DNA of 64,000 nucleotides from NCBI GenBank assembly GCA_965215515.1, contig OZ244057.1, positions 224,001-288,000 of the forward strand, given 5' to 3'. The DNA is from Oligoflexales bacterium. GTDB taxonomy: Bacteria; Bdellovibrionota_B; Oligoflexia; Oligoflexales; JAPPIL01. Below, piece by piece: positions 1-64,000 of the stretch (positions within the stretch are counted from its first letter, which is position 1; each line of letters begins with the position of its first letter). The notes beneath the pieces were generated by a model, which was not told the DNA's origin, ran no database searches, and worked only from the letters and a program-made list of their open reading frames with translations. Both the position numbers and the translations under genes were made by a program.

Positions 1-1267
1 TAAGATTAATTCCAAAGGCAACAGGTATCGCCAGAATAGCGCCAAACTCGACGTAGCTGATAACTCCCTCGAGGAAGGCAAGCATAGGGCTACGAGCTTC
101 ATCCTGATACTGGTGCAGTAGTTCTGCTACCACTAAAGTATGGGCGGGGTTCTTGGCGATGACCCGTGCCGTCCCTACTTCGTTGCTGACTGCCCACTGA
201 TAGATTTTTTTGTCACGCGGTAGCTTGTCATCTTTTTGCATCTTACGCAACTGCTGCAAGCTGGTGAGCAGATTGTGCTGCATTTCCCGTAAGGCTGTAG
301 CAACCGTCGTCGCGGTAAGTGTAGTCAACAGATCGTTGATGATTTCACCCGTCCCGTTTTGCTTCAACCATATACTGCCGCCGCGCTGCCGAAAAATATC
401 GCTAAACAAAATCGGTAATACTCCGTCACGCATGGCATCTATGATCGCCATTTCATAGAATTGGTAGAGTATGATAGCTTCATATCTTTCAAAATCAGTT
501 TCCTGAAAAAGAACCCCCTTTTTAGTCGGCTGCAATATGTTCAAGAGGTTAATAATCTTATTAAATTTGCTTATGGCGGCATTGACACGCTCCGTCACCT
601 GCCCGATGTCGTTGAAAGGGGCATGGAGGGAATTCTGTGCTTGTCCCGTGGACAAAAGTTTTGCACAATCTCTACCATGCGTCTCTCGACAACTGGCATC
701 GAAATCATCTGCCAAAAACGGAAACAGATACTGCTGGGTGCGCAAGGTGTTTTCGGTCATGGCGATAACTTCGCGCAACAGAGCACGCATAAACTCCCGC
801 TTGGCTTGGTCGGTGCTGCCTGTCGCGGTGAACTCGCCTGCCATAGCTTGGCGGTGAAAGGCATCGCGATCTGCTGTCGTGTCGACGATAGTCACAGGAG
901 TTTGGCGTAGTTTATCGAGAATAAGTGCGGCGAGGTTTTTCTTGATCAGGGTTGTGTCTTCAATCACCTCGGCAATTTCTGCATAGGACAGGTAGGTTTT
1001 GAGCTTGGAGAGATGCTGCTGGGCAGTGACCAGATTGCGATCTGCAATACTGCTGTCTTGCAAGGCAGCGCTGGTCTTGGTGATCAACGCGTTCATCCCC
1101 TCACGATCGAGGTAGAGCCTTTTCTCGAAGACCATCTGGTACTCGAGCCGCAACTCGCTCTCCCACCGATCAGCTGTGCTCTGCTGCAGGGTAGCAAAGT
1201 TCGGTGTGCAAGCAGTTACCAAACAAAGGACGATAAATTTACCCTGAAAAACAGCTACGCTACGCAC
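1..1267 (-). CDS. Hypothetical lipoprotein, runs off the window; paralog of 23161..24900
   Basis: Not in the ORF track. Both ends translated by hand in the same frame (middle not fully checked): GTG at 1267 after GGGGAGG, MRSVAVFQGKFIVLCLVTAC (lipobox), ELRLEYQMVFEKRL and KKIYQWAVSNEVGTARV, matching ELQIDYHLAFEKKL and KKLYQWSIVNELATAQV in 23161..24900. Confidence 0.8.
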   Translation of the reverse strand, partial: MRSVAVFQGKFIVLCLVTACTPNFATLQQSTADRWESELRLEYQMVFEKRLYLDREGMNALITKTSAALQDSSIADRNLVTAQQHLSKLKTYLSYAEIAEVIEDTTLIKKNLAALILDKLRQTPVTIVDTTADRDAFHRQAMAGEFTATGSTDQAKREFMRALLREVIAMTENTLRTQQYLFPFLADDFDASCRETHGRDCAKLLSTGQAQNSLHAPFNDIGQVTERVNAAISKFNKIINLLNILQPTKKGVLFQETDFERYEAIILYQFYEMAIIDAMRDGVLPILFSDIFRQRGGSIWLKQNGTGEIINDLLTTLTATTVATALREMQHNLLTSLQQLRKMQKDDKLPRDKKIYQWAVSNEVGTARVIAKNPAHTLVVAELLHQYQDEARSPMLAFLEGVISYVEFGAILAIPVAFGINL

Positions 1268-1439
1268 AGTCACCTCCCCAATTCAGACCGAAGTACCCTT
1301 ACTCCGTACCTAAGACACATACACCGTGCCTCATTCTGCATATTATATATTATTTATAATAATTTTAAAAGTATAATTTAATTTTAAAGTAATTTTTTCT
1401 TGATTATGCTCGTATCTATGGTTACCATGCGGCGCGCTT

Positions 1440-1727
1440 ATGTATGTTTTGGTTGCTAAAATTACCTTTGATCTTGGAGATATAGAGCCTGATAGGGGTT
1501 TCTATCGGCATTTGGGGGCTAAGATACGTGCTCGCCATCGTGTCTGTGCCTACATTTACAGTGAGGGTGAGCAGGCGGTGTTGGCGTTAACGGCGCTGGC
1601 GCGGCAGCGTGATGTGTTGTCGCTACAGTACGAGCGCATCTGTGCCTTGTGTGAACAAGAGGGGTTGGGGAGGGTTTTCAGCACAGATGGTGAGCCGCTG
1701 ATCGTCTCTATCGACCGCTTGTGTTGA
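1440..1727 (+). CDS. Small hypothetical protein, possibly DUF503/YlxP-like
   Basis: 95 aa, ATG start; N-terminal MYVLVAKITFDL and size resemble DUF503. Confidence 0.45.
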   Translation: MYVLVAKITFDLGDIEPDRGFYRHLGAKIRARHRVCAYIYSEGEQAVLALTALARQRDVLSLQYERICALCEQEGLGRVFSTDGEPLIVSIDRLC

Positions 1728-1828
1728 TTTCTGCTGCACTTTTGCCACGTCTCTGCTACCCTGTAAGCAGGCAATCTGACATGTGGTTATATTCATGCCT
1801 GCGCGGAATGCGGGGCGGGGGGGTCGTG

Positions 1829-3211
1829 ATGTTGAGGCGTTGGGGCTGTTGGCTGGGTGTGCTCGTCTACATCAGCGCGGGTGTCGCACGGGGAGCTGAC
1901 GCGGGTGCTTTTGTATCGGAGTGGCGGGTGGTAGATGGTGATTTGGAGATAATTTTACCGCTGCCGTACGGTTATACTTATGATTTCACGGTCGATTGGG
2001 GTGATGGCAACACTGTGCATGTCGATACTTTTGACGCTCCTGAGGCGCGGCATGTGTACGCGGCGGCTGGTGTTTACACGGTAACCATCACGGGGCTCCT
2101 TGAGGCGTGGAGTTTTTTTCGTCACCCTGCCAGTCGTGATAAACTGCTAGCCATCCATGATTTAGGGCGAGTGGGCTGGAAGGACTTCTACGGTGCCTTC
2201 ATGGGCTGTGACAATTTGGGTACTGTGAGCGGGGGAGACACGAGTGCGGTTACCGACATGAGTTACATGTTCTACCTGACTCCGCTGGCAATGCCCGATA
2301 CTAGCGGCTGGGATACGAGCAGAGTCACTGCTATGCTATTCACTTTCAGCAAAACGGGCCAGGCTGACCCCGATGTCGGTACTTGGGACACCAGCGCTTT
2401 GCTGCGAGCTGACGGCATGTTTCGGCATGCACAGGTGGCCGATCCTGCTGTCGGAGACTGGGATACATCTTCCCTGACGCGGGCGGCGGCGATGTTTGAG
2501 GGGACAGCGCTCGCCAATCCTGATGTCAGCCGTTGGAATACAAGTCTTTTGCGTGACATCTCCTATATGTTTAGCAATGCCGAGCGGGCTAGTCCCGATG
2601 TCAGTGCTTGGGATGTGTCCCGTGTGCAGACGATGCGTGGGTTGTTTCGTGGCACGAAGGTTGCCGATCCCGATGTCAGTCGTTGGGACGTGTCTAGTGT
2701 GACCACGATGGAGTCTATGTTCAGCGGAGCGTTGCTAGCCGATCCCGAGGTCGGTGCTTGGGATGTGTCCGAGGTAACTGCTATGCGTGATATGTTTAGG
2801 GAGACGGCAGCCGCTAATCCCGATGTCAGTGCTTGGGACGTGTCCAAGGTGACGAGCATGGAGCGCATGTTTTACAAGGCACGGGCGGCCAGTCCCGAGG
2901 TCGGTGCTTGGGACGTGTCGCGTGTGACCAACATGGAACAGATGTTTTATGCTGCCGAGAAGGCACAGCCCGATATGACCCTGTGGAACTTTGCTGCTGT
3001 TGTCTCTATGTACAAGATGTTTTACGGGGTCAAGCTTGCCACTGAGCTCTACAGTGCGATGTTGGTGCGTCTGGTAGAGACTGCCGCCAGCCGCGCGGTG
3101 TATCTTGACGGTGGCAGGTCCAGGTACAACCACAGCGGTCGTATTGCACGTGAGATTTTGCGCAGTCAGCGTAGTTGGATGATTCGTGACGGTGGACGCG
3201 AGCGCTACTAG
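1829..3211 (+). CDS. BspA/DUF285-type LRR surface protein with N-terminal PKD-like domain
   Basis: Signal peptide, VDWGDG motif, about ten 25-aa repeats (PDVSxWDxSxVTxMxxMF); start placed at ATG 1829. Confidence 0.9.
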   Translation: MLRRWGCWLGVLVYISAGVARGADAGAFVSEWRVVDGDLEIILPLPYGYTYDFTVDWGDGNTVHVDTFDAPEARHVYAAAGVYTVTITGLLEAWSFFRHPASRDKLLAIHDLGRVGWKDFYGAFMGCDNLGTVSGGDTSAVTDMSYMFYLTPLAMPDTSGWDTSRVTAMLFTFSKTGQADPDVGTWDTSALLRADGMFRHAQVADPAVGDWDTSSLTRAAAMFEGTALANPDVSRWNTSLLRDISYMFSNAERASPDVSAWDVSRVQTMRGLFRGTKVADPDVSRWDVSSVTTMESMFSGALLADPEVGAWDVSEVTAMRDMFRETAAANPDVSAWDVSKVTSMERMFYKARAASPEVGAWDVSRVTNMEQMFYAAEKAQPDMTLWNFAAVVSMYKMFYGVKLATELYSAMLVRLVETAASRAVYLDGGRSRYNHSGRIAREILRSQRSWMIRDGGRERY

Positions 3212-3255
3212 ATAGCGGTTGACGATGGCGGTGGTAACAGGTTTCAATTGTCCGC

Positions 3256-4449
3256 ATGGATGTTGGAGTTCCTGAAGACGAATTTCTGCTCACCCCCTCA
3301 CCCTTGCCTCTAGGGGAAAAACTGTGTGATGTGCAGTGTCACGAGCTGGCTTATCGCACTGCCTTCGCAGGTTTGGGGCATGTTTCACCTAATCCGCTCG
3401 TCGGTTGTGTCATTACCGATGCACACGGGCATTTGCTGGCTGTCGGTGCGCATCGCCGTTATGGTGAGGCTCATGCCGAAGCGGAGGCGGTGGCACAGGT
3501 TTGTGCTCGTGGCGGTGCACAGTGCTTACAGGGTGCGCGTCTCTTTGTAACTTTACAGCCTTGCACCCATCACGGCAAGACCCCCCCCTGCAGTGAGCTG
3601 TTGTTGCGACATGGTATACGAGAGGTGCACTATGGTGCTGATGACCCTAACCCGCGGGTAGATAGTTTAGCGTCGTTGCGGCGTGCAGGTGTTGTTTGTC
3701 GTAAATACGAGCATCGAGACTTGCGATGGTTGGATGAAGCGTACTTCTTTCATGCTGCGGGTCAAGGGGGTGATCGTCCTTTTGTGGCCGCCAAGATCGC
3801 CGCGGGTTTGGACGGCAGTTTTGCTGCTCAGGGGCGGGGGGCGCGTCTGCGCCTCAGCGATACGCGTGCTCTGCAGTATGGGCATTTTTTGCGGCAGCGT
3901 TACGATGCGATTCTTGTCGGTGCGGGGACGCTACGACTTGACAACCCGCGTTTGAATGTGCGCGTGCCGTTTCCTCAACGGCGTACGCCGCGGCGGGTGG
4001 TGCTCACCGATGCGGCGGCGTTGCGTGCTGATTGGCGCTTGTTTGAGTCCGAGCCGCATACGGTCATCGTCGTAGTGTCAGAAGCAGAGCGCGAGCACTG
4101 TGCCGCGTGGCTGCCGCCCGAGGTGGTAGTGTTGTCGTTGCCGCGGCGAGCCGATGGCAGGTTTGATCTCTCGCGGTTATTACGTGTTCTTTACCGTGAA
4201 CACCGCGTTTATTCTCTGTTGTTGGAAGGTGGCGGGCGACTGTGGGCTTCTTTTTGTGCGGCAGGTTTGGTCGACAAGTTATACCTCTTTCAGTCGCCTT
4301 GTACACATCCACAGGCAAGAAGTTGGGGTGTTGCGCTGGCCGATACCCCTGCGCTGGCATTGCGCGATGTGCGCTTGCTGCCCCTCGCCAGTGATTGGGT
4401 GGTTGAGGGAATGGTTGATAGGCGTAGCATCGTTTCGTCATCTTCTTGA
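3256..4449 (+). CDS. ribD: Riboflavin biosynthesis deaminase/reductase RibD
   Basis: SPNPLVGCV, HAE, PCTHHGKTPPC zinc motifs; AILVGAGT, DNPRL, LLEGGG reductase motifs. Confidence 0.95.
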   Translation: MDVGVPEDEFLLTPSPLPLGEKLCDVQCHELAYRTAFAGLGHVSPNPLVGCVITDAHGHLLAVGAHRRYGEAHAEAEAVAQVCARGGAQCLQGARLFVTLQPCTHHGKTPPCSELLLRHGIREVHYGADDPNPRVDSLASLRRAGVVCRKYEHRDLRWLDEAYFFHAAGQGGDRPFVAAKIAAGLDGSFAAQGRGARLRLSDTRALQYGHFLRQRYDAILVGAGTLRLDNPRLNVRVPFPQRRTPRRVVLTDAAALRADWRLFESEPHTVIVVVSEAEREHCAAWLPPEVVVLSLPRRADGRFDLSRLLRVLYREHRVYSLLLEGGGRLWASFCAAGLVDKLYLFQSPCTHPQARSWGVALADTPALALRDVRLLPLASDWVVEGMVDRRSIVSSSS

Positions 4450-4482
4450 CAGGTGGTAGTGCTGACATCTTTAGTGATTGTC

Positions 4483-5262
4483 TCAGGCCACGAAGCTCAG
4501 CCCATCGTAGGCGAAGTTGATGCCTGGTGGCAGTTCGGCACGGTGCTTGTGGTAATCAACCTCGTGCGACAGGTGGGTGATGAAGCCGCGACGTACGTTG
4601 AGGGCTTGCAGGATGGCTATCGATTCTTGCACCGAGCTGTGGGTTTTATGTGTGCGGAAGCGTACTCCGCTGATGACCATCGTGTCGATTTTGTTTTGCC
4701 AGCGTGCGATCAGTGTGGGGGCGAAGGTTTTGAAATCGGTGGCGTAGGCGAACTTGCCGACACGGAAAGCGTCGGTCATGATTGCCCCGTGTGGCAGACG
4801 CACACTCTCGACCTGCAATCCCGCGACTGTGAAGGGTTTGTCTGGCAGGGGCTTGAGGTCTATCTGGGGCAGTGTGCCGTAGTATCTGCTCTGCGTGTCG
4901 AAGACGTAGCGGAAGCGTTGTTTGAAGTCGGCGATGAAGTCTGTATGCATGTAGCAGGGGATAGAGTTGTTTTTGTCGTGGAAGGCGAACATACGCAGAT
5001 CGTCGAAACCGTGACAGTGGTCAGCGTGAGTGTGGGTGTAGAGCACCGCGGCCAGTGCTTTGACTTCGGCGCGCAGCATCTGCAAGCGGAATTCGGGGGC
5101 AGTGTCGATGACGATATTGCCCCTCCTGTGGGTGAGGAGCAATGAGGAGCGGGTACGGTGGTTTTCGGGGTGCTGGCTGCGGCACACGGAGCAGTCACAA
5201 CCGATCACGGGCACACCCGTGGAAGTGCCGCTGCCGAGGACGGTAACCTTGATGGCTGGCAT
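4483..5262 (-). CDS. MBL-fold metallo-hydrolase (PhnP-like)
   Basis: LGSGTSTGVP.IGC.C.VC, THTHADHCHGFDD, THLSH; start at MPAIKV. Confidence 0.93.
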   Translation of the reverse strand: MPAIKVTVLGSGTSTGVPVIGCDCSVCRSQHPENHRTRSSLLLTHRRGNIVIDTAPEFRLQMLRAEVKALAAVLYTHTHADHCHGFDDLRMFAFHDKNNSIPCYMHTDFIADFKQRFRYVFDTQSRYYGTLPQIDLKPLPDKPFTVAGLQVESVRLPHGAIMTDAFRVGKFAYATDFKTFAPTLIARWQNKIDTMVISGVRFRTHKTHSSVQESIAILQALNVRRGFITHLSHEVDYHKHRAELPPGINFAYDGLSFVA

Positions 5263-5505
5263 CGTGTCTGTCCCTTCCCCCCCTCCGTGCTGCTCCACGA
5301 TAGCAGGAAGGAACGGGAAAGAGAACGATTAAAATCAGTTGATCTTCACCGAGAAACTGCTGATGTTGTAGTTGCTGGTTTTTTCGTTGATGACAAGTAT
5401 TTTACCCCGACAGGTGGTGGAGGCGGGTCCCTTAACTTTTACCAGCATTTTTTTTCTATTTTGTGGATCAGGATAAATTCTTAGGTCACAGTGAGAGTCC
5501 TCCTT
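5237..5505 (+). repeat. Left copy of 269-bp direct repeat flanking rpn-1; holds the MBL gene 5' end and an orphan 3' end of the 6837..7481 gene
   Basis: aggacggtaacc...tcctt matches 6739..7007 with 4 mismatches seen. Confidence 0.97.
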
Positions 5506-5697
5506 ATCGTCGGACTGAAATGCTCCTCTGCACCCTTTAAGCTCTAGACTACGTCCGCACAAAACTTGCGCACATGTAGCGCCCTTCACAGGAAGCATAT
5601 CCATGTAGTTACAGTATGTTGGGAAATTTACCCGCATTTGTTAGCCAAGTACACCAGCCTCGTGTTAAAATATCGAGCACAGCATGACAGGGTGAAC

Positions 5698-6708
5698 ATG
5701 ATTGGGCGACGAAGACGCATAGGGCAGAAAAGACAGCGCCACAAGGCTGCCAAAGCCCGTCACTCCCACCCTCATGACAGCGTCTTCAAGACAATCTTCA
5801 AGCGTCCCGAACACTGCCGTGCCTTGCTACAGGTCTTGCTTTCCCCTAGCTTCTACACCATCTTCAACTGGCCCGCGCTGCAGATCACCGAAAGCACCGC
5901 AGCGGGAAGGAAGGGACAGGAACGCAGAGCTGACATCGTACTGGAAGTGCCGTTGTGGCCTTCCAAAGCCCGTGTCATCATCACTATCATCTTGGAGCAC
6001 AAGAGTTACCGTGACAACGACACCATCCTGCAGATGCTGGGCTATTACAACGAGATCGCCCAACAGACGGGCGGCATCATCCTCCCCATCATCGTCACCT
6101 GTGGCAAGGACAAGAGAGCAGTTATCCCCTCCGATTACCTTAGTTGGGCACTGCAAAGGCAGGGTGCACCCGAAGAGTTGAGGCGGCAACTGAAGAAAAT
6201 TGCCAATTTTGCTTGTCCTTTAGTGAACTTACACGATTTATCCTACCGTCGCATGCGCCGCGGAGGCGAGGTGGTGAGCTTGGCGTTGTTCGGCATACGT
6301 AACTACTGGGATATGGACGAGGAGGTAGTGGTCAAGATTCTCAAGAAGGCACGCCTGTTGCCACAACAGGAGCGAGAGTTTATGCTCAATGTGTTAATGG
6401 ACTACTACGAATGTGCCGATAAGGGGTACGACGTGAGGGGGTTTGCGGAGATTGAACGTAAGCGTTTTCCACACCTGAAGGAGGAAGAGAGACTGATGCC
6501 AGAGATGGAATTTGGCCTTGATAGAGCGAGACAAGAGGGCATACGGCAGGGTATCGAGCAAGGTATGCGCAAGGGCGTAGAGCAAAAGCAGCAGGATGTT
6601 GTCGCGCGGATGTTGGCGAGAGGTATGCCTGACAAGCAGATTTGTGACGTTACACAGATCAGCGCAAAAGAGCTAGCTGACATTAAGCGTGAGCTGCAAA
6701 AAAGCTGA
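5698..6708 (+). CDS. Rpn family recombination-promoting nuclease / putative transposase (rpn-1)
   Basis: PHDSVFK, RRADIV, ILEHKSY, C-terminal QEGIRQGIEQG repeats and HTH-like tail; ATG 5698. Confidence 0.93.
   Translation: MIGRRRRIGQKRQRHKAAKARHSHPHDSVFKTIFKRPEHCRALLQVLLSPSFYTIFNWPALQITESTAAGRKGQERRADIVLEVPLWPSKARVIITIILEHKSYRDNDTILQMLGYYNEIAQQTGGIILPIIVTCGKDKRAVIPSDYLSWALQRQGAPEELRRQLKKIANFACPLVNLHDLSYRRMRRGGEVVSLALFGIRNYWDMDEEVVVKILKKARLLPQQEREFMLNVLMDYYECADKGYDVRGFAEIERKRFPHLKEEERLMPEMEFGLDRARQEGIRQGIEQGMRKGVEQKQQDVVARMLARGMPDKQICDVTQISAKELADIKRELQKS
6496..6708 (+). CDS. Predicted in-frame internal RpnS-type antitoxin (70 aa)
   Basis: AAGGAGG followed by an in-frame ATG at 6496, just before the EG/QG repeats, as described for Rpn genes. 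Confidence 0.55.
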   Translation: MPEMEFGLDRARQEGIRQGIEQGMRKGVEQKQQDVVARMLARGMPDKQICDVTQISAKELADIKRELQKS

Positions 6709-6738
6709 TCGTCAGGTAGCTCACAAATTTGCCCATCA

Positions 6739-7007
6739 AGGACGGTAACCTTGATGGCTGGCATCGTGTCTGTCCCTTCCCCCCCTCCGTGCTGCTCCAC
6801 GATAGCAGGAAGGAACGGGAAAGAGAACGGTTAAAATCAGTTGATCTTCACCGAGAAACTGCTGATGTTGTAGTTGCTGGTTTTTTCGTTGATGACAAGT
6901 ATTTTACCCCGACAGGTGGTGGAGGCGGGGCCCTTAACTTTTACCAGCATTTTTTTTCTATTTTGTGGATCAGGATAAATTCTTAGGTCACAGCGAGAGC
7001 CCTCCTT
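6739..7007 (+). repeat. Right copy of 269-bp direct repeat flanking rpn-1
   Basis: Offset 1502 from 5237..5505; holds the intact 3' end of 6837..7481 and an orphan MBL 5' end. Confidence 0.97.
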
Positions 7008-7481
7008 TTTGAACACATTTATCTGGTGGGTATCTTGGCTCGCGGTGGCAAACGTGGCAGTACCGATATACTTGAAGTCAGTACTTGCCCCCTGCACGCT
7101 AGGATGGCCTTGCCAAGTGATTTTGATACTGTGGTCGATCTCGCCTCTCCCCGTCGCAACGCTTGGTTCAACACACTTGCTGCCAGTCCAGCTGTAGTTT
7201 CTATCCTTTTCTTTGCCGATTTTATCGCAGTCCTCCTGGCTGTTCGCCCCTTCGCAGGCAGTCAACCCATTGACCATACCCAGGTGCTTGACACAGAATG
7301 CCAGATCTGGTGGAACGCATAATTTTTTCGTGCTGTCATAAGCTTGATACTTATCCTTGCAGGATTGCGCATTTACGGCGGTGCTGTCTTTGGGCTTTTT
7401 CTTGATCTCACAGGCGGGTAAAGCCAGTGAAGCACAGGTAAGGAGGTTGGCGACTGCAAAGATGCGGTTTTTTTGTGTCAT
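6837..7481 (-). CDS. Hypothetical Cys-containing lipoprotein (214 aa)
   Basis: ATG 7481 after GAGGA; MTQKNRIFAVANLLTCASLALPAC lipobox; the longer ORF-track version is antisense to serB. Confidence 0.8.
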   Translation of the reverse strand: MTQKNRIFAVANLLTCASLALPACEIKKKPKDSTAVNAQSCKDKYQAYDSTKKLCVPPDLAFCVKHLGMVNGLTACEGANSQEDCDKIGKEKDRNYSWTGSKCVEPSVATGRGEIDHSIKITWQGHPSVQGASTDFKYIGTATFATASQDTHQINVFKKEGSRCDLRIYPDPQNRKKMLVKVKGPASTTCRGKILVINEKTSNYNISSFSVKIN

Positions 7482-7559
7482 ACTATCCTCGCTCGGTGTA
7501 AAGTGTGTACATTCTCTATTGTAGCATGCAACAGCCGATTGCGCATGAAAGGCGTGGAA

Positions 7560-8390
7560 ATGACACAAACACGGGTGGTTACAGACGATGTGCGCATTGT
7601 ACGTGATTTTTTCAACATAGACAAGTGGGAGGAGGTCGGTCAGCCCCCGTTGTTGGTAACAGCGGTGCCTTCCGCACAACTGCATAGCTTGCCGTGCGGT
7701 TTTTGGCAACACTGCCACCTGCACAACATAACCTGCGGCTTCAGGGACACGCAGACGCACATCAAGGCGGTGTTCTTTGACATGGACCGCACGGTAGTGC
7801 GCGAGGAATCGATCGTCGAACTGGCCAAAATTGCCGACCGCAAAGCGGAGATCGAAAGACTCACCGACCAAGGCATGGCAGGCACTCTGTCCTATCGGGA
7901 AGTCTACGACCGCCGCATCGCGATGCTCAGCTCCGTCAGCCAGGAACAGATGGCAGACCTCCACCGTGACCTGCATTTTAACCAAGGCATCCGTGATACT
8001 CTGCTTGAGTTAAAAAAACTAAATATAAAAGTTTTTCTTATCTCATCGGGATTTTACCCTGTAGTCAAAGAAGTGTGCAAGGTGTTGCAATTTGATGACT
8101 GTGAGGGCAGCCGTGTCAAGTTTAGCGATGGGTATGTTACTGCGGAGGGGGAACATGTTATAATTGACGGTGAGGGGAAGCGTGCGTGGATGGAGCGAAA
8201 GTGTCGAGAGCTCGGTATTGGTTTGCATGAGGTGGCTGCTGTCGGTGACGGAGCTAACGATGTGGCGATGATGCAGGTGGCGGCGGTTGCGGTTGGCTTT
8301 TCCCCTCAGGCAGTGTTGTTGCAGTACGTGAATGCGTTGAATCTCTGTGGAGATCATCGTTTTTTGATACCGTTGTTAACAGGTGAGTAG
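7560..8390 (+). CDS. serB: Phosphoserine phosphatase SerB (HAD family)
   Basis: FDMDRTV, ESIVELA, ISSGF, AVGDGANDVAM; start could be 7545. Confidence 0.85.
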   Translation: MTQTRVVTDDVRIVRDFFNIDKWEEVGQPPLLVTAVPSAQLHSLPCGFWQHCHLHNITCGFRDTQTHIKAVFFDMDRTVVREESIVELAKIADRKAEIERLTDQGMAGTLSYREVYDRRIAMLSSVSQEQMADLHRDLHFNQGIRDTLLELKKLNIKVFLISSGFYPVVKEVCKVLQFDDCEGSRVKFSDGYVTAEGEHVIIDGEGKRAWMERKCRELGIGLHEVAAVGDGANDVAMMQVAAVAVGFSPQAVLLQYVNALNLCGDHRFLIPLLTGE

Positions 8391-8399
8391 GAAGCAATC

Positions 8400-9041
8400 G
8401 TGAAAAACAACATCCTTTGCATGGTGGCGATGTGGGTACTGGTGTCTTGCGTCCCTGTTCCTGTACGAGACCGACCGACCTCCGGTGTGCGCAGCGACTT
8501 TAGCATCGAGCCTGAGGGCACTTGGCTGATACGCTGTCTTGATGTCGCTAGCTCTGCCGCGGGGAAAGCGATTGTTGCCCACCAGATGAAAGTAGTTTTT
8601 GCTGCAGAAGAGCCGACCTTCACCTTGTCGCACAGTTTTCTGAGCCAGGGTTGCACAGACGACCAGCCTGAGGTGGCCTTGCACAGACAGATTCAGGGTA
8701 GAATCAAACTGGGGGAGCATGCCGATATCGACGATAGCAGGCGTGGTCGTGCGGTGGAAGTGGAGATTAGCCGCGATTCGTACACTCCCAAAACCAGAAC
8801 TGGCTTGGACTACCTGCGTGAGAGACTCGATGACGGGGTGGGTAGCTCGCCCGCGGTCGGCGAGGAGATGGTTATCCCTGAAAATATCAGACCTTACAAC
8901 AAGCTTTACGGAACATTGGCAGTAGCCAAAGCCGTCCGCAATGCCATGCATGTCTACCTCGGCCCCCAGCGGAAGAACATCGAGGACATCGTTCCGCATC
9001 TCAATGCCAGCAATCTCTACGTGCGACACATCACCAAGTAA
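8400..9041 (+). CDS. Hypothetical lipoprotein
   Basis: GTG after AGGA, LVSC lipobox, directly downstream of serB. Confidence 0.7.
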   Translation: MKNNILCMVAMWVLVSCVPVPVRDRPTSGVRSDFSIEPEGTWLIRCLDVASSAAGKAIVAHQMKVVFAAEEPTFTLSHSFLSQGCTDDQPEVALHRQIQGRIKLGEHADIDDSRRGRAVEVEISRDSYTPKTRTGLDYLRERLDDGVGSSPAVGEEMVIPENIRPYNKLYGTLAVAKAVRNAMHVYLGPQRKNIEDIVPHLNASNLYVRHITK

Positions 9042-9060
9042 GTTGGCAAGGGGAGCAAAA

Positions 9061-10056
9061 CTAACCTGCACGCCGTGCGATACGGGTGCGCCAGTTAGCT
9101 ATCAGTGGACTGTCAGGGGCATGTTTGCTGACTGCTTCCAGTTCCTCGCTGGCAGCATCAAGATCTCCCCGCTGGTAAAATTCTTTCACAATCTCAAGAT
9201 GAGTACGGAGGAGAAGAGCACGGTGGCTTGGTAAGCCCTTATCATCAGCAGACAGTTGGTTGATCTGGGTCTCATATGCCGCGACTGATTTGCGGTAGGT
9301 GGCTATGGCTTTGTCTGAGTTGCCACGGCGTGCATATGTGTTGGCGAGGCTGGAGAGAATGTGGGGGTTGTGCGGTTGTCCTGCTGCGGCGTTCTCGATA
9401 TACCCGACCGCTTCGTCTCCACGTCCGTCGGAGAGCAGCATCTGCCCGATGCCCAGGGAAAGAAAAGAGGCATCTTTGGGCGAGGCATCCTTCTGTAAAC
9501 TCTGCATGAACTGCATGCAATGCTCGACACTGTCTTGTTCGGCACAGATAGCAGCCAGCTCTGCCAACACCAAGCGGTTGGATGGGTTGACCTGCAGTGT
9601 TCGTTCCAACCAAGGTATGGCGGCGGCTGCATCCTTGTAGTCGATCAGGTGTATCATGCTGACCTCAATCAACGCTCTCTCGTTCTTGGGATCTCGGTTG
9701 ATAATCTTTTCCAAAATTGCCAGTGCATCGTCGGGGTTGCCGCCATCGACTAACTCGATCGCTTTTTTGAGTTCCTCATCGTTCGGTGCGATCTCTGTTG
9801 GGGGCGGGGTACTATCGGCTACAACCTCAGTATTTTCGCGGCGAGGAAGAGACTGTGTTTCCTCGTGCTCATCACGCAGCGGACGCACACGCGTCTTCTG
9901 GCGCAACAGCTGTGTTTCTTCACTGGCGAGCGAGGGCAATTCACTTTGTTCCTTTTCGGGCGCAAAATAAACCAACAGGGCGACGAAAATCGCCAGCGCG
10001 GCGACGAGCAATACCAGCGACCCCAGAAACTTAACCTCGTTACGACTCTTGTCCAT
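9061..10056 (-). CDS. Membrane-anchored tetratricopeptide repeat protein
   Basis: N-terminal TM helix; TPR-like helices (AIPWLERTLQVNPSN, AIATYRKSV); coupled to htpG. Confidence 0.85.
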   Translation of the reverse strand: MDKSRNEVKFLGSLVLLVAALAIFVALLVYFAPEKEQSELPSLASEETQLLRQKTRVRPLRDEHEETQSLPRRENTEVVADSTPPPTEIAPNDEELKKAIELVDGGNPDDALAILEKIINRDPKNERALIEVSMIHLIDYKDAAAAIPWLERTLQVNPSNRLVLAELAAICAEQDSVEHCMQFMQSLQKDASPKDASFLSLGIGQMLLSDGRGDEAVGYIENAAAGQPHNPHILSSLANTYARRGNSDKAIATYRKSVAAYETQINQLSADDKGLPSHRALLLRTHLEIVKEFYQRGDLDAASEELEAVSKHAPDSPLIANWRTRIARRAG

Positions 10057-10059
10057 TCG

Positions 10060-11922
10060 CTAGCCCTCGATAATAAGCCCCGCACCGCCGCCCCCCATCC
10101 GTTCGAGGATAGCAGCAGAGCGCGTGATGAAATCCTTCATCATGTGAGACGGTAAACGTTCGTGCTGCAAACAAGCGAGGTCGTAAATCTGATTGACCAT
10201 CAACGCTATGTCTTTCTCCTTGTCGGGTAACGTCGCCACCGTGAGCAGTTTTTTGATCGCCCCGTTGTTTTGATTGACCACCAGTGTATGCTCGCTCGCC
10301 AACGGGCTGTAGTGTTCCTGTCGCTGTTCCAAGCGTGCCATCTCTGCAAAACGGCGCGCATTTTCGTCAAAAATCAACATGGCGGGCACATCTGTTGATT
10401 TGAGGTTTTTGACTTGCACCTTGACCTTCGGTCTTGTCAGTGCCCTCCGAAACAAATCACCGACCCTCTCGCTCTCATCCTTGTTGTCATGCGGGTCGAC
10501 GATCTTGCTCGCCGCTTTGGTCAGGTTAGAGGTAATATCGCTGTCGATGCGCTGAAAACGATACTTACGAGCACTACGTTGCTCGACAAAGGACATGAAA
10601 TGCCCATCTATCAAGGTATTGGCAATAATCACGTCGATACCCTCATCGGTGAACATCTGCACGTAAGCAGCCTGTGCATTGATGTCACTGGCATAAACGA
10701 TCTTGCCGTCTGTCTTGTCTTTGTTTTTTTCCACATAGGAATCGAGAGTGAGGAAACCACCCGCAGCGGTTTCGTATATAACGTGCGGCAGCAGCTTGTC
10801 GTGAAAAGTTTCATCGCGCAGCATGCCGTATTTAATCAGGGTGTGCATGTCAGGCCAGTATTTTTGAAAATCTTCCGCGGCCGTCTTCGCCATACCTGCC
10901 AGACGATCAGCTACTTTCTTGCTCACATGTTGAGAAATTTTGCGCACCTGCTGGTCGTTTTGCAGGTGACTGCGAGATACGTTAAGCGGCAGGTCGGGAC
11001 AGTCAAGTGCACCCTTCAACAACATCAGATACTCAGGGATCAATGCCTTGACGTTGTCATCGACAAACACTTGATTGCAATAGAGCTTGACCTCCCCCTG
11101 CGCGGCATCCAATTCGTGCTGCAAACGCGGAAAATATAGTACACCCTGCAGTACAAAGGGGTAATCGACGTTGAGATGTATCCAGAACAGCGGGTCGGGG
11201 CTGCTAGGGAACAAGCGATGAAAAAAATCCAGATAGTCTTTGTCACCCAACTGCGCGGGGGACTTCGTCCACAGCGGGGCGGGATCGTTGACTGTCTTGC
11301 CCGCCAAGCGGATGGGATACTTGATGAAGGCACAATACTTGCGCAGAATGGCTTGCAAAGTCGCCTCTTGCAACATCTCGCTCGCCTCGTCGCTGATATG
11401 AAGGATAACCGCGGTGCCGTGTTCCTGACGTGGCGAGGGGGCAAGACTGAAGGTGACCGAGCCATCGCATGACCAGCGTACCGCCTCCGTGTTCGGCCGA
11501 CAGGATAACGTGTCGATCTCCACTCGCCTGGCCACCATGAAGCTCGAATAAAAGCCCAGGCCAAAATGCCCGATCACCTGCTGGCTAGCCTCCTTGTCCT
11601 GGTACTTGGCAACGAAATCCTGTAAGCCAGAGAAGGCCACCTGATTGATGTAACGCTTGACTTCAGCCGCAGTCATGCCGATGCCAGTGTCGATGATAGT
11701 CAGGGTTTTCGCCTCCCGATCACAAACGATGGTGATAGCAAACTCGACCAACTCCCGCGTCTCTTCACCCAGCATGCTCAGCTTGTGCAACTTGTGCATC
11801 GCATCCGCCGCGTTAGCCACCAACTCGCGCAGAAAAATCTCTTTCTCGGAATACAGCCACTTCTTGATGATAGGCAGAATATTCTCTGCGTCGATGGCAA
11901 TTTGCCCCGTCTCGGCACTCAT
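10060..11922 (-). CDS. htpG: Molecular chaperone HtpG (Hsp90)
   Basis: LYSEKEIFLRELVANA, DTGIGMT, IGHFGLGFYSSF, DLPLNVSRS. Confidence 0.98.
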   Translation of the reverse strand: MSAETGQIAIDAENILPIIKKWLYSEKEIFLRELVANAADAMHKLHKLSMLGEETRELVEFAITIVCDREAKTLTIIDTGIGMTAAEVKRYINQVAFSGLQDFVAKYQDKEASQQVIGHFGLGFYSSFMVARRVEIDTLSCRPNTEAVRWSCDGSVTFSLAPSPRQEHGTAVILHISDEASEMLQEATLQAILRKYCAFIKYPIRLAGKTVNDPAPLWTKSPAQLGDKDYLDFFHRLFPSSPDPLFWIHLNVDYPFVLQGVLYFPRLQHELDAAQGEVKLYCNQVFVDDNVKALIPEYLMLLKGALDCPDLPLNVSRSHLQNDQQVRKISQHVSKKVADRLAGMAKTAAEDFQKYWPDMHTLIKYGMLRDETFHDKLLPHVIYETAAGGFLTLDSYVEKNKDKTDGKIVYASDINAQAAYVQMFTDEGIDVIIANTLIDGHFMSFVEQRSARKYRFQRIDSDITSNLTKAASKIVDPHDNKDESERVGDLFRRALTRPKVKVQVKNLKSTDVPAMLIFDENARRFAEMARLEQRQEHYSPLASEHTLVVNQNNGAIKKLLTVATLPDKEKDIALMVNQIYDLACLQHERLPSHMMKDFITRSAAILERMGGGGAGLIIEG

Positions 11923-12002
11923 GTTCTTTTCGCTCTTTCCTCTGTGATTTCAGACAGCCACAGGTGGCTAGCACTACACCTGTGCCACAACCGTCGCCCG
12001 CC

Positions 12003-12031
12003 AGTATAGCACACTGACAGTATTTTGGCAA
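12003..12031 (-). promoter_or_regulatory. sigma70-type promoter for htpG
   Basis: Minus strand TTGCCA-N17-TATACT with extended TG. Confidence 0.6.
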
Positions 12032-12165
12032 CCCCCGCACCTACGACGACAGGCGCGCGTTTTTTGTCTGCCAACGAGGCGTTCCCCTCGGGTGTGTCAT
12101 TATCGTAGCACCCCCCACAGCCTCTGTCAATAGAAAAAGTTAGTCAGGCACTACAAAAAAGGAAG

Positions 12166-13081
12166 ACAGACAAAACACCGCAAAATCAGGCCTTCCGTCG
12201 CCCAAAAAATTAAATTAAGCGCCCTACCCACGGAAGTCAGGACATGCTACTCTTTTTTCAATTCGCCCCATCTGACAATCTTTTTATCTTGTGGCTCGAC
12301 TGGCAGGGTTAGAGGGTGCTGCAGCAACAAGGAAATCATGTGTTCGAGTTCAGCCTCACGTGCAATTTTCAATGCACTACTGCCTTGCTTGTTACGCAAA
12401 AAAGGCTTGATATCCTTATGTGCTAGTAATTTTTTCACCACCTTTACTTGTTCATGCATGACTGCATAATGCAAGGCAGTGAAGCCACCATCATCTTGTT
12501 CGTTGACATCGATGGTCGGGTCTTCGTCAAGCATTTGGACAGCGTACTCACTGTGCCTTTTCCTCTCCCCTCTCTATGTCGGTGCGACGATAAACAAAAC
12601 GATCAGTCAGAGGGCGCGGCAAATTCAATTCTCGCAAAGGCTCTATCCATACCCGCAACGTTTCACTAATCAATGCCTCTAGCTCAGCACTGTTTTGTTT
12701 TTCTCCCACCGTACAAGCTTCCCCGTAGCGGTAACTTATCATCCACTGTGGCTGGTGAATTCTCTTCGATAAGGTTTCAACCGCCCGCAGATTGAATGAT
12801 AGTACAAACTTTGGTGCAGCTAGCTCGCTCTTGATGATGCAGCTGCTCAACATGATGACGAGAAAGAAAATTACGCATTGTGTTATCTTACTACGGTTTT
12901 GATAAAGACAGATCACAAGCCTCCCCTCCTACTCAAGGTAGATCACAAGATCATTTATATTTTCTCCTGAAGGGCAAAGATTATTTAATCCGCCTCTGAT
13001 TCTAGCTGCAGTTATAAAATCATGCATGTTACCTTCTTTTTTCCCAGCCTCTGTAGCACAATTAAGTAGTGTTTGTAGAGC
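12166..13081 (-). pseudogene. Inverted, internally deleted copy of 19190..20554 (pilin 3' tail plus metalloprotease-ankyrin gene lacking its catalytic core)
   Basis: ORFs 12929..13138, 12548..12916 and 12247..12534 reproduce the partner proteins; 449-bp deletion between AGGCA microhomologies at 19713 and 20162. Confidence 0.93.
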
Positions 13082-13275
13082 GTCCCGCTTGTTTTTAAGT
13101 ATTGACCATTGTTCATCTGTGAGTACAATGCCTCTCATGGGTAAACCTCTGGAAATTATTGTTGTATCTTTCCATATGATGCAGGTTTGCCCTACTAATT
13201 ACAAGTGGTTACCACACACAAAAATCATTAAACGAAACGGCGACACGCCCTAATACTTGCTGTTATCATCACTAG

Positions 13276-14283
13276 ATGACAGACGACGAAAACCAGAAAG
13301 GGATCTTAGCTATGTCAATACATGCTTTGCATAATGCCCTGTTCGTTGCCGTGTTCACCGGCAACGAACAAATGGCTGTGGAAATAATCAAGTACCTGTT
13401 AGGAAAGGAAAGAGCCGCTCACTTTATTTTCAAAACACTTGCATTCCAAGCGACGGTGTTCACCGACGCGGAAGGTAAGGAGAGGCGTGCCGACACCGTT
13501 ATCTCGGTGATGACCAAGGATGGACGGCGGGTGGTGTTTCTCATCGAACACAAAAGCACCCAAAGCAGAGATCTCTTCCCCCAACTGCTCTCATATCAAA
13601 CCATTCTCTACACAAACGCTAGCGACGAGATCGTGCCTATCGTTATCTCCACAGCAAAGAAACAATGGAGACTACCACAACGTTTTCGCTCCACCTCCGA
13701 CAACATATGCGGGGAGGTAACACTCAATTTCGGCTACCTGCTGCTTGATCTAGCGGCTCTTCCCAGAGAGGTATTGCAAGCTGAATTTCCGCAGTCATAC
13801 CCCTACCTGCTGGCCTGGCAAAGTCTGCAACAGTTGAACAAAGAGGCGATCGAGGCGTTTTTTGTCGGCAGTCTTGCCCTGCGCAAGGAGGAAAGGTTAA
13901 GATTAATGGGTCAGGTGACCAACTGCCTCACCGAATCCAGTGGCAACTTCAGTATGAATGTGCTAGAGAGGATCGAGGCTGGTTGTATCAAGAAAATAAA
14001 GGATAGGTTGATGCGCACCGTCAAAATTGGTCAAGAAGGTTGGCTAGAACAGGGCTTCAAGAGGGGACTGGCCGAAGGCAAGGCCGAAGGCAAGGCCGAA
14101 GGCAAGGCCGAAGGCAAGGCCGAAGGCAAGGCCGAAGGCGAAGCCAAAGGCAAGGCCGAGGAACGTTACGAGATCGCACTCCGTATGCTAAAGGAGGGCG
14201 AGCTTGAAGCTAAAATCCGCCGCATCACTGGCATAACCAAAAAAGAAATAGCGTCGCTACAGCGTGGCCTAAAAACGAAGTAG
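13276..14283 (+). CDS. Rpn family nuclease (rpn-2)
   Basis: LHNALF, RRADTV, FLIEHKSTQ, (AEGK)n repeats; alternative start 13312. Confidence 0.92.
   Translation: MTDDENQKGILAMSIHALHNALFVAVFTGNEQMAVEIIKYLLGKERAAHFIFKTLAFQATVFTDAEGKERRADTVISVMTKDGRRVVFLIEHKSTQSRDLFPQLLSYQTILYTNASDEIVPIVISTAKKQWRLPQRFRSTSDNICGEVTLNFGYLLLDLAALPREVLQAEFPQSYPYLLAWQSLQQLNKEAIEAFFVGSLALRKEERLRLMGQVTNCLTESSGNFSMNVLERIEAGCIKKIKDRLMRTVKIGQEGWLEQGFKRGLAEGKAEGKAEGKAEGKAEGKAEGEAKGKAEERYEIALRMLKEGELEAKIRRITGITKKEIASLQRGLKTK
14011..14283 (+). CDS. Predicted internal RpnS-type antitoxin (90 aa)
   Basis: AAGGATAGG before an in-frame ATG at 14011. Confidence 0.5.
   Translation: MRTVKIGQEGWLEQGFKRGLAEGKAEGKAEGKAEGKAEGKAEGEAKGKAEERYEIALRMLKEGELEAKIRRITGITKKEIASLQRGLKTK
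14071..14154 (+). repeat. 12-bp tandem repeat GCCGAAGGCAAG encoding AEGK
   Basis: Five perfect copies (14071-14130) plus two degenerate ones. Confidence 0.95.
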
Positions 14284-14394
14284 GGATGAGTTCAACTCAT
14301 CGTCTATAAAATAATAGTTTAATGAACGACTTCTCCACAGCCTCCCACCCTAATGATTTCAGGCAGTTACAACTTAGTGGAGGAAGGGGGTTTT

Positions 14395-15646
14395 GTCAAC
14401 TACCACCAGCACAAGGCTGGTGGCTTGCGGCTGATCAGGCGGTAAGCCTGATCGCTGCTATTGGCCGATTGACTGCGGCCTGCCCTTCCCTAATAGAGAG
14501 GGATTTTATGTTGAGAGAAGCGTTGATATCGGCGTGATTGTGATACGCACAGTAACCACATCTATACCAACTGCCTCTGCGGTGCGATTTCTTAATCTCA
14601 CCGCAGTCAAAGCATCGATGCGAGGTATACCTCGCATCGATCTTCTCAACTGTCTTGCCTCGTTCTTCAGCCCTAAATCAATGCCAAGACTCCTGCCAAC
14701 CACTGCCGCGGGAGCTTCGTGCTTGAAGGATACACATGCCCACCAGCTACCCCCCTCAAACTTTAGCACCATGCCCTGCACTTTTCCCGCGACAGACTTG
14801 CGCTAAAACGGCAGCACCGTTATCGCCTCCTGTCGCACACCCGAAAGAGTAGAATATCTGATGGCATTGCCCTTGAAACTAAAGCATCTGTTGTTAATTG
14901 CCATCGTTAGCGACTTTTTCTTGAGCTGCTTGTGTTTCCCCCTATGTATCTCAAACCGTTTAGCTACGGCACTGGCATGATCACGCACCGACTGAATCTG
15001 CGCCGACTTGAGCAACGGAAAGCGCTTCCTCGCCGCACGATAGGTCGCATGATGCAGTTTGTTTTTGTCGTATGTGCCAAGTCTTCCAATCTCGTCAAGA
15101 TACCAGTCAAACAGAGATACAGACTGTTCTACCATCGGTTCAGCAGAAAAGTTAGGCAACTTGAATTTGACAGTGCGGATCATATTCATATACTATCTAG
15201 ATGGAGTGTCTGTCAAGTTCTCATGCAAAACACAGTATTGGCTACCACGTTATTTTTTGTCCAAAATTCAGAAACACCGTGTTCCATGAGCCTATGGCTA
15301 CCAGCCTGAAAAATATCTTGCATCAGACGGCAGTTCACTATGGCTGGATTATCCACGCCCTAGAAATCATGCCTGGCCATGTGCACATATTTGTGCAGAG
15401 CGATCACACGACAGCGCCAATGGTTATCGCCAAAACACTAAAGTCCATCTCAGCAGTCGATTTGTTCAACAGGTATTCGCATCTTAAGCAACGTAGCTTT
15501 TGGGGCAGTGGTCTATGGTCGAAAGGGACATTCTATTCTACCGTGGGACATGTCTCTAAAGAGGTTGTGCAGAAATACATCGCAGACCAAAAGCTGCGAG
15601 ATTCCTCCCACCGCACAAGGCGATGGGTTTCCTCTCGAAAAAGTTG
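14395..15646 (-). mobile_element. IS200/IS605 family element (divergent tnpA and tnpB)
   Basis: Subterminal hairpins CCACCAGC-acaag-GCTGGTGG and CCCACCGC-acaag-GCGATGGG; right end GTAGTTGAC; TCAT precedes the inferred left end; no target duplication. Confidence 0.88.
14435..15189 (-). pseudogene. tnpB: Inactivated TnpB
   Basis: IRTVKFKL N-terminus; in-frame TAG at 14803-14805; RuvC-I LGIDLGLK; deletion/frameshift joining to YTSHRCFDCG..CGYC..HADINAS (Zn ribbon, RuvC-III). Confidence 0.88.
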
Positions 15647-15647
15647 A
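15201..15647 (+). CDS. tnpA: IS200/IS605 Y1 transposase TnpA
   Basis: YHVIFCPKFR, HVH (HUH), LWSKGTF, YIADQ. Confidence 0.95.
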   Translation: MECLSSSHAKHSIGYHVIFCPKFRNTVFHEPMATSLKNILHQTAVHYGWIIHALEIMPGHVHIFVQSDHTTAPMVIAKTLKSISAVDLFNRYSHLKQRSFWGSGLWSKGTFYSTVGHVSKEVVQKYIADQKLRDSSHRTRRWVSSRKS

Positions 15648-15652
15648 TGACT

Positions 15653-15931
15653 TTAGTCCTTCAATGCCTTTTTAATTGCAGCTAATTTTTTGCTGTTGAG
15701 CCGCAGAACGTTACAAATCTGCTCATCAGGTATGCCTATTGCCAGCATGCGTTCAGCTAACACATTGAGCATAAACTCTCGCTCCTGTTGTGGCAACAGG
15801 CGTGCCTTCTTGAGAATCTTGACCACTACCTCTTCGTCCATATCCCAGTAGTTACGTATGCCGAACAACGCCAAGCTCACCACCTCGCCTCCTCGTCGCA
15901 TGCGACAGTAGGATAAATCGTGTAAGTTCAC
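15653..15931 (-). pseudogene. Rpn fragment: near-identical internal piece of rpn-1 joined to a different C-terminal tail
   Basis: NLHDLSY...EFMLNVL matches ~6222-6396, then jumps to AERMLAIGIPDEQICNV. Confidence 0.85.
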
Positions 15932-16189
15932 TGGTGGAAGGTTTCCAGTGAAGGCTATTTGTCGTGCTTTAGAGGCATATCTACACCCCTGAGGTTAATT
16001 AAGTTTCTGTACCAACTTTTTTCAAAAAGTTGTGCGGGGTATGGGGCAGCGCCCCATCTTCCCTCTCTCCCGCAATATTGCAGGTAGACAATGGTAATTT
16101 GGGGGTTTTGGCAACGTAACTAAAGTAAAAAAAAAAACGACGATGATGTTCGCGCGGGGAGGTTTTGTTTTTAGCCAAAAAAAAGGGAA

Positions 16190-19100
16190 GTGGTGCGGAC
16201 GAGAGCGGGTTTAAGTTTGGTGGAGTTGATGGTCGCGGTGGCGGTTATCGGCATTTTGGTGGCCTTGGCGCTGCCGCGTTATCATGCTTTCTTGGCGCAG
16301 GCACGGCGGGGGGAGGCGAAGAGCAACCTCGCCCATCTGGCTAGTCTGCAGGCGGTGTATAAGATCGAGCACTTCAGGTACTACAGTGGCTCCGCGTTGC
16401 TCGCTCCTGATGGTGGTATCGGCTACAAGAATGAGGACGGTACTAGGGGTGATTGTGGGGACTACGCCGATGATCGCGATCTGGGGTTGAATAACCATCT
16501 GGGTTTCCGTCCGCAAGCCTGTGGACAGTTACGTTATTTTTATCAGTTACGTCCTGGTAATGTTGCGGTTGCCTTTGCCTATGCCGATGCTGAGGGCAGG
16601 TATATTTATCCCGATTGTCATGGCGGGGGGAGAGAGGAGTGTGACTATACGCGGGGTGATGCGGTGAGGATGGCGTTGCGCGATGCCAAACCCACGGTCT
16701 GCCGCAACATCACCAAGTACTGCCCCGCGGGAATGGGGACACCACCTCCGCCGCCTCCGCCAACACCAACACCACCGCCTCCGCCACCATGTGATCCGAC
16801 AACACAGTGCTGTGATGGTAATACCGAGGTGGCTAATACATTTAGCTTAACCTGCAACGGGTGGTGGGGGACGTTCAATGATAGTGCCCCTAATAAGGGC
16901 TGCTGTAGGAGATGCGGATGTACTCCTTGGCAGCCTGCGGTGAGTGATAGTAGGACAGATCCCAACGCCTGTGAGGGCGAATCGAGATATGAATATGAAC
17001 CACAGACGAGAACCTGTAGTGGACCGCCTCCCTGTCCAGCAGCAACACGGACTGTGCAACGGACAGTTAGAGGGACAAAGGATTGCACAGGATGTGTATG
17101 TCCTGATTGGCCTGATCTGCCAGCTAGGACGGATCCTAACAGCTGCGAGGACAGGTTTGAGGACGAAACACAGCGTAGAGACTGTACAGGAACACCCCCT
17201 CCAGGCATCACCTGTTCAGAGACGCGCACTGCGCAAAGGAAAGTCAAGGGGGGAATAATGCCCACACCCTGTTCTGGTCTCCTACAATGGGTAGGCGATC
17301 CATACTGTGAGTGCCAGTGTCTATATGCTACTGCTGCAGAAGCTGACATCACCTGCCCCTCTGCCACACCGACTTGGAATTCCACGACCTGCCAGTGCGA
17401 GTGTCCACTTACTGCTACTGATTGCCCACACGGGGTTGATAGTGCTAACTGCACTTGCAGTCCTAAGGATGAAGGCCAAGAATGCCGACAGCGCAACATG
17501 AGCAACTACTGCTGCAGTGAGGAAGGTACTGGTGGTGTCATTCCCAGCGGTGATAACTGTGATGATGCATACACAATCAGCTGGAACACGGACTTGGACC
17601 CAGATGCGTGTGACTGCTCCGCCATTGAAACTGAGGAGCCCGAAGGATGCAAGGAGGACAACCACAATACCCACTACTGCTGCAGCAATGGGGGCGTGCT
17701 TCAAGATGACCCCTGTATAAATCCAACTTCAGACTACACCGTCATCTGGACGGCTCCTACTCTCTGGACGGTGGGTGGGTGCGTGTGTGCGAAAAAGTCG
17801 ATAGAGGAATGCGATGAGAATACTAACAGCAACTACTGCTGCACTAATGCTAGGGTTCATTCTGTCGATATAAGGGATGATATAAGGAATGATGGTGACA
17901 AACGGTGTATGGGGGGCTACACGGTGAATTGGAACGGGAATAGTGTTCCCCCTAGTTGTGAGTGCGCAACAGGAGTTGTTACGCTGCCACCCGAATCCGA
18001 AGGATGCGCTGAGAACACTAACGGTAATTACTGCTGTGATGCTTCTGATAATATGAGCTCTCATGCAGACGGCGGCTGTGGCGATGATTCCCGCAAAGTC
18101 TACTGGAACTCGGCTAGCGGGGAGTGTGAGTGCTCCGAAGAACCGTCAGATGCTGCCGCAACACTCCCCGAAAAAATACCTACTCCCGAGCCCGAAGTGT
18201 GCGATAACCAATGCGAAAAAACTAAATGTGAAGAGGAGAGTCAGGCTCAGTGGTTTGATATTGACAACAGTGACAGTAAAGCCTGTACATGTGAATGCAA
18301 TGATTCCTCCTACAAATGGGTATACCCTCACTCCCGAGGTTATACCCTTACTTCTACGGCAAACAACGTGCTCAATAGCATCACTACTGCACTAGGAATC
18401 GCTCCCCTTAGTTGCAATCAAGAAGGAGCATGTGTGTGTGACGATAGCGAGGCATGCTGCGATGGCGATGCGATAAGAAGCAGCTGTACCGATGAGCCAG
18501 ATAATAATAATTACTATGTTTTACAAAAGTATCCGCACTGCTGTACGGATTGTGAATGCACACTTACATACCGTGATCTCTGTAAAGGTGTAAGCATGCA
18601 GCTGACCCCAGAAAGTGTAATTTGCCGCAATAGCATACCCGAATGCATGACTAAGGGATATAATCTAGCTGCCACTTCTAAATGGGTAGATGGCTCGAAG
18701 GGGACAACTAAACAGGAAGCTTGTAAGGATACTGGGGGAGGTTGGACTAGCAGTGAATCTTGCGATTGTGGAGATGGTAAGACATTTGAATATAAAGAAT
18801 CAGATTGCGAAGGAGGGTGTGTTGCCATGGCACCTTGCCCTGCTCCTAATAAGATGTTAGGTGGGCATTGCTGCCATTCTTCGATCGAGAAAAGTGATTA
18901 CGACAACTGTACCCAGGCTATGGGGGAATGGCGAAATGATTGCACGTGCATCTGTCATGGCGAAAAAGAATTTGTTAAAGATTCTAAAGATAGTGTTTGG
19001 AAGTGTGTATATCAACATACGATATACCAAAATTGTTTTACGCAAGCAACCATAGATGGAAATCAAAACATTGTGTACCTCCCAACTGATCCAAAACATT

Positions 19101-19342
19101 TGACTGGACAACATGAATGGAAAAAAGAATGTCTTGGGGATGACTATCCCACTCTCGTTCAGCATGGCGATGATAGCGCCATGCAGGAAGCTCTACAAAC
19201 ACTACTTAATTGTGCTACAGAGGCTGAGAAAAAAGAAGGTAACATGCATGGTTTTATAACTGCAGCTAGAATCAGAGGCGGATTAAATAATCTTTGCCCT
19301 TCAGGAGAAAATATAAATGATCTTGTGATCTACCTTGAGTAG
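16190..19342 (+). CDS. Giant type IV pilin-like protein with a Pro linker and Cys-rich repeat region
   Basis: RTRAG|LSLVELMVAVAVIGIL prepilin motif, QARRGEAKSNL, poly-Pro, about 90 Cys by manual count. Confidence 0.9.
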   Translation: MVRTRAGLSLVELMVAVAVIGILVALALPRYHAFLAQARRGEAKSNLAHLASLQAVYKIEHFRYYSGSALLAPDGGIGYKNEDGTRGDCGDYADDRDLGLNNHLGFRPQACGQLRYFYQLRPGNVAVAFAYADAEGRYIYPDCHGGGREECDYTRGDAVRMALRDAKPTVCRNITKYCPAGMGTPPPPPPPTPTPPPPPPCDPTTQCCDGNTEVANTFSLTCNGWWGTFNDSAPNKGCCRRCGCTPWQPAVSDSRTDPNACEGESRYEYEPQTRTCSGPPPCPAATRTVQRTVRGTKDCTGCVCPDWPDLPARTDPNSCEDRFEDETQRRDCTGTPPPGITCSETRTAQRKVKGGIMPTPCSGLLQWVGDPYCECQCLYATAAEADITCPSATPTWNSTTCQCECPLTATDCPHGVDSANCTCSPKDEGQECRQRNMSNYCCSEEGTGGVIPSGDNCDDAYTISWNTDLDPDACDCSAIETEEPEGCKEDNHNTHYCCSNGGVLQDDPCINPTSDYTVIWTAPTLWTVGGCVCAKKSIEECDENTNSNYCCTNARVHSVDIRDDIRNDGDKRCMGGYTVNWNGNSVPPSCECATGVVTLPPESEGCAENTNGNYCCDASDNMSSHADGGCGDDSRKVYWNSASGECECSEEPSDAAATLPEKIPTPEPEVCDNQCEKTKCEEESQAQWFDIDNSDSKACTCECNDSSYKWVYPHSRGYTLTSTANNVLNSITTALGIAPLSCNQEGACVCDDSEACCDGDAIRSSCTDEPDNNNYYVLQKYPHCCTDCECTLTYRDLCKGVSMQLTPESVICRNSIPECMTKGYNLAATSKWVDGSKGTTKQEACKDTGGGWTSSESCDCGDGKTFEYKESDCEGGCVAMAPCPAPNKMLGGHCCHSSIEKSDYDNCTQAMGEWRNDCTCICHGEKEFVKDSKDSVWKCVYQHTIYQNCFTQATIDGNQNIVYLPTDPKHLTGQHEWKKECLGDDYPTLVQHGDDSAMQEALQTLLNCATEAEKKEGNMHGFITAARIRGGLNNLCPSGENINDLVIYLE

Positions 19343-20554
19343 GAGGGGAGGCTTGTGATCTGTCTTTATCAAAACCGTAGTAAGATAACACAATGCGTAA
19401 TTTTCTTTCTCGTCATCATGTTGAGCAGCTGCATCATCAAGAGCGAGCTAGCTGCACCAAAGTTTGTACTATCATTCAATCTGCGGGCGGTTGAAACCTT
19501 ATCGAAGAGAATTCACCAGCCACAGTGGATGATAAGTTACCGCTACGGGGAAGCTTGTACGGTGGGAGAAAAACAAAACAGTGCTGAGCTAGAGGCATTG
19601 ATTAGTGAAACGTTGCGGGTATGGATAGAGCCTTTGCGAGAATTGAATTTACCGCGTCCTCTGACTGATCGTTTTGTTTATCGTCGCACCAACGTAGAGA
19701 GAGGGGAAGAAGAGGCAAAAGATCACGGCAATGATGATTTCTATGTACTATTTACCTGCGAAGAAGGTAGATCGTTCGCGAAATTGGGACACTTCTCAGA
19801 GCCTTATATTGGTATACAAGGAGGCACAGCGTTAACCCGCCGACTTAAATATGCTCTTACCCATGAAATCGGTCATGCCTTCGGTCTCGGTGATGCTTAT
19901 ATAATAGGATGGAACAAAGATATGGGTGGTCTTGAGGCTACTGCAGGTAAGCAGCCACCGTCGATAATGTCGGGTCACTTCTTCAACAGCCCCCCGCAGC
20001 CTTATCTCAGCAAAGATGACAGACGCGGCATAGTGTGGATCTACAAGCACATTCACGAGGGCACAAATACCAAAGACTGTTTCTTCCCCGACTATGTGTA
20101 TGAAGAATCGCCTCACCCTGGCTGCCGTCCTAAAAACATATTGATCTTTGAGATCAAACAAAGGCACAGTGAGTACGCTGTCCAAATGCTTGACGAAGAC
20201 CCAACCATCGATATCAACGAACAAGATGATGGTGGCTTCACTGCCTTGCATTATGCAGTCATGCATGAACAAGTAAAGGTGGTGAAAAAATTACTAGCAC
20301 ATAAGGATATCAAGCCTTTTTTGCGTAACAAGCAAGGCAGTAGTGCATTGAAAATTGCACGTGAAGCTGAGCTCGAACACATGATCGCCTTGTTGCTGCA
20401 GCACCCTCTGACCTTGCCAGTCGAGCCACAAAGTAAAAAGATTGTCAGATGGGGCGAATTGAAAAAAGAGTAGCATGTCCTGAGTTGCGTGGGTAGGGCG
20501 CTTAATTTAATTTTTTGAGCGACAGAAGGCCTGATTTTGCGGTGTTTTGTCTGT
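19190..20554 (+). repeat. Intact arm of the inverted duplication paired with 12166..13081
   Basis: Homology from gctctacaaac to gtgttttgtctgt. Confidence 0.93.
19355..20473 (+). CDS. Lipoprotein with metzincin-like Zn protease domain and ankyrin repeats
   Basis: LSSC lipobox, HEIGHAFGLGD, SIMS Met-turn, GFTALHYAV and GSSALKIA ankyrin motifs; strong RBS. Confidence 0.9.
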   Translation: MICLYQNRSKITQCVIFFLVIMLSSCIIKSELAAPKFVLSFNLRAVETLSKRIHQPQWMISYRYGEACTVGEKQNSAELEALISETLRVWIEPLRELNLPRPLTDRFVYRRTNVERGEEEAKDHGNDDFYVLFTCEEGRSFAKLGHFSEPYIGIQGGTALTRRLKYALTHEIGHAFGLGDAYIIGWNKDMGGLEATAGKQPPSIMSGHFFNSPPQPYLSKDDRRGIVWIYKHIHEGTNTKDCFFPDYVYEESPHPGCRPKNILIFEIKQRHSEYAVQMLDEDPTIDINEQDDGGFTALHYAVMHEQVKVVKKLLAHKDIKPFLRNKQGSSALKIAREAELEHMIALLLQHPLTLPVEPQSKKIVRWGELKKE

Positions 20555-20560
20555 TGTCCG

Positions 20561-21730
20561 TCATGCACCGTTAATAACGTGCCAGCATACGCTACCGTCT
20601 GTGTGGGTGATTTTGACCAATGCACGGTTCTTGGTGTTGTCATCGCCCGCGGCAATCCCGCTATCTTGTGCCTTCGTGCCCCACACAGCGGCGTTGCGGG
20701 TGTCTCCCCAAGCATGCCAAGTATAACCACCATTGGCAGAGGTGAACACCGTGACGGTATCGCTAGCATTGCTGGGCTTAACGCCGAGATTGACCATAAC
20801 CTTGCCGTTGCTCGCCGTGACCGCCGCAGTGTCCGCAAGACGCAGAGGGCAACTCGCGGTAAAATCGTGACCGCCAATGATTGCCGCACGATAAAAAGTA
20901 AAACTACAGCCTGCACCGCTACCGATGAAAAACAGGTTCGCCACCGTCCCCCAATCTGCACCGTCTTCGTGGCGCAAAGCCGCGACAGGGTGCGCTACAG
21001 TTGTGCCGACGAGCACGGGATAAGCTCTCTGCAATGCTGTATCGGTAGCGATGAAAAGCTCTGGATCACTGCCTGCAGTGCAGTTCTCCAGCCGCAGTTC
21101 ACCGAAGTCCAGTCTGTTGTCAGGAGGAGGAGTAGCGGAATCTCCGTCGTCTGGCTCATAGATAATATTGTCGAGCGTAAACGGCTGCCCTTCCTTTATC
21201 ACACCACCTCTAGCGGTTAGACAGGGGGCAGCAGAACAGCCAACCACAAAGGGAAAACTAGCAGTCACCGCCACGCCATTGTCCATATTATCATCGGTGG
21301 CATCGATGCTTGTTTCTGCCTCAAAACGACAGCGATCCCCTACCTCAGCGAGATTGCTGTCGATAGTAAACTCAAAGACAGCCGTGCCCGTCGGACTATC
21401 TGTGCTGGGATCCTCGTTAGCCTCGGCACTCTTCTCATTCTGCGTCTTCGTCGTCGTACCACACACCAACTTGGCTTTTATCCTGTCGTCACGTTGCGTC
21501 GCCTGCCAGGTCGATTCTCCCGATACCATTACCATGATCTGCGCCGCAACCAACACCGTGTTGGTATTGCGTGCGGTGGGGAGAAACAACGAACTGCCAG
21601 GTGCAAACTCAGCGCGCGTGTTAGCAGTAACCATCTTGAAGACAGTGATCTCCAGTTTGTAGGTATCGGTCGCCCGCGCTACTCCGCTGCTGAACAACAT
21701 CAGCAGAACGCTAAAAAGTAAGGTACGCAC
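20561..21730 (-). CDS. Secreted hypothetical protein
   Basis: Signal peptide ending GVARA; 389 aa; co-directional with 21752..22969. Confidence 0.75.
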   Translation of the reverse strand: MRTLLFSVLLMLFSSGVARATDTYKLEITVFKMVTANTRAEFAPGSSLFLPTARNTNTVLVAAQIMVMVSGESTWQATQRDDRIKAKLVCGTTTKTQNEKSAEANEDPSTDSPTGTAVFEFTIDSNLAEVGDRCRFEAETSIDATDDNMDNGVAVTASFPFVVGCSAAPCLTARGGVIKEGQPFTLDNIIYEPDDGDSATPPPDNRLDFGELRLENCTAGSDPELFIATDTALQRAYPVLVGTTVAHPVAALRHEDGADWGTVANLFFIGSGAGCSFTFYRAAIIGGHDFTASCPLRLADTAAVTASNGKVMVNLGVKPSNASDTVTVFTSANGGYTWHAWGDTRNAAVWGTKAQDSGIAAGDDNTKNRALVKITHTDGSVCWHVINGA

Positions 21731-21751
21731 CCTCAGCCCCTCGACAAAAAA

Positions 21752-22969
21752 TTACCGATACAACCAATAATCTGTGCCATTTCTGCTAACTTTAAGCAAC
21801 ACATGACTCATCTCCGCAACCCAATCTATCTCGGTAGCGACATCGCCTTCTTGCCACACAGTAGTGCTATGCTTTTCCCAGTTGAAGAACGCAGCATCGA
21901 GGACATACATGACAATCGCCGTGCCGATTCCCGCGGGAAGAGCTGGCAAGGTGATCTGCACTTTGTTGTTTGCTTCCGCCACACTTAGGTCACTGCTACG
22001 TGGAGCACTGTCATCCACCTGCAGGTCGAGTACCGCCAACGCCCCCCCGACCGACAACACATAATCACAGTCGTCACGAGGAACAGCTGTTCCCCGTGCG
22101 GCAAAGATAATGTTGAGATCGCCATCCGCATCAGGAGTTAGTGTCAGCCCGTCGGTATCGAACTGCGTCATTACACCGTCATCGTCAAGATAAAAGGCGG
22201 TGAGACCACGCATACAGCTGTCTCCTCTCTGCTGAGGAAAGCCGTCTATCTTAACCCGCACCTCCTCCTCCGCCCAGATACCGCTAACTCTAAACAGGCG
22301 GTTGATGTGCACCTGCTCCACCGCGGGCACAGCCAGAAAACTCCAGTGCTCACCTACTTGCAACATCGCCTGATTGTGGGTGATGTTCTGCACGTTGTAG
22401 AGCAACGCACTTTTGTTCGTCTGTGCGTCTTCCTGCCACCGCAAGTCGCGCTGCTCTGTCCACTTTCTGCCCTCATTGACCGACACGAATAAGCGTGCGG
22501 CGACACTCGGCTCAACCCCCAACTCAACCTGCAACTCATCGCCTTCCTCACCGCGCTGCCACTTGCCGAGAGCCTTCAGCAACCCAGCAGCATGATTTTT
22601 CTTCGTGCTACCTACCACCTCGTACTCTTCCTCCCCCACCAGTAACTTGCAGCCCGTCGGCACCGCGACACGACTGAGAAAGAAGACACCTGTAGCTTCA
22701 CCCTCAGCGTTAGTTTTGATGTCAGACTGCTTCAAGGTGTCACCATCCAACTGATAAAGCGTAACCCCAGCACATTTGTCGTTCAACGTGATCTCGGTAT
22801 CCCGATCGCCATCAAGAGAAAGTGACTTACCCGTTTCAATACTCTCAGGGACAGCTGGTTCTTTCCCCTCCTTCCCGTGCACTTTGATTTCGGTCTCACA
22901 CCTTGTCAGCATCAAAAACAACACAGCAACACCGCTGGCAAGCATCCTGACAATGAGAGACATCGGCAC
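21752..22969 (-). CDS. Hypothetical lipoprotein/secreted protein
   Basis: Hydrophobic N-terminus with LTRC; 405 aa. Confidence 0.75.
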   Translation of the reverse strand: MPMSLIVRMLASGVAVLFLMLTRCETEIKVHGKEGKEPAVPESIETGKSLSLDGDRDTEITLNDKCAGVTLYQLDGDTLKQSDIKTNAEGEATGVFFLSRVAVPTGCKLLVGEEEYEVVGSTKKNHAAGLLKALGKWQRGEEGDELQVELGVEPSVAARLFVSVNEGRKWTEQRDLRWQEDAQTNKSALLYNVQNITHNQAMLQVGEHWSFLAVPAVEQVHINRLFRVSGIWAEEEVRVKIDGFPQQRGDSCMRGLTAFYLDDDGVMTQFDTDGLTLTPDADGDLNIIFAARGTAVPRDDCDYVLSVGGALAVLDLQVDDSAPRSSDLSVAEANNKVQITLPALPAGIGTAIVMYVLDAAFFNWEKHSTTVWQEGDVATEIDWVAEMSHVLLKVSRNGTDYWLYR

Positions 22970-23104
22970 TCCCTGTCCAAAAAAACGACCGCTCAGTTAG
23001 CTGAACATGTTATGCCCTAAGACGCAATAGCTTGTTTTTTATAAAACAAAAAACATTACGATATTTTCAAGTTTTTCTAGAATAATAGCTTGCTGAAATT
23101 TTTG

Positions 23105-23131
23105 CCAGGGCATCGCTTGTCAATGCCCTGG
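23105..23131. terminator. Hairpin downstream of 23161..24900
   Basis: CCAGGGCAT...ATGCCCTGG inverted repeat. Confidence 0.45.
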
Positions 23132-23160
23132 GTTAAATTCCAGCTCTGGCTAGTGGTATG

Positions 23161-24900
23161 TTAGTGCCCCTCATGTGCTTCAAGATCAGACATTCCCTCA
23201 TAGTCGAAATCGTTGCGGGCCGAGAAAACACCCGCGGGGAAGTCAATTAGAAATGCCTTACCTCCATCTATCCGATTGATTGCGTACTTGATCGAAGGCA
23301 CACTCAACGGCAAACCGATAGATCCTGCGAGAACGGCATTGCGGCGTGTTCGGTGAAATTCACGCAACGCCTTCATCCCATCTGTGCGGCGTTCTGAAGT
23401 GCCTGTCAACAGGGCACGCTCAAGTTGTAGCCAACGCCGGTGTGTCAGGGTGGTCTCAGCACCTGCCATGCCCACCCAGACAAAGTTAACAGCCGTGGCC
23501 GCGATGATCACATGGCTCATCAAATTGACCCCCGCCAGCGGAGGAAAGAGCGCGGTAAGCAATTTCTGAGCGGGCCAAACAGCAAATGGAGTCATTTCGA
23601 CCATTGCGGTAACTGCCCTGATAATACGTATTGTGCGTGGATCACGGTTCTCGTGCTGGTAGCGATTGAGCAGATGGTGGACAACCACACTGTGCTGTGG
23701 CTCTTGCAAGACTACCTGTGCCGTAGCTAGCTCGTTAACGATACTCCACTGATAGAGTTTCTTGTCAGAAAATTGGGGGGACTGCTGACGCAACTCAAGC
23801 CAGCGTTCGATGGTGGTGCGCTGCATCTCAGTGAGGGAACGGACAACCGTTGTCACGCTAACCTCACTTAGCAGGGGATTTTTTATATCTCCCACGTCGT
23901 AGCCGATATCCTTCTGCAACCCGAACCGTTGCAAAAGATCGAGTCCGCCCTTGTACTGGAGATAGATGTTTCCCGCTCTTTGCCTGAAGGTCGGAGCGAA
24001 CATAAGGGGCAAGAAGCCACGCCGTGCCGCGGTAAAGAGAGTCATCTCATAATCGTGATAAAGGCGCTGCACTAGCAAGTTATCAAAGTTAGTTTCCTTG
24101 AAGATAAAAAACGAAGTTTTGTTGGTGTCTTTGAGGCGCGATAGAGCGGTGATAATCCTGTTCAGCTTAACAATTGTTTTGTTAACTGCCGCGGTAACTT
24201 GCTCGCTATCCGTGAAGATGTGCTCCTGAAAATCATCATCGCCATGTTGCATCTGTAAATGCTGGCAGTCTGCTGCAGCCACTTCTCGACAGATAGCCAT
24301 GTAGTCCTGCTGTGCGAAGGGGAACAGGCGATAGTATTTCCTGACGCTTTGCGCGGTGAGCTCCCGCATCTTGCTCACTAATGCTTGGGCGAAGCTATCT
24401 TTGGCTTGCTCGCTAACTTCAACAGTATCGTGCTGATCAGCTTTGACCTGCTGATAAAAGGTGAGATTGGCTGCTTCAGGATCGATATGTGTCGCGTCGG
24501 CAGAACGTATTCTATCCAGAATCAGAATCGCCAAGCCCTGCACTCGCTCACCCAGCTCGTTCATATCGTCAACCGCCGCAGGCTGTGATGTGGTATCTGC
24601 CCTTGCCAACATCGCAAAAGCCAGGAAACTGCGCAGTTTGTGCTGCCAGCGGCGCACTTCCGTCTGCTGCTCAGCGGTAAGCTCACCCTGCTCAAGTGCC
24701 AGCTGGGTGCGACTGACAAGTTCATGCAATTCTGTGTAATCTGTTGACAGTTTTTTCTCGAAAGCGAGATGGTAGTCGATTTGCAACTCCCTATAATCAG
24801 GTACATGCTCGTCAGCGCTGCTGCCCGAAAAAACCGTCAACAAAGGCATACAAGACACAAAAACACTGCAAAGTAAGATAGCTACGCTATGCATGGACAC
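23161..24900 (-). CDS. Hypothetical lipoprotein with C-terminal hydrophobic helices
   Basis: FVSC lipobox, 579 aa; paralog of 1..1267. Confidence 0.8.
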   Translation of the reverse strand: MSMHSVAILLCSVFVSCMPLLTVFSGSSADEHVPDYRELQIDYHLAFEKKLSTDYTELHELVSRTQLALEQGELTAEQQTEVRRWQHKLRSFLAFAMLARADTTSQPAAVDDMNELGERVQGLAILILDRIRSADATHIDPEAANLTFYQQVKADQHDTVEVSEQAKDSFAQALVSKMRELTAQSVRKYYRLFPFAQQDYMAICREVAAADCQHLQMQHGDDDFQEHIFTDSEQVTAAVNKTIVKLNRIITALSRLKDTNKTSFFIFKETNFDNLLVQRLYHDYEMTLFTAARRGFLPLMFAPTFRQRAGNIYLQYKGGLDLLQRFGLQKDIGYDVGDIKNPLLSEVSVTTVVRSLTEMQRTTIERWLELRQQSPQFSDKKLYQWSIVNELATAQVVLQEPQHSVVVHHLLNRYQHENRDPRTIRIIRAVTAMVEMTPFAVWPAQKLLTALFPPLAGVNLMSHVIIAATAVNFVWVGMAGAETTLTHRRWLQLERALLTGTSERRTDGMKALREFHRTRRNAVLAGSIGLPLSVPSIKYAINRIDGGKAFLIDFPAGVFSARNDFDYEGMSDLEAHEGH

Positions 24901-25033
24901 CTCTCTGGTTTAGTTTATAGTGCTCTCATCCTGTATGCGAGGCTGCATAAACCATGCCATAGTGTAGATGCTCCCTAAAAAACGACGAGCGGGAACTGGA
25001 AATCAAAAAGGGGTTAACGCACTCGCTACTCCC

Positions 25034-27622
25034 CTAGTTTCCAACTTGCACACAGACACGCGGTTGGTCGTCCAACAAGCGTGCACTCAATGCCGTGAGG
25101 TCGGCGGCGTTTACTCCGTGTATTTTGCAGGGGTAGAGATCGAGATGCGTGTGCCCAACGCCGAACAGTTGCATGCGGGCAAGGTGCATAACCTGGCGGT
25201 CACCGCGACTCATCTCGTTGTGCCAATTCCCCGCGAGGAACTGTCGGGCACGAGCAATTTCCTCTGTCGTAGGAGGTTTGCCCCGCTGCAGTTCAAGGGT
25301 AATGGTTTCCCTCACTTGCTCGGCGTTGTCGGATACACAGGCAGTGTAGACACCGAGCACACCCGCGCTGACCGCGTAGGTAAGAATAGGTGCGACAGTG
25401 TAAACCAACCCTCGCTGTTCACGCAGCGTGTTGAATAGACGTTGTTCTTTGATTTTCAACAACACGTCGAGGGCAGCACGTTGCGTATCTTGCCAGGTAA
25501 TGCCACGCCAGCCATAGAAGATGTGGCACTGCTCCCTCGCCTTCGGGTAAGAGTGCACACAACTTGCAGACAGAGCAGGCGGAGATACCCGTTCTAGGGT
25601 GTGTGCGGGAGGAGAGAAATCACCCAGTTCTTCTCGCAACAAATCGCACAACGGCGCGCTAGGCATGGCAAGACTGGCAGCGAACACCCAATTGCTGCGG
25701 GTCAGGCAACTATCCCAACTCTGCTGCAACATGTCGGGATTGAAAAAGGCAGGATTCGTGCCCTGCACAGGCAGGCTGTAGGGATGCCCCGCGAACAACG
25801 CGGCGCGCAGTTTTTGCATCCCAAAAGCAAAAGGGTCTTCTTCCTGCAAGGCGATGCTGTCGGCAATTTCAGCCGCCACAGTCTGCCACCGCGCGGTAGG
25901 GAAACGTGCATGCAACAAGCAAGAAACAAAAATTTTGCTGAGGTGCATAGCATCCTGCTTGCGACACTGCAAATGCAAACCCAAACAGTCGGTATCGGAA
26001 AAACCGCTGAGGGCTGCCCCCCGTCCCTCTATCTCTAGAGCCAAGTGCTGATGCTCGTAGGTGCGGTTTTCCTGCCCCAACAAGGCTGCCAAGGCATGGT
26101 GTACACCGTTATTGCTGCCATCTTCGCAGGAGAGTCCGCCCGCGGTCACTGCACAGAGGTTGTACAGTTCGCTCGTGGTAGGCTGATGAATCAGCTGCAC
26201 ACCTTCCCGCACCTGCAACAACTGTCTCTGAAGACGCGGTCGCGGACGAGGTAAGACAGCCGCGGGACTCGACCTGTACGCCGCTTGTGCGGAGCTAAAA
26301 CTTGCCGTCAACTGTTCCTCACCCAGTGTGGTCTTCTCATCCACAGCACAGACGATGACGGCTTGTGTCCCATCTAGCCAGCGTGCCAGTGCCTGCTGCA
26401 CCAGTGGCGGAGATATTTTGTCCAGCAAGGCAAGGTAGCAGTCACTGAACAGATATTTCCACGGCGTAGTCAGTCCGTAGGCGATATTGTCGGCGAAACC
26501 TGCAAATGTTTCGCACTGTGCGGCGAAATCAGCCTGCGCATTAGCTTGGGCACGTGCCAGCTCTGCGCTGGTAATCGGCTCGTGCTGCCGCAAGCGCGCT
26601 AGCTCCTCCCCCAAAGCTGCACTCAAGGCGAGGATGTTGTCTGGTGCAGTAAGGGTGGCGATCTCCAACATTCCCCAGCGTGCAGTAGCCGCGTTGCTGC
26701 ACGAGATGGCGGAGGCCAGTTGTCGGCGGTCACGCAGTCGGATCGGGAGACGGGCAGTATCACCGCTGCCGAGCGCGAAGGCGGCACAATCGAAAGCGAC
26801 GGTATCGATGTCGTCCTGACAGGGGGCGGGCAGTGCCAACAAAAGACGGGGTTTATGGTAATCACCGCGCAGCACGGTACTGCGCACACCCGCAGTGAAG
26901 GGCACATTGTCCGTGCTCGGGGGGGGCGGAGGACGATCGGGCACTGCACCAAACAGTTGCGCGATCTTCGCCTGTACCGCGGCAAGCTCGAACGACCCCA
27001 CCGCGATCACCGCGAGGTTGCGGGGGACGTAATGCGAACGATAGAAAGCACGCAGGTCTTCATCGTCAAAGGCACGCACAGCCGCAGTGCTGTCGCCGAG
27101 AATAGGGTGAACCTGTCCCTGTAGCGCGAGCTGTCGCGCCGCCTCGTACAGGCGATCGCTGGGGTCATCGTGGTAGTGCTTAATTTCCTCGCACACCACT
27201 TCTTTTTCTTTGGCAATTTCTGCCGTGCGCAGTTCGCTGTGATAGATGGCATCGTACAACGCCGCGATGCCGTCGCACGTATGGTCAGCGAGCAAGGTTA
27301 GGTGGTAGACAGTGCGATCGTAATCGGTGTAGGCATTGATGTCACCTCCCCAACTCTCGACTCGCTGCCACAGTTCGCCAGCCTTACTGCCTGGCGTGCC
27401 TTTGAACAGCATGTGCTCGACAAAATGCGCCATGCCATGCTGTTTCTGGCGCTCGTGCCACGCACCTACCTTCACCCACACTTGCAGGGCGGCACAGGGG
27501 ACACGATGATCCTCCGCGATCGACACCTCCGTACCATTGGCAAGAACTTCATAATGCATCGACTGGGGAAACCAGGCAGCTGTGACACCACCCAGGGTAA
27601 CAATGCTAGACAGCGCGCTCAA
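25034..27622 (-). CDS. M16 family Zn peptidase (two-domain insulinase-like)
   Basis: GMAHFVEHMLFKGT, INAYT; degenerate second domain with LREQRGLVY. Confidence 0.93.
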   Translation of the reverse strand: MSALSSIVTLGGVTAAWFPQSMHYEVLANGTEVSIAEDHRVPCAALQVWVKVGAWHERQKQHGMAHFVEHMLFKGTPGSKAGELWQRVESWGGDINAYTDYDRTVYHLTLLADHTCDGIAALYDAIYHSELRTAEIAKEKEVVCEEIKHYHDDPSDRLYEAARQLALQGQVHPILGDSTAAVRAFDDEDLRAFYRSHYVPRNLAVIAVGSFELAAVQAKIAQLFGAVPDRPPPPPSTDNVPFTAGVRSTVLRGDYHKPRLLLALPAPCQDDIDTVAFDCAAFALGSGDTARLPIRLRDRRQLASAISCSNAATARWGMLEIATLTAPDNILALSAALGEELARLRQHEPITSAELARAQANAQADFAAQCETFAGFADNIAYGLTTPWKYLFSDCYLALLDKISPPLVQQALARWLDGTQAVIVCAVDEKTTLGEEQLTASFSSAQAAYRSSPAAVLPRPRPRLQRQLLQVREGVQLIHQPTTSELYNLCAVTAGGLSCEDGSNNGVHHALAALLGQENRTYEHQHLALEIEGRGAALSGFSDTDCLGLHLQCRKQDAMHLSKIFVSCLLHARFPTARWQTVAAEIADSIALQEEDPFAFGMQKLRAALFAGHPYSLPVQGTNPAFFNPDMLQQSWDSCLTRSNWVFAASLAMPSAPLCDLLREELGDFSPPAHTLERVSPPALSASCVHSYPKAREQCHIFYGWRGITWQDTQRAALDVLLKIKEQRLFNTLREQRGLVYTVAPILTYAVSAGVLGVYTACVSDNAEQVRETITLELQRGKPPTTEEIARARQFLAGNWHNEMSRGDRQVMHLARMQLFGVGHTHLDLYPCKIHGVNAADLTALSARLLDDQPRVCVQVGN

Positions 27623-27706
27623 CTTGTTTTTTCGACAGAGGTTGGATGACGGCCCGCATTCTTTTTTTAGTCAGCTGGGTAGGGGAGGCTTGCTTCATCG
27701 GCTAGG

Positions 27707-28900
27707 ATGTTTTACGATGATCGTATCATGCCTGTATCACTGCCAAAGATTGCAACGGCTTTGTGCGTTGCTTCCGTGCTTGTGGAGTGCAAAGATCAGA
27801 CCGCAGGCAGCAAAGAGCATCTGCCCGATGTATCTGAACACGAGCAGCGTTACTATGCTTTCCAACTCAGGGCCTACCAAGATCGGCATGGTCAAAGGAA
27901 GTTTCGCCAGCTAAGCGACACCAGCTGGCATGATGTCGAGTTGCGGGTTGCTGTCCGTTTCTCGCCAGGTCACGGAGATATGGGCGACGGCTATAGCAAC
28001 CCTTTCATAGAAGTCAGAAACATGGACGACCCCTCCGACTGCCACACAGTTGAGTCGCGCCACGATCCTGACTCCGATCCACCTATCTACGCAAAGGCTA
28101 AGGCTAAGACCGACTACCGCAAACGCTTGGACTTTCACGCGACCCTCGCGAGCGGACGGGTGGGCGAGGCCAAGATGTTCACCTTCCTGTGGTTTTGGGG
28201 AAAACAATCCACCAGCTACGGTATCATGAAACGTCTGCAAATAACCCAAACATACCCCGACAAACGCAGTGTTTATTTCTTGACCGACAAACAGATAAAA
28301 CTCTCTCCCGATGACATCGCACAGCGTTTTTTCAGTGCGAAAGCAGATAAGACATGTGCACAGGCCGCGGCGCAAAACCGCGTCAACAACCCTCCCGTCG
28401 AAGGTGTGTGGTATCACGCGTTTGTGCTCCCCAGACTCGAAGGCACGGGAAAAGGCAAAAAACTGCTTCACAAAAACAAAAAAATTGTCCTCCGACTAGC
28501 ATTCCGCCTCACTAAAGGCGGTGGGCAGCACGTGCAGGTGATTGTCAGGGATCTGGACAAACCTTCTTCGTGTCACGTGTTCACCAAGTATGCCCAGACA
28601 CTTGATTGGCGGGCACATGATGACAGGCTCTACGACAAGCACATTGTAATTTCCAAGAAATTTGGAGATAGTAGCCGTTACTACCTGCTAACTTGGTTGT
28701 TGGACAAAGAAAAACGCGCGCGCATAGATTATTTCTACCTCGACGAACGGGCGGGTGGCCCCTTTCACGAATACAGCCCCGCGGGCAATGCCAGCTTCTC
28801 CATTCCCGCTTTAGCACTCAGCCGCGCTGACATCGCGGCTAGATTTCCCGCCGCTAACCCCGCCGAGGGTTGTGTCGCCCCTCAGCCACAACAACACTGA
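27707..28900 (+). CDS. Hypothetical exported protein with two homologous halves
   Basis: VRNMDDPSDCH / VRDLDKPSSCH and LSPDDIAQRF / LSRADIAARF; LVEC near the N-terminus. Confidence 0.7.
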   Translation: MFYDDRIMPVSLPKIATALCVASVLVECKDQTAGSKEHLPDVSEHEQRYYAFQLRAYQDRHGQRKFRQLSDTSWHDVELRVAVRFSPGHGDMGDGYSNPFIEVRNMDDPSDCHTVESRHDPDSDPPIYAKAKAKTDYRKRLDFHATLASGRVGEAKMFTFLWFWGKQSTSYGIMKRLQITQTYPDKRSVYFLTDKQIKLSPDDIAQRFFSAKADKTCAQAAAQNRVNNPPVEGVWYHAFVLPRLEGTGKGKKLLHKNKKIVLRLAFRLTKGGGQHVQVIVRDLDKPSSCHVFTKYAQTLDWRAHDDRLYDKHIVISKKFGDSSRYYLLTWLLDKEKRARIDYFYLDERAGGPFHEYSPAGNASFSIPALALSRADIAARFPAANPAEGCVAPQPQQH

Positions 28901-28962
28901 CAGCCTGCGAAGAAACGTGACCTGGTCAAAAAAGGACTTCGCCCCTCGCACCCCAGCGTGTT

Positions 28963-29751
28963 CTAAACAACCATCTCCTCAATCCTCAGGCTGGCAGTAG
29001 TAGGGTAGGCGCGATAAAACTTCCCCGCGTTATAGATAAGAAAGTTCGGTACCGTCCACGCATCGAGACCTAGCAACAGTTTACCGTACGGCGAACGACA
29101 CGCGAGCGGGAGGTGAAAATGTCCGAAGATACCCGTCTGTGCGGGGCTGCGGTCGATCCACGCCGCGGCGTAGTGCTGCACCCGTCGCGTATCGCAGTCG
29201 TGTGCTGTGCTATGGCGACGCGATAGGGCGGCAACTTTTGCGCTGATGGTGTCGAGCAGTTTGCCAGGGAGACGAGCAGCGAGAAGACCAGTCGTCCGTG
29301 CCTTGAGCAGATAACGCACTAGGCGGTAAGAGCGCTCTGGCAACAACAGGTCACCGTGCGTGAGCTGCACACTCCCGCCGTCGGGCAAAGGAAGACAGTA
29401 GTCGAAGGCGGTGCTGATTTCTGCGGGCAGCCAGTTGTTGGCGGCCAGATGAAACTCATGATTGCCTTCCAGCAGCAACACCTGTGCGGCACAACCTTGC
29501 AGTGCTTCTGCACAGAAGGCGAATTTTCTGTGAAAATACTGATGGTTACCGAGGCAAAAATCAAACACATCACCCAGCAGCGCCAAGGTGTGTAGCTCGT
29601 AACGACGCAGATACGTCAGCAACGTGAGTAGCAGTTTACTGGTGGGGTCAGCGGCGGAGCGCAAATGTAAGTCGGACATAAATACGGTCGCCTTGTGCAG
29701 AATATCAGGTGCAGCTTGTTGCGTTGAATTAGCTTGCAAATCGAAATGCAT
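28963..29751 (-). CDS. lpxH: UDP-2,3-diacylglucosamine diphosphatase
   Basis: FMSDLHL, LGDVFD, EGNHE, HGD, GHFH metallophosphoesterase motifs. Confidence 0.85.
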   Translation of the reverse strand: MHFDLQANSTQQAAPDILHKATVFMSDLHLRSAADPTSKLLLTLLTYLRRYELHTLALLGDVFDFCLGNHQYFHRKFAFCAEALQGCAAQVLLLEGNHEFHLAANNWLPAEISTAFDYCLPLPDGGSVQLTHGDLLLPERSYRLVRYLLKARTTGLLAARLPGKLLDTISAKVAALSRRHSTAHDCDTRRVQHYAAAWIDRSPAQTGIFGHFHLPLACRSPYGKLLLGLDAWTVPNFLIYNAGKFYRAYPTTASLRIEEMVV

Positions 29752-29804
29752 TCTGGTTTCCTGCCCCGTCGGTTAGCATCAGGTGACTGAGGAGGTAAGG
29801 CAAA

Positions 29805-30053
29805 ATGGTAGCTGTGGTCGAGAGCAAGGTCAAACAGATAATAGTTAGCCAACTCGGAGTCGAGGAAGCCGCGGTGGTCGGGAAGGCCAGGTTCATCGAG
29901 GATCTGGGGGCTGATTCGCTCGATATCGTCGAACTGGTGATGGCGATGGAAGAAGCGTTCGAGATCGATATTCCTGACGAAGAGGCGGAAAACATTCGCA
30001 CCGTCAATGACGCGGTATCATTCATCCGCAAGATAAGCCCAGAAAAAAAGTAA
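29805..30053 (+). CDS. acpP: Acyl carrier protein
   Basis: [20 protein letters not shown]. Confidence 0.98.
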
Positions 30054-30060
30054 TTCTGTC

Positions 30061-30486
30061 ATGAAGATTGGCATTGCGGCGGATCATGCGGGGCGAGAGC
30101 TGAAACGGCTGCTTGTCGCCGCGCTCGCTCCTACGCCGCACGACTACGGTGTGCACGGCGAGGAGGAGGTGGATTACCCCGACTATGCCCGCCGTGTTGC
30201 GCAAGCTGTCGATGGGGGAGCGATCGCACGCGGTATCGCCATCTGTGGCACGGGGATCGGGATGGCCATCGTAGCCAACCGCTTCCACAACGTCAGAGCT
30301 GCGAACGTTTGGAGTGAGCAGACTTGCCTGTTGTCGCGCACGCACAACGATGCAAACGTTCTCTGTCTCGGTGCCCGCCTACTTGACCATCGTCAAGCAC
30401 TCAAGTGGGCACAGCTGTGGCTCGACACCTCCTTCCACGACGAGGAACGTCATCGTCGTCGTGTGGCCAAAACGGTGCGCCGATGA
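30061..30486 (+). CDS. rpiB: Ribose-5-phosphate isomerase B
   Basis: ADHAG, DYPD, ICGTGIGM, HNDANVLCLG. Confidence 0.97.
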   Translation: MKIGIAADHAGRELKRLLVAALAPTPHDYGVHGEEEVDYPDYARRVAQAVDGGAIARGIAICGTGIGMAIVANRFHNVRAANVWSEQTCLLSRTHNDANVLCLGARLLDHRQALKWAQLWLDTSFHDEERHRRRVAKTVRR

Positions 30487-31739
30487 ACAAACCCTGGCTG
30501 CCGTTACAGGAACACGACGACAAACTCTATCGGCTCTGCGAGCGGGAACTGCTGCGTCAGCGGGAGGGGCTGGAGCTTATCGCATCGGAAAACTTCGTCT
30601 CCCCGCAGCTGCTCACGGCAGTCGCCAATCCTTTCACCAACAAGTATGCTGAGGGGCTGCCAGGCAAACGTTACTACGGTGGTTGTGCCGTCACCGACGA
30701 ATTGGAAACTTTGGCGATCACCCGTGCCAAGAATCTTTTTCAGGCAGAATTTGCCAACGTACAGCCGCATTCTGGAGCACAGGCGAACAGTGCGGCGTTG
30801 ATGGCTCTGGCAGAGCCAGGTGATACCATTCTCGGTCTCGATCTCGCACAGGGAGGGCATCTAACCCACGGTTCGCCTGTTAATTTTTCGGGGAAGCACT
30901 ATCGTGCTCATTTCTATGGTGTGTGTGAGGAAACGGGACGGATTGATTATGATTTCGTCGCGCAGCAAGCGCGAGAACTCAAGCCCAAGGTGATCATCGC
31001 AGGGGCAAGCTCCTACCCGCGCCATATCGATTTCGAAGCTTTCCATCGTATCAGCAGGGAGGTCAATGCCCGTCTGCTGGCTGATATTGCACACATCGCG
31101 GGTCTTGTCGCGGCCGACTTGCACACGAGTCCGTTTCCGTGGGCTGACGTGGTCACCAGCACGACACACAAGACCTTGCGCGGCCCGCGCGGTGGTCTGT
31201 TGTTGTGGAACGATGCCGAACTCACCCCCGCCCTCAACCGTGCCGTGTTTCCTGGCACGCAAGGCGGCCCTCTGCAACATGTCATCGCCGCAAAAGCTCT
31301 GTGTTTTAAGGAGGCGAGCACTGCTGCGTTCCGTGCCTATCAGCAGGAGGTGGTCGATAACTGCCGCGCTATCGCCGCGCCACTTGTAGCACAAGGGATG
31401 CGCTTGTTGACGGGCGGCACAGATAACCACCTGCTGCTCATCGATCTGCGAGGCAGTGAGCTTTCGGGCAAAGACTACGAACAGGCACTGGATAAAGTCG
31501 CGATCACCACCAACAAAAACATGGTCCCTGGCGACCCGCGCAGTCCGTTTGTGACCAGCGGTCTGCGGATCGGTACCGCGGCCGTCACGAGCCGTGGTCT
31601 GGGTAGGGCCGAGATGGAGGACATCGCGGCTTTCCTTGTGCGTACCCATGCCAACCACAGCGATGCACAGTATCTGGCTGCATTGCGGCAGGAAGTCACC
31701 GCGCTGGCCAGACGCTTCCCGCTCTATCCACAGTGGTGA
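30483..31739 (+). CDS. glyA: Serine hydroxymethyltransferase
   Basis: LELIASENF, NKYAEG, TTHKTLRGPRGG; ATG 30483 overlaps the rpiB stop. Confidence 0.98.
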   Translation: MNKPWLPLQEHDDKLYRLCERELLRQREGLELIASENFVSPQLLTAVANPFTNKYAEGLPGKRYYGGCAVTDELETLAITRAKNLFQAEFANVQPHSGAQANSAALMALAEPGDTILGLDLAQGGHLTHGSPVNFSGKHYRAHFYGVCEETGRIDYDFVAQQARELKPKVIIAGASSYPRHIDFEAFHRISREVNARLLADIAHIAGLVAADLHTSPFPWADVVTSTTHKTLRGPRGGLLLWNDAELTPALNRAVFPGTQGGPLQHVIAAKALCFKEASTAAFRAYQQEVVDNCRAIAAPLVAQGMRLLTGGTDNHLLLIDLRGSELSGKDYEQALDKVAITTNKNMVPGDPRSPFVTSGLRIGTAAVTSRGLGRAEMEDIAAFLVRTHANHSDAQYLAALRQEVTALARRFPLYPQW

Positions 31740-31858
31740 ACGTAGCAAAACCTGCTGTCGTCCAACGGCTTAAATTTTGAGGATGATTGTGTTGTGGGGA
31801 GAAATTGCGAAAATTTCCTTAGGCTCGTAGTGATTTATTCCGACCAGCGGTGGGGTAG

Positions 31859-32350
31859 GTGCTGGAGGTGTCTGGATTGAAAACGATGTTGATGGTTGTC
31901 GCGGTAGGTGTTCTGGGGAGCTGCGCGGGTGAGCGCAGCGGTACGGGGCTGACCGCTGGTGCTGAGGTTAGCGATGCTGAGGCTGGCACACCCTACAAGC
32001 TGGAGTTTTCAGCCATAAACATTCCCCCCGACGGCAAGGGGCATACACGTGTGGAAGTGAAACTCAAAATCGGCAAGGTACTTGTCAGCGACGGCAAGTC
32101 AGCGCGAGCTAGGGTCAGGTTAAGGCATTTGGTTAGAAACGCCGACGGTGGGTACATGCTGGAGGCTTTTGAGCACGGTGGCGAGGGACGCTTGTCACAC
32201 GGAACGACTACTTTTCTCGTGCCTCTAGAGCCTGGCGAATCATACGTGCTGCGAGTGGAAGCTGAGATCGATAACAAGCAGATTTCAGGTCAGAGTGGTG
32301 TCGTCACAGTTCCGCAGGAAGATGTGCTGGATGAAGAAGACCTTCCCTAG
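31859..32350 (+). CDS. Hypothetical lipoprotein
   Basis: LGSC lipobox. Confidence 0.65.
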   Translation: MLEVSGLKTMLMVVAVGVLGSCAGERSGTGLTAGAEVSDAEAGTPYKLEFSAINIPPDGKGHTRVEVKLKIGKVLVSDGKSARARVRLRHLVRNADGGYMLEAFEHGGEGRLSHGTTTFLVPLEPGESYVLRVEAEIDNKQISGQSGVVTVPQEDVLDEEDLP

Positions 32351-32429
32351 CTGGTTTTCGTTTTTGTCAGCGGGTGTGGGAAGGAGAAAGGGAACACGGA
32401 CGGCAAAGAGCAAGGCAAATAAAGTGACT

Positions 32430-32458
32430 TTGACGCTGAGAGTGAATGCAGTTATAGT
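32430..32458 (+). promoter_or_regulatory. sigma70-type promoter for the tol operon
   Basis: TTGACG-N17-TATAGT. Confidence 0.55.
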
Positions 32459-32506
32459 TGAAGATAGCTCGGCAAAGTGATGTCTTCAATCGTCCGCAGG
32501 TCAGAT

Positions 32507-33304
32507 ATGCTCAAGTTATCGCTCACATTATTGACTTCATTGTTTGTTTTCGCACCCCGCGGCTGGGCAGAAAGTAACACCCCACCGCTACTCAGCGGAG
32601 TCATGTCGCATCTCGAACAGACAGGCATCGTAGTGCTGAGTGTCTTGGTAATCCTCGTGCTCGCCTCGATCAGCACATGGTCGGTCTTCTGCGCAAAGTG
32701 GTTCTCGCTGCGCCGCGTCGAAAAACAAACAGCTAACTTCGTAGAAAACTTCTGGGAAAGTCGCTCGTTGAACGATCTGAACAAACGCCTGCACGACTTC
32801 TCCCCCTCCCCCACCCGAGAAATTTTTCGCGTCGGCTACGCCGAACTCGTGCGCACCAGCCAAATCAAAACCCCTGAACGATCGACAACACTGGCAACGA
32901 CGATCGCTATCGACAACATCAGCCGCTCGCTGCACAAAACCCGCATCGTCGAACGACGCGGTATGGAGCACCTCATCCCCCTGCTCGCCATCAGCGCCTC
33001 AGCCTGCCCCTTCATCGGCCTCTTCGGCACGGTGTGGGGTATCATGGGGGCATTTGAAGGTATCGCCATCTCAGGCGATGCCAGCCTCGCCGCCGTCGCT
33101 CCAGGTATCTCGGAAGCCCTCGTCGCCACTGCCTTCGGACTGGCAGCCGCCATCCCCGCCGCCGTCGGCTACAACCTGCTAGTGAACAAAGTGCGCGACG
33201 TACTGACCAGCGCCGAAAGCTTCAGCGCCGATTTCCTGAACATCATCGAACGTTACCTAGTGTCAGAGAAAACCGCACCGTCCGCGGACGCGGTAACCAC
33301 TTGA
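32507..33304 (+). CDS. tolQ: TolQ (MotA/TolQ/ExbB family)
   Basis: PFIGLFGTVWGIM, VAPGISEALVATAFGL; first gene of the tol cluster. Confidence 0.9.
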   Translation: MLKLSLTLLTSLFVFAPRGWAESNTPPLLSGVMSHLEQTGIVVLSVLVILVLASISTWSVFCAKWFSLRRVEKQTANFVENFWESRSLNDLNKRLHDFSPSPTREIFRVGYAELVRTSQIKTPERSTTLATTIAIDNISRSLHKTRIVERRGMEHLIPLLAISASACPFIGLFGTVWGIMGAFEGIAISGDASLAAVAPGISEALVATAFGLAAAIPAAVGYNLLVNKVRDVLTSAESFSADFLNIIERYLVSEKTAPSADAVTT

Positions 33305-33314
33305 GGGTGATGCC

Positions 33315-33737
33315 GTGCGTACCCCAAGTTTCCCCAACTACCCAGAAATCGACGACCTCAAAGAAATAAACGTCGTGCCGTTCGTCGATGTCATGCTGGT
33401 GTTGCTGGTAATCTTCATGGCCACCGCCCCCCTAACCGTAGGCGGCTTGACCGTTAAATTGCCCGAAAGCAGCGTTAGCAACAAGTCATTGAACACCCAA
33501 CCACTTGTAATTACAATCAAAAAAAACGGTTCTTACTTTCTTGCCCAAGAGGAAGTGAGCGGCAAAGACTTGCGCCAACGCCTCCACACGGTGCTGGAAC
33601 TGCGCCAATCACGTCGTGTCTATATTCGTGCGGATCAACGCGTCATTCATGGCAAGGTAGTACACGCCATGTCTGCGGCACGACAGGCAGGGGCAAGCGC
33701 CCTCAAAATTCTCACCAAAGTCGCACACAAACGATGA
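33315..33737 (+). CDS. tolR: TolR/ExbD
   Basis: EINVVPFVDVMLVLLVIFM, IRAD. Confidence 0.9.
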   Translation: MRTPSFPNYPEIDDLKEINVVPFVDVMLVLLVIFMATAPLTVGGLTVKLPESSVSNKSLNTQPLVITIKKNGSYFLAQEEVSGKDLRQRLHTVLELRQSRRVYIRADQRVIHGKVVHAMSAARQAGASALKILTKVAHKR

Positions 33738-33794
33738 GCAGAAAAGCCGCGGCACAACCGACACAGAGCAAAAACACCCCGCGAGCACAGCACC

Positions 33795-34586
33795 ATGAAC
33801 GCGTATAACAAACTAGAAAAACACCTACTGCGCGGTAGTTTTGTGCTGTTTCTCGCCCTGCATCTCGCGGCATTGCTGGTCATCCCCCTGCTCAAGCCCG
33901 TACCCCTACCAGAAGAAATCAGTATCGATATCGATTTGCTCCCCGATCACCTCGTCCTCGCCGACACCTCTAGCACAGAAAAGCCCAAGTCGGTCAACAT
34001 GCTGCCGCAACTACCGAAAAAATTTGTGCTACAAAAACCACTACCACTACCGATTGACCCTGAACCAGCCCCCGCACAAACAAAACAACCACCAAAGCCA
34101 AAGCACAAACCCGTCGAAAATATCAGCGAACACACCACACACCGCGAAGAAAACGTGCTCAAAGTCAACGAAGCCCTACAACGCCTGGCACTAGACAAGC
34201 TACGCAGCCAAAAACGCCAGGAGAAAAAACGCACCAAAGCCCTCAGTCAAAAAATGCAAAAAGCAATCACCAACCTCAGCAAACTGAAAGGCCGCGGCAC
34301 ACTGCTCAGCAACTACCAAACGGCCTTGCGCATAGCGATCAGACGCAACTTTATCCTGCCCGATATCTACGACCTAAAGAACGCCAACATCGAGGCCAAA
34401 CTGGAAATAAGAGTCGATTCCCGCGGCAACCTGCTACAGATGCGACTGATAAAATCATCTCGTAACAAAATATTCGATGATCTCGCGATGGCAGCGGTAC
34501 GCAACAGCTCGCCTTTCCCTATACCGCCTGCCGAGCTGGTCAACAAAACAATCTACGTTAACCTTACGCCACTGATGACTGGTTAG
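33795..34586 (+). CDS. tolA: TolA/TonB C-terminal domain protein
   Basis: TM anchor, Pro/Lys-rich linker, SSRNKIFDDLAMAAV..SSPFP; lies between tolR and tolB. Confidence 0.8.
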   Translation: MNAYNKLEKHLLRGSFVLFLALHLAALLVIPLLKPVPLPEEISIDIDLLPDHLVLADTSSTEKPKSVNMLPQLPKKFVLQKPLPLPIDPEPAPAQTKQPPKPKHKPVENISEHTTHREENVLKVNEALQRLALDKLRSQKRQEKKRTKALSQKMQKAITNLSKLKGRGTLLSNYQTALRIAIRRNFILPDIYDLKNANIEAKLEIRVDSRGNLLQMRLIKSSRNKIFDDLAMAAVRNSSPFPIPPAELVNKTIYVNLTPLMTG

Positions 34587-34595
34587 GAGGACACC

Positions 34596-35948
34596 GTGCG
34601 CCACAACCATACGCTAGGACTGCTGCTTCTGCTGCTGCCGTTTTCTTTGCCCGCCACCCCCCTGATAGTCAACGTGGACAACCCCTCGTTCAGAAAAATC
34701 GTCACCGCAGTGCCACACTTTCACGTACAGACCAAGCAACAAGACAGCGCTGCCCTCGCACAATGGGCACAACAACGCTTGCGCAGCCTGCTGGAATTCA
34801 GCCGCCTGTTCAACGTCAGGCGCGGTAAAGCTTACGAAAACACCACCCTGCCCTTGACCAGCTTCCGCAAACTCGGCGTTGAAACACTGGTGCAAGGAAC
34901 ACTCAGCACAGGCAAAGACAAAAAAAACCTCAGCCTGCAACTCAACACGCTCGATATCAAACGTAAAACAACCATCATCACCAAAACATACCCCCGCGTG
35001 TCTCGTACCAACATCGATGCCGTGCTACGTGACTACGGCGACAAAGTACTCAAAACTTACACCCGCAAATCTGGTTTGTTTTTTTCTAAAATTACCTTTG
35101 TCGGCAAGAAAACTAAGCAAGACTACAAACAGATCTACACGATGGATTTTGATGGCGGCAATCTCACGCAGATTACCCGCACCCCCGCCCACCATCTGTC
35201 GCCTGCCTGGAGTCCTGATGGTCGTTATCTCGTCTATACTTCGTTTGAAGATGGCAATCCTGACTTGTTTATTTACGACCACGTGCACCAGACCCATAAC
35301 AAGCTCTCAGGTCGGGCGGGGATTAACAGCGGTGGGTATTTCGCTCATACAGGCGACATCGTCGCGTTCACGGGCTCGCAACGAGGTGACACGGACATCT
35401 ACGTCATCGATCGGCGCGGAACGTCACGACAACGCCTAATCAAAGGGATGGGTCTCGATGTCGATCCTGCCTTCTCGCCTGATGGCAAGTGGTTGGCATT
35501 CGTCTCAGGGCGGTATGGCAACCCGCACATCTTTAGAGCAACCTTGCAGTGGAATATGGATCGATTGCGCGTGACGGACGACAAACGCTTGACCTACGCG
35601 GGCTGGTACAATGCCAACCCAGCCTGGTCACCAGACTCACGCAAAATCGCTTTCGCAGGCTACGATCGCGATATCGATCGGTTCGACATCTTCCTGATGA
35701 ACGCAGATGGCTCACACCTCGAACGCATGACCCTCAACAACGGCGATAACGAGAGTCCTTCGTGGTCGCCCAACGGCATGTTATTGGTCTTTTTTTCCAC
35801 CCGCACCGCGCACCGCAAACGCAAAGGAGCGGCACAGCTTTATCTCATGAACCGTGACGGCAGCATGCAACGCAAGCTATCCACAGGCTTATACAGTGCT
35901 CAAACCCCTCGCTGGAGCAACAATACCAACAGTCTTGCGCAACCTTAG
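34596..35948 (+). CDS. tolB: TolB beta-propeller protein
   Basis: Repeated PAWSPDG/PAFSPDG (PD40) motifs. Confidence 0.93.
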   Translation: MRHNHTLGLLLLLLPFSLPATPLIVNVDNPSFRKIVTAVPHFHVQTKQQDSAALAQWAQQRLRSLLEFSRLFNVRRGKAYENTTLPLTSFRKLGVETLVQGTLSTGKDKKNLSLQLNTLDIKRKTTIITKTYPRVSRTNIDAVLRDYGDKVLKTYTRKSGLFFSKITFVGKKTKQDYKQIYTMDFDGGNLTQITRTPAHHLSPAWSPDGRYLVYTSFEDGNPDLFIYDHVHQTHNKLSGRAGINSGGYFAHTGDIVAFTGSQRGDTDIYVIDRRGTSRQRLIKGMGLDVDPAFSPDGKWLAFVSGRYGNPHIFRATLQWNMDRLRVTDDKRLTYAGWYNANPAWSPDSRKIAFAGYDRDIDRFDIFLMNADGSHLERMTLNNGDNESPSWSPNGMLLVFFSTRTAHRKRKGAAQLYLMNRDGSMQRKLSTGLYSAQTPRWSNNTNSLAQP

Positions 35949-35951
35949 CCC

Positions 35952-36485
35952 ATGCGCTTGCTGCTGACAACACTGTGTGCTTGGTGGTGCAGTGCCTACA
36001 CCCTAGGCGATCGCCTGTTGCTGCAAGTCAATGATCGCAGTTTCACTCAACGTCAGCTAGAGGCACACATACTGGTGAGGGAGGCATTACGAGTTACACC
36101 TCAACCCGCGGCTATCTCGGCACAGAGGTGGCGCGCCCTGCTGGACACGTTTCGGGAAGACATGCTCATCCTGTCGGAATTGGAACGTTACGATCGCTAC
36201 CTTCCCCGCGCCGCGGACATCGAGACGGCTGAGCACTATGTGCTACAGAAACGTACCGCACTGCAAGCTGACTTCGTACGCCTCGGCATCGACGACGACA
36301 TGTTGCGCAAGTTAATCGTCACCAACCTGAAGATAAACTCCTACCGCCGCGTCCAGAGTAAAAATACCACCACCGCAACAAGTTGGCTGCGAAAGATAGA
36401 ACGACGCAATGCCGTGCGCTTCTACCGTGGTAGTTCCCTGTGGATGCCGATCCATCCCCAATGGCGCGACCCTGCCACACGTTAA
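35952..36485 (+). CDS. Hypothetical exported protein (possibly SurA N-terminal-like)
   Basis: Signal-like N-terminus, DRLLLQVND motif; coupled to tolB. Confidence 0.55.
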   Translation: MRLLLTTLCAWWCSAYTLGDRLLLQVNDRSFTQRQLEAHILVREALRVTPQPAAISAQRWRALLDTFREDMLILSELERYDRYLPRAADIETAEHYVLQKRTALQADFVRLGIDDDMLRKLIVTNLKINSYRRVQSKNTTTATSWLRKIERRNAVRFYRGSSLWMPIHPQWRDPATR

Positions 36486-36553
36486 TTTGCAAGACCACCT
36501 GATCTGTTGTAGGATGGAGATATAATTGCGATAACAGTGAGGGAGAATACGCC

Positions 36554-37339
36554 ATGTGCCGATGGTTGCCTGTGTGTGCCGCACTCCTGCTGGTCTACGC
36601 CGCTCGTGCCGTGTCCGAAGACCACGAGCGCTGGTATATTGTCTCTATGGGTGATTCGATAACCGCGGGTTTCAACACCCGCTGGCCTGGCGACTTCCAT
36701 AACGCCCGCTACAACTGGTCGACGGGTAGCTCAAAACGCGTAGACAGCCATTTTAAAAAACTCAAAAAAATAACCTCCAAAGATGTAAGAGCCACCAACG
36801 TCGCCAAATCACGAGCAACATCACATGAGCTAGCCCTGCAATGGCGCAGGATCGAGACACCGACCATAGATTATCTGACGCTGTTGATCGGTGCTAACGA
36901 TGTCTGTAGTTGGACTGACGAATACACCGAAGACAAGCACAGATTCCGCGACAACGTAAGAAACATTATCGACAAAGCTATCGCCGTTAACACCGATGTG
37001 CAGATTTTGCTAGCCGCCATTCCCAACATGTACCACCTTTACGAACAGGGCAAAAACAGCTGCGGGGTACGGTGGGATTATTTCGAGGCCTGCCCCAGCC
37101 TCCTGAGTTCCAGACGCACCGACGCACAACGCTTGGCGTTTCAAGAACGCCTTCTCGCAGCCAACGAGACGTTGGCTGCGATTGCCTCCCATTACAGGGC
37201 AAACGTAAAATTCATCGGCGAAGTCTTTGCTTTCGAGTTCACCATGCAACACGTCTCCCGCATCGACTGTTTCCACCCCTCGATCAGGGGACAAAACACG
37301 CTGGCGCGCATTACGTGGGAGAACGGCTGGTACAGATAG
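36554..37339 (+). CDS. SGNH/GDSL hydrolase
   Basis: GDSITAG, IGANDVC, DCFHPS. Confidence 0.92.
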   Translation: MCRWLPVCAALLLVYAARAVSEDHERWYIVSMGDSITAGFNTRWPGDFHNARYNWSTGSSKRVDSHFKKLKKITSKDVRATNVAKSRATSHELALQWRRIETPTIDYLTLLIGANDVCSWTDEYTEDKHRFRDNVRNIIDKAIAVNTDVQILLAAIPNMYHLYEQGKNSCGVRWDYFEACPSLLSSRRTDAQRLAFQERLLAANETLAAIASHYRANVKFIGEVFAFEFTMQHVSRIDCFHPSIRGQNTLARITWENGWYR

Positions 37340-37386
37340 GAGTAGGAGATCTTGTGCGGCCAGAGGGAGGCCGAACACATACCGAA

Positions 37387-37460
37387 AGCGGGCAAAGGGA
37401 CTCGAACCCTCGACCTTCGCGATGGCAACGCGACGCTCTAGCCAACTGAGCTACGCCCGC
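37387..37460 (-). tRNA. tRNA-Gly (GCC)
   Basis: GCGGGCGTAGCTCAG...TCGCG-TTGCCAT-CGCGA...GGTTCGAGTCC; CCA not encoded. Confidence 0.96.
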
Positions 37461-37471
37461 AGAAAAGCCGC

Positions 37472-37499
37472 ATTCTACATGACTGTCTGTCTGTGTCAA
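37472..37499 (-). promoter_or_regulatory. Promoter for tRNA-Gly
   Basis: TTGACA-N16-TAGAAT. Confidence 0.6.
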
Positions 37500-37581
37500 G
37501 AAATCTCGCTCCGCCCTGACTCTTCGCCCCAGTTGCGCGGCGAAGTGTGGTAGGATAAACGGATAGAAGGAGGGAGAAGCG

Positions 37582-38235
37582 ATGCTTGACTTCGATATCG
37601 TGCAGGAGTTACTGGCTCTCAGTCTGGTGGGCACTGAATGGGTGCTGTGGTTATTGGTATTGCTCAGCGTCGTCTCGGTGTCGGTCATGCTGGAGCGCTT
37701 TTGGTGCTTCTATCGCCTGCGACTCGACATGCGCCCCTTCACGCACGAATTGACCCGCTGCTTGCGCAACGGCGAATACGAGCGGGCGATCGCCTTGTGC
37801 GAGCACAGCGAGGCCCCAGAAAGACAAGTCGCCTTGGCAGCCTTCCGCAATCGTGGGCGGGGCACAAAGGCAGTCGAGCAGAGCATGCTCAATATCCTGA
37901 TAAGTCAGCGACAACGCCTCGATCGCGGTCTCGTCGTGCTCGGCACGCTGGGCAACAACGCACCCTTCATCGGTCTATTCGGCACAGTGCTGGGTATTAT
38001 TCAGGCTTTCAACGACCTCTCCCACAACCCCGAAGGAGGCGTGCCTGTCGTGATGGCTGGCATCTCCGAAGCATTGGTCGCTACGGCAGTCGGCCTGCTG
38101 GTGGCGATACCCGCGGTTATCGCTTTTAATGGGTTACAAAGACTGGTAAAAAGAAAAGTCGCCAATGCCGACGCGGTGATGAAGTTGGTGTTGACCCACG
38201 ACGCGGCTACCGCCCCGACGAAGACGGCTGACTGA
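37582..38235 (+). CDS. MotA/TolQ/ExbB proton channel protein
   Basis: LGTLGNNAPFIGLFGTVLGII, GISEALVATAVGL. Confidence 0.92.
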   Translation: MLDFDIVQELLALSLVGTEWVLWLLVLLSVVSVSVMLERFWCFYRLRLDMRPFTHELTRCLRNGEYERAIALCEHSEAPERQVALAAFRNRGRGTKAVEQSMLNILISQRQRLDRGLVVLGTLGNNAPFIGLFGTVLGIIQAFNDLSHNPEGGVPVVMAGISEALVATAVGLLVAIPAVIAFNGLQRLVKRKVANADAVMKLVLTHDAATAPTKTAD

Positions 38236-38236
38236 G

Positions 38237-39649
38237 ATGGACACCCCTCTCGACACACCTATCGATAGAGATGCTTGCTACCAGATTGTGCACGATCAAC
38301 TGTTTCCCCTTTGCCGAGCAGAGGGAGATCTTGTCGGCATCGAGATCGAAGCGATCACCGCACAGATTACCCCCGCCTCTCTGCCTGCGGTAGTGCCGTT
38401 CTTCAACCCCAAAGGAAAAGGACTGCGCACAGTACTGCGTGATCTAGCGCAGCAAGAAGGCTGGTCTGATGCCTACGAAGGCGACGAACTCCTGTCCAAA
38501 GAGGCACTCAAGCTTAATTGGGGAGACAGCGGCGACAGTCTTACCTTCGAGCCTGGCGGGCAGATAGAGTATTCCTCCGCCCCGCACCGCGACGTGTCTA
38601 CCGTGTTACGACGCAGCCAGGAGGTGCAAGAGCAGCTCGCCGCCCATCTCGCGCAACACTCCATCCAGCTGCTACGGATAGGCATTAACCCTTGGCATAC
38701 CGTTGCCGAAATCGGTTTGCAGATTCCCAAAACCGCCTATCTGTTACTCGATCACCATTTTGGGAATTTCTCCCCCATCGGCAGACGCATGATGCAGCAG
38801 ACCTGTACCCAACAGCTCAACCTCGACTGCGGTGCGCATGACGAGCTGGTGGCGAAGCGTTATCTCGTGTGTAATTTACTCGCTCCCTACGGCGCGGCGA
38901 TGTTTGCCAATTCAGGTGTCTGGGATCGCCAACACATGGGCCTGCGCGGTTTTCGCACCCACATTTGGCGGGAACTCGACCGCAGCCGTACGGGTTTTCC
39001 CGACCTCAGGGGTGTAGCACGAGAGCGTAGCCGTGCTGCCTGTGCCCAGGCCTACGTGGATTTTGCTCTGCAAGCCCTGATCGTGCACCTCAGCAACAGC
39101 CCTAGCCGCGGCATCACCTTTCAGGACTGGCTCGATGCGGGCATAGAGGGTAAACGTCCGACCGTGAGAGATTTTCAAGACCACCTCTATACGCTTTTCC
39201 CCGAAGTGCGGCCACGCGGCTATCTTGAGCTACGTTCGCTCGACTGCCAGCTACTCGGCTGGCAACATGCACCCGTAGCCTTCTATCTGGGCATCGTCTA
39301 CCACCCTACTCATCTCGATCGGGCGCTCGACGAGCTGTTGCCCGAACTCGGTCAGCAGGAGAAGATGATGCACCTCGCCTGTCACGGTCTGGCACAGAGG
39401 GATGAAAATTTTCACCAGCGTCTGTGCTGGTTGGCGGAGTTGGCTATCACAGGCATGGGCACTCTGCCGCCACGCTTACGCTGTGCTGACGCACAAAAAC
39501 GGCTGCAATTTTTTTTCGAACACTTTACCCTGCAAAGCAAAACGCCAGCTGCCGATATGCAGCTGCTGGCAAAAAACAGCGATGCGGATTATCTTTGCCC
39601 CGCGCAGCTCTCGCGGTTGGAGGCAACGTGGGTTGCGCGGCTGGCGTGA
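38237..39649 (+). CDS. Glutamate--cysteine ligase family (GCS2)
   Basis: VGIEIE, TFEPGGQIEYS, TLFPEVRPRGYLELRSLD. Confidence 0.9.
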   Translation: MDTPLDTPIDRDACYQIVHDQLFPLCRAEGDLVGIEIEAITAQITPASLPAVVPFFNPKGKGLRTVLRDLAQQEGWSDAYEGDELLSKEALKLNWGDSGDSLTFEPGGQIEYSSAPHRDVSTVLRRSQEVQEQLAAHLAQHSIQLLRIGINPWHTVAEIGLQIPKTAYLLLDHHFGNFSPIGRRMMQQTCTQQLNLDCGAHDELVAKRYLVCNLLAPYGAAMFANSGVWDRQHMGLRGFRTHIWRELDRSRTGFPDLRGVARERSRAACAQAYVDFALQALIVHLSNSPSRGITFQDWLDAGIEGKRPTVRDFQDHLYTLFPEVRPRGYLELRSLDCQLLGWQHAPVAFYLGIVYHPTHLDRALDELLPELGQQEKMMHLACHGLAQRDENFHQRLCWLAELAITGMGTLPPRLRCADAQKRLQFFFEHFTLQSKTPAADMQLLAKNSDADYLCPAQLSRLEATWVARLA

Positions 39650-39667
39650 CAGAGGAGAACGGACACA

Positions 39668-42600
39668 GTGCAAGACCCGCACGACGGAGAGACAGGCAAG
39701 CAAGAGACCAGCGATGACGAGCAGGAGCAGGCATCCGCACTGCTCGCGACGCTCAGCGACGCACCGACTCCGTATCCAGAGATCTCCTACGGGGCACAGA
39801 AAAGCGGCGGTGAACTGGCCGCCTACATCGAGGAGGTTTCCGACACGGTGCGCATCGGTTTCGATCAGAGTATCGCTATCCTCTCTCCCTGGTTTTTCAA
39901 TAACATGCCCCATGTCTATTATCAGACGACACCGAAAGCCGAGAAGATCAAGCATCTATCGACGATTATTACGGGGCATGTCTTTGAGACCAAACAGACG
40001 GTCGAGTTGTGGAATAGGCATCGCAACAAAGTAACCTACATCGGGCCTGGTAACGACCGTCAAATTACCCTCGATATGGCGCATCGCCTAGCTTCCATCA
40101 AACTCGATATCAAGATGGGTTTTCTCTATTTTTCCCGCGACCATCTGCTTTTTTTGTCCTCTTTCTTTTGTCAAAAACGCAAACCAGTCGATCACAACAA
40201 CCCTCGTATCACCGAAAAAATAGACAAGGCAGCCCGTCTTTTGCTGGCAGAATCCCCCCACAATAAGGATAGCGTGAATTATTTTGTGCAAAATCTTGAC
40301 AACGACTTTGTCATGTATGCAACGGTCTCACGTATTCAGCTTACCTATCGCATGGTGCAATTCATGTTGCACCATGAAGGTGCGCATACGACCGTCTATC
40401 GTCTCAAGGACACATCGCAAATAAGCTTGACCTTAGGCACGAAAGGGGTAGATATTTCCAAAATATTGGAACAAATTCTCAACCTCATTCATCGCTACGG
40501 TTTCGCTATTGTGCGGGCTTTCTTGGTCAATTTTAACGAGGTTTGGAAAGAGCCGATTTCAGTTATCAACTTCGCCTTAAGTATCGAGTCATCGCGACAG
40601 AAGGAGGGCGAAGAGGTCTCGTTACTCAAACTGAACAAAGCCTTGCGCACACTGGGATGGGTAGACAACGATGAGTATACTGATTTCAGCAAAGATCGCT
40701 GGAATTTTTCTATCAACTCGATCAATCTCGTGCGTGCGATCGCACAGTGGATACATATCTTATTGGGAAAACGTAATCACTACTACTATTCGCAGTATAA
40801 GATCCGCGAGACTTTCTTTAAACATGCTGAATTGCTTAAGGGGGCGGTGGCGCTGTTTCGTTTGCGTTTCGACCCTCTCAACGTGCGTGCCCAAGCGGAT
40901 GAGCAGTATGAGCGTGACAAACAAACCTTGCTAGCTAAGATCAGCAAAATTATCGACGAAGTTGAACAAACAATTCTCGTCGAGTGTGTGCATTTTATCG
41001 ACAATATTTTAAAAACCAATTATTTTTTGCACACCAAGACAGGGCTTGCTTTTCGTCTTGCCCCGCAGATTCTTGATAAAAAATACTACCCTCACGAGCC
41101 GTTTGGAATTTTTTACATCGTCGGCATAGGTTATCGTTTTTTTCACGTGCGTTGGAAAGACATCTCTCGTGGCGGTGTCCGAGTGATTATCTCGAAGAAT
41201 GTCTCCGATGCTGACTTTGCCTTGTCAGGTCTGTTCGATGAGGTTTACGGACTTAGTCATGCCCAACAGTTGAAAAACAAAGACATTCCTGAAGGTGGTT
41301 CCAAGGGAGTCTTGTTGGTCAGGCCTGGCACTGACAAGGATCGTGCTCTGCGGGGAGCGATCAATGCTTTTCTTGATTTGCTCGTGCCTACCGACGAAGC
41401 GCGTGAAGCCTCGTCTTCGCAACAGGTCAGGTATTATGAGGCCGATGAGATAATATATTTGGGGCCTGATGAGAATGTTTCCGAGGATTTGATCGAGTGG
41501 ATTGCAGAACAGGCAAGAAGACGCGGCTACCGCTATGCTAGTGCTTTTGTTTCCAGCAAACCTGAGAACGGCATCAACCACAAACGTTATGGCGTGACCA
41601 GCGAAGGGGTCAATGTTTTTGTCGGGCACACTCTGCGGCATCTCGGTATCGATTTAAAAAAACAAAACTTCAGCATCACGATGATGGGCGGCCCCGATGG
41701 CGATGTGGCAGGCAATGAACTAAAAATTCTGCACCGTGAGTATGGTGATAGGGCACGGGTTAAGGTGGTTGCGGATGGCAAGGGGGTGGCCTACGATCCT
41801 AACGGTTTGGCCTGGCAGGAGTTGTTGCGTCTGTGCGCAGAGAGTGTCTCTATTGTCAACTTCAATCCCCAGTATTTGCGCAGTGCGGGGGCGTTCGTGC
41901 GGGAAGCGGACACGGCGGAGAACATCGCCACCCGTAACGAGTTGCCGTTACAGGCCGAGGCGGATATTTTTATCCCTGCGGGGGGTAGGCCTTATACGAT
42001 CAGCAGCAAAAACTGGCGTTTGTTCCTCAACGAGGACGAGCGACCGACAAAGAAAGCTATCATCGAGGGAGCGAACATTTTTTTCACCAGCTCGGCACGC
42101 GATGCGCTGCAAGAACATGGTATCTTGATTATCAAGGATTCCAGTGCCAACAAAGGTGGGGTGATCTGCTCTTCGTATGAGGTGCTTGCCTCATTGCTGT
42201 TGTCGGCGCAGGAATTCCGTGCGCTCAAAGAGCTCTACGTGCAGCAGGTAGTAAAAATTTTACAAGGCAAGGCTGCCAGCGAAGCGCGCTTGTTGTTTCG
42301 GGAGTATGTTGCCCACGGTCGTCAGAAAAACCTCGTCGCCATCTCGATGGAAATTTCCGCACAAATTAACAGCGTCAAGGGTGCGCTGCTTGAATATTTT
42401 CTCGCCCATCCATCCGAGTTAGAAGAAAACCGCATTTATCAAAAAATGATCCTCGCCAATTGTCCCCCCATTTTGGTAAAAAAGTATGCTAACCGTATTT
42501 TGCACGATCTTCCCTCAGCCCACAAGATTGCCTTACTCGCCTCCGCGATCGCCAGCAATATCATCTACCGCGAGGGGATCGATTGGATCGACAGTTTATC

Positions 42601-42775
42601 GGTTGACGATCGTTTGCGTGTTGCACTGGCTTATGTCAATCAAGAACAAATGACCGCTGATCTCGTTGCCCAAGTGGAAGCCTCTGCCATGCAGGACAAA
42701 GACAAAATCGCCAACGTCTTGCGCATGGGGGCAACCCGTAACCTCACCATGTTGGAGATAATCGATCAGCTGTAG
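39668..42775 (+). CDS. Large NAD-specific glutamate dehydrogenase
   Basis: ISRGGVR, KNKDIPEGGSKG, GGPDGDVAGN, IEGANIF, SANKGGVICSSYE. Confidence 0.93.
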   Translation: MQDPHDGETGKQETSDDEQEQASALLATLSDAPTPYPEISYGAQKSGGELAAYIEEVSDTVRIGFDQSIAILSPWFFNNMPHVYYQTTPKAEKIKHLSTIITGHVFETKQTVELWNRHRNKVTYIGPGNDRQITLDMAHRLASIKLDIKMGFLYFSRDHLLFLSSFFCQKRKPVDHNNPRITEKIDKAARLLLAESPHNKDSVNYFVQNLDNDFVMYATVSRIQLTYRMVQFMLHHEGAHTTVYRLKDTSQISLTLGTKGVDISKILEQILNLIHRYGFAIVRAFLVNFNEVWKEPISVINFALSIESSRQKEGEEVSLLKLNKALRTLGWVDNDEYTDFSKDRWNFSINSINLVRAIAQWIHILLGKRNHYYYSQYKIRETFFKHAELLKGAVALFRLRFDPLNVRAQADEQYERDKQTLLAKISKIIDEVEQTILVECVHFIDNILKTNYFLHTKTGLAFRLAPQILDKKYYPHEPFGIFYIVGIGYRFFHVRWKDISRGGVRVIISKNVSDADFALSGLFDEVYGLSHAQQLKNKDIPEGGSKGVLLVRPGTDKDRALRGAINAFLDLLVPTDEAREASSSQQVRYYEADEIIYLGPDENVSEDLIEWIAEQARRRGYRYASAFVSSKPENGINHKRYGVTSEGVNVFVGHTLRHLGIDLKKQNFSITMMGGPDGDVAGNELKILHREYGDRARVKVVADGKGVAYDPNGLAWQELLRLCAESVSIVNFNPQYLRSAGAFVREADTAENIATRNELPLQAEADIFIPAGGRPYTISSKNWRLFLNEDERPTKKAIIEGANIFFTSSARDALQEHGILIIKDSSANKGGVICSSYEVLASLLLSAQEFRALKELYVQQVVKILQGKAASEARLLFREYVAHGRQKNLVAISMEISAQINSVKGALLEYFLAHPSELEENRIYQKMILANCPPILVKKYANRILHDLPSAHKIALLASAIASNIIYREGIDWIDSLSVDDRLRVALAYVNQEQMTADLVAQVEASAMQDKDKIANVLRMGATRNLTMLEIIDQL

Positions 42776-42824
42776 AGGACGGGTAATCTGCGGTGCGGTA
42801 CTAACTTTCTGCGCTGATCCAGCC

Positions 42825-44072
42825 GTGGTCAGCTGGCGGCGTGCTACCCGCTTTTATCGCCGCGGTGCGGTTGCCATCGCGGCTGATGGCCGCATAGTTT
42901 GGCGTGGCTATGCGGCCCGTTTACCACAACGGTTTCGTTGTCTGCCACACGATAACTATGGCGAAGCGCTGGTGTTGCCAGGCTTCATCGATGCTCATAT
43001 CCACTTTCCCCAACAACGGATGCTGGCTACGGCAGGCAAAGATTTACTCGCTTGGTTGCAGCGTTTTACTTTTCCAGAGGAATGTCGCTACGCCTCGCAC
43101 ACGCACGCCCGCAAGGGTGCGGAAGCTTTCCTCGATTGCCTAGTGCAGCACGGGACTACCGCCGCAGTGGTTTTTTCCACCGTGCACCGTGCGGCAACCG
43201 CTATTCTCTTTGCCGCGGCAGCACGCCGCCACATCGCAATCATCAGCGGCAAAACGATGATGGATCGCAACGCCCCTGTCGCATTGTGCGATGATCCCGA
43301 ATCAAGTGCACGTGACAGCGAAGCACTGATCGCACAGTGGCATCGCCGCGGGCGGTCACGCTACGCCATCACCGTGCGTTTTGCGGTAACCTCGAGCACC
43401 GCACAGCTGCGCGCCGCAGGGGATCTTGCCGCACGCCACCCCGACTGCTATGTGCATAGTCACCTCGCCGAGAGCGAAGGTGAGATTGCCATGGTGCGAC
43501 AGCTGTTTCCCTGGGCAAAAGACTACACCGATGTCTACGACCGTTTCGGTTTGCTCGGTCGTCGCAGCTTGTTCGCCCACGGTGTGCATCTCTCGGAACG
43601 TGAATGTGCCCGTCTCTGCGAGGCTGAAGCGACGGTAATACACTGCCCCACCTCCAATAACTTTCTCGGCTCGGGACTCTTCAATACCAGCCACGTAGGG
43701 CGAGCGGATCGTCCCGTACGCATCGGTATTGCCACCGATGTCGGCGCGGGCACAAGTTATGCGATGCTGCATACCCTCGGTGAAGCTTACAAAGTAGCGA
43801 TGCTGGGCGGTCGGCGATTGACTGCACACGAACTTTTTCATCGCTCCACACGCGGCAATGCCATGCACCTCGGTCTTGATAAGGAGATCGGGGTACTTGA
43901 ACCAGGAAGGTGGGGGGACGTGGTGGTACTCGATCCCACCGCCACCCCAGTTCTACAGGCACGGCATACCTTGTCCAAGAATCTCGAAGACACGCTCTTC
44001 GCCCTCGCCATCCTCGGAGATGACCGTGCCGTGCGCGCAACGTATATCGCAGGACAGCGGGTGTGGGGATGA
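42825..44072 (+). CDS. guaD: Guanine deaminase
   Basis: PGFIDAHIHFPQ, HLAES, HCPTSNNFLGSG, TDVGAGTS; true start may lie upstream. Confidence 0.93.
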   Translation: MVSWRRATRFYRRGAVAIAADGRIVWRGYAARLPQRFRCLPHDNYGEALVLPGFIDAHIHFPQQRMLATAGKDLLAWLQRFTFPEECRYASHTHARKGAEAFLDCLVQHGTTAAVVFSTVHRAATAILFAAAARRHIAIISGKTMMDRNAPVALCDDPESSARDSEALIAQWHRRGRSRYAITVRFAVTSSTAQLRAAGDLAARHPDCYVHSHLAESEGEIAMVRQLFPWAKDYTDVYDRFGLLGRRSLFAHGVHLSERECARLCEAEATVIHCPTSNNFLGSGLFNTSHVGRADRPVRIGIATDVGAGTSYAMLHTLGEAYKVAMLGGRRLTAHELFHRSTRGNAMHLGLDKEIGVLEPGRWGDVVVLDPTATPVLQARHTLSKNLEDTLFALAILGDDRAVRATYIAGQRVWG

Positions 44073-44150
44073 GCGAGGTGCAGGGCATTCGTGTAGTGTA
44101 TTTTTTTGTGCTGTGCTAGAATGGGCTACACGTAGCGTGGGAGTGCGAGA

Positions 44151-45614
44151 GTGGGTGCGGGTGTCATCAAAGAACATTTCATCGAGGAGGACTATCTCGA
44201 TTTTAGCGGTCGTCTAGAGATACAGCTTGCACAATTGCGCGAACAGCTCGGCAAGCCAGCCTTTAGCCGTAAAATTTTCAGTATCGGTGCGGAGTTGGAG
44301 GTCTATCTGATAGATAACAATTATCTTCCTGTCCCGATCAATCAGACACTTCTGGATCTGAGCAACAACCCCCAATTCACCCCAGAACTCAGCCGCTATA
44401 ACCTAGAGATGAACATGACTCCGGTGAAATTACCTGGGGCGGCCTTTACCACCCTGAGCGAGGAAATGTCATCCTTCCTAGGCGAGCTCCAAAAACACGC
44501 GGCGAGTGTCGATGCCAATGTCCTTCCTATCGGCACGCTACCGACGTTAAGTAAGACTCACTTCGACTCGTCTTACGTAACCGATAACCCTCGCTACCAC
44601 GCCCTGGCCAGAGGGTTATCGAGCGAAGAAGGTAGTCGCTACAGAATCAACATTAGCGGCGAAGACAGTTTTCTTATGGAAGGGGAGGGGATCGCGGCGG
44701 AGGGTGCTAATACTTCCTTTCAGGTGCATCTGCGCATCCCTGCGCATCACTTTGTGCGTTGCTTTAACGCCGCGCAGCTGGCTATCCCTCTGGTGTTGTC
44801 CTTGGCCGCCAACTCTCCGATGTTATCAGGACATCGCTTGTGGCAAGAGACCCGCATCGCTTTGTTTAAACAAAGCATTGATTTTCGTAAGTCACAGGGA
44901 CAAAACTGGCGCCACCCATCCAGAGTAACCTTTGGGCACGGTTGGCTCAGGCAAGGAGCGTGGGAGTTGTTTGCCGAAAACGTCGCTCTTTTCCCCGCCA
45001 TCTTGCCTGTCCTATACGATGAAGATCCAGACAAAGACCCCCCGTCGTTGTCGGAGCTTTGTCTACATAACGGCACGGTTTGGTCTTGGAATAGGGCAGT
45101 ATACAGCGATGTCGAGGAGGGACACCTACGTATCGAGTTTCGTGCCCTTCCAGCGGGGCCGACAGTGCTGGACATGATGGCTAACGCCGCTTTCATTATC
45201 GGCCTTACCTTGGGAATGCAGGAGTTTGCCAATGAGCTGATTACAGGCCTACCGTTTCGCTTAGCAGAGTACAACTTCTACCGCAGTGCGCAGGATGGTA
45301 TCAACGCTAAGCTGCTGTGGCCGAGCCATTATCTGGGGGGAATTAGCGAAATACCCGTCACAGAGTTGATCGCACGCTTTCTCCCCTTAGCGCGGGAGGG
45401 CTTGAGCATTTTGGCCAGTGACAAGCACGAAAACGATCGTTTGATGACAATCATTGAGGAGAGGCTGGCGAAGAAAACCAACGGCGCAACCTGGCAGTTA
45501 AAGCGCCATGCGCACTATCGCAAGAGTTGTTCCTCGGCGGAAGCCGCGACACGCATGCTAAAAGATTACCGAGAAAATTTTTTAGACGGCAAACCAGTGG
45601 CACAATGGAACTGA
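44151..45614 (+). CDS. Second glutamate--cysteine ligase family protein
   Basis: IGAELE, ELSRYNLE, TSFQVHL, HNGTVWSWNR, HLRIEFRALPAGPT. Confidence 0.88.
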   Translation: MGAGVIKEHFIEEDYLDFSGRLEIQLAQLREQLGKPAFSRKIFSIGAELEVYLIDNNYLPVPINQTLLDLSNNPQFTPELSRYNLEMNMTPVKLPGAAFTTLSEEMSSFLGELQKHAASVDANVLPIGTLPTLSKTHFDSSYVTDNPRYHALARGLSSEEGSRYRINISGEDSFLMEGEGIAAEGANTSFQVHLRIPAHHFVRCFNAAQLAIPLVLSLAANSPMLSGHRLWQETRIALFKQSIDFRKSQGQNWRHPSRVTFGHGWLRQGAWELFAENVALFPAILPVLYDEDPDKDPPSLSELCLHNGTVWSWNRAVYSDVEEGHLRIEFRALPAGPTVLDMMANAAFIIGLTLGMQEFANELITGLPFRLAEYNFYRSAQDGINAKLLWPSHYLGGISEIPVTELIARFLPLAREGLSILASDKHENDRLMTIIEERLAKKTNGATWQLKRHAHYRKSCSSAEAATRMLKDYRENFLDGKPVAQWN

Positions 45615-46612
45615 AGATTTGGCAGGATCCCCAGACAAGCGAAGTAGGCGATACCCCCGAAGATTTTTTGCATATACTGGGTGGTGCGACGGCATTGCGC
45701 CTTACGGGCAAAGATCGTTCCCGCACCAGAGTGTTGGTAACCCTCACCCATGGCAACGAACCCTCTGGTTTCAGAGCTGTGCATCGCTGGCTGGCAGAAG
45801 GGCATCGCCAACCCGCGGTCAACATCGTAGTTATCCTCAGTGCGGTGGAGACGGCACTGACTCGTCCTTTCTTTTTTTACCGTCACTTGCCTGGACGACG
45901 CGACCTCAATCGCTGTTTTCGTCCCCCCTATGAAGGTAGGGAGGGGCGGTTAGCCGCGGCTATTCTGACCGAAATTCGTCATCACCATCCCGAAGCAGTG
46001 GTGGACATGCATAACACTTCTGGTTCGAGCCACGCCTTTGCCGTTGTTCACCGTGACAGTTTCGCTAAAAGGCAGCTGGCAAGCCTTTTTGTCGATTGCT
46101 TGATCGATTCCAGGCTGTGTTTGGGGGCGTTGATGGAGCAAGACCAACAGCTGGGAGTTCCTATCATCACCATCGAAGCAGGGGGGGTGCAAGACCCACA
46201 AACGACAGCTGATACTTGGCGGGGGGTAGAGACTTATTTTTTGAAGGACAATTTGTACAAATCTTCTCGCGATATTTTTGTCTTCAATAACCCCCTGCGT
46301 CTAGAGCTTGCTCCTAAGACCAGTATCGATTATGCCGACCGTCGCATGCCTGAGACAAATGTAGTTATGCGCAAAGACATAGAAAAGTTTAACTTTTATC
46401 CTATCGATAAAGACGAGATGCTGGGATGGTTGAATATCAGAGGCATCGCTGGTTTGAAAGTCATCAAAGAAAACACAACTCGTGATGCTAACGAGTTTTT
46501 TAAGCTTAAAGAAGGCAAATTCTATCCTCGCCACAAGATGCAAATTTTCATGGCCACTACCCAACGTAATATCGCGGTGTCAGATTGTCTTTTTTATTTC
46601 ATAAATTCCTAG
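45605..46612 (+). CDS. Succinylglutamate desuccinylase/aspartoacylase (M14) family protein
   Basis: THGNEPSG, DLNRCF, DMHNT; ATG 45605 overlaps the upstream gene. Confidence 0.88.
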   Translation: MELKIWQDPQTSEVGDTPEDFLHILGGATALRLTGKDRSRTRVLVTLTHGNEPSGFRAVHRWLAEGHRQPAVNIVVILSAVETALTRPFFFYRHLPGRRDLNRCFRPPYEGREGRLAAAILTEIRHHHPEAVVDMHNTSGSSHAFAVVHRDSFAKRQLASLFVDCLIDSRLCLGALMEQDQQLGVPIITIEAGGVQDPQTTADTWRGVETYFLKDNLYKSSRDIFVFNNPLRLELAPKTSIDYADRRMPETNVVMRKDIEKFNFYPIDKDEMLGWLNIRGIAGLKVIKENTTRDANEFFKLKEGKFYPRHKMQIFMATTQRNIAVSDCLFYFINS

Positions 46613-46638
46613 TCAAGGGCAGATAATAGGCTGTGTAG

Positions 46639-47715
46639 ATGCGCTTATTTTTTTACATCCTTAAACGCTACTGTGCCTACGCGGTAGCGGTCGTTGCCCT
46701 GTGTTCTTTTTTGTTTATTTTTTTCGATTTTGGCCATCGGGCGCGGGTTTTTTTCAGCAAAGTCGATCCTCCCGCGCTCGATATCGGGAAATTTTATTTT
46801 TTGCAACTACCATTTTTTGGCGTGCAGGCGTTGCCGATTGCGGCGTTATTGGCTTCGGTGTTGACGATGCTGGTGTTGGGGCGCAACAACGAAATTACCG
46901 CGCTGCGCGCCGCGGGGGCAAGCCCCCTGCGCTTGTCTACCCCGTTACTGGCGGGAGGTCTGTTGTGCGCTGCTCTTGGCTGCTGGGCAGGTGAATATCT
47001 TGTGCCCGCAAGTGCGCTGCGTATGCGACAGCTGGAAGCACAGATGGCAGGTGATGTTGTTTATCGTCCTGACAAACACGTCTGGTTGAAAAACGGCAAC
47101 ACGATTTTTCGTTACCGCACTTTCAATCCCTATCGTCAACGTTTACTGGGCTTGAAACAGATAGAGCTGAGGGAAGATTTCGGGGTGCGGAGTATTGCCA
47201 CTGCTGCACAAGCTGATTATCGTGGTGAAGATTGGCTGCTGCACGCAGTACGTGCGCGGCACTACGATCGGCACGGTCTACTGACGCAGACAGAAGAAAT
47301 GGAATACTTGGCGATGAAGTTGCCCTTTGCCATCGCTTGGCTACAGCGCGAACAACGCAAACCGCTGGAAATGAAACGAGCCGAACTCATTGCCCTGATC
47401 CGTACACGGCATGCACGCGGTGAGCCTACCCTCGCACCAGAGGTTGACCTGCATTTGAAAATAGCCTACCCGTGCGCCGCATTGTTCGTGGTGTTACTGG
47501 GAGTGCGGTTTGGTTTTCTCTACCACCGTCGTGTGGTGCGAGGAGTGATGGCCACGTTTGTTGTCGGTTTCGTCTACTGGCTACTGCTCGGCATCTGCAC
47601 GGCGTTGGGGCGGGTGGGAGCACTGCCCCCCTTCATCGCCGCGTGGTTTGCCAATGCGGTACTGCTACTCTACTGTTTGCGGCAGATGCACACGGTGTAC
47701 AGTCGGCTAGCTTAG
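46639..47715 (+). CDS. LptF/LptG family LPS export permease
   Basis: LPIAALLA, RNNEITALRAAGAS, multiple TM helices, AAWFAN. Confidence 0.92.
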   Translation: MRLFFYILKRYCAYAVAVVALCSFLFIFFDFGHRARVFFSKVDPPALDIGKFYFLQLPFFGVQALPIAALLASVLTMLVLGRNNEITALRAAGASPLRLSTPLLAGGLLCAALGCWAGEYLVPASALRMRQLEAQMAGDVVYRPDKHVWLKNGNTIFRYRTFNPYRQRLLGLKQIELREDFGVRSIATAAQADYRGEDWLLHAVRARHYDRHGLLTQTEEMEYLAMKLPFAIAWLQREQRKPLEMKRAELIALIRTRHARGEPTLAPEVDLHLKIAYPCAALFVVLLGVRFGFLYHRRVVRGVMATFVVGFVYWLLLGICTALGRVGALPPFIAAWFANAVLLLYCLRQMHTVYSRLA

Positions 47716-47731
47716 CTGCGCCACCCAGCCC

Positions 47732-48991
47732 TTACAGGTACGGTTGCAAGCAAGAAGGCACGTTGACGTAGCCGTCGGCGGTCTGATGGCATTCGAGCAG
47801 AGGGATGAGGATGCGTGGCGAGGCAATGGCAGTGTTGTTGAGCGTGTAGCACCAGTGTTTGCGGTTGTCGTGGGCGCGGTAGCGAATTTGCAAGCGCCGC
47901 GCCTGGAAATCAAGCAGCGTCGAACAACTGTGTGTTTCTCCGTAAGCGTTGCGCGACGGCATCCACGTCTCGATATCGTGTTTGCGATACTGCCCCACAC
48001 CGAGATCACCCGTGCATACCTGCACGACACGATAAGGTAAACCCAAGTCCTGTACGATTTCTTCGGAATTAGCCAGCAGTTCGTCGTGCAGTTGCTCGGA
48101 ATCGTGCTCATCGGCAACCGAGATAATCAACTGTTCGATTTTTTGAAACTGATGTACTCGAAACAGACCGTGGGTATCCTTGCCGTACGTGCCCGCCTCG
48201 CGGCGAAAGCAAGAGGAATGTGCCATGTAGCGCCGCGGCAGGTCAGCGTGAGCGAGAATTTCGCCCTGATGATAGGCGACCAGAGATACTTCGGATGTGC
48301 CTACCAGTGCCAACTCGTCTTTTTCTAGACGATAGGTCTGTTCTCGTCCTACGGGAAAGTAGCCCGAACCGATCAACGCATGTTCCCTGAGCAACACAGG
48401 AACAGAAAATGGGACGAAGCCTTTGCGCAACAACTTGTGCCACACGTACTGTAACACGGCGTTTTCTAGGCGTGCCACAAACCCCCGCAGCATGTAGGAA
48501 CGACGGCCCGCTAATTTTACGCCACGAACGATGTCGATGCCTGCGTTAATTTTGCCTAGCTCGACATGGTCTCTAGGCTGGAAGTCAAACTGCGGCGGTG
48601 TGCCGTGTCTCTTGATCTCAACGTTATCCTGATCGCTCGTCCCCACAGGCACATCGGCACGCGGCGGCAGCGGCACGGCCAGCAATAACTCGTCGAGTTC
48701 CTCCAGCAAAGGACGGCATGCCTGTGTCACCCGTTCGATCTCCTGCTTCAAGGCCAGACCGCGCGCCCGCAAGTCCTGCTGGCATATGGCACTAGCCCCC
48801 TTCATCTGTTTGGCAGTTGTGTTACGCTCGCTTTGCAGTTTCTCAATCTCCCGCTGACGCGGCCGCAGCTCGGCATCGAGGGCAAGGATACGATCGATGT
48901 CAGCGTCGACTCGCTTGTGTGTACAAGCACGGCGAAAGAGATCGGGCTGGGTGCGAATACTTTTGAGATCGAGCGATGCGGGCATGTGCAC
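47732..48991 (-). CDS. serS: Serine--tRNA ligase
   Basis: GTSEV, CFRREAG, GLFRVHQFQKIE, TLNNTAIASPR. Confidence 0.98.
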   Translation of the reverse strand: MHMPASLDLKSIRTQPDLFRRACTHKRVDADIDRILALDAELRPRQREIEKLQSERNTTAKQMKGASAICQQDLRARGLALKQEIERVTQACRPLLEELDELLLAVPLPPRADVPVGTSDQDNVEIKRHGTPPQFDFQPRDHVELGKINAGIDIVRGVKLAGRRSYMLRGFVARLENAVLQYVWHKLLRKGFVPFSVPVLLREHALIGSGYFPVGREQTYRLEKDELALVGTSEVSLVAYHQGEILAHADLPRRYMAHSSCFRREAGTYGKDTHGLFRVHQFQKIEQLIISVADEHDSEQLHDELLANSEEIVQDLGLPYRVVQVCTGDLGVGQYRKHDIETWMPSRNAYGETHSCSTLLDFQARRLQIRYRAHDNRKHWCYTLNNTAIASPRILIPLLECHQTADGYVNVPSCLQPYL

Positions 48992-49101
48992 CTGTCACGT
49001 CTATCGTGCTCGCCAGTATATCAGAGACATCAACCCCCGCGCAAAGATTTTCACCGCACGGGGAGAATGGCAAGACAGTCATTCGCTGCGGTCAAACGTG
49101 T

Positions 49102-49935
49102 TTAGCGAAAGTCTTGCAACTCAGCCACCTGTCTAGGTGTGCTTTTGTCGCTCGAGAGACGGGGAATGGTAAGCAGTCTGTGCTGCTGTGCGTATTTGGA
49201 CGCACGGCGTGACCGTGCACCCGCGGTGGCGGTCTTCGCCTCTGTAAGGTAGGAGAAACCACCGTGCACAGGTTTACTGCGCAGTGCGTGTCGTAGTCCT
49301 TGAGCGGCGAACTTGAGCTGGTGGAAGTTTTCGAGTAGCGTGATGAGACGGTCGATGTCTCCTCGTTTCAGGGTAAGTTTAGTTTCGATAACGAAGACAC
49401 GTTTGGTGGTAATAACGATGGCATCGATTTCAAAATCTTTATTTCTGCCAGGTTTTTCTGCATAACTGCCCTCAACGTTACGCACAATTTTTTTTACCTG
49501 CTCTCCTTCGTAGAGGTCGGGAATAATTTTGTACAGGGCTTGCACGGTTTGGGTTTCAAACACAAAACCGTTGATGTTGGCCTGTTTGCCGCGCACCACG
49601 TTATAGTAGTCGCGGAATTCTTCGTATTCCTGGCGCAGTGTCGTCAGTTCTTCGTGCAGACTGTGCTTCGTCGAGGGGATGGACTGGTGTTTCTTGCTCT
49701 GGCGGGAGGCGACGATATCTGCACACAGTTTGCGCATCTTCGCAATCAGCAGGCAACCAGCCAGCGATGCCCCACTGATGAGTAGTGCGCTTTGTTTGAC
49801 AAGCTTTTTGCCGCGGTCGGGTTGTTCTTCTGCGGCGAATTCTTGCACATCGTGCAGCTGTGCGGCAGGATCAGGTAAACCACAACCGTTGGCCAGCAAT
49901 GCCGTTGCCAGCATGCAAGAACAGATAAGTTTCAC
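49102..49935 (-). CDS. Putative lipoprotein with a C-terminal PD-(D/E)XK nuclease-like domain
   Basis: LLANGC; GFVFE...FEIDAIV...VFVIETK. Confidence 0.65.
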   Translation of the reverse strand: MKLICSCMLATALLANGCGLPDPAAQLHDVQEFAAEEQPDRGKKLVKQSALLISGASLAGCLLIAKMRKLCADIVASRQSKKHQSIPSTKHSLHEELTTLRQEYEEFRDYYNVVRGKQANINGFVFETQTVQALYKIIPDLYEGEQVKKIVRNVEGSYAEKPGRNKDFEIDAIVITTKRVFVIETKLTLKRGDIDRLITLLENFHQLKFAAQGLRHALRSKPVHGGFSYLTEAKTATAGARSRRASKYAQQHRLLTIPRLSSDKSTPRQVAELQDFR

Positions 49936-50010
49936 AGGAAGAAGCCAATTTACCTTGCTGAAGGAACTGGCTTGTAGAGCAAAACACTGTAGCGGTCAAC
50001 TGTTTTTCGC

Positions 50011-50982
50011 TCAGGCGAGAAACTCTTGTACCGCTTTTTTTTCTGCCAACAGTTCATCGCGGCTACGGGCGAGATTACGTTGGGCATAAGCGGAGAGTTT
50101 GACATCATCGACGATGTGCCAGTCTTTGCCGTCGGAGGTGAGGGGGAAGGAGAAAGCCACTCCTGCGGGTACGCCGTAGCGTTCTCTGTCGTTGATCACC
50201 GCGGCAGAAAAACTAACCTCGCTGGCGGTGGATAGTTTTTTGACATGATCGAGACAAGCGTTGGCCGCGGAAGCAGCCGACGAGCTACCACGAGCCGCGA
50301 TTATCGCCGCACCGCGCTGTCTGATGCTGTGCATGAATTCACCTTCCAGCCAATCACGTGCGCACCGTGCGGTTACGGGCATATCATCGACCGTTGCGTT
50401 TTCAAAATCGGGGTACATGGTCGGGCTGTGGTTTCCCCAGACGATGAGGTTACTCACCTGTCCGACATTCACCTGCAGTTTGTGCGCCAACTGAGCGCGG
50501 GCACGGTTTTCGTCCAGCATGGTCATGGCGGTGAAGCGCGGTGCGGGAATGTCGGGGCAACTGTGCGCGGCGATCAAGGCGTTGGTGTTGCAGGGGTTGC
50601 CCACCACCACCACTCGCAGGCTAGCGTCGGCACGTGCCAAGGCTTTCCCTTGGGCGACGAAAATGCGAGCGTTGGCTAACAGCAGATCGCTACGTTCCAT
50701 CCCTGCCGTACGTGGTTTCGATCCCACCAGCAAGGCCCAGTGTACTCCGTCGAAGGCTTGGGTAGCGTCGGAGCAGATGTTCACCGCTGCCAGGGTGGGG
50801 AAACCACAATCGTCGAGTTCCATTGCCACACCCGCCGCGGCAGAGACAGCCTGGGGCAGCTCTAGGAGCTGTAGGTGCACTGCGCAGTCGTGGCCGAACA
50901 CCTCGCCACGGGCTAGCCTGAACAGCAGTGCGTAGCCGATTTGCCCTGCGGCTCCGCTAACGGCCACCTTGATGGTTTTCAT
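50011..50982 (-). CDS. mdh: Malate dehydrogenase
   Basis: [34 protein letters not shown]. Confidence 0.97.
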
Positions 50983-51413
50983 GTTTTGCTTGCGGCGCGG
51001 TTGCGCGCGGTGCGTTGGTGGGCGGTATTTTTTCCTGTTCCCTCGACGTAGCGGCTTTTGATTCGTGCTGCTTTTCCCGAACGCTGGCGCAGGTAGTAGA
51101 GCCGTGCGCGTCGTACTTTGCCGCGGTGCAGGACGGTAACTTTTTCGATGTACGAGGAGTAGCAGGGGAACACCCGTTCGACTCCGATACCTCCTGCTGA
51201 GATTTTGCGCACGGTGAAGGACGACCCTGCCGTGCCTCGTCGTCGCCGTAGCACGACACCCTCGAACGGTTGCAGGCGGAAGCGGGATTTAGCTCCGCTG
51301 CCTTCTCTCAGTTTGTAGTAAACCCGTACTGTATCGCCCGCGCGCAGATCTGGCAGAGGTTTGCGATCGGCAAAAACCTTCTCTTCGAAGGCGGTAATTA
51401 TCCTTGCATCCAT
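50979..51413 (-). CDS. rplS: 50S ribosomal protein L19
   Basis: [34 protein letters not shown] 51413. Confidence 0.97.
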
Positions 51414-51539
51414 GTTTCCCACCTGTATCGAGCAAGCGCAGCGGACAGCTCTAACTTTTATCGGTGTTGTCGTCAACTGCTTTTTGCGGTTGCATCCTAT
51501 CGGCAATGAGATAACAATCGAGGATATAGGCGGTGAGGT

Positions 51540-52612
51540 TTGCACGTGTTACAGGGCATCTGTGCCAAGATACAAGCGGGCGATAGCATCAGCCGTGACG
51601 AGGCTTTTTTTCTGCATGAGCACGCTGATCTCGCCGTGTTGCAACGACTGGCGACACAGGTCAAGGCACGTTTTCACTCTCGCGATGCCGCGACTTACTT
51701 GGTGATGGCGATTATCAACTACACCAACATTTGCGTAGCTAACTGTGATTTCTGTGCGTTCTTCCGTTTCCCGCATCAGGAGGCACTTATCTGTTAACCA
51801 CTGCGGAGGTATTGCGGCGGGTCGCCCACTTCCGTCGTCTCGATGCGACTTTGATTGCTTTCAACGGTGGTTTCCACCCCAAGTTACAGCTCGATCATTA
51901 TGCTCGTCTGTTCGAGAAATTGCATGCGACGTATGGCGACGAGTTGACATTTTTCGAGATGACGGTGGCTGAGTTTATGTTCGCCTGCAAGCTTTCCAAG
52001 CTCAGCTATGCGGCGGGGGCGCGGTTGCTACGTAGTGCTGGCACAGGTTGGATTACGGGGGGCGGGGCGGAGGTGTTGACCGATAGTTTTCGCCAGCGTC
52101 ATAGCCGTGGGAAGTACACGGTCAGCGATTACTACGATGCACAGCAGGCTATTCTCGCGGCGGGTATTGGCTCAACAGCCACGATGGTTATCGGCTTCGA
52201 CGAAACGCTCGACGAGAGACTGGCGCATCTCGAACAGCTACGTGTTTTCCAGCATGCCAACGGCAATGCCCTGACGAGTTTTTTGTGTTGGACGTATAAG
52301 CCTGAGCACAATCGTCTCGGCGGGGAAGAGATAACGGCTAGTGCGTACTGGCGGTGGTTGGCGATCTGCCGTATCTTCCTCGACAACTTCGTCCATATCC
52401 GCACTTCGGTGTTAACGCAGAACGACGATGCCTTGCGGGGCTTGGATTTCGGAGCCGACGACTTCGATGTGCCGCTGGAGGATGAAGTTACTTGCAGTGC
52501 GGGTGCTACCATTGCCGACGACTACCGTGCAACATTGGTTGCCGCGCAGCGTTTCGGCTATCGACCTCGCCTACGGCGACCGTGGCGCGGGCACGATGCC
52601 GTGCTAGCTTGA
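51540..52612 (+). pseudogene. MqnC/CofH-like radical SAM gene split by a 1-nt frameshift
   Basis: INYTNICVANCDFCAF ends at TAA 51797; the downstream frame reads GTYLLTTAEV..GGGAEVL..STATMVIG; one G appears missing at ~51780-51783. Confidence 0.8.
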
Positions 52613-52692
52613 CCCGTAGCGGGTGAGGAGATGTCCCTAAGACAAGATAAGCCTTGCCGCGTCTTGCCGATGCGTTATACTACCCGACGGGG

Positions 52693-52779
52693 GGAGAGGT
52701 GGCTGAGTGGTCGAAAGCGCTGCCTTGCTAAGGCAGAGAATGGGTCACTGTTCCGAGGGTTCGAATCCCTCCCTCTCCG
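52693..52779 (+). tRNA. tRNA-Ser (GCT)
   Basis: GGAGAGG..CTGCC-TTGCTAA-GGCAG, long variable arm, GGTTCGAATCC. Confidence 0.96.
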
Positions 52780-52796
52780 CTTGGCCTCGTGCCTTC

Positions 52797-52870
52797 GCAC
52801 CCGTAGCTCAGTTGGATAGAGTACGAGACTACGAATCTCGTGGTCGGGCGTTCGAGTCGCTCCGGGTGCG
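52797..52870 (+). tRNA. tRNA-Arg (ACG)
   Basis: GCACCCGTAGCTCAG..CGAGA-CTACGAA-TCTCG..GTTCGAGTC. Confidence 0.96.
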
Positions 52871-52890
52871 CTCTGCATATCGGCACGCAG

Positions 52891-52925
52891 AATCCGTCCT
52901 CGCCAGTATTCGGCGGGGACGGATT
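52891..52925. terminator. Hairpin after the tRNA operon
   Basis: AATCCGTCCTCGCC...GGCGGGGACGGATT. Confidence 0.65.
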
Positions 52926-53248
52926 ATTGAAAACAAACCGCAAGCGGACTTCTGCCTCGTCCACGCGTCTAACGGTAATCTTTGCAAATATCCGCCGATA
53001 GGTAGATCTAAGCTGTAGATGCTCCCGTAAAAAGCGGACACCCTATCGGCCCCTAACAGGGGAGCACTGCAAGTGTTTTAAAAAACTGAGTGCCGTATAA
53101 TTATAATCAATTTGTATAAATCATACTGTTGTCTATTTTTATGTTTTCTTAAAATTGTTTCCTTAAAAAATTAGAAACAAAACTAAATTAACTAAAACAA
53201 GTGGCCGATGTCAGAGATGAAATCAGGTTGTTACTATGTAGGTGTAAT

Positions 53249-55033
53249 ATGGCTCGAAAGGCAAAAGAGTTACGTCTCACCCAGCTTGAGGAGTTTCTGA
53301 GCAAGGTTGATGCCTGTGGGGAAAAATTTTCTCAACGGCAAAAAATTGAACTGGGAAAACATTTCCTTGAGGTTGTTATGGGGCTTAGAGGTGAGTTTAT
53401 TGCCTGTAAACAGAGCAAAGAATCACCTGATTTTGAACCTCACAATGAGGAGTTATACCCGTGGGCGTTGTTTGTCACTGATAAAGATGATTTGCAAGAA
53501 GATTACCATGACAGAGCACAGTTGTATCTGCATGGTGATAATGCGGGTAAAAAGAACTATGTTGTTGTCACTAACGGCAAAGAGATGTGTGTGTTTGATT
53601 TTAATCACGAGATAGCTAAATACACCGTTCTGTTTGATAAGCTTATCAGTGGCAATACCAAAGCTATCAAACACTGGCAGGTATTTCTCTCTGATTTCGG
53701 TGTTGAAAGTGCAGAGAAGAAGAAAAAGGAACGAAAAAAAGAAAGAAGGCTAAAAATATATCCACAACAAAATTATGTTATCTGTGGAGATTGCATAGAC
53801 TGGCTGGAAGATATACCACCCGCATCGGTCGATATGTGTTACATTGATCCACCGTTTTTCTCAAATAGAAATTATGAGATTATCTGGGGCAATGGCTACG
53901 AGCGTCGCTCTTTTGAAGATCGCTGGAAAGGCGGCATCCATGCCTACATCGAATGGATGGAAAAAAGAGTTAAATTGATTCACAGATGCCTGAAAGAAAC
54001 AGGATCGATTTTCTTGCACTGCGACTATCGTGCCAGTCACAAGCTCAGAGGAATGTTGGACGATGAATTTGGGAAAAGCAATTTTAGAAATGAGATTGTG
54101 TGGTGCTACACGGGGCCGTCAAATTCAAAGAATTTTTTCCCAAGAAAACATGACACCATTCTATACTACAGCAAGAGTAAGGAATCATTCTTCAAAAAAA
54201 ACGCTGTAAGAATACCTTACAGTGACTCATTCATACACCGCAGAAGCTATACCGAGGGCAAGAAAGGGATTACTGCTGGGTATTCTGAAGGCAGAAATAG
54301 TGAGGAAATAACGGAATCTTTTGGTGAAGGAAAAATTATTGAAGACTGGTGGTCAGATATACCATCTGGAGGACAGATTTCAAGAAAAGAGCGTCTCGGT
54401 TATAAAACCCAAAAACCAGAAAAAATTCTGGAGCGAATAATTTCTTGCTCCACCAACGCAAACGATTTAGTGCTTGATTGTTTCGCGGGTGGTGGCACGA
54501 CCGCGGCTGTGGCTGCTAAACTCAACCGTCGGTTCATCGTTGGCGATGTATCACCTGTGGCGGTGCGGGTTATCAGTGATAGGCTAAGCAAAATAACTGA
54601 TGCGCCTGAATTTGATTTGCTTAACGTTCCTCTCACCAAAACGGAGTGGTTAGAAATGGATGGCCATACCTTCGCTGCAAAAATCTGTGAGTTTATGGGC
54701 TGGGAGTGCAACCCGAAGAAATCTGATGACGGTGGCATTGACGGCTGGGCGAATAAAGGTTCTATTCCTGTACAAATTAAAAACCATCGCCAAAGTATCG
54801 GAGTCAATCCGATTAAAAATTTCTACGCCTCGCTGGGCAAAGCTGCGCAAGGTATTTTTGTCGCGTGGAGTTTTGCCCCAAAAGCTGAAGAATACCGCGC
54901 CAAAGTTAAAAAAGACGAGTGCAAGGAAATTATTTTCAAGCCCGTAACGGAAATACTGGGCAGTATCTTGATTGATGATGATGAGAAAATAAAACTTGAT
55001 GAGCTTAGCAAAAAATACGACAAAGCAGCCTAG
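53249..55033 (+). CDS. N6/N4 DNA methyltransferase fused to an N-terminal HsdR_N-like domain and a C-terminal Mrr-like nuclease domain
   Basis: YVVVTNG; YIDPPF..TQKPE..DCFAGGGTT (beta order); DGGIDG..VQIK..GIFVAWSF; AT-rich; ATG 53249. Confidence 0.85.
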   Translation: MARKAKELRLTQLEEFLSKVDACGEKFSQRQKIELGKHFLEVVMGLRGEFIACKQSKESPDFEPHNEELYPWALFVTDKDDLQEDYHDRAQLYLHGDNAGKKNYVVVTNGKEMCVFDFNHEIAKYTVLFDKLISGNTKAIKHWQVFLSDFGVESAEKKKKERKKERRLKIYPQQNYVICGDCIDWLEDIPPASVDMCYIDPPFFSNRNYEIIWGNGYERRSFEDRWKGGIHAYIEWMEKRVKLIHRCLKETGSIFLHCDYRASHKLRGMLDDEFGKSNFRNEIVWCYTGPSNSKNFFPRKHDTILYYSKSKESFFKKNAVRIPYSDSFIHRRSYTEGKKGITAGYSEGRNSEEITESFGEGKIIEDWWSDIPSGGQISRKERLGYKTQKPEKILERIISCSTNANDLVLDCFAGGGTTAAVAAKLNRRFIVGDVSPVAVRVISDRLSKITDAPEFDLLNVPLTKTEWLEMDGHTFAAKICEFMGWECNPKKSDDGGIDGWANKGSIPVQIKNHRQSIGVNPIKNFYASLGKAAQGIFVAWSFAPKAEEYRAKVKKDECKEIIFKPVTEILGSILIDDDEKIKLDELSKKYDKAA

Positions 55034-55040
55034 TAAAAAC

Positions 55041-55427
55041 TCAAACCAAAATACCTTTAGTATAGACAATGCCTTTCTTGCCCCAAAAAGTAACGGGTGG
55101 GTCGATAACTTTAACAACTTCGATGTGCCAACCCCATTTTGGTTTCTTCCATGCCCAGGGTGAGTTTTTATCTATGCGGTGTAGGGGATAATCGGCGTAG
55201 AAAGTTTTGCGGTTGGGGTATTTGAAGCACTTAGTAAACCTGATGATGGCTGTAGCACGGGATTTGAATTTACCTGTGCGACCTGGGGTTTCGATTAGTA
55301 GCATCTCTTTGTTTAGATAGTGTGGTGGGATGGGATAGGTGCGGGTTTCGATGGTTTTTTTGCCTGCAATGATTTCTCTGGAGATAGGCCATTGAATATT
55401 GATACCTGTGTAGGTTTTTTTAGTCAC
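55041..55427 (-). CDS. ASCH domain protein
   Basis: INIQWP...IIAGKKTIETR (GxKxxExR). Confidence 0.85.
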   Translation of the reverse strand: MTKKTYTGINIQWPISREIIAGKKTIETRTYPIPPHYLNKEMLLIETPGRTGKFKSRATAIIRFTKCFKYPNRKTFYADYPLHRIDKNSPWAWKKPKWGWHIEVVKVIDPPVTFWGKKGIVYTKGILV

Positions 55428-55746
55428 GGTGGTTGAGGGGACGATGCAGTGTATCTTTGTTATGCGGCTTTAAGCACTTGTTGTTGGTGTGTCGCATACG
55501 CACATCCCAATTGATGTCACGAGCCGTTTTTGTTTTAGCAAACTTCTCGACGCGATCTATGGCATTGCAACAATCCTTCTTGTTAGACCACAGGTCTTGA
55601 TCTTGCCAAAAATGATTTTCACCATTGCCGATGTAACAGGTGGTGAATTGTACGCCTCTTTGTTGGCATTTGGCATGGATACGCTCATAGTAAGCTCTGA
55701 TCTCGGCATCGCTATAAGGATGGGAGTATCTCCTTGTTGTTGCTTG
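55420..55746 (-). pseudogene. 3' remnant, lacking a start, of a gene coupled to ASCH
   Basis: 109-codon open frame with no 5' start: YSDAEIRAYYERIHAKCQQRGVQFTTCYIGNGE..WSNKKDCCN; its stop overlaps the ASCH GTG. Confidence 0.65.
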
Positions 55747-55787
55747 CTAGCTACCCTCAACTACGATGCTGCCCAGCTCAGCTTCAT

Positions 55788-55857
55788 TTGGCTGTTGCCG
55801 CACGCTTGGATTGTGCCCAGCAGCCAAGAGGTGGCCAGCCCACGATTAGGCCGATAA
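55788..55857 (+). repeat. Left copy of ~70-bp diverged direct repeat flanking rpn-3
   Basis: 56/70 ungapped identity to 56964..57033 by manual alignment. Confidence 0.85.
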
Positions 55858-55959
55858 TGTCTCCTTCTTTGTGGCATCGTGGTTGATATAGTGCTTCCCT
55901 TTGTGAGAAGATGCTGTCAGGTAGGCAACGGCGTTAGCAACAACCAGAAACGGCGGACT

Positions 55960-56919
55960 ATGACAAAACGAGCCTTACACAGTGCCTTGTTTACAGCGAT
56001 CATTACCAACAATCGGGTATTCATCGAGGAACTGCTAGCTTTACTGCTGCCTCCTGAAGAGTTTGTCAGGCTTGTTCTCAGGACGCTGAAGTTCGAGGCG
56101 ACGGTGTTCACTGATGCCGATGGCAATGAACGCCGTGCTGACGCGGTAATCTCTGTCATGACCAGAGACGGCCAGCGGATTATTTTCTTGATTGAGCACA
56201 AAAGCACACAAGAGAAGGGGCTTTTGGGGCAAATGCTGAATTATCAGGCATTGCTTGATACACACATGGCCGACAAGGTTATCGTCATTGTGATCTCTAA
56301 TGCTAAGGGACGCTGGCGCATGCCAATGAGTTTTCAGGGCAAGTTCGCCAACAGTGCCAATGCCATAGGCAGCAACGTAGCCCTAGATTTCGGCTATTTG
56401 CTGTTCCATATGCCCGACTACAATCAAGAGGACATCATCAAGATATTTCCCAAGAGCCATCCCTACATTCTGCCGCTGCACTGCATTAGGGACTTGACCC
56501 GTGAGAAGGTGGCCAAATTTTTTCGCAGCACCCTGATATTGGAGATCGAGGAGAGAAAACGGCTTTTGGAACTGGCAACTGATTGTTTCTCTAAATTCAA
56601 TAGCGATTATGGTATATCTGTGCTAAAAGGTATCGAGGTGGCAGCTATTAAAAAACCAAAGGATAGACTTATGAAAGAAATCAAGATTGGCCGCGAGGGT
56701 TGGCTTGAAGAGGGCATTCTTCAGGGTCGGCAAGAGGGTCGGCAAGAGGGTGAGCGAGCAATTGAGGCGGTGGCGTTGCGTATGCTGGAGGACGGCATGA
56801 GTGTCGCCGCCATTTGTCGCATTACGAAGCTCAGTCGCAGTGTAGTCAACAGGCTAGAGCAAGAGGGCAGCAAGCTAGAAAACTCTAAAAAGCGTAGCAA
56901 AGCAAAGAAGCGCGCCTAA
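55960..56919 (+). CDS. Rpn family nuclease (rpn-3), closest to rpn-2
   Basis: LHSALF, ATVFTDADGNERRADAV, FLIEHKSTQ, QEGR repeats; ATG 55960. Confidence 0.92.
   Translation: MTKRALHSALFTAIITNNRVFIEELLALLLPPEEFVRLVLRTLKFEATVFTDADGNERRADAVISVMTRDGQRIIFLIEHKSTQEKGLLGQMLNYQALLDTHMADKVIVIVISNAKGRWRMPMSFQGKFANSANAIGSNVALDFGYLLFHMPDYNQEDIIKIFPKSHPYILPLHCIRDLTREKVAKFFRSTLILEIEERKRLLELATDCFSKFNSDYGISVLKGIEVAAIKKPKDRLMKEIKIGREGWLEEGILQGRQEGRQEGERAIEAVALRMLEDGMSVAAICRITKLSRSVVNRLEQEGSKLENSKKRSKAKKRA
56671..56919 (+). CDS. Predicted internal RpnS-type antitoxin (82 aa)
   Basis: AAGGA before an in-frame ATG at 56671, at the same KDRL-M position as in rpn-2. Confidence 0.5.
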   Translation: MKEIKIGREGWLEEGILQGRQEGRQEGERAIEAVALRMLEDGMSVAAICRITKLSRSVVNRLEQEGSKLENSKKRSKAKKRA

Positions 56920-56963
56920 GCTGGCTGTCTCGCCTAATCCTCTGCTGGAAGCCTGCTATCCCG

Positions 56964-57033
56964 TTGGCTGTTGCTGCATGCTGGAGATGTGCCCAACAGT
57001 CAAGAGTTGGCTAGCCCTCGGCTAAGCCGATAA
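56964..57033 (+). repeat. Right copy of ~70-bp repeat; includes the stop of the recombinase fragment
   Basis: ttggctgttgc...gccgataa, offset 1176. Confidence 0.85.
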
Positions 57034-57346
57034 CGCTATCCTCCCCTTCCGCCTTGCCACATAAACCCCTTCGCGTTTCAGTATTTTTATAATCGTGTTG
57101 CCGTGCCAACTTTTACCCTGCTGCTTGGTGGGTAGCTTCATCGTGTTCAAGAATCGGACAATGGCGTTCGTACTGATGCCCTTGCCATACATTTGCTTGA
57201 TGGTGGCGATGGTGCGCAATTCGGCCTTGTGGTCTATGGTCTTGCCGCTGACCCGACGCTTGCCATAGGCTAGTCTAGAGCCGTGGCGTTCTGATCGCTT
57301 GCGCAAGGGGATGTTATGTTTCAGCAACAGGTCTCTGAGGATAAAT
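57022..57346 (-). pseudogene. 5'-truncated recombinase-domain gene (large serine recombinase DNA-binding type)
   Basis: AYG..IKQMY..AIVRFLN..PTKQQGKSW..IIKILKR; the ORF-track N-terminus derives from the adjacent repeat. Confidence 0.7.
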
Positions 57347-57442
57347 GCACCCTCAAAGCCTGGTGATCCCTGCCTGGCAGTTTTGAAAAGCACTACCGTG
57401 CCGCACTGAAAATCATCGTTACCAGCACCTGCGAACGGCGGA
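57347..57442 (+). repeat. Left copy of ~95-bp direct repeat flanking the R-M pair
   Basis: Matches 58942..59035 with one substitution and a 2-nt indel. Confidence 0.95.
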
Positions 57443-57458
57443 GGATAAGGACGGTCGA

Positions 57459-58046
57459 CTATGGCTGGTTCGGCACGAGCGTTCCTTGTTGCAGCGGGTA
57501 AATTTGCTCAGCAACACAAAATTGCCTTTGTGCGAGAATGGCATCTAAAAATCTGTCATATTCAGTACTCGATGCGAGCACGACACCCGTTAGGCCGACG
57601 GTGAGGCCGTTTTTTATCTTATCTTTGACAGACTCGGCCTCCTTTTCGGACAACGTGACGAGATAGTTATCAGCGCCATGATATACTTGTCTCAATGCCC
57701 ACCCTTCTAAGTCCGCTTGTTTGTACCTTTCCCGCAGAGACACCTTCATGGTCAACACCACAGGATTTTGGGGGTGGTAAAGCACAATGTCAAAGCTAGC
57801 ATTGGGAAAGAGTTCGAACCTTGCTTGATAGTAAAAAGGAACAATATTTTGTTGTGCCAGTGTTTCACATATTAAATACTCAAAAACAAGTCCGTTAATG
57901 CTCGGATTGCTCTTGCTAGCTGCTAGGTACTTATCATAGGTACACTTAATAAATTGATGAGAATAAGTAAACTTTTCATTAGAAATTAAATTTCTGTATA
58001 TTGTACCAGCGGTACCGATAGTCAGTTTATTGATTCTGCTGTGCAT
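57459..58046 (-). CDS. Putative type II restriction endonuclease
   Basis: NGLVFE..FDIV..MKVSLRERYKQ, resembling the KxSxRER motif of CCGG-family PD-(D/E)XK enzymes; overlaps the MTase. Confidence 0.75.
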   Translation of the reverse strand: MHSRINKLTIGTAGTIYRNLISNEKFTYSHQFIKCTYDKYLAASKSNPSINGLVFEYLICETLAQQNIVPFYYQARFELFPNASFDIVLYHPQNPVVLTMKVSLRERYKQADLEGWALRQVYHGADNYLVTLSEKEAESVKDKIKNGLTVGLTGVVLASSTEYDRFLDAILAQRQFCVAEQIYPLQQGTLVPNQP

Positions 58047-58894
58047 TCTCGCGCGATTCTCCGCTCCGTGAGGTTGCAGTATTTTTCTTCCCGCTCAATA
58101 CCATAAGCAATGCGTCGATGGTTAATAGCTTCAATCATGGTTGTGCCGCTGCCACAGAAAGGGTCAAGTACCGTATCACCGACAAAAGAAAACAACTTGA
58201 TGCAGCGTTTGGGTAGTTCACGTGGGAAGGGAGCCTCATGCCCGATACGTTTAGCGCTTTCGCCGTTGAAATCCCAGCTACCGAGTACCGAGTGCTTAAA
58301 CTCTTCGCCGCCGATGTCTGAATCACCCTGGCGCTGTCGTTTCCACTCCCCTTTGTAGAACACAATGATGACCTCGACAGGAGCGATAACATGTGGCGCG
58401 CTGGCGGACTTCCAACTGCCCCAGGCAGTGCGCCGTGAGATGTTGCCCTCGTTCCACAGAATCGTGGCATGGTATCGCCAACCAACCCGCATTGCCAACG
58501 TGGTAATGTTCGCGGCGAGCGGTTGTTTGCCGTTTTTGTTTTTGTCGATCGAAACGTTGACACACATACGTCCCGTGTTATGGGTCCAATAAAAACAGTT
58601 GGCCAGCCACTTTTTGCTGAAACGAAGATAGTCACGATAATCTACCGCATCGTCTTTCTCTGCGCCACTGTAGCATTTGCTGATGTTGTAGGGAGGAGAA
58701 GTAACGATCAGGTCAATACTGTCGGCAGCTAGTATACCACGATGCGTGGCATCACCGTGCAGCAGCCTGTATCGCTTACCCTCGAGCTTGCTACCACAAG
58801 CGGAAGATTGCCGCAGCGGCTGCGCTGTATCTAGCAAGTTAGCCCCCACAATCGACACCAAGACTGCGATCCATTGTAGCACACACTCGCCCAA
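58022..58894 (-). CDS. N4-cytosine/N6-adenine DNA methyltransferase (beta class)
   Basis: TSPPY..HEAPFP..DPFCGSGTT; SPPY is typical of m4C enzymes; start uncertain. Confidence 0.92.
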   Translation of the reverse strand: MGECVLQWIAVLVSIVGANLLDTAQPLRQSSACGSKLEGKRYRLLHGDATHRGILAADSIDLIVTSPPYNISKCYSGAEKDDAVDYRDYLRFSKKWLANCFYWTHNTGRMCVNVSIDKNKNGKQPLAANITTLAMRVGWRYHATILWNEGNISRRTAWGSWKSASAPHVIAPVEVIIVFYKGEWKRQRQGDSDIGGEEFKHSVLGSWDFNGESAKRIGHEAPFPRELPKRCIKLFSFVGDTVLDPFCGSGTTMIEAINHRRIAYGIEREEKYCNLTERRIARECTAESIN

Positions 58895-58941
58895 AAATTA
58901 TAGGCCTATTGCTGCTGAACGATTGTTGTCCTTGGGTGAAG

Positions 58942-59035
58942 GCACTCTCAAAGCCTGGTGATCCCTGCCTGGCAGTTTTGAAGCACTACCGTGCCGCACT
59001 GAAAATCATCGTTACCAGCACCTGCGAACGGCGGA
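58942..59035 (+). repeat. Right copy of ~95-bp direct repeat; contains the 3' end of 58986..59909
   Basis: gcactctcaaagcc...gaacggcgga. Confidence 0.95.
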
Positions 59036-59909
59036 AGGTGATGTTGAGGGCGAGGTCGGTAGCTTCCTTGTGCAGCAACAGTTGGCGATGAAAGGGCGAT
59101 ACCCACAGCATCGTCAACGCTGCGGGTAGGGTATGTGCACGGGCACGGTTTTCACCGAGTAAACGACGGTTCTGCCGTAGCAGACTGTTCTTGAGCGCGG
59201 ATAGTTCCATGCGATCGTGAATCACACTGAAACGCGTCGTCTGCGGAGTAGTTTGGCTACGCAGTGCGGCAAGGTGCATTTTTTGTCGCACGGTATTTAC
59301 CCACGCATGCGTGCTTTGCCGTTCCTGACCACGAGCTGGCGGGGGTGGCAAGTGCGGAGCAGAAAAAGCGGGATTGCCACGGGGGAAGATATACAGCAGC
59401 CGCGGCCCTGTGCGCAGCGGCTGGTGCGACAGGCAACGCACAGCTGCCACACCCGTCCCTCGCTGCGGCAATATCAAACTCTGTCCTCGGATTGCCAACG
59501 GCTGCGGTAAGTACCAGCCACTGGCAGCATACATCGCCTGCAGCGCACGACAGTAACGCGCTAACCCTGCGGACAGCCGCACCGTGCTGCCGTCATGTTG
59601 CGGAGCATAGGGGGCGGAGACGGTCAGTACCCAGCTGTGTCCTGCGGCACAGCTGCCATAGGCATAGCCTGCGTTGCCTTCCCGCATCGCCTGTGCACGG
59701 GCGAGCTGGGCGGCGTGTGGTGTGCTGCGTTGCGTGTGCACGGTGAGCAGCGTGTCGTAGATGCCTGCCTGCCACAGTGCCCGTGTGTCGTGACGGCGAG
59801 CACAGACGAGTGTTTGTGCTTTGACCTGCAAATCTTGCCGCAGCCGCGGCTGTGCGTGGAGCGAACTCGCAATACCTAGGCAGATAACGAGAGGCCAGAC
59901 GCAGTTCAC
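58986..59909 (-). CDS. Secreted hypothetical protein, CAP/SCP-like C-terminus possible
   Basis: Signal peptide; GENRA..WVSPFHRQLLL; overlaps the upstream stop. Confidence 0.7.
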   Translation of the reverse strand: MNCVWPLVICLGIASSLHAQPRLRQDLQVKAQTLVCARRHDTRALWQAGIYDTLLTVHTQRSTPHAAQLARAQAMREGNAGYAYGSCAAGHSWVLTVSAPYAPQHDGSTVRLSAGLARYCRALQAMYAASGWYLPQPLAIRGQSLILPQRGTGVAAVRCLSHQPLRTGPRLLYIFPRGNPAFSAPHLPPPPARGQERQSTHAWVNTVRQKMHLAALRSQTTPQTTRFSVIHDRMELSALKNSLLRQNRRLLGENRARAHTLPAALTMLWVSPFHRQLLLHKEATDLALNITFRRSQVLVTMIFSAAR

Positions 59910-61054
59910 TGACTGGACAACTGCTTGAAAATGGTGCTCAGCTGCATGTTAGTGGTGCCTTCGTAGAGCTGGCCGATTTTGGCATCGCGGTAGAACTTTT
60001 CCGCGGGAAATTCTTTGATAAAACCATAACCACCGTAAACTTCCAGTGCCTGCGAAGCGACTTTCTCTGCCACTTGTGAACTGAAATACTTCGCCATAGC
60101 AGCCTCCTTGGTGAACGGCAAACCGCGTTCACGCAAGCGTGCGACGTTGTAGACCAGCAGGCGGGTCGCCTCGATGTCGGTAGCAAGCTCTGCCAGCTTG
60201 AACTGCACCGCTTGAAACTTGTCGAGTGTTTGTCCGAACTGACTGCGTTCTGTCGCATAAGCCATCGCTCCTTGCCACGCTCCCTGTGCCAAACCCAGCA
60301 TCTGGGCAGCGATTCCGATACGCCCCTCGTTGAGGGTTTCGATGGCAATCTTGTATCCTTTCCCCACCTCGCCGATAACGTTGCTACGCGGTACCCTGAC
60401 CTCATCCAAGATTACCTCGCACGTCGAAGAAGCACGGATGCCTAGTTTGGTTTCTTTTTTGCCGAGAGTGAGGCCAGCCGTGCCTTTCTCGACGACGAAG
60501 GCGGTGATCCCACGATAACCACGGCTAAAATCGACGTTGGCAAAGACGATAAACAGCGAAGCTTCACCTGCGTTGGTGATGAAGATTTTTTTGCCGTTGA
60601 GGATGTAATCGCTGCCCTCGGCGGTGGCACGGCACTGTAAAGCAAAAGCATCCGAGCCAGAGACAGGCTCGGTCAGGCAATAACAGCCGATGGCTTCTGT
60701 AGCGAGGCGGGGGTAGAAGGTCTGCTGCTGTTCGGGTGTCCCCCAGCGTTGAAAAACATTGTTGACCAACGTGTTCTGGACATCGACGATGACTCCCGCT
60801 GCGGCATCTGTGCACGACAAAGCCTCGATCGCCAGCAGTGCCATAAAGAAAGTGCCACCTGCCCCACCGAATTTAGTCGGTATCTCGATTCCCATCAAAC
60901 CTAATTCAAAAAAACTCCTCAGTAAGTCAGGGCGAAACTGCTCCTGCTCGTCCATCGCGGCAACGGCGGGAGCGAGACGCTGCTGGGCAAGCTTCGTAAC
61001 TTCCCGCCTGAACAACTGCTCGTCATCGGATAGCACTGTCAACGGCTCAGCCAT
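59906..61054 (-). CDS. Acyl-CoA dehydrogenase
   Basis: CLTEPVSGSD, LNGKKIFITN, KLGIRASST, RDAKIGQLYEGT; ATG 61054. Confidence 0.96.
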   Translation of the reverse strand: MAEPLTVLSDDEQLFRREVTKLAQQRLAPAVAAMDEQEQFRPDLLRSFFELGLMGIEIPTKFGGAGGTFFMALLAIEALSCTDAAAGVIVDVQNTLVNNVFQRWGTPEQQQTFYPRLATEAIGCYCLTEPVSGSDAFALQCRATAEGSDYILNGKKIFITNAGEASLFIVFANVDFSRGYRGITAFVVEKGTAGLTLGKKETKLGIRASSTCEVILDEVRVPRSNVIGEVGKGYKIAIETLNEGRIGIAAQMLGLAQGAWQGAMAYATERSQFGQTLDKFQAVQFKLAELATDIEATRLLVYNVARLRERGLPFTKEAAMAKYFSSQVAEKVASQALEVYGGYGFIKEFPAEKFYRDAKIGQLYEGTTNMQLSTIFKQLSSQ

Positions 61055-61165
61055 ACCGCCCCCTCGCTTATGCTCCCTGCATTTTAGCATACTTCCTGGC
61101 ACAAAACACACACTCCGATCTGTGTCGCTGGTGTGTTGCCTGCCGTGTCGATCGTTTCCTTACCC

Positions 61166-62749
61166 TCAAACGCACGAGGCGCTAGCCTTTTGCCCTCCAT
61201 CCTTTATCGTCCAGCCACGTGCGACCAAAGCGGCTCTCGCCTCTGCCGCGGCTGCGTCGTATTGGGTATCTCCGACATCGAGCGGAAGCGGTTGGCGTTG
61301 GTGATCGCTGCACATGTGACTCGCCTTTTGAACGGAGGTTGTGGCGATGCGTATCAACATCTGGGTGTAGTTGGCAGACGAGAGAGTCATGTCCCGAAAC
61401 ATGTCGGAGTAGCACCAGACTTTGCCGAAATCCCACCCTGACATGTCGGGGTCAGCCTGCCGTGCATGTGCGAACATCGAGCGCATGTCGGCAACGCGTG
61501 CGGTGCTCCAGTTACTGACATCGGGGTCAGCGTGCGGTGCTTGCGCAAACATGCCTCGCATGCTCGTGACGTTCGCGGTGTTCCAGTTGCTGACATCGGG
61601 GTCAGCGAGCGTGGCATCGGCAAACATCATCGCCATGTATTTTACTTTGCTCGTATCCCACCTGCTGACATCGGGGTTGGCGGAAACCGCCTTGTTGAAC
61701 AACAGGTACATATTGACGACGTTCGCGGTGTTCCAGTTGCTGACATCGGGATCGGCGGCACGGGCATTACCGAACAGTGAGCTCATGTCTTCTACCTGTG
61801 CGGTGTTCCAGTTGCTGACATCGGGATCGGCATAGACGGTGTCGCTGAATAGCGACCGCATGGTGGTCACCTTGCTCGTGTTCCAGTTGCTGACATCGGG
61901 GTCAGCAGTCTTTGCCTCCTGAAACACCCCCCACATGCTAGTCACGGCGGAGGTATCCCAAGCACTGACATCGGGGTCAGCATGCGGTGCTTGCGCAAAC
62001 ATGCGGTCGATCTTGGTCACGGCGGAGGTATCCCAAGCACTGACATCGGGGTTGGCAGCCTTCGCATCGTAGAACATCCACCCCATCAACAGCACGTTGC
62101 TCGTGTCCCAACGACTGACTTCAGGGTTGGCGGCCTCGGTGTAGGCGAACATCCAGCTCAGGTCGATGACCGAGCTTGTGTCCCAACGGCTAACATCGGG
62201 ATCGGCGACCAGCGTGTTGCTGAACATGCTGCGCAGCGATGTGACCTTGCTCGTATCCCAGTCTCTCGTCTCAGGCATCGCGATGCGTGCACCCGCAAAC
62301 ATTTTGGTCATATCGACAACCTCGCTGATGTCGCCTCCCACCACCGTTTCCAGTTGCCGACAGCCACTGAATGCACCTTGCAAACTCTTCCAGCCCACGT
62401 CACCCAAGGCGGGCACAGCCGTAATCATATGGGTGGTGTATGACGCTTCTCCCGCATCCCAGGCCTCGATCAGACCACGGCTGCTGACGGTATACTTACC
62501 CGCTCTCTCGTAAGTGTGTCGTGCGTCGAGATCGTCGTGGGCGGTGATCGCCTGCGGTGGCGTGCCATCACCCCAATCGACGATGAAATAGTAGTTGAAG
62601 CTAGGGGGTAACGGCAACTGCACCCTGCGGCGTTGCTCCGTAATCTCCCACTCAAAGACAAAAGGTCTGTCCATCACGCCGAGTACCGTCCCCTCGGGCT
62701 CAGCACAGCTAACCAGGCCAGCCAGTAACACACACAGGCACAACCGCAT
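61166..62749 (-). CDS. BspA/DUF285-type LRR lipoprotein; paralog of 1829..3211
   Basis: LVSC lipobox, VDWGDG, about twelve 25-aa repeats with near-identical 75-bp DNA units. Confidence 0.9.
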   Translation of the reverse strand: MRLCLCVLLAGLVSCAEPEGTVLGVMDRPFVFEWEITEQRRRVQLPLPPSFNYYFIVDWGDGTPPQAITAHDDLDARHTYERAGKYTVSSRGLIEAWDAGEASYTTHMITAVPALGDVGWKSLQGAFSGCRQLETVVGGDISEVVDMTKMFAGARIAMPETRDWDTSKVTSLRSMFSNTLVADPDVSRWDTSSVIDLSWMFAYTEAANPEVSRWDTSNVLLMGWMFYDAKAANPDVSAWDTSAVTKIDRMFAQAPHADPDVSAWDTSAVTSMWGVFQEAKTADPDVSNWNTSKVTTMRSLFSDTVYADPDVSNWNTAQVEDMSSLFGNARAADPDVSNWNTANVVNMYLLFNKAVSANPDVSRWDTSKVKYMAMMFADATLADPDVSNWNTANVTSMRGMFAQAPHADPDVSNWSTARVADMRSMFAHARQADPDMSGWDFGKVWCYSDMFRDMTLSSANYTQMLIRIATTSVQKASHMCSDHQRQPLPLDVGDTQYDAAAAEARAALVARGWTIKDGGQKASASCV

Positions 62750-62965
62750 CTCGAACTCCATGCAATGCTCACCAATTGGTAGTGGAAGCATTATAGCACT
62801 GCGGGTAGAAAATTGAAAACTTTGTTTTCAGCTTTCAACAGCAGACGAGAGCGACCTCCAGTCAGCGATGACAAAATAAAAGGCAAGGCGTAAACTTTTC
62901 TCGTATTATTCGTGTTTGTTTGGTGGTAAAATGACGCAGTAGTATTTACGCCACAAGGGTTCTGT

Positions 62966-64000
62966 ATGGCAGTGCTCCGCCTGCTTGCTCTGTTTTCGTT
63001 GTGGTGCGTTGCTGCGTCTGTGTCAGCGCTGCCGATCGGTTTCCGTGTTAAACAGGGCGATCTTGTTTACAAGCAACTCAAGCAACGTGACTTTCGTTTT
63101 TTGTTCGACCAGCGCACTGAGCGGGAGGCTCGTTTTTTGCTGCACACGGCGATCAGGGCCAAGCCCATTCTCGATGCTTGGTTTTATCAACAACGCCGTA
63201 AGCCTCTACTGATTACCTCCTCGGCGGTCACCAGCAATGCTTCGTTTGCTAATTTTGTCACCGATGGGATTGAACTACAGACGCTCGGTCGTGGCAACCG
63301 TGACTTACTGCTTCACGAGTATGTGCACATGCAGATGTTTCTCTATCTCGACAATTTTTTTGGCCCCGCGGGAGCGATTGTACATCTGCCGTGGTTGCCC
63401 GCGTGGTGGATCGAAGGTTTGGCAGAAGTTCTCACCGTTTCGGCAGGCTCTGCGGTGCATCACGGCATCGAGCGGTATCAGGCATTGCACGATGATTTTC
63501 TCACCTACGAGCAACTGCACAGCCTGTATGAGGTTTCGTTTCAGTACCGCGGCTATAGCACGGCGGGGCGTTTTTTCAACTATCTGTTCGGTCATTTTCG
63601 TGCCCCCACGGTATTACGTGATTTGCACGAAGAGTTTTATGCTCAAGCTATGCCCTGGCTATGGCCGATAACACTTGTGCCTTTCGTCGCTTGGTTGCCG
63701 CTCGATGTGGTGCTTAAACGCCACACAGGTGCGAGCGGGCGAGAGCTGTATCGACAGTATGTCGCGGCCCAGAAAAAATACTGGCAAGCACAGCGGCCGC
63801 CTGTTTTACTCGCGTCTAAGCGGGGCAAGCGGCTTTTTTTCGGCAGTCTTAGCACACTGCAAAGTTACCGTGGCCAGTTGCGCACGTTGCTATCCAACGA
63901 TGACTATGTCTATGCGGCCCGTGTCATCTTCGATGCCGACACGGGTTTTGCGCGTGCAGTGCAGGCGACCGACAACCAGTTGCCTGCTGACAGGGTGGAG
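62966..64000 (+). CDS. Secreted gluzincin-type Zn-peptidase domain protein, runs off the window
   Basis: Not in the ORF track; hand translation of the 5' half gives MAVLRLLALF signal peptide, LLHEYVH...WWIEGLAE. Confidence 0.8.
   Translation, partial: MAVLRLLALFSLWCVAASVSALPIGFRVKQGDLVYKQLKQRDFRFLFDQRTEREARFLLHTAIRAKPILDAWFYQQRRKPLLITSSAVTSNASFANFVTDGIELQTLGRGNRDLLLHEYVHMQMFLYLDNFFGPAGAIVHLPWLPAWWIEGLAEVLTVSAGSAVHHGIERYQALHDDFLTYEQLHSLYEVSFQYRGYSTAGRFFNYLFGHFRAPTVLRDLHEEFYAQAMPWLWPITLVPFVAWLPLDVVLKRHTGASGRELYRQYVAAQKKYWQAQRPPVLLASKRGKRLFFGSLSTLQSYRGQLRTLLSNDDYVYAARVIFDADTGFARAVQATDNQLPADRVE

Follow-up and report, generated by a model that had tools for sequence, protein, structure and literature searches.

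Small nuclease-coding cassettes in an uncultured bacterium (order Oligoflexales) lie between long direct repeats, an architecture that is very probably the product of insertion with long target duplication. In the window, by which we mean the whole 64,000-nt stretch analysed, two such cassettes carry a single Rpn gene (rpn-1 and rpn-3) and a third a likely R-M pair. None of the three repeats belongs to a dispersed multi-copy family; each is present in exactly two copies, counted across the whole 2.18-Mb source genome (G000), a single contig with an estimated completeness of 93.9%. Two members of the same genus, G001 and G002, were compared with it. Outside the cassettes, profile searches showed the 54-kb span to be ordinary chromosome.

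Two Rpn cassettes at sites that are empty in congeners

The rpn-1 cassette is flanked by a direct repeat of 269 nt with 4 mismatches (5237-5505 and 6739-7007; 98.5% identity). Its left copy (T1-L, 5237-5505) is continuous leftwards with a metallo-beta-lactamase-fold gene and includes the start codon of that gene (5260-5262, minus strand), while the 171 bp on its right-hand side repeat the 3′ end of gene 6837-7985 in non-functional form. The right copy (T1-R, 6739-7007) is continuous rightwards with that same minus-strand gene and includes its stop codon (6837-6839). Between the copies, on the plus strand, lie 130 bp (5506-5635) from the interior of a dispersed repeat, followed by the rpn-1 unit (5636-6738) with its Rpn gene (5698-6708; PF04754, 46.8 bits). 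The dispersed repeat has 5 more near-full copies (∼88–91%), all longer on both sides than the fragment.

In G001 the site is uninterrupted and holds a single copy of the 269-bp sequence. Spacing of the flanking genes there is 560 bp, against 563 bp expected from the window once the cassette and one repeat are both subtracted. T1-L and T1-R both align to one G001 segment, T1-L continuing into ancestral sequence leftwards and T1-R rightwards. A further Rpn locus, outside the window at G000:1749053-1750834, has a 309-bp repeat (96%). In G001, and again in G002, the two copies align to a single segment, with the right flank collinear (offsets: 661 vs 645 bp; 547 vs 540 bp). Because the empty sites in the congeners carry one copy, the repeats at these two loci are target duplications, in line with the first-pass annotation, which had called the window repeats target-derived. 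Four public runs, all from one study, contain the rpn-1 locus, in short contigs that end at the repeats and leave T1-L partly uncovered; no joints were listed in them, and neither circle nor empty-site reads were seen.

The rpn-1 unit occurs in 7 copies in the genome at 94–99% identity, and its homology to paralogs stops at 6738-6740. The right joint has a 2-bp overlap (AG) and the left joint none. Donor flank of differing length accompanies the seven copies: on the left, the window copy has 130 bp of the dispersed repeat and the first unit of array A ∼20 bp; array B has 36 bp of the array A spacer; the copy at 544k is shorter at both ends and lacks a unique bracket. This variability bears out the earlier view that the cassettes have no ends of their own. 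A by-eye resemblance to terminal inverted repeats was discarded because copy ends vary.

The rpn-3 and R-M cassettes and their shared neighbour

Local comparison of the rpn-3 flanks (55788-55857 and 56964-57033) gave a 70-nt repeat at 80% identity (E=7e-14). The left copy corresponds to a G000-specific C-terminal extension of ORF 55489-55857, and the right copy includes the stop (57022-57024) of minus-strand ORF 57022-57393. The cassette between them (55858-56963, plus strand) holds the Rpn gene 55879-56919 (PF04754, 37.7 bits). In G002 an rpn-3 homologue is adjoined by the right-hand repeat copy only. ORF 57022-57393, which neighbours both the rpn-3 and the R-M cassettes, encodes a small 123-aa protein with a partial 'Recombinase' DNA-binding domain (PF07508, 30.5 bits) but lacking a catalytic one; it is a multi-copy gene family in G002.

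Flanks of the R-M cassette (57339-57442 and 58934-59035) match in blocks of 49 nt at 92% and 55 nt at 100%, with a 2-bp indel between them; a gapped alignment gives 99 nt at 96%. An exact 30-nt search of metagenome contigs with this repeat returned 0 matches. The left copy contains the functional 5′ end of ORF 57022-57393 and, as a non-functional duplicate, the final codons and TAG of ORF 58986-59909. The right copy is the true 3′ end of the latter ORF with its TAG stop (58986-58988), and the copy of the ORF 57022-57393 5′ end within it has a 2-bp deletion. On the minus strand of the cassette (57443-58933) a methyltransferase gene (58022-58894; PF01555, 135.9 bits) overlaps a 195-aa gene (57459-58046) by 25 nt. 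The 195-aa protein itself scored 15.5 bits (E=0.018) against PF18643, the profile for BsaWI-type restriction endonucleases. Its homologues (E about 1e-42 to 1e-46) do match that profile, the three that were scanned scoring 29.1, 28.8 and 25.8 bits, two of them above the 26.2-bit cut-off. The cassette is likely an R and M gene pair, the R assignment coming through homologues only.

Because synteny is broken at both, empty sites for rpn-3 and the R-M pair were not found in G001 or G002, where the flanks map to separate places. In all three bracketed cases of the window the repeat includes the stop of the minus-strand gene on the right (6837-6839, 57022-57024 and 58986-58988), and both neighbours are intact; the initial observation about stop codons and the idea that host genes are spared both hold. 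Repeat identities from 80% to 98.5% fit events of different ages, also proposed at that stage.

Frequency of bracketed Rpn genes

Matches to PF04754 number 19 in G000 (17 of them above the curated 21-bit cut-off), 63 in G001 and 9 in G002, an expanded family in this lineage. In an alignment of four Rpn proteins D79, E100 and K102 (the D...E-x-K core) are invariant; we take these to be the catalytic residues of the family.

A genome-wide scan found unique flanking brackets at 3/19 Rpn genes versus 5/1802 other ORFs (Fisher p=5e-5), leaving 16/19 Rpn genes with no such bracket. Counted by event, three of the six unique-bracket cases carry Rpn genes, though Rpn genes are only 19 of 1821 ORFs. The proposed check of rpn genes against controls came out in the same direction: two-copy flank repeats of at least 50 bp were present at none of 250 control genes, which were matched by size and not specifically accessory, and one of the 250 had a 34-bp repeat. 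One further unique-bracket event carries an NYN-domain gene; its empty site was not found in G001 or G002, and its flanks map to separate places there.

Several candidates were set aside. The first-pass annotation had listed four cassettes between direct repeats; rpn-1, rpn-3 and the R-M pair stand, and rpn-2 (13276-14283, plus strand; PF04754, 45.7 bits) does not, as its best direct flank match spans 18 nt (E=0.076) and does not adjoin the gene. The rpn-2 tail contains a 12-bp tandem repeat coding GKAE tetrapeptides (14058-14171). Local flank comparison showed no flanking repeat at the MTase-Mrr fusion gene (53201-55033). Excluded before counting were repeats of 7 to 22 copies (at 418k, 1920k, 1038k, 99k, 1597k and 1168k); the CRISPR array at 825k; two membrane-protein genes at 294k, which are paralogues in tandem; the 603k locus (4 copies), where another AbiEi fragment comes after an AbiEi/AbiEii pair; and an isolated 70-bp piece of 16S lying 2.85 kb away from the intact gene.

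The bracket pattern did not generalise among the other genomes sampled. Tight flanking repeats occurred at 31/44 Rpn segments of G001, and sequence comparison placed all 31 in multi-copy families, with 7 to 161 copies within the set of sequences retrieved; G002 had a two-copy repeat at one of nine segments. Among other loci tested, 14/37 had some flank repeat; most of those inspected turned out to be Rpn paralogues in tandem or else multi-copy repeats. Locus L137 (137 bp, 95.6%) looks comparable to the bracketed cases in G000.

How the cassettes may have been inserted

We propose that a copy of 1.1–1.5 kb of DNA from another location, with one Rpn gene or an R-M pair, would be joined into a junction at a gene end or between genes, and that this same event would duplicate 70–309 bp of target, leaving the cassette flanked by a copy to its left and another to its right. 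The left copy would retain the start or promoter of the left neighbour and the right copy the 3′ end and stop of the right neighbour, and therefore neither would be damaged. In what is the likeliest, though tentative, mechanism, break-induced template switching, a break or nick at the replicating target would let the growing 3′ end take the donor locus as its new template, extend through the cassette and rejoin the target upstream of its departure point, with a short tandem duplication and a templated insert at the joint as the outcome. The nuclease cargo may itself favour insertion by making nicks or breaks; RpnA leaves 3′-OH nicks proposed to permit primer-template switching (Kingston et al. 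2017, J Bacteriol 199:e00787-16, PMC5350276). Gene ends would lie inside the repeats because insertions that harm either neighbour would be lost to selection. At a later stage the two copies could recombine through RecA, with excision or amplification of the cassette as the result. Taken whole, insertion with long target duplication together with this mechanism seems to us rather probable; the template-switch step by itself we put forward tentatively, as no intermediate was seen and joints of 0–2 bp fit other illegitimate joining equally.

No integrase or classical transposase was detected in the cassettes by Pfam, though Rpn itself is annotated as a 'putative transposase'. Capture by NHEJ was rejected, as Ku was not found in the 2.18-Mb contig, at its estimated completeness of 93.9%.

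An alternative is Campbell-type re-integration, in which recombination between the repeats frees a circle of cassette plus one repeat, which after transfer RecA integrates at the same site in a naive genome, restoring repeat-cassette-repeat. RecA is present in G000; Furuta 2010 (PMC2853133) cites this route, the R-M 'life cycle' hypothesis of Kobayashi's group, together with evidence that flanking repeats allow amplification; and at G000:416930-419411 we see repeat-rpn-repeat-rpn-repeat, the repeat there coming from a multi-copy family. Such a route covers spread at one locus, but not the first acquisition of each locus's own repeat, and for rpn-1 a donor family with extended flanks sits in the same genome; we consider it unlikely.

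The three Rpn events among six, and the expansion of the family, could also point to Rpn as the mobility enzyme, as the first-pass annotation suspected. Rpn genes would then be selfish genes that mobilise themselves in cis, and occasionally neighbouring defence or other nuclease cassettes in trans, through end-less insertion by nicking and priming copy-choice synthesis. Overproduced RpnA promotes RecA-independent recombination (Kingston 2017, PMC5350276). On the other hand, most Rpn genes, here and elsewhere, have no such repeats; this architecture also surrounds R-M genes in species whose study did not refer to Rpn (PMC2853133); and a survey of rpn genes, where it addresses autonomous transposition, found no evidence for it (Zhong et al. 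2023, PNAS 120:e2307382120, PMC10400941). This reading is accordingly a speculative one that we judge improbable. If true, long variable target duplications would replace fixed ends, 'transposase_31' would be a real end-less mobility enzyme, and transposon-free movement of defence genes would be explained.

The repeat and the insertion might instead be separate events, a block of target plus cassette having been duplicated in tandem and one cassette then deleted. G000 does have tandem Rpn arrays, of 2 and 3 units, and Zhong 2023 (PMC10400941) ascribes Rpn arrays to tandem duplication. Yet neither of the two larger rpn-1 arrays contains a spacer specific to its locus, and a simple insertion of rpn-1 at one edge of the 269 bp would cost gene 6837-7985 171 bp (56 codons plus stop), at the other edge the start codon and immediate upstream sequence of the beta-lactamase-fold gene, making this history quite improbable. 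Site-specific integration, with the repeats as attL and attR, is highly improbable: the gene beside two cassettes has a partial serine-recombinase DNA-binding domain (PF07508) but lacks the catalytic domain, no cassette holds an integrase, the repeats are mutually unrelated and 70–309 bp long, and cassette ends vary among copies.

We return to insertion with long target duplication as the preferred reading. It bears on how defence and toxin genes without a transposase or integrase change sites. G000 offers natural Rpn insertions of different ages, with base-resolved joints, sites that are empty in relatives and a donor family on the same chromosome. The signature of long unique duplication, variable ends and 0–2 bp joint overlap is searchable at scale and reproducible at the bench.

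Comparison with known systems

Unlike classical IS elements or transposons, the cassettes have no fixed ends, and their duplications (70 to 309 bp) are not of constant length. Unlike integrase-driven elements, they carry no tyrosine or serine recombinase, the 123-aa neighbour having only the DNA-binding part, PF07508. In FoSTeS/MMBIR models, built largely on work on rearrangements in eukaryotes and E. coli, replication template switching yields templated insertions at duplication joints. Our cases share the short tandem duplication, the foreign templated sequence at the joint and the very short microhomology; in our cases a role of replication is hypothetical.

The Rpn genes resemble those surveyed by Zhong 2023 and Kingston 2017 in PF04754, the D...E-x-K core and variable tails of four-residue repeats, and in having many paralogues, tandem arrays and variable ends of the moved segment. 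Different genes arriving separately at one junction also have a parallel there, in rpnC between panC and panD. According to the survey, target-site duplications are absent at rpn genes (Zhong 2023, PMC10400941), whereas here 3/19 have long duplications, two of them with empty sites in relatives. Amplification of R-M units through flanking long direct repeats (Sadykov et al. 2003, cited in PMC2853133 and PMC4760077) resembles the repeat-cassette-repeat-cassette arrangement with an Rpn gene at G000:416930-419411; it differs in that the repeat there is multi-copy and the larger rpn-1 arrays lack a locus-specific spacer.

What had been put forward as a candidate undescribed mobility system is an architecture that Furuta, Abe and Kobayashi (2010, NAR 38:2428, PMC2853133) had already described at R-M genes under the name 'insertion with long target duplication' (also credited to Nobusato et al. 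2000, Gene 259:99). In the 2010 paper it covers R-M types I–IV, with unique repeats of 46–423 bp, some overlapping gene 3′ ends, and cases were recognised by direct repeats >30 bp, a single copy in an insert-free relative, and R and M homologues in the insert. Within the window our repeats measure 269, 70 and ∼100 bp, and the one at G000:1749053-1750834 measures 309 bp; a single copy was found in a relative for rpn-1 (G001) and for the 1749k locus (G001 and G002). They are not multi-copy, and the inserts hold no mobility gene, with the caveat of the 'putative transposase' annotation. As in the R-M insertions of Furuta 2010, a small nuclease-coding insert without integrase or classical transposase sits between unique repeats, tens to hundreds of bp long, which are single in the insert-free genome, differ by locus and sometimes span the 3′ end of a neighbour. 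The Rpn cassettes have no R and M genes and hence depart from the published class. New for this mode of insertion is the cargo, a single Rpn gene in three events (two in the window) and an NYN-domain gene in one, and the in-genome donor family here, unlike in the R-M cases, reveals variable cassette ends. Rpn genes are now tied to an insertion mode known for R-M genes.

Three repeat-bracketed cassettes

The source contig is a single sequence of 2,180,710 bp with 52.6% G+C, the window being its bases 224001–288000. The 54-kb span over which the first-pass annotation had seen one recurrent architecture is mostly ordinary chromosome (htpG, glyA, the tol-pal region, serS, mdh, rplS). Three Rpn nuclease genes (PF04754) lie in it: rpn-1 (5698–6708), rpn-2 (13276–14283) and rpn-3 (55879–56919). 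All three proteins exceed the Pfam cut-off, and the D, E and K of the nuclease core are invariant across them; two members of the Rpn family have tails of four-residue repeats. A methyltransferase gene (58022–58894) is paired with a gene for a 195-aa protein (57459–58046) that has no family match above threshold of its own (PF18643, E=0.018, 15.5 bits). Homologues of this protein (E ∼1e-42 to 1e-46) match the BsaWI-type restriction endonuclease family; three were scanned, scoring 29.1, 28.8 and 25.8 bits, two of them above the family's 26.2-bit cut-off. By this transitive evidence the two genes are likely an R-M pair.

Four cassettes, each lying between two copies of a direct repeat, had been claimed, and three exist as described. 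The rpn-1 cassette is bracketed by 269-nt repeats with 4 mismatches (5237–5505 and 6739–7007), that of rpn-3 by 70-nt repeats at 80% identity (55788–55857 and 56964–57033; E=7e-14), and the R-M pair by repeats that align, with gaps, over 99 nt at 96% (57339–57442 and 58934–59035). In all three, as had been noticed, the minus-strand gene on the right has its stop codon inside the right-hand copy. Each of these repeats is present in exactly two copies in the source genome, G000. The fourth candidate, rpn-2, was rejected: it has no flanking repeat, the best match between its flanks being 18 nt (E=0.076). A Pfam family search found no integrase or classical transposase in any cassette.

To the left of rpn-3, window 53201–55857 carries a MTase-Mrr fusion gene and two small ORFs, a module that recurs twice in the congener G002 (L072, L073). 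Only the first 76 residues of ORF 55489–55857 are conserved, and in G000 its tail runs into the rpn-3 repeat. Close to either end of the window lies a DUF285 repeat protein made of 75-bp (25-residue) tandem units (1721–3211 and 61166–62791, on opposite strands).

Repeats as target sequence at two Rpn loci

Empty sites in congeners, that is, loci with one repeat copy and no insert, bear on the proposal that the repeats derive from the target. The genes flanking rpn-1 are 560 bp apart in G001, against 563 bp predicted for the window with the cassette and one repeat removed. In a three-way alignment both repeat copies fall on one G001 segment, with the ancestral sequence continuing leftwards from the left copy and rightwards from the right copy; judged from this alignment, the rpn-1 repeats are target sequence. 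A fourth case was found outside the window, where the Rpn gene at G000:1749449–1750435 lies between 309-nt repeats of 96% identity; both copies correspond to a single segment in each of G001 and G002, and the right flanks are collinear. The proposal thus holds at these two loci.

No empty site was found in G001 or G002 for rpn-3 or the R-M pair, because that part of the window sits at a synteny break. The divergence of the rpn-3 repeats (80% identity) is comparable to that between the two species (about 77%), and in G002 the rpn-3 homologue has beside it the right-hand repeat copy alone. Both observations fit, without proving, an old rpn-3 insertion.

The three cassette-bearing junctions hold other genes in G002. 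At the rpn-1 site, between a metallo-beta-lactamase-fold gene and gene 6837–7985 (minus strand), is a 561-aa Schlafen/AlbA_2 gene without a flanking repeat. Left of the ORF 57022–57393 homologue lie about 2.7 kb including an AbiEi-like gene, and between that homologue and the one of ORF 58986–59909 lie about 3 kb including a subtilase gene. Such changes of cargo parallel the separate arrivals of rpnC between panC and panD described in the accessible text of Kingston 2017 (PMC5350276).

The moved segment lacks fixed ends

G000 has seven copies of the rpn-1 unit at 94–99% identity: one in the window, one at 544k and the remaining five in two tandem arrays, of two and three units. The window cassette consists of 130 bp of dispersed repeat followed by the unit; the 130-bp piece is a fragment, since other copies of the repeat extend past it at both sides. 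The first unit of one array retains about 20 bp of this same dispersed repeat, the other array retains 36 bp of spacer from the first, and the copy at 544k, which lacks a flanking repeat, is shorter on either side. With donor flank varying in this way, the moved segment has no fixed ends, which bears out the end-less insertion suggested earlier and agrees with what the accessible text of Zhong 2023 (PMC10400941) reports for rpn genes generally. At the joints of the window cassette, donor and target have 2 bp (AG) in common on the right and none on the left.

A further 175 bp of the rpn-1 unit (97.7% identity, window 15758–15932) lie in the minus-strand feature at 15653–15931, adjoining an IS200-like Y1 transposase gene (PF01797; 15201–15647). 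At G000:416930–419411 the order is repeat, rpn (deleted), repeat, rpn, repeat, in units of 945 and 1415 bp; this looks like amplification through flanking repeats, though the repeat is of a multi-copy family.

Enrichment at Rpn genes

A genome-wide scan for direct repeats 200–8000 bp apart gave 129 merged pairs of at least 45 nt. Pairs from multi-copy families, from a CRISPR array and from tandem paralogues were discarded, as were an AbiE pair carrying a duplicated fragment and a stray piece of 16S. This left six events with whole genes bracketed by a two-copy repeat. Three are Rpn genes; the others are the R-M pair, an NYN-domain gene (71 nt, 95.8%) and a block beside cas3 including an Hsp70-like fragment (98 nt, 82.7%). 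Such brackets enclose 3 of 19 Rpn ORFs versus 5 of 1802 other ORFs (Fisher p=5e-5). A separate gapped test of flanks detected a two-copy repeat at 3 of 19 Rpn genes. Among 250 size-matched control genes, accessory or not, five had any flank repeat, one a two-copy repeat (34 nt) and none a two-copy repeat of at least 50 nt. The enrichment anticipated by the first-pass annotation is present in G000.

On its right, next to its right-hand repeat, the NYN cassette ends in a ∼100-bp dispersed repeat, much as the rpn-1 cassette has part of a dispersed repeat on its left. This ∼100-bp repeat has eight copies (window 13154–13252, G000:322576–322674 and six others), of which the one in the window lies just upstream of rpn-2. 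The cas3 gene (G000:832107–834320) starts inside one copy of its unique 98-nt repeat, which also brackets a 196-aa ORF; the CRISPR array is at G000:825121–826352. The stray 16S fragment (L014) duplicates 70 bp from inside the 16S rRNA gene at 91% (G000:844847–844916 and 847769–847837) and lies 2.85 kb from the intact gene, past a 692-aa ORF without a family match. A further locus (L150, G000:1152000–1172000) is a mosaic of many dispersed-repeat fragments with sharp breakpoints, containing fragments of defence-type genes (SNF2 and DEAD helicase pieces, PIN, DUF4325, a radical SAM gene, part of an MTase gene and part of an IS3-type integrase core).

Other genomes

PF04754 has 63 matches in G001 and 9 in G002. 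Tight flanking repeats of at least 40 nt were found at 31 of 44 Rpn segments examined in G001, all of them multi-copy short-repeat families (with 7 to 161 copies among the sequences retrieved), so that in G001 the alternative named by the first-pass annotation itself, a dispersed multi-copy family, applies. Most Rpn genes there (L032–L061, L069–L070) lie between ∼1-kb stretches of short multi-copy repeats, whose units include a ∼45-bp GC-rich motif in tandem; left and right stretches have up to 455 bp in common at 96%, and may be either favoured insertion targets or part of an element. In G002, one of nine Rpn segments has a two-copy repeat (51 nt, 98%), which includes the 3' end of the left neighbour.

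Some flank repeat was present at 14 of 37 further loci with enough flank (three from G001, one from G002, three from a Poribacteria MAG and seven from metagenome contigs). All but one of the seven inspected are duplicated upstream regions or tandem Rpn paralogues; the exception, L137 (137 nt, 95.6%), looks comparable by its flank repeat. In a phylum sample the family occurred in 6 of 131 genomes (E ≤1e-8).

Mechanism

The architecture is that of an insertion with simultaneous duplication of the target. Separate insertion and duplication events are unlikely for rpn-1, because plain insertion at either edge of the 269 bp would damage a neighbour: at one edge a gene would lose 171 bp (56 codons and the stop), and at the other edge the second gene would lose its start codon along with sequence immediately ahead of it. 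We infer that a template switch induced by a break or nick is the best-fitting mechanism for the simultaneous event. A growing 3' end would leave the target after the break or nick, copy the donor cassette, and re-enter the target upstream of its exit point. Variable ends, minimal microhomology and the absence of Ku, which was not found in G000, are consistent with such a switch, as is the primer-template switching proposed for RpnA nicks in the accessible text of Kingston 2017 (PMC5350276). That gene ends fall within the repeats would follow from selection removing insertions that disrupt neighbours. Rpn might also, with lower probability, mobilise itself. RecA is present in G000, and the repeats could therefore later support excision or amplification.

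Comparison with published systems

The architecture is a known insertion mode, insertion with long target duplication, and the R-M cassette is a further example of it. Nobusato 2000 reportedly described this mode for R-M genes. According to the accessible text of Furuta 2010 (PMC2853133), it was seen first for Helicobacter pylori R-M genes and then for R-M types I–IV in several phyla; the repeats are unique, 46–423 bp long and in some cases overlap a gene 3' end, and DNA breakage by the cargo was suggested as a common cause. Our literature search found no report of this mode for Rpn: the term 'direct repeat' is absent from the accessible text of Kingston 2017 (PMC5350276), and the accessible main text of Zhong 2023 (PMC10400941) gives rpn genes as lacking target-site duplications. 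On present evidence the cassettes do not amount to the undescribed mobility system first proposed; a known insertion mode accounts well for the earlier finding, which is real in three of its four parts, and what is new is the cargo, extended by the Rpn cassettes beyond R-M genes.

What the first reader, a model, noticed from the sequence alone, without database searches (positions are those of the whole stretch)
5237..7007. Solo Rpn nuclease gene inserted with a 269-bp target duplication
Seen: a 1233-bp cassette (5506-6738) carrying only rpn-1 lies between 269-bp direct repeats with 4 mismatches. The repeat spans the 3' end of one host gene, the intergenic DNA and the 5' end of the next, so both neighbours stay intact and each leaves an orphan fragment. 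There are no terminal inverted repeats, hairpins or integrase. Established: Rpn/YhgA-like proteins are nicking PD-(D/E)XK nucleases labelled putative transposases without defined element ends, and long target duplications were reported for Helicobacter R-M insertions. Inference: this is a footprint of Rpn mobility by widely staggered nicks plus fill-in, or by integration of a circle carrying flank DNA.
Basis: partly seen in the sequence, partly recalled or inferred. Interest (0 to 1): 0.85.

Follow-up and report, generated by a model that had tools for sequence, protein, structure and literature searches.

The report
Rpn gene in IS1634-type target duplication
A DNA-cutting rpn gene was inserted between two copies of 269 bases of host DNA, and the duplication was likely made not by Rpn but by an IS1634-family jumping gene that makes such long duplications in this genus and has left a 130-base scrap at the junction.

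Summary
The 269-bp repeat is real, occurs only twice in the genome, and is an insertion scar: a same-genus genome has the empty site with one copy. The cassette is not rpn alone. Its first 130 bp are the right end of an IS1634-family insertion sequence, a family known for long variable target duplications. In the sister genome 4 of 6 intact IS1634 copies sit in perfect repeats of about 180-796 bp. In this genome 16 of 54 IS1634 ends abut uniquely duplicated host DNA (20 of 1000 random points). Repeats flank 7 of 17 rpn loci here against 7 of 1391 other genes, but only 2 of 49 rpn zones in the sister genome and 1-2 of 71 rpn loci elsewhere, so Rpn does not normally move this way. Best reading (0.5): an IS1634-bounded unit carried rpn in and made the duplication; deletions then removed most of the IS; the toxin-antitoxin gene likely keeps the scar from collapsing. 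Against it: no IS terminus survives at either junction, the scrap looks older than the repeat, and some repeat-flanked cassettes have no IS trace. An Rpn-dependent route is not excluded (about 0.15).

The parts
4483..5262 (-). MBL-fold hydrolase gene, 259 aa, intact; its first 26 nt lie in repeat copy 1
   Evidence: PF12706; start at 5262 matches the starts in G001 and G002
5237..5505 (+). target duplication, copy 1 (269 bp; begins with A, ends with T)
5335..5505 (-). orphan 3' end (56 codons + stop) of the lipoprotein-like gene; carries three derived changes
5506..5635 (+). IS1634-family right-end scrap: element positions 1760-1886 of 1896 (transposase 3' end and subterminal region), terminal ~10 bases missing
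   Evidence: the full element's transposase scores 335 bits on NF033559
5642..5671 (+). sigma-70-like promoter match ahead of rpn (predicted only)
   Evidence: 9 of 12 with TG; 3 sites found vs 1.2 +/- 1.0 in shuffles
5698..6708 (+). rpn (YhgA-like) gene, 336 aa, motifs HD...RADIV...EHK...Q intact; six paralogs in the genome differ by 4-11 of the first 780 nt
6496..6708 (+). predicted internal antitoxin frame (RpnS-like, 70 aa): AAGGAGG then ATG, ahead of a 4-residue repeat tract whose length differs among the seven paralogs in steps of four
   Evidence: architecture as in 10.1101/2023.05.02.539157; translation not tested
6739..7007 (+). target duplication, copy 2; its first 26 nt are the orphan 5' end of the MBL gene; one derived change at 6830
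6837..7481 (-). lipoprotein-like gene of no Pfam family, 214 aa, intact; its 3' end lies in copy 2

Best explanation
The 269-bp repeat is a target duplication around an inserted rpn gene, likely made by the IS1634-family transposase, with rpn as a likely passenger. Shown: insertion into a single-copy site; an IS1634 right-end scrap at the left junction; an IS1634 left end 26 bp past the point where this cassette stops in three sister rpn copies; long variable duplications at IS1634 ends in this genome and genus. Inferred: (1) the donor was IS-rpn-IS (a composite unit, or an rpn+IS circle recombining into an IS copy already flanked by its duplication); (2) the transposase joined the two outer ends to target positions about 270 bp or more apart and the gap was filled in; (3) later deletions removed the outer IS parts; any deletion that reaches or crosses the inner edge of a repeat leaves the same layout, so no precision is needed; (4) recombination between the repeats would delete the cassette, but loss of an RpnL/RpnS toxin-antitoxin gene would be costly, so scars with nuclease or toxin cargo would survive preferentially.
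For: IS1634 identity. G001: 4 of 6 identical intact copies have perfect abutting repeats of 796, 332, 283 and about 180 bp. G000: 16 of 54 terminal-repeat hits have a uniquely duplicated outside flank of 31-435 bp (one pair counted twice) vs 20 of 1000 random points (Fisher p 8e-13); a 146-bp mini-element sits in a local repeat of 276 + 90 bp touching both ends. These pairs are 90-100% identical, bracketing the 98.5% here. Erosion is common: of 14 partner copies printed, 1 keeps an intact end where the second IS end should be, 1 a truncated right end, 8 show no IS sequence, 4 are same-side copies, short remnants or the local mini-element. 4 of 9 low-copy repeat-flanked cassettes have IS1634 end sequence within about 30 bp of an inner edge, against about 1% expected (p 1e-6; 3 of 8, p 5e-5, if the two kin rpn cases are merged; set chosen after seeing the data). 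The second rpn insertion with empty sites in both relatives (309-bp repeat, protein about 23-27% identical) has a 10-of-11 terminal-repeat match exactly at the repeat edge. T precedes the terminus at 40 of 54 ends; this repeat ends in T and starts with A (weak). All four mismatches have the derived base in the orphan half, so a resident sequence was duplicated and then drifted (one outgroup at about 77% identity). IS1549/IS1634 repeats of 8-514 bp: PMC2266710, passages. IS1634 composite transposon Tn6097: PMC3281130, passages.
Against: No IS terminus survives at either junction, and two separate deletions must be assumed. The scrap differs by 9 substitutions from four IS copies that differ by 0-4 among themselves, so it looks older than the 1.5%-diverged repeat or is another subfamily; it may just have ridden along with rpn. 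5 of the 9 cassettes (73- and 70-bp rpn, 99-bp R-M, 92-bp AbiEii, 55-bp nuclease pair) show no IS trace. A perfect 45-bp repeat flanks an rpn in G003 with no IS end found, and a 58-bp one flanks a truncated rpn in G125, where no IS1634 transposase was found. G001 has intact IS1634 yet only 2 of 49 rpn zones have a low-copy repeat. 2 of 6 G001 IS copies and 5 of 6 IS1634 copies in G124 have no long repeat. Tn6097 made only 6-bp repeats. No intact IS-rpn-IS unit was found. Cost of losing rpn is untested.
Confidence: 0.5

Rival explanations
1. Generic 'insertion with long target duplication' as described for restriction-modification genes: host repair of a chromosome break captures or copies a piece with arbitrary ends (here an old IS scrap plus rpn) and re-copies part of the flank. 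A nuclease, possibly Rpn, may supply the break, but no dedicated element is involved.
For: Arbitrary cassette ends; IS-free repeat-flanked cassettes with R-M, AbiEii and nuclease cargo in this genome; IS-free rpn cases in G003 and G125; scrap older than the repeat. Furuta et al. favour a double-strand-break cause (PMC2853133, Discussion).
Against: Does not predict IS1634 ends at 4 of 9 repeat edges, nor why the habit is common in this IS1634-scarred genome and rare at 71 rpn loci elsewhere. Junction microhomology is 0 bp (left) and 2 bp (right), no sign of template switching.
Confidence: 0.27
2. Circle integration: a circle holding rpn and a 269-bp host piece (joined by chance or brought from a related strain) recombined into the chromosome by single crossover.
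For: Repeat is long enough for homologous recombination; tandem arrays of the same rpn unit exist (2 and 3 copies), which can loop out circles.
Against: Needs a prior illegitimate joining of this unique host piece to rpn; mismatches fit drift after duplication, not a foreign donor allele; it moves the question to how the circle formed.
Confidence: 0.1
3. Rpn acts as the element's own mobilising enzyme: widely staggered nicks in the target, joining of the cassette and fill-in.
For: 7 of 17 rpn loci vs 7 of 1391 other ORFs are repeat-flanked; two unrelated rpn subfamilies each have a proven empty site; six near-identical paralogs show recent spread; catalytic residues intact.
Against: G001 has 55 full rpn genes, 40 with a twin of 95% or more elsewhere, yet 2 of 49 zones have a low-copy repeat (multi-copy DNA was masked, so repeats made of it are missed); 1-2 of 71 loci outside the family; no shared ends among the seven paralogous cassettes; one insertion of the same rpn unit with adjacent flanks in both relatives has no repeat; RpnA is a weak non-specific nuclease; Zhong et al. 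found no sign of autonomous transposition.
Confidence: 0.08
4. Assembly artefact.
For: No read or contig laid spans both copies; the left junction is not shown by any listed contig.
Against: Four mismatches that polarise as orphan-side drift; short-read graphs branch at the repeat start and hold both alleles, one of them in a second study; same pattern at other loci with empty sites.
Confidence: 0.03

Closest known systems
IS1634 (Mycoplasma mycoides) and IS1549 (Mycobacterium smegmatis), IS1634 family; seen only as cited in PMC2266710 (passages); the two original papers were not held
   Same: Long, variable direct repeats (8-514 bp in the review; about 180-796 bp in G001, 269 bp here); same transposase family present and its end sequence at the junction.
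   Different: Here no intact IS lies between the repeats; the surviving cargo is an rpn gene and both outer termini are gone.
Insertion with long target duplication of restriction-modification genes (Furuta et al. 2010, PMC2853133, passages and Discussion; Nobusato et al. 2000 only as cited there)
   Same: Nuclease gene between unique repeats longer than 30 bp, empty site in a relative, neighbours intact, no integrase.
   Different: Cargo is Rpn, not an R and M pair; that class is defined by absence of other mobile elements, whereas an IS1634 end lies at this junction.
RpnL/RpnS toxin-antitoxin, anti-phage nucleases (Zhong et al. 2023, 10.1101/2023.05.02.539157, passages and Discussion; Kingston et al. 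2017, PMC5350276, passages)
   Same: PF04754 domain, catalytic motif, internal start before a variable 4-residue repeat, tandem arrays, variable ends.
   Different: [quoted passage not shown] Their supplement (Fig. S1B) was not seen.
Tn6097, composite transposon bounded by two ISPfe2 (IS1634 family) (PMC3281130, passages)
   Same: Shows that IS1634-family elements can carry cargo as a composite unit.
   Different: Intact, 14-kb core, 6-bp duplications.

Membership tests
Rpn / YhgA-like (PF04754) | profile match | tested here: met
   PF04754 47.2 bits, cut-off 21; TIGR01784 40.9 bits is under its 52.1 cut-off, so a divergent member
Rpn / YhgA-like (PF04754) | PD-(D/E)XK-type residues (D, ExK, downstream Q) | tested here: met
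   D79, E100-H-K102, Q112 invariant in 4 of 4 aligned Rpn proteins of this genome; their catalytic role is recalled
RpnL/RpnS toxin-antitoxin | internal start 8-20 residues before a variable 4-residue repeat | tested here: met
   AAGGAGG + ATG at 6496 in 7 of 7 paralogs; lengths 336-388 aa in steps of four
RpnL/RpnS toxin-antitoxin | toxicity neutralised by the small protein; phage defence | not testable with these tools
   needs expression
IS1634 family (the scrap's parent element) | IS1634 transposase, 1.5-2.0 kb, short terminal inverted repeats | tested here: met
   551-aa ORF, NF033559 335 bits (cut-off 100); 1896 bp; termini CCTGAGTTCCG
IS1634 family (long-repeat members) | long variable target duplications abutting the termini | tested here: met
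   4 of 6 in G001 (a related element, 36% identical transposase); local mini-element and 16 of 54 ends in G000
IS1634 composite transposon (the cassette itself) | intact IS termini at both outer junctions | tested here: not met
   no terminus at 5506 or 6738; at most an eroded remnant
IS1634 composite transposon (the cassette itself) | IS sequence on both sides of the cargo in the donor | tested here: inconclusive
   right-end scrap upstream here; left end 26 bp past the equivalent point in three sister copies; never both intact at one locus
Insertion with long target duplication (Furuta 2010) | unique repeat over 30 bp, insert under 20 kb, empty site in a relative | tested here: met
Insertion with long target duplication (Furuta 2010) | R and M genes in the insert, no other mobile element | tested here: not met
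   single rpn gene plus IS1634 scrap
autonomous Rpn transposon (proposed) | shared ends and a duplication at most copies | tested here: not met
   ends differ among 7 paralogous units; repeats at 2 of 49 zones in G001 and 1-2 of 71 loci elsewhere

The most novel reading that the evidence does not exclude
Rpn nuclease activity is itself needed for these insertions: it cuts donor and target without sequence preference and repair leaves a long target duplication, so rpn genes are selfish elements with variable ends that also move neighbouring DNA (IS scraps, R-M, AbiE, NYN genes) in trans. This would overturn the published view that rpn genes are not self-mobile. A second bold reading, somewhat likelier (about 0.3): eroded IS1634-type insertions are a hidden cause of the unexplained long target duplications around defence genes in other bacteria.
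Probability: 0.15. Interest if true: 0.8.

Novelty: new variant of a known kind. Interest (0 to 1): 0.45.

Why it matters
How rpn genes reach tens of copies per genome is open: the main study found no target duplications and doubted self-mobility. This genome gives two rpn insertions with long duplications and proven empty sites, and a concrete alternative to self-mobility: carriage by an IS family whose long duplications outlast the IS itself. If right, 'gene between long repeats with no mobile element' can be an eroded IS1634 scar kept by an addictive cargo, which offers a testable cause for part of the unexplained restriction-modification cases. An intact transposase gene and a natural rpn cassette from one genome allow a direct two-factor test. 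My searches of the held library listed no paper linking rpn genes to long duplications or to IS1634; subscription papers and supplements were not seen.

Tried and rejected
Junction microhomology: first noted as 3 bp each, corrected to 0 and 2 bp; not used. Empty-site tests for the 149-, 73-, 71- and 27-bp cases and one rpn without repeat: flanks map to separate places in G001/G002 or were not found, so no verdict; the 70- and 99-bp cases lie in a region with no shared gene order. Using G000 as the empty site for 55 rpn loci of relatives: 3 of 55 had adjacent flanks, none with a duplication. The 122- and 149-bp repeats lie in a multi-copy pilin-cassette leader (17 and 11 copies) and were not counted as target duplications. 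G002 has another gene (552 aa) in the same interval, so it is not a clean empty site. Sequencing runs: no RNA holder listed; only short-read contigs; no listed contig covers 5267-5505 in the deep runs, which proves nothing; contig depths at junctions were above the flanks in one run and below in another and were not used. Metagenome scan with the Rpn protein gave 6 distant loci, no near strain. Order and phylum scans: PF04754 in 6 of 95 and 6 of 104 genomes. Earlier scan notes held nothing on Rpn with long repeats. No structure or complex prediction was run.

Full report
Setting. The window is positions 224001-288000 of a single-contig 2.18-Mb genome (G000). Record titles of its two same-genus relatives name uncultured Oligoflexales.

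The observation. A 269-bp direct repeat lies at 5237-5505 and 6739-7007 with four mismatches, and has no third copy in the genome. Between the copies are 1233 bp with one intact rpn gene (5698-6708, PF04754). The repeat covers the 3' end of a lipoprotein-like gene, the spacer and the first 26 nt of an MBL-fold gene. G001 has these two genes side by side with one copy of the segment: the empty site. G002 keeps the gene order but has another gene in the interval. With G001 as outgroup, all four mismatches have the derived base in the orphaned half of their copy, as expected if a resident sequence was duplicated and then drifted. Short-read contigs branch at the repeat start, cross the right junction with a 58-bp contig, and hold both alleles at 5328/6830; none spans both copies.

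A genome-wide pattern. I defined 17 rpn loci from tblastn (arrays merged; seven short fragments left out). Seven have a flanking repeat scoring 20 or more within 600 bp, against 7 of 1391 other ORFs of 200 aa or more (p 3e-11). Two of the seven lie in a multi-copy leader; five are low-copy: 269, 309, 73, 70 and 27 bp. The 309-bp case, with a distant Rpn, has empty sites in both G001 and G002. The non-rpn hits include a methylase cassette, an AbiEii cassette and paralogue repeats; an NYN cassette and a pair of nuclease-like genes (label recalled from their motifs) also sit in repeats.

The first 130 bp of the cassette match a dispersed element. Its one full copy is 1896 bp, has termini CCTGAGTTCCG and a 551-aa IS1634-family transposase. 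The scrap is element positions 1760-1886, without the last ~10 bases. In three sister rpn copies an IS left end follows 26 bp past the point where this cassette stops, so this rpn unit has sat between IS1634 ends. A review states that IS1549 and IS1634 make repeats of 8-514 bp, with no mechanism known (PMC2266710, passages).

IS1634 makes such repeats here. G001 has six identical intact copies of a related element; four are flanked by perfect abutting repeats of 796, 332, 283 and about 180 bp, two by none. In G000, 16 of 54 terminal-repeat hits have a uniquely duplicated outside flank (31-435 bp, 90-100% identical; one pair counted twice) against 20 of 1000 random points. A 146-bp mini-element has a local repeat touching both ends. 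Of 14 partner copies printed, one keeps an intact IS end, one a truncated end and eight show no IS sequence, so IS ends are usually lost; that these scattered pairs are target duplications is inferred. Four of nine low-copy repeat-flanked cassettes have IS1634 end sequence at or within about 30 bp of an inner edge, where about 1% is expected (six further repeat pairs printed were left out as multi-copy, paralogous or rRNA; the set was chosen after seeing the data).

Rpn elsewhere does not do this. G001 has 55 full-length rpn genes in the 45 loci fetched, 40 with a twin of 95% or more at another locus, yet only 2 of 49 scored zones have a low-copy repeat (30 and 40 bp; multi-copy DNA masked). 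Outside the family, 71 loci were scored: 16 in G125, 15 in G124, 23 in G139, 2 in G164 and 15 others (8 plasmids picked from 30 listed, 4 metagenome contigs, 3 from two genomes of the order). One has a clear unique repeat (58 bp, G125), one an unchecked 133-bp repeat (Leptospira plasmid); the other high scores were multi-copy, tandem or old repeats. This agrees with Zhong et al., who report no target duplications and no autonomous transposition (passages). In G002 and G003, 2 of 11 loci have low-copy repeats (60 and 45 bp); the first has a 19-bp match to an IS1634 locus inside the cassette, the second none.

Mechanism. Most likely an IS1634-bounded unit carrying rpn inserted and made the duplication; deletions then removed the outer IS parts. 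A deletion that reaches or crosses a repeat's inner edge leaves the same layout, so exact trimming is not required. The gene has the layout of an RpnL/RpnS pair (internal Shine-Dalgarno and ATG at 6496, four-residue repeat varying among seven paralogs), so its loss by recombination between the repeats is predicted to be costly; that would explain why surviving scars hold nucleases and toxins. These steps are inferred.

Against this reading. No terminus survives; the scrap carries 9 substitutions against copies that differ by 0-4, so it seems older than the repeat; five of nine cassettes have no IS trace; IS-free cases exist in G003 and G125; G001 has active IS1634 but few repeat-flanked rpn genes; the one described IS1634 composite made 6-bp repeats (PMC3281130, passages). 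A generic break-repair route, as proposed for restriction-modification genes (PMC2853133, passages and Discussion), therefore keeps 0.27, circle integration 0.10, Rpn as its own transposase 0.08, artefact 0.03.

Papers seen. PMC2853133: passages and Discussion. 10.1101/2023.05.02.539157: passages and Discussion, no supplement. PMC5350276, PMC2266710, PMC3281130: passages. Vilei 1999, Plikaytis 1998, Nobusato 2000: only as cited. Earlier scan notes were used as leads: the A...T boundary idea was checked (T before 40 of 54 termini in G000; only 2 of 4 G001 repeats start with A and 3 of 4 end with T).

Verdict. [quoted passage not shown] New variant of a known kind; interest 0.45.

Noticed in passing
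window 57344-57442 / 58939-59035: 99-bp direct repeat (96%) around a DNA methylase (PF01555) and a small possible endonuclease (weak BsaWI hit): an R-M-like insertion with long duplication; no IS1634 trace; homologues in G001/G002 lack the repeat.
   Followed up: partly
window 55788-55857 / 56964-57033: Older 70-bp repeat (80%) around another rpn gene.
   Followed up: partly
window 12161-13091 / 19180-20559: Large inverted duplication around a second rpn gene, an IS200-like tnpA and a pilin cassette; both arms end at IS1634 left ends (12241 and 20479) sharing a 319-bp flank.
   Followed up: partly
G000 602980-604574 (L146) and 321616-322745 (L071): AbiEii toxin cassette in a 92-bp repeat and NYN-domain cassette in a 71-bp repeat, the latter starting with the last 26 bp of an IS1634 end.
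   Followed up: partly
G001, loci L011-L055: 63 PF04754 matches; most rpn genes are embedded in 0.5-3 kb zones of a genus-wide short repeat, which may spread them by recombination; the repeat is also common away from rpn (0-44% of 16 control loci), so the link is untested.
   Followed up: partly
L067 5140-6798 (G002): A different 552-aa gene fills the same interval between the lipoprotein and MBL genes, with no duplication seen: a reused landing interval.
   Followed up: no
G000 1679034-1681279: Two rpn genes lie between 94-bp inverted repeats (99%) of another multi-copy end: a possible rpn-carrying non-autonomous element.
   Followed up: no
G000 847769-847837: Diverged 70-bp copy of a 16S rRNA segment 2.9 kb from the 16S gene (16S identity recalled from the sequence).
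   Followed up: no
window 49102-49935: ORF with a signal-peptide-like start and a nuclease-related (NERD) domain.
   Followed up: no
L200 1427-2425 (G125): 5'-truncated rpn in a unique 58-bp repeat spanning the ends of two convergent genes, in a genome with no IS1634 transposase match.
   Followed up: partly
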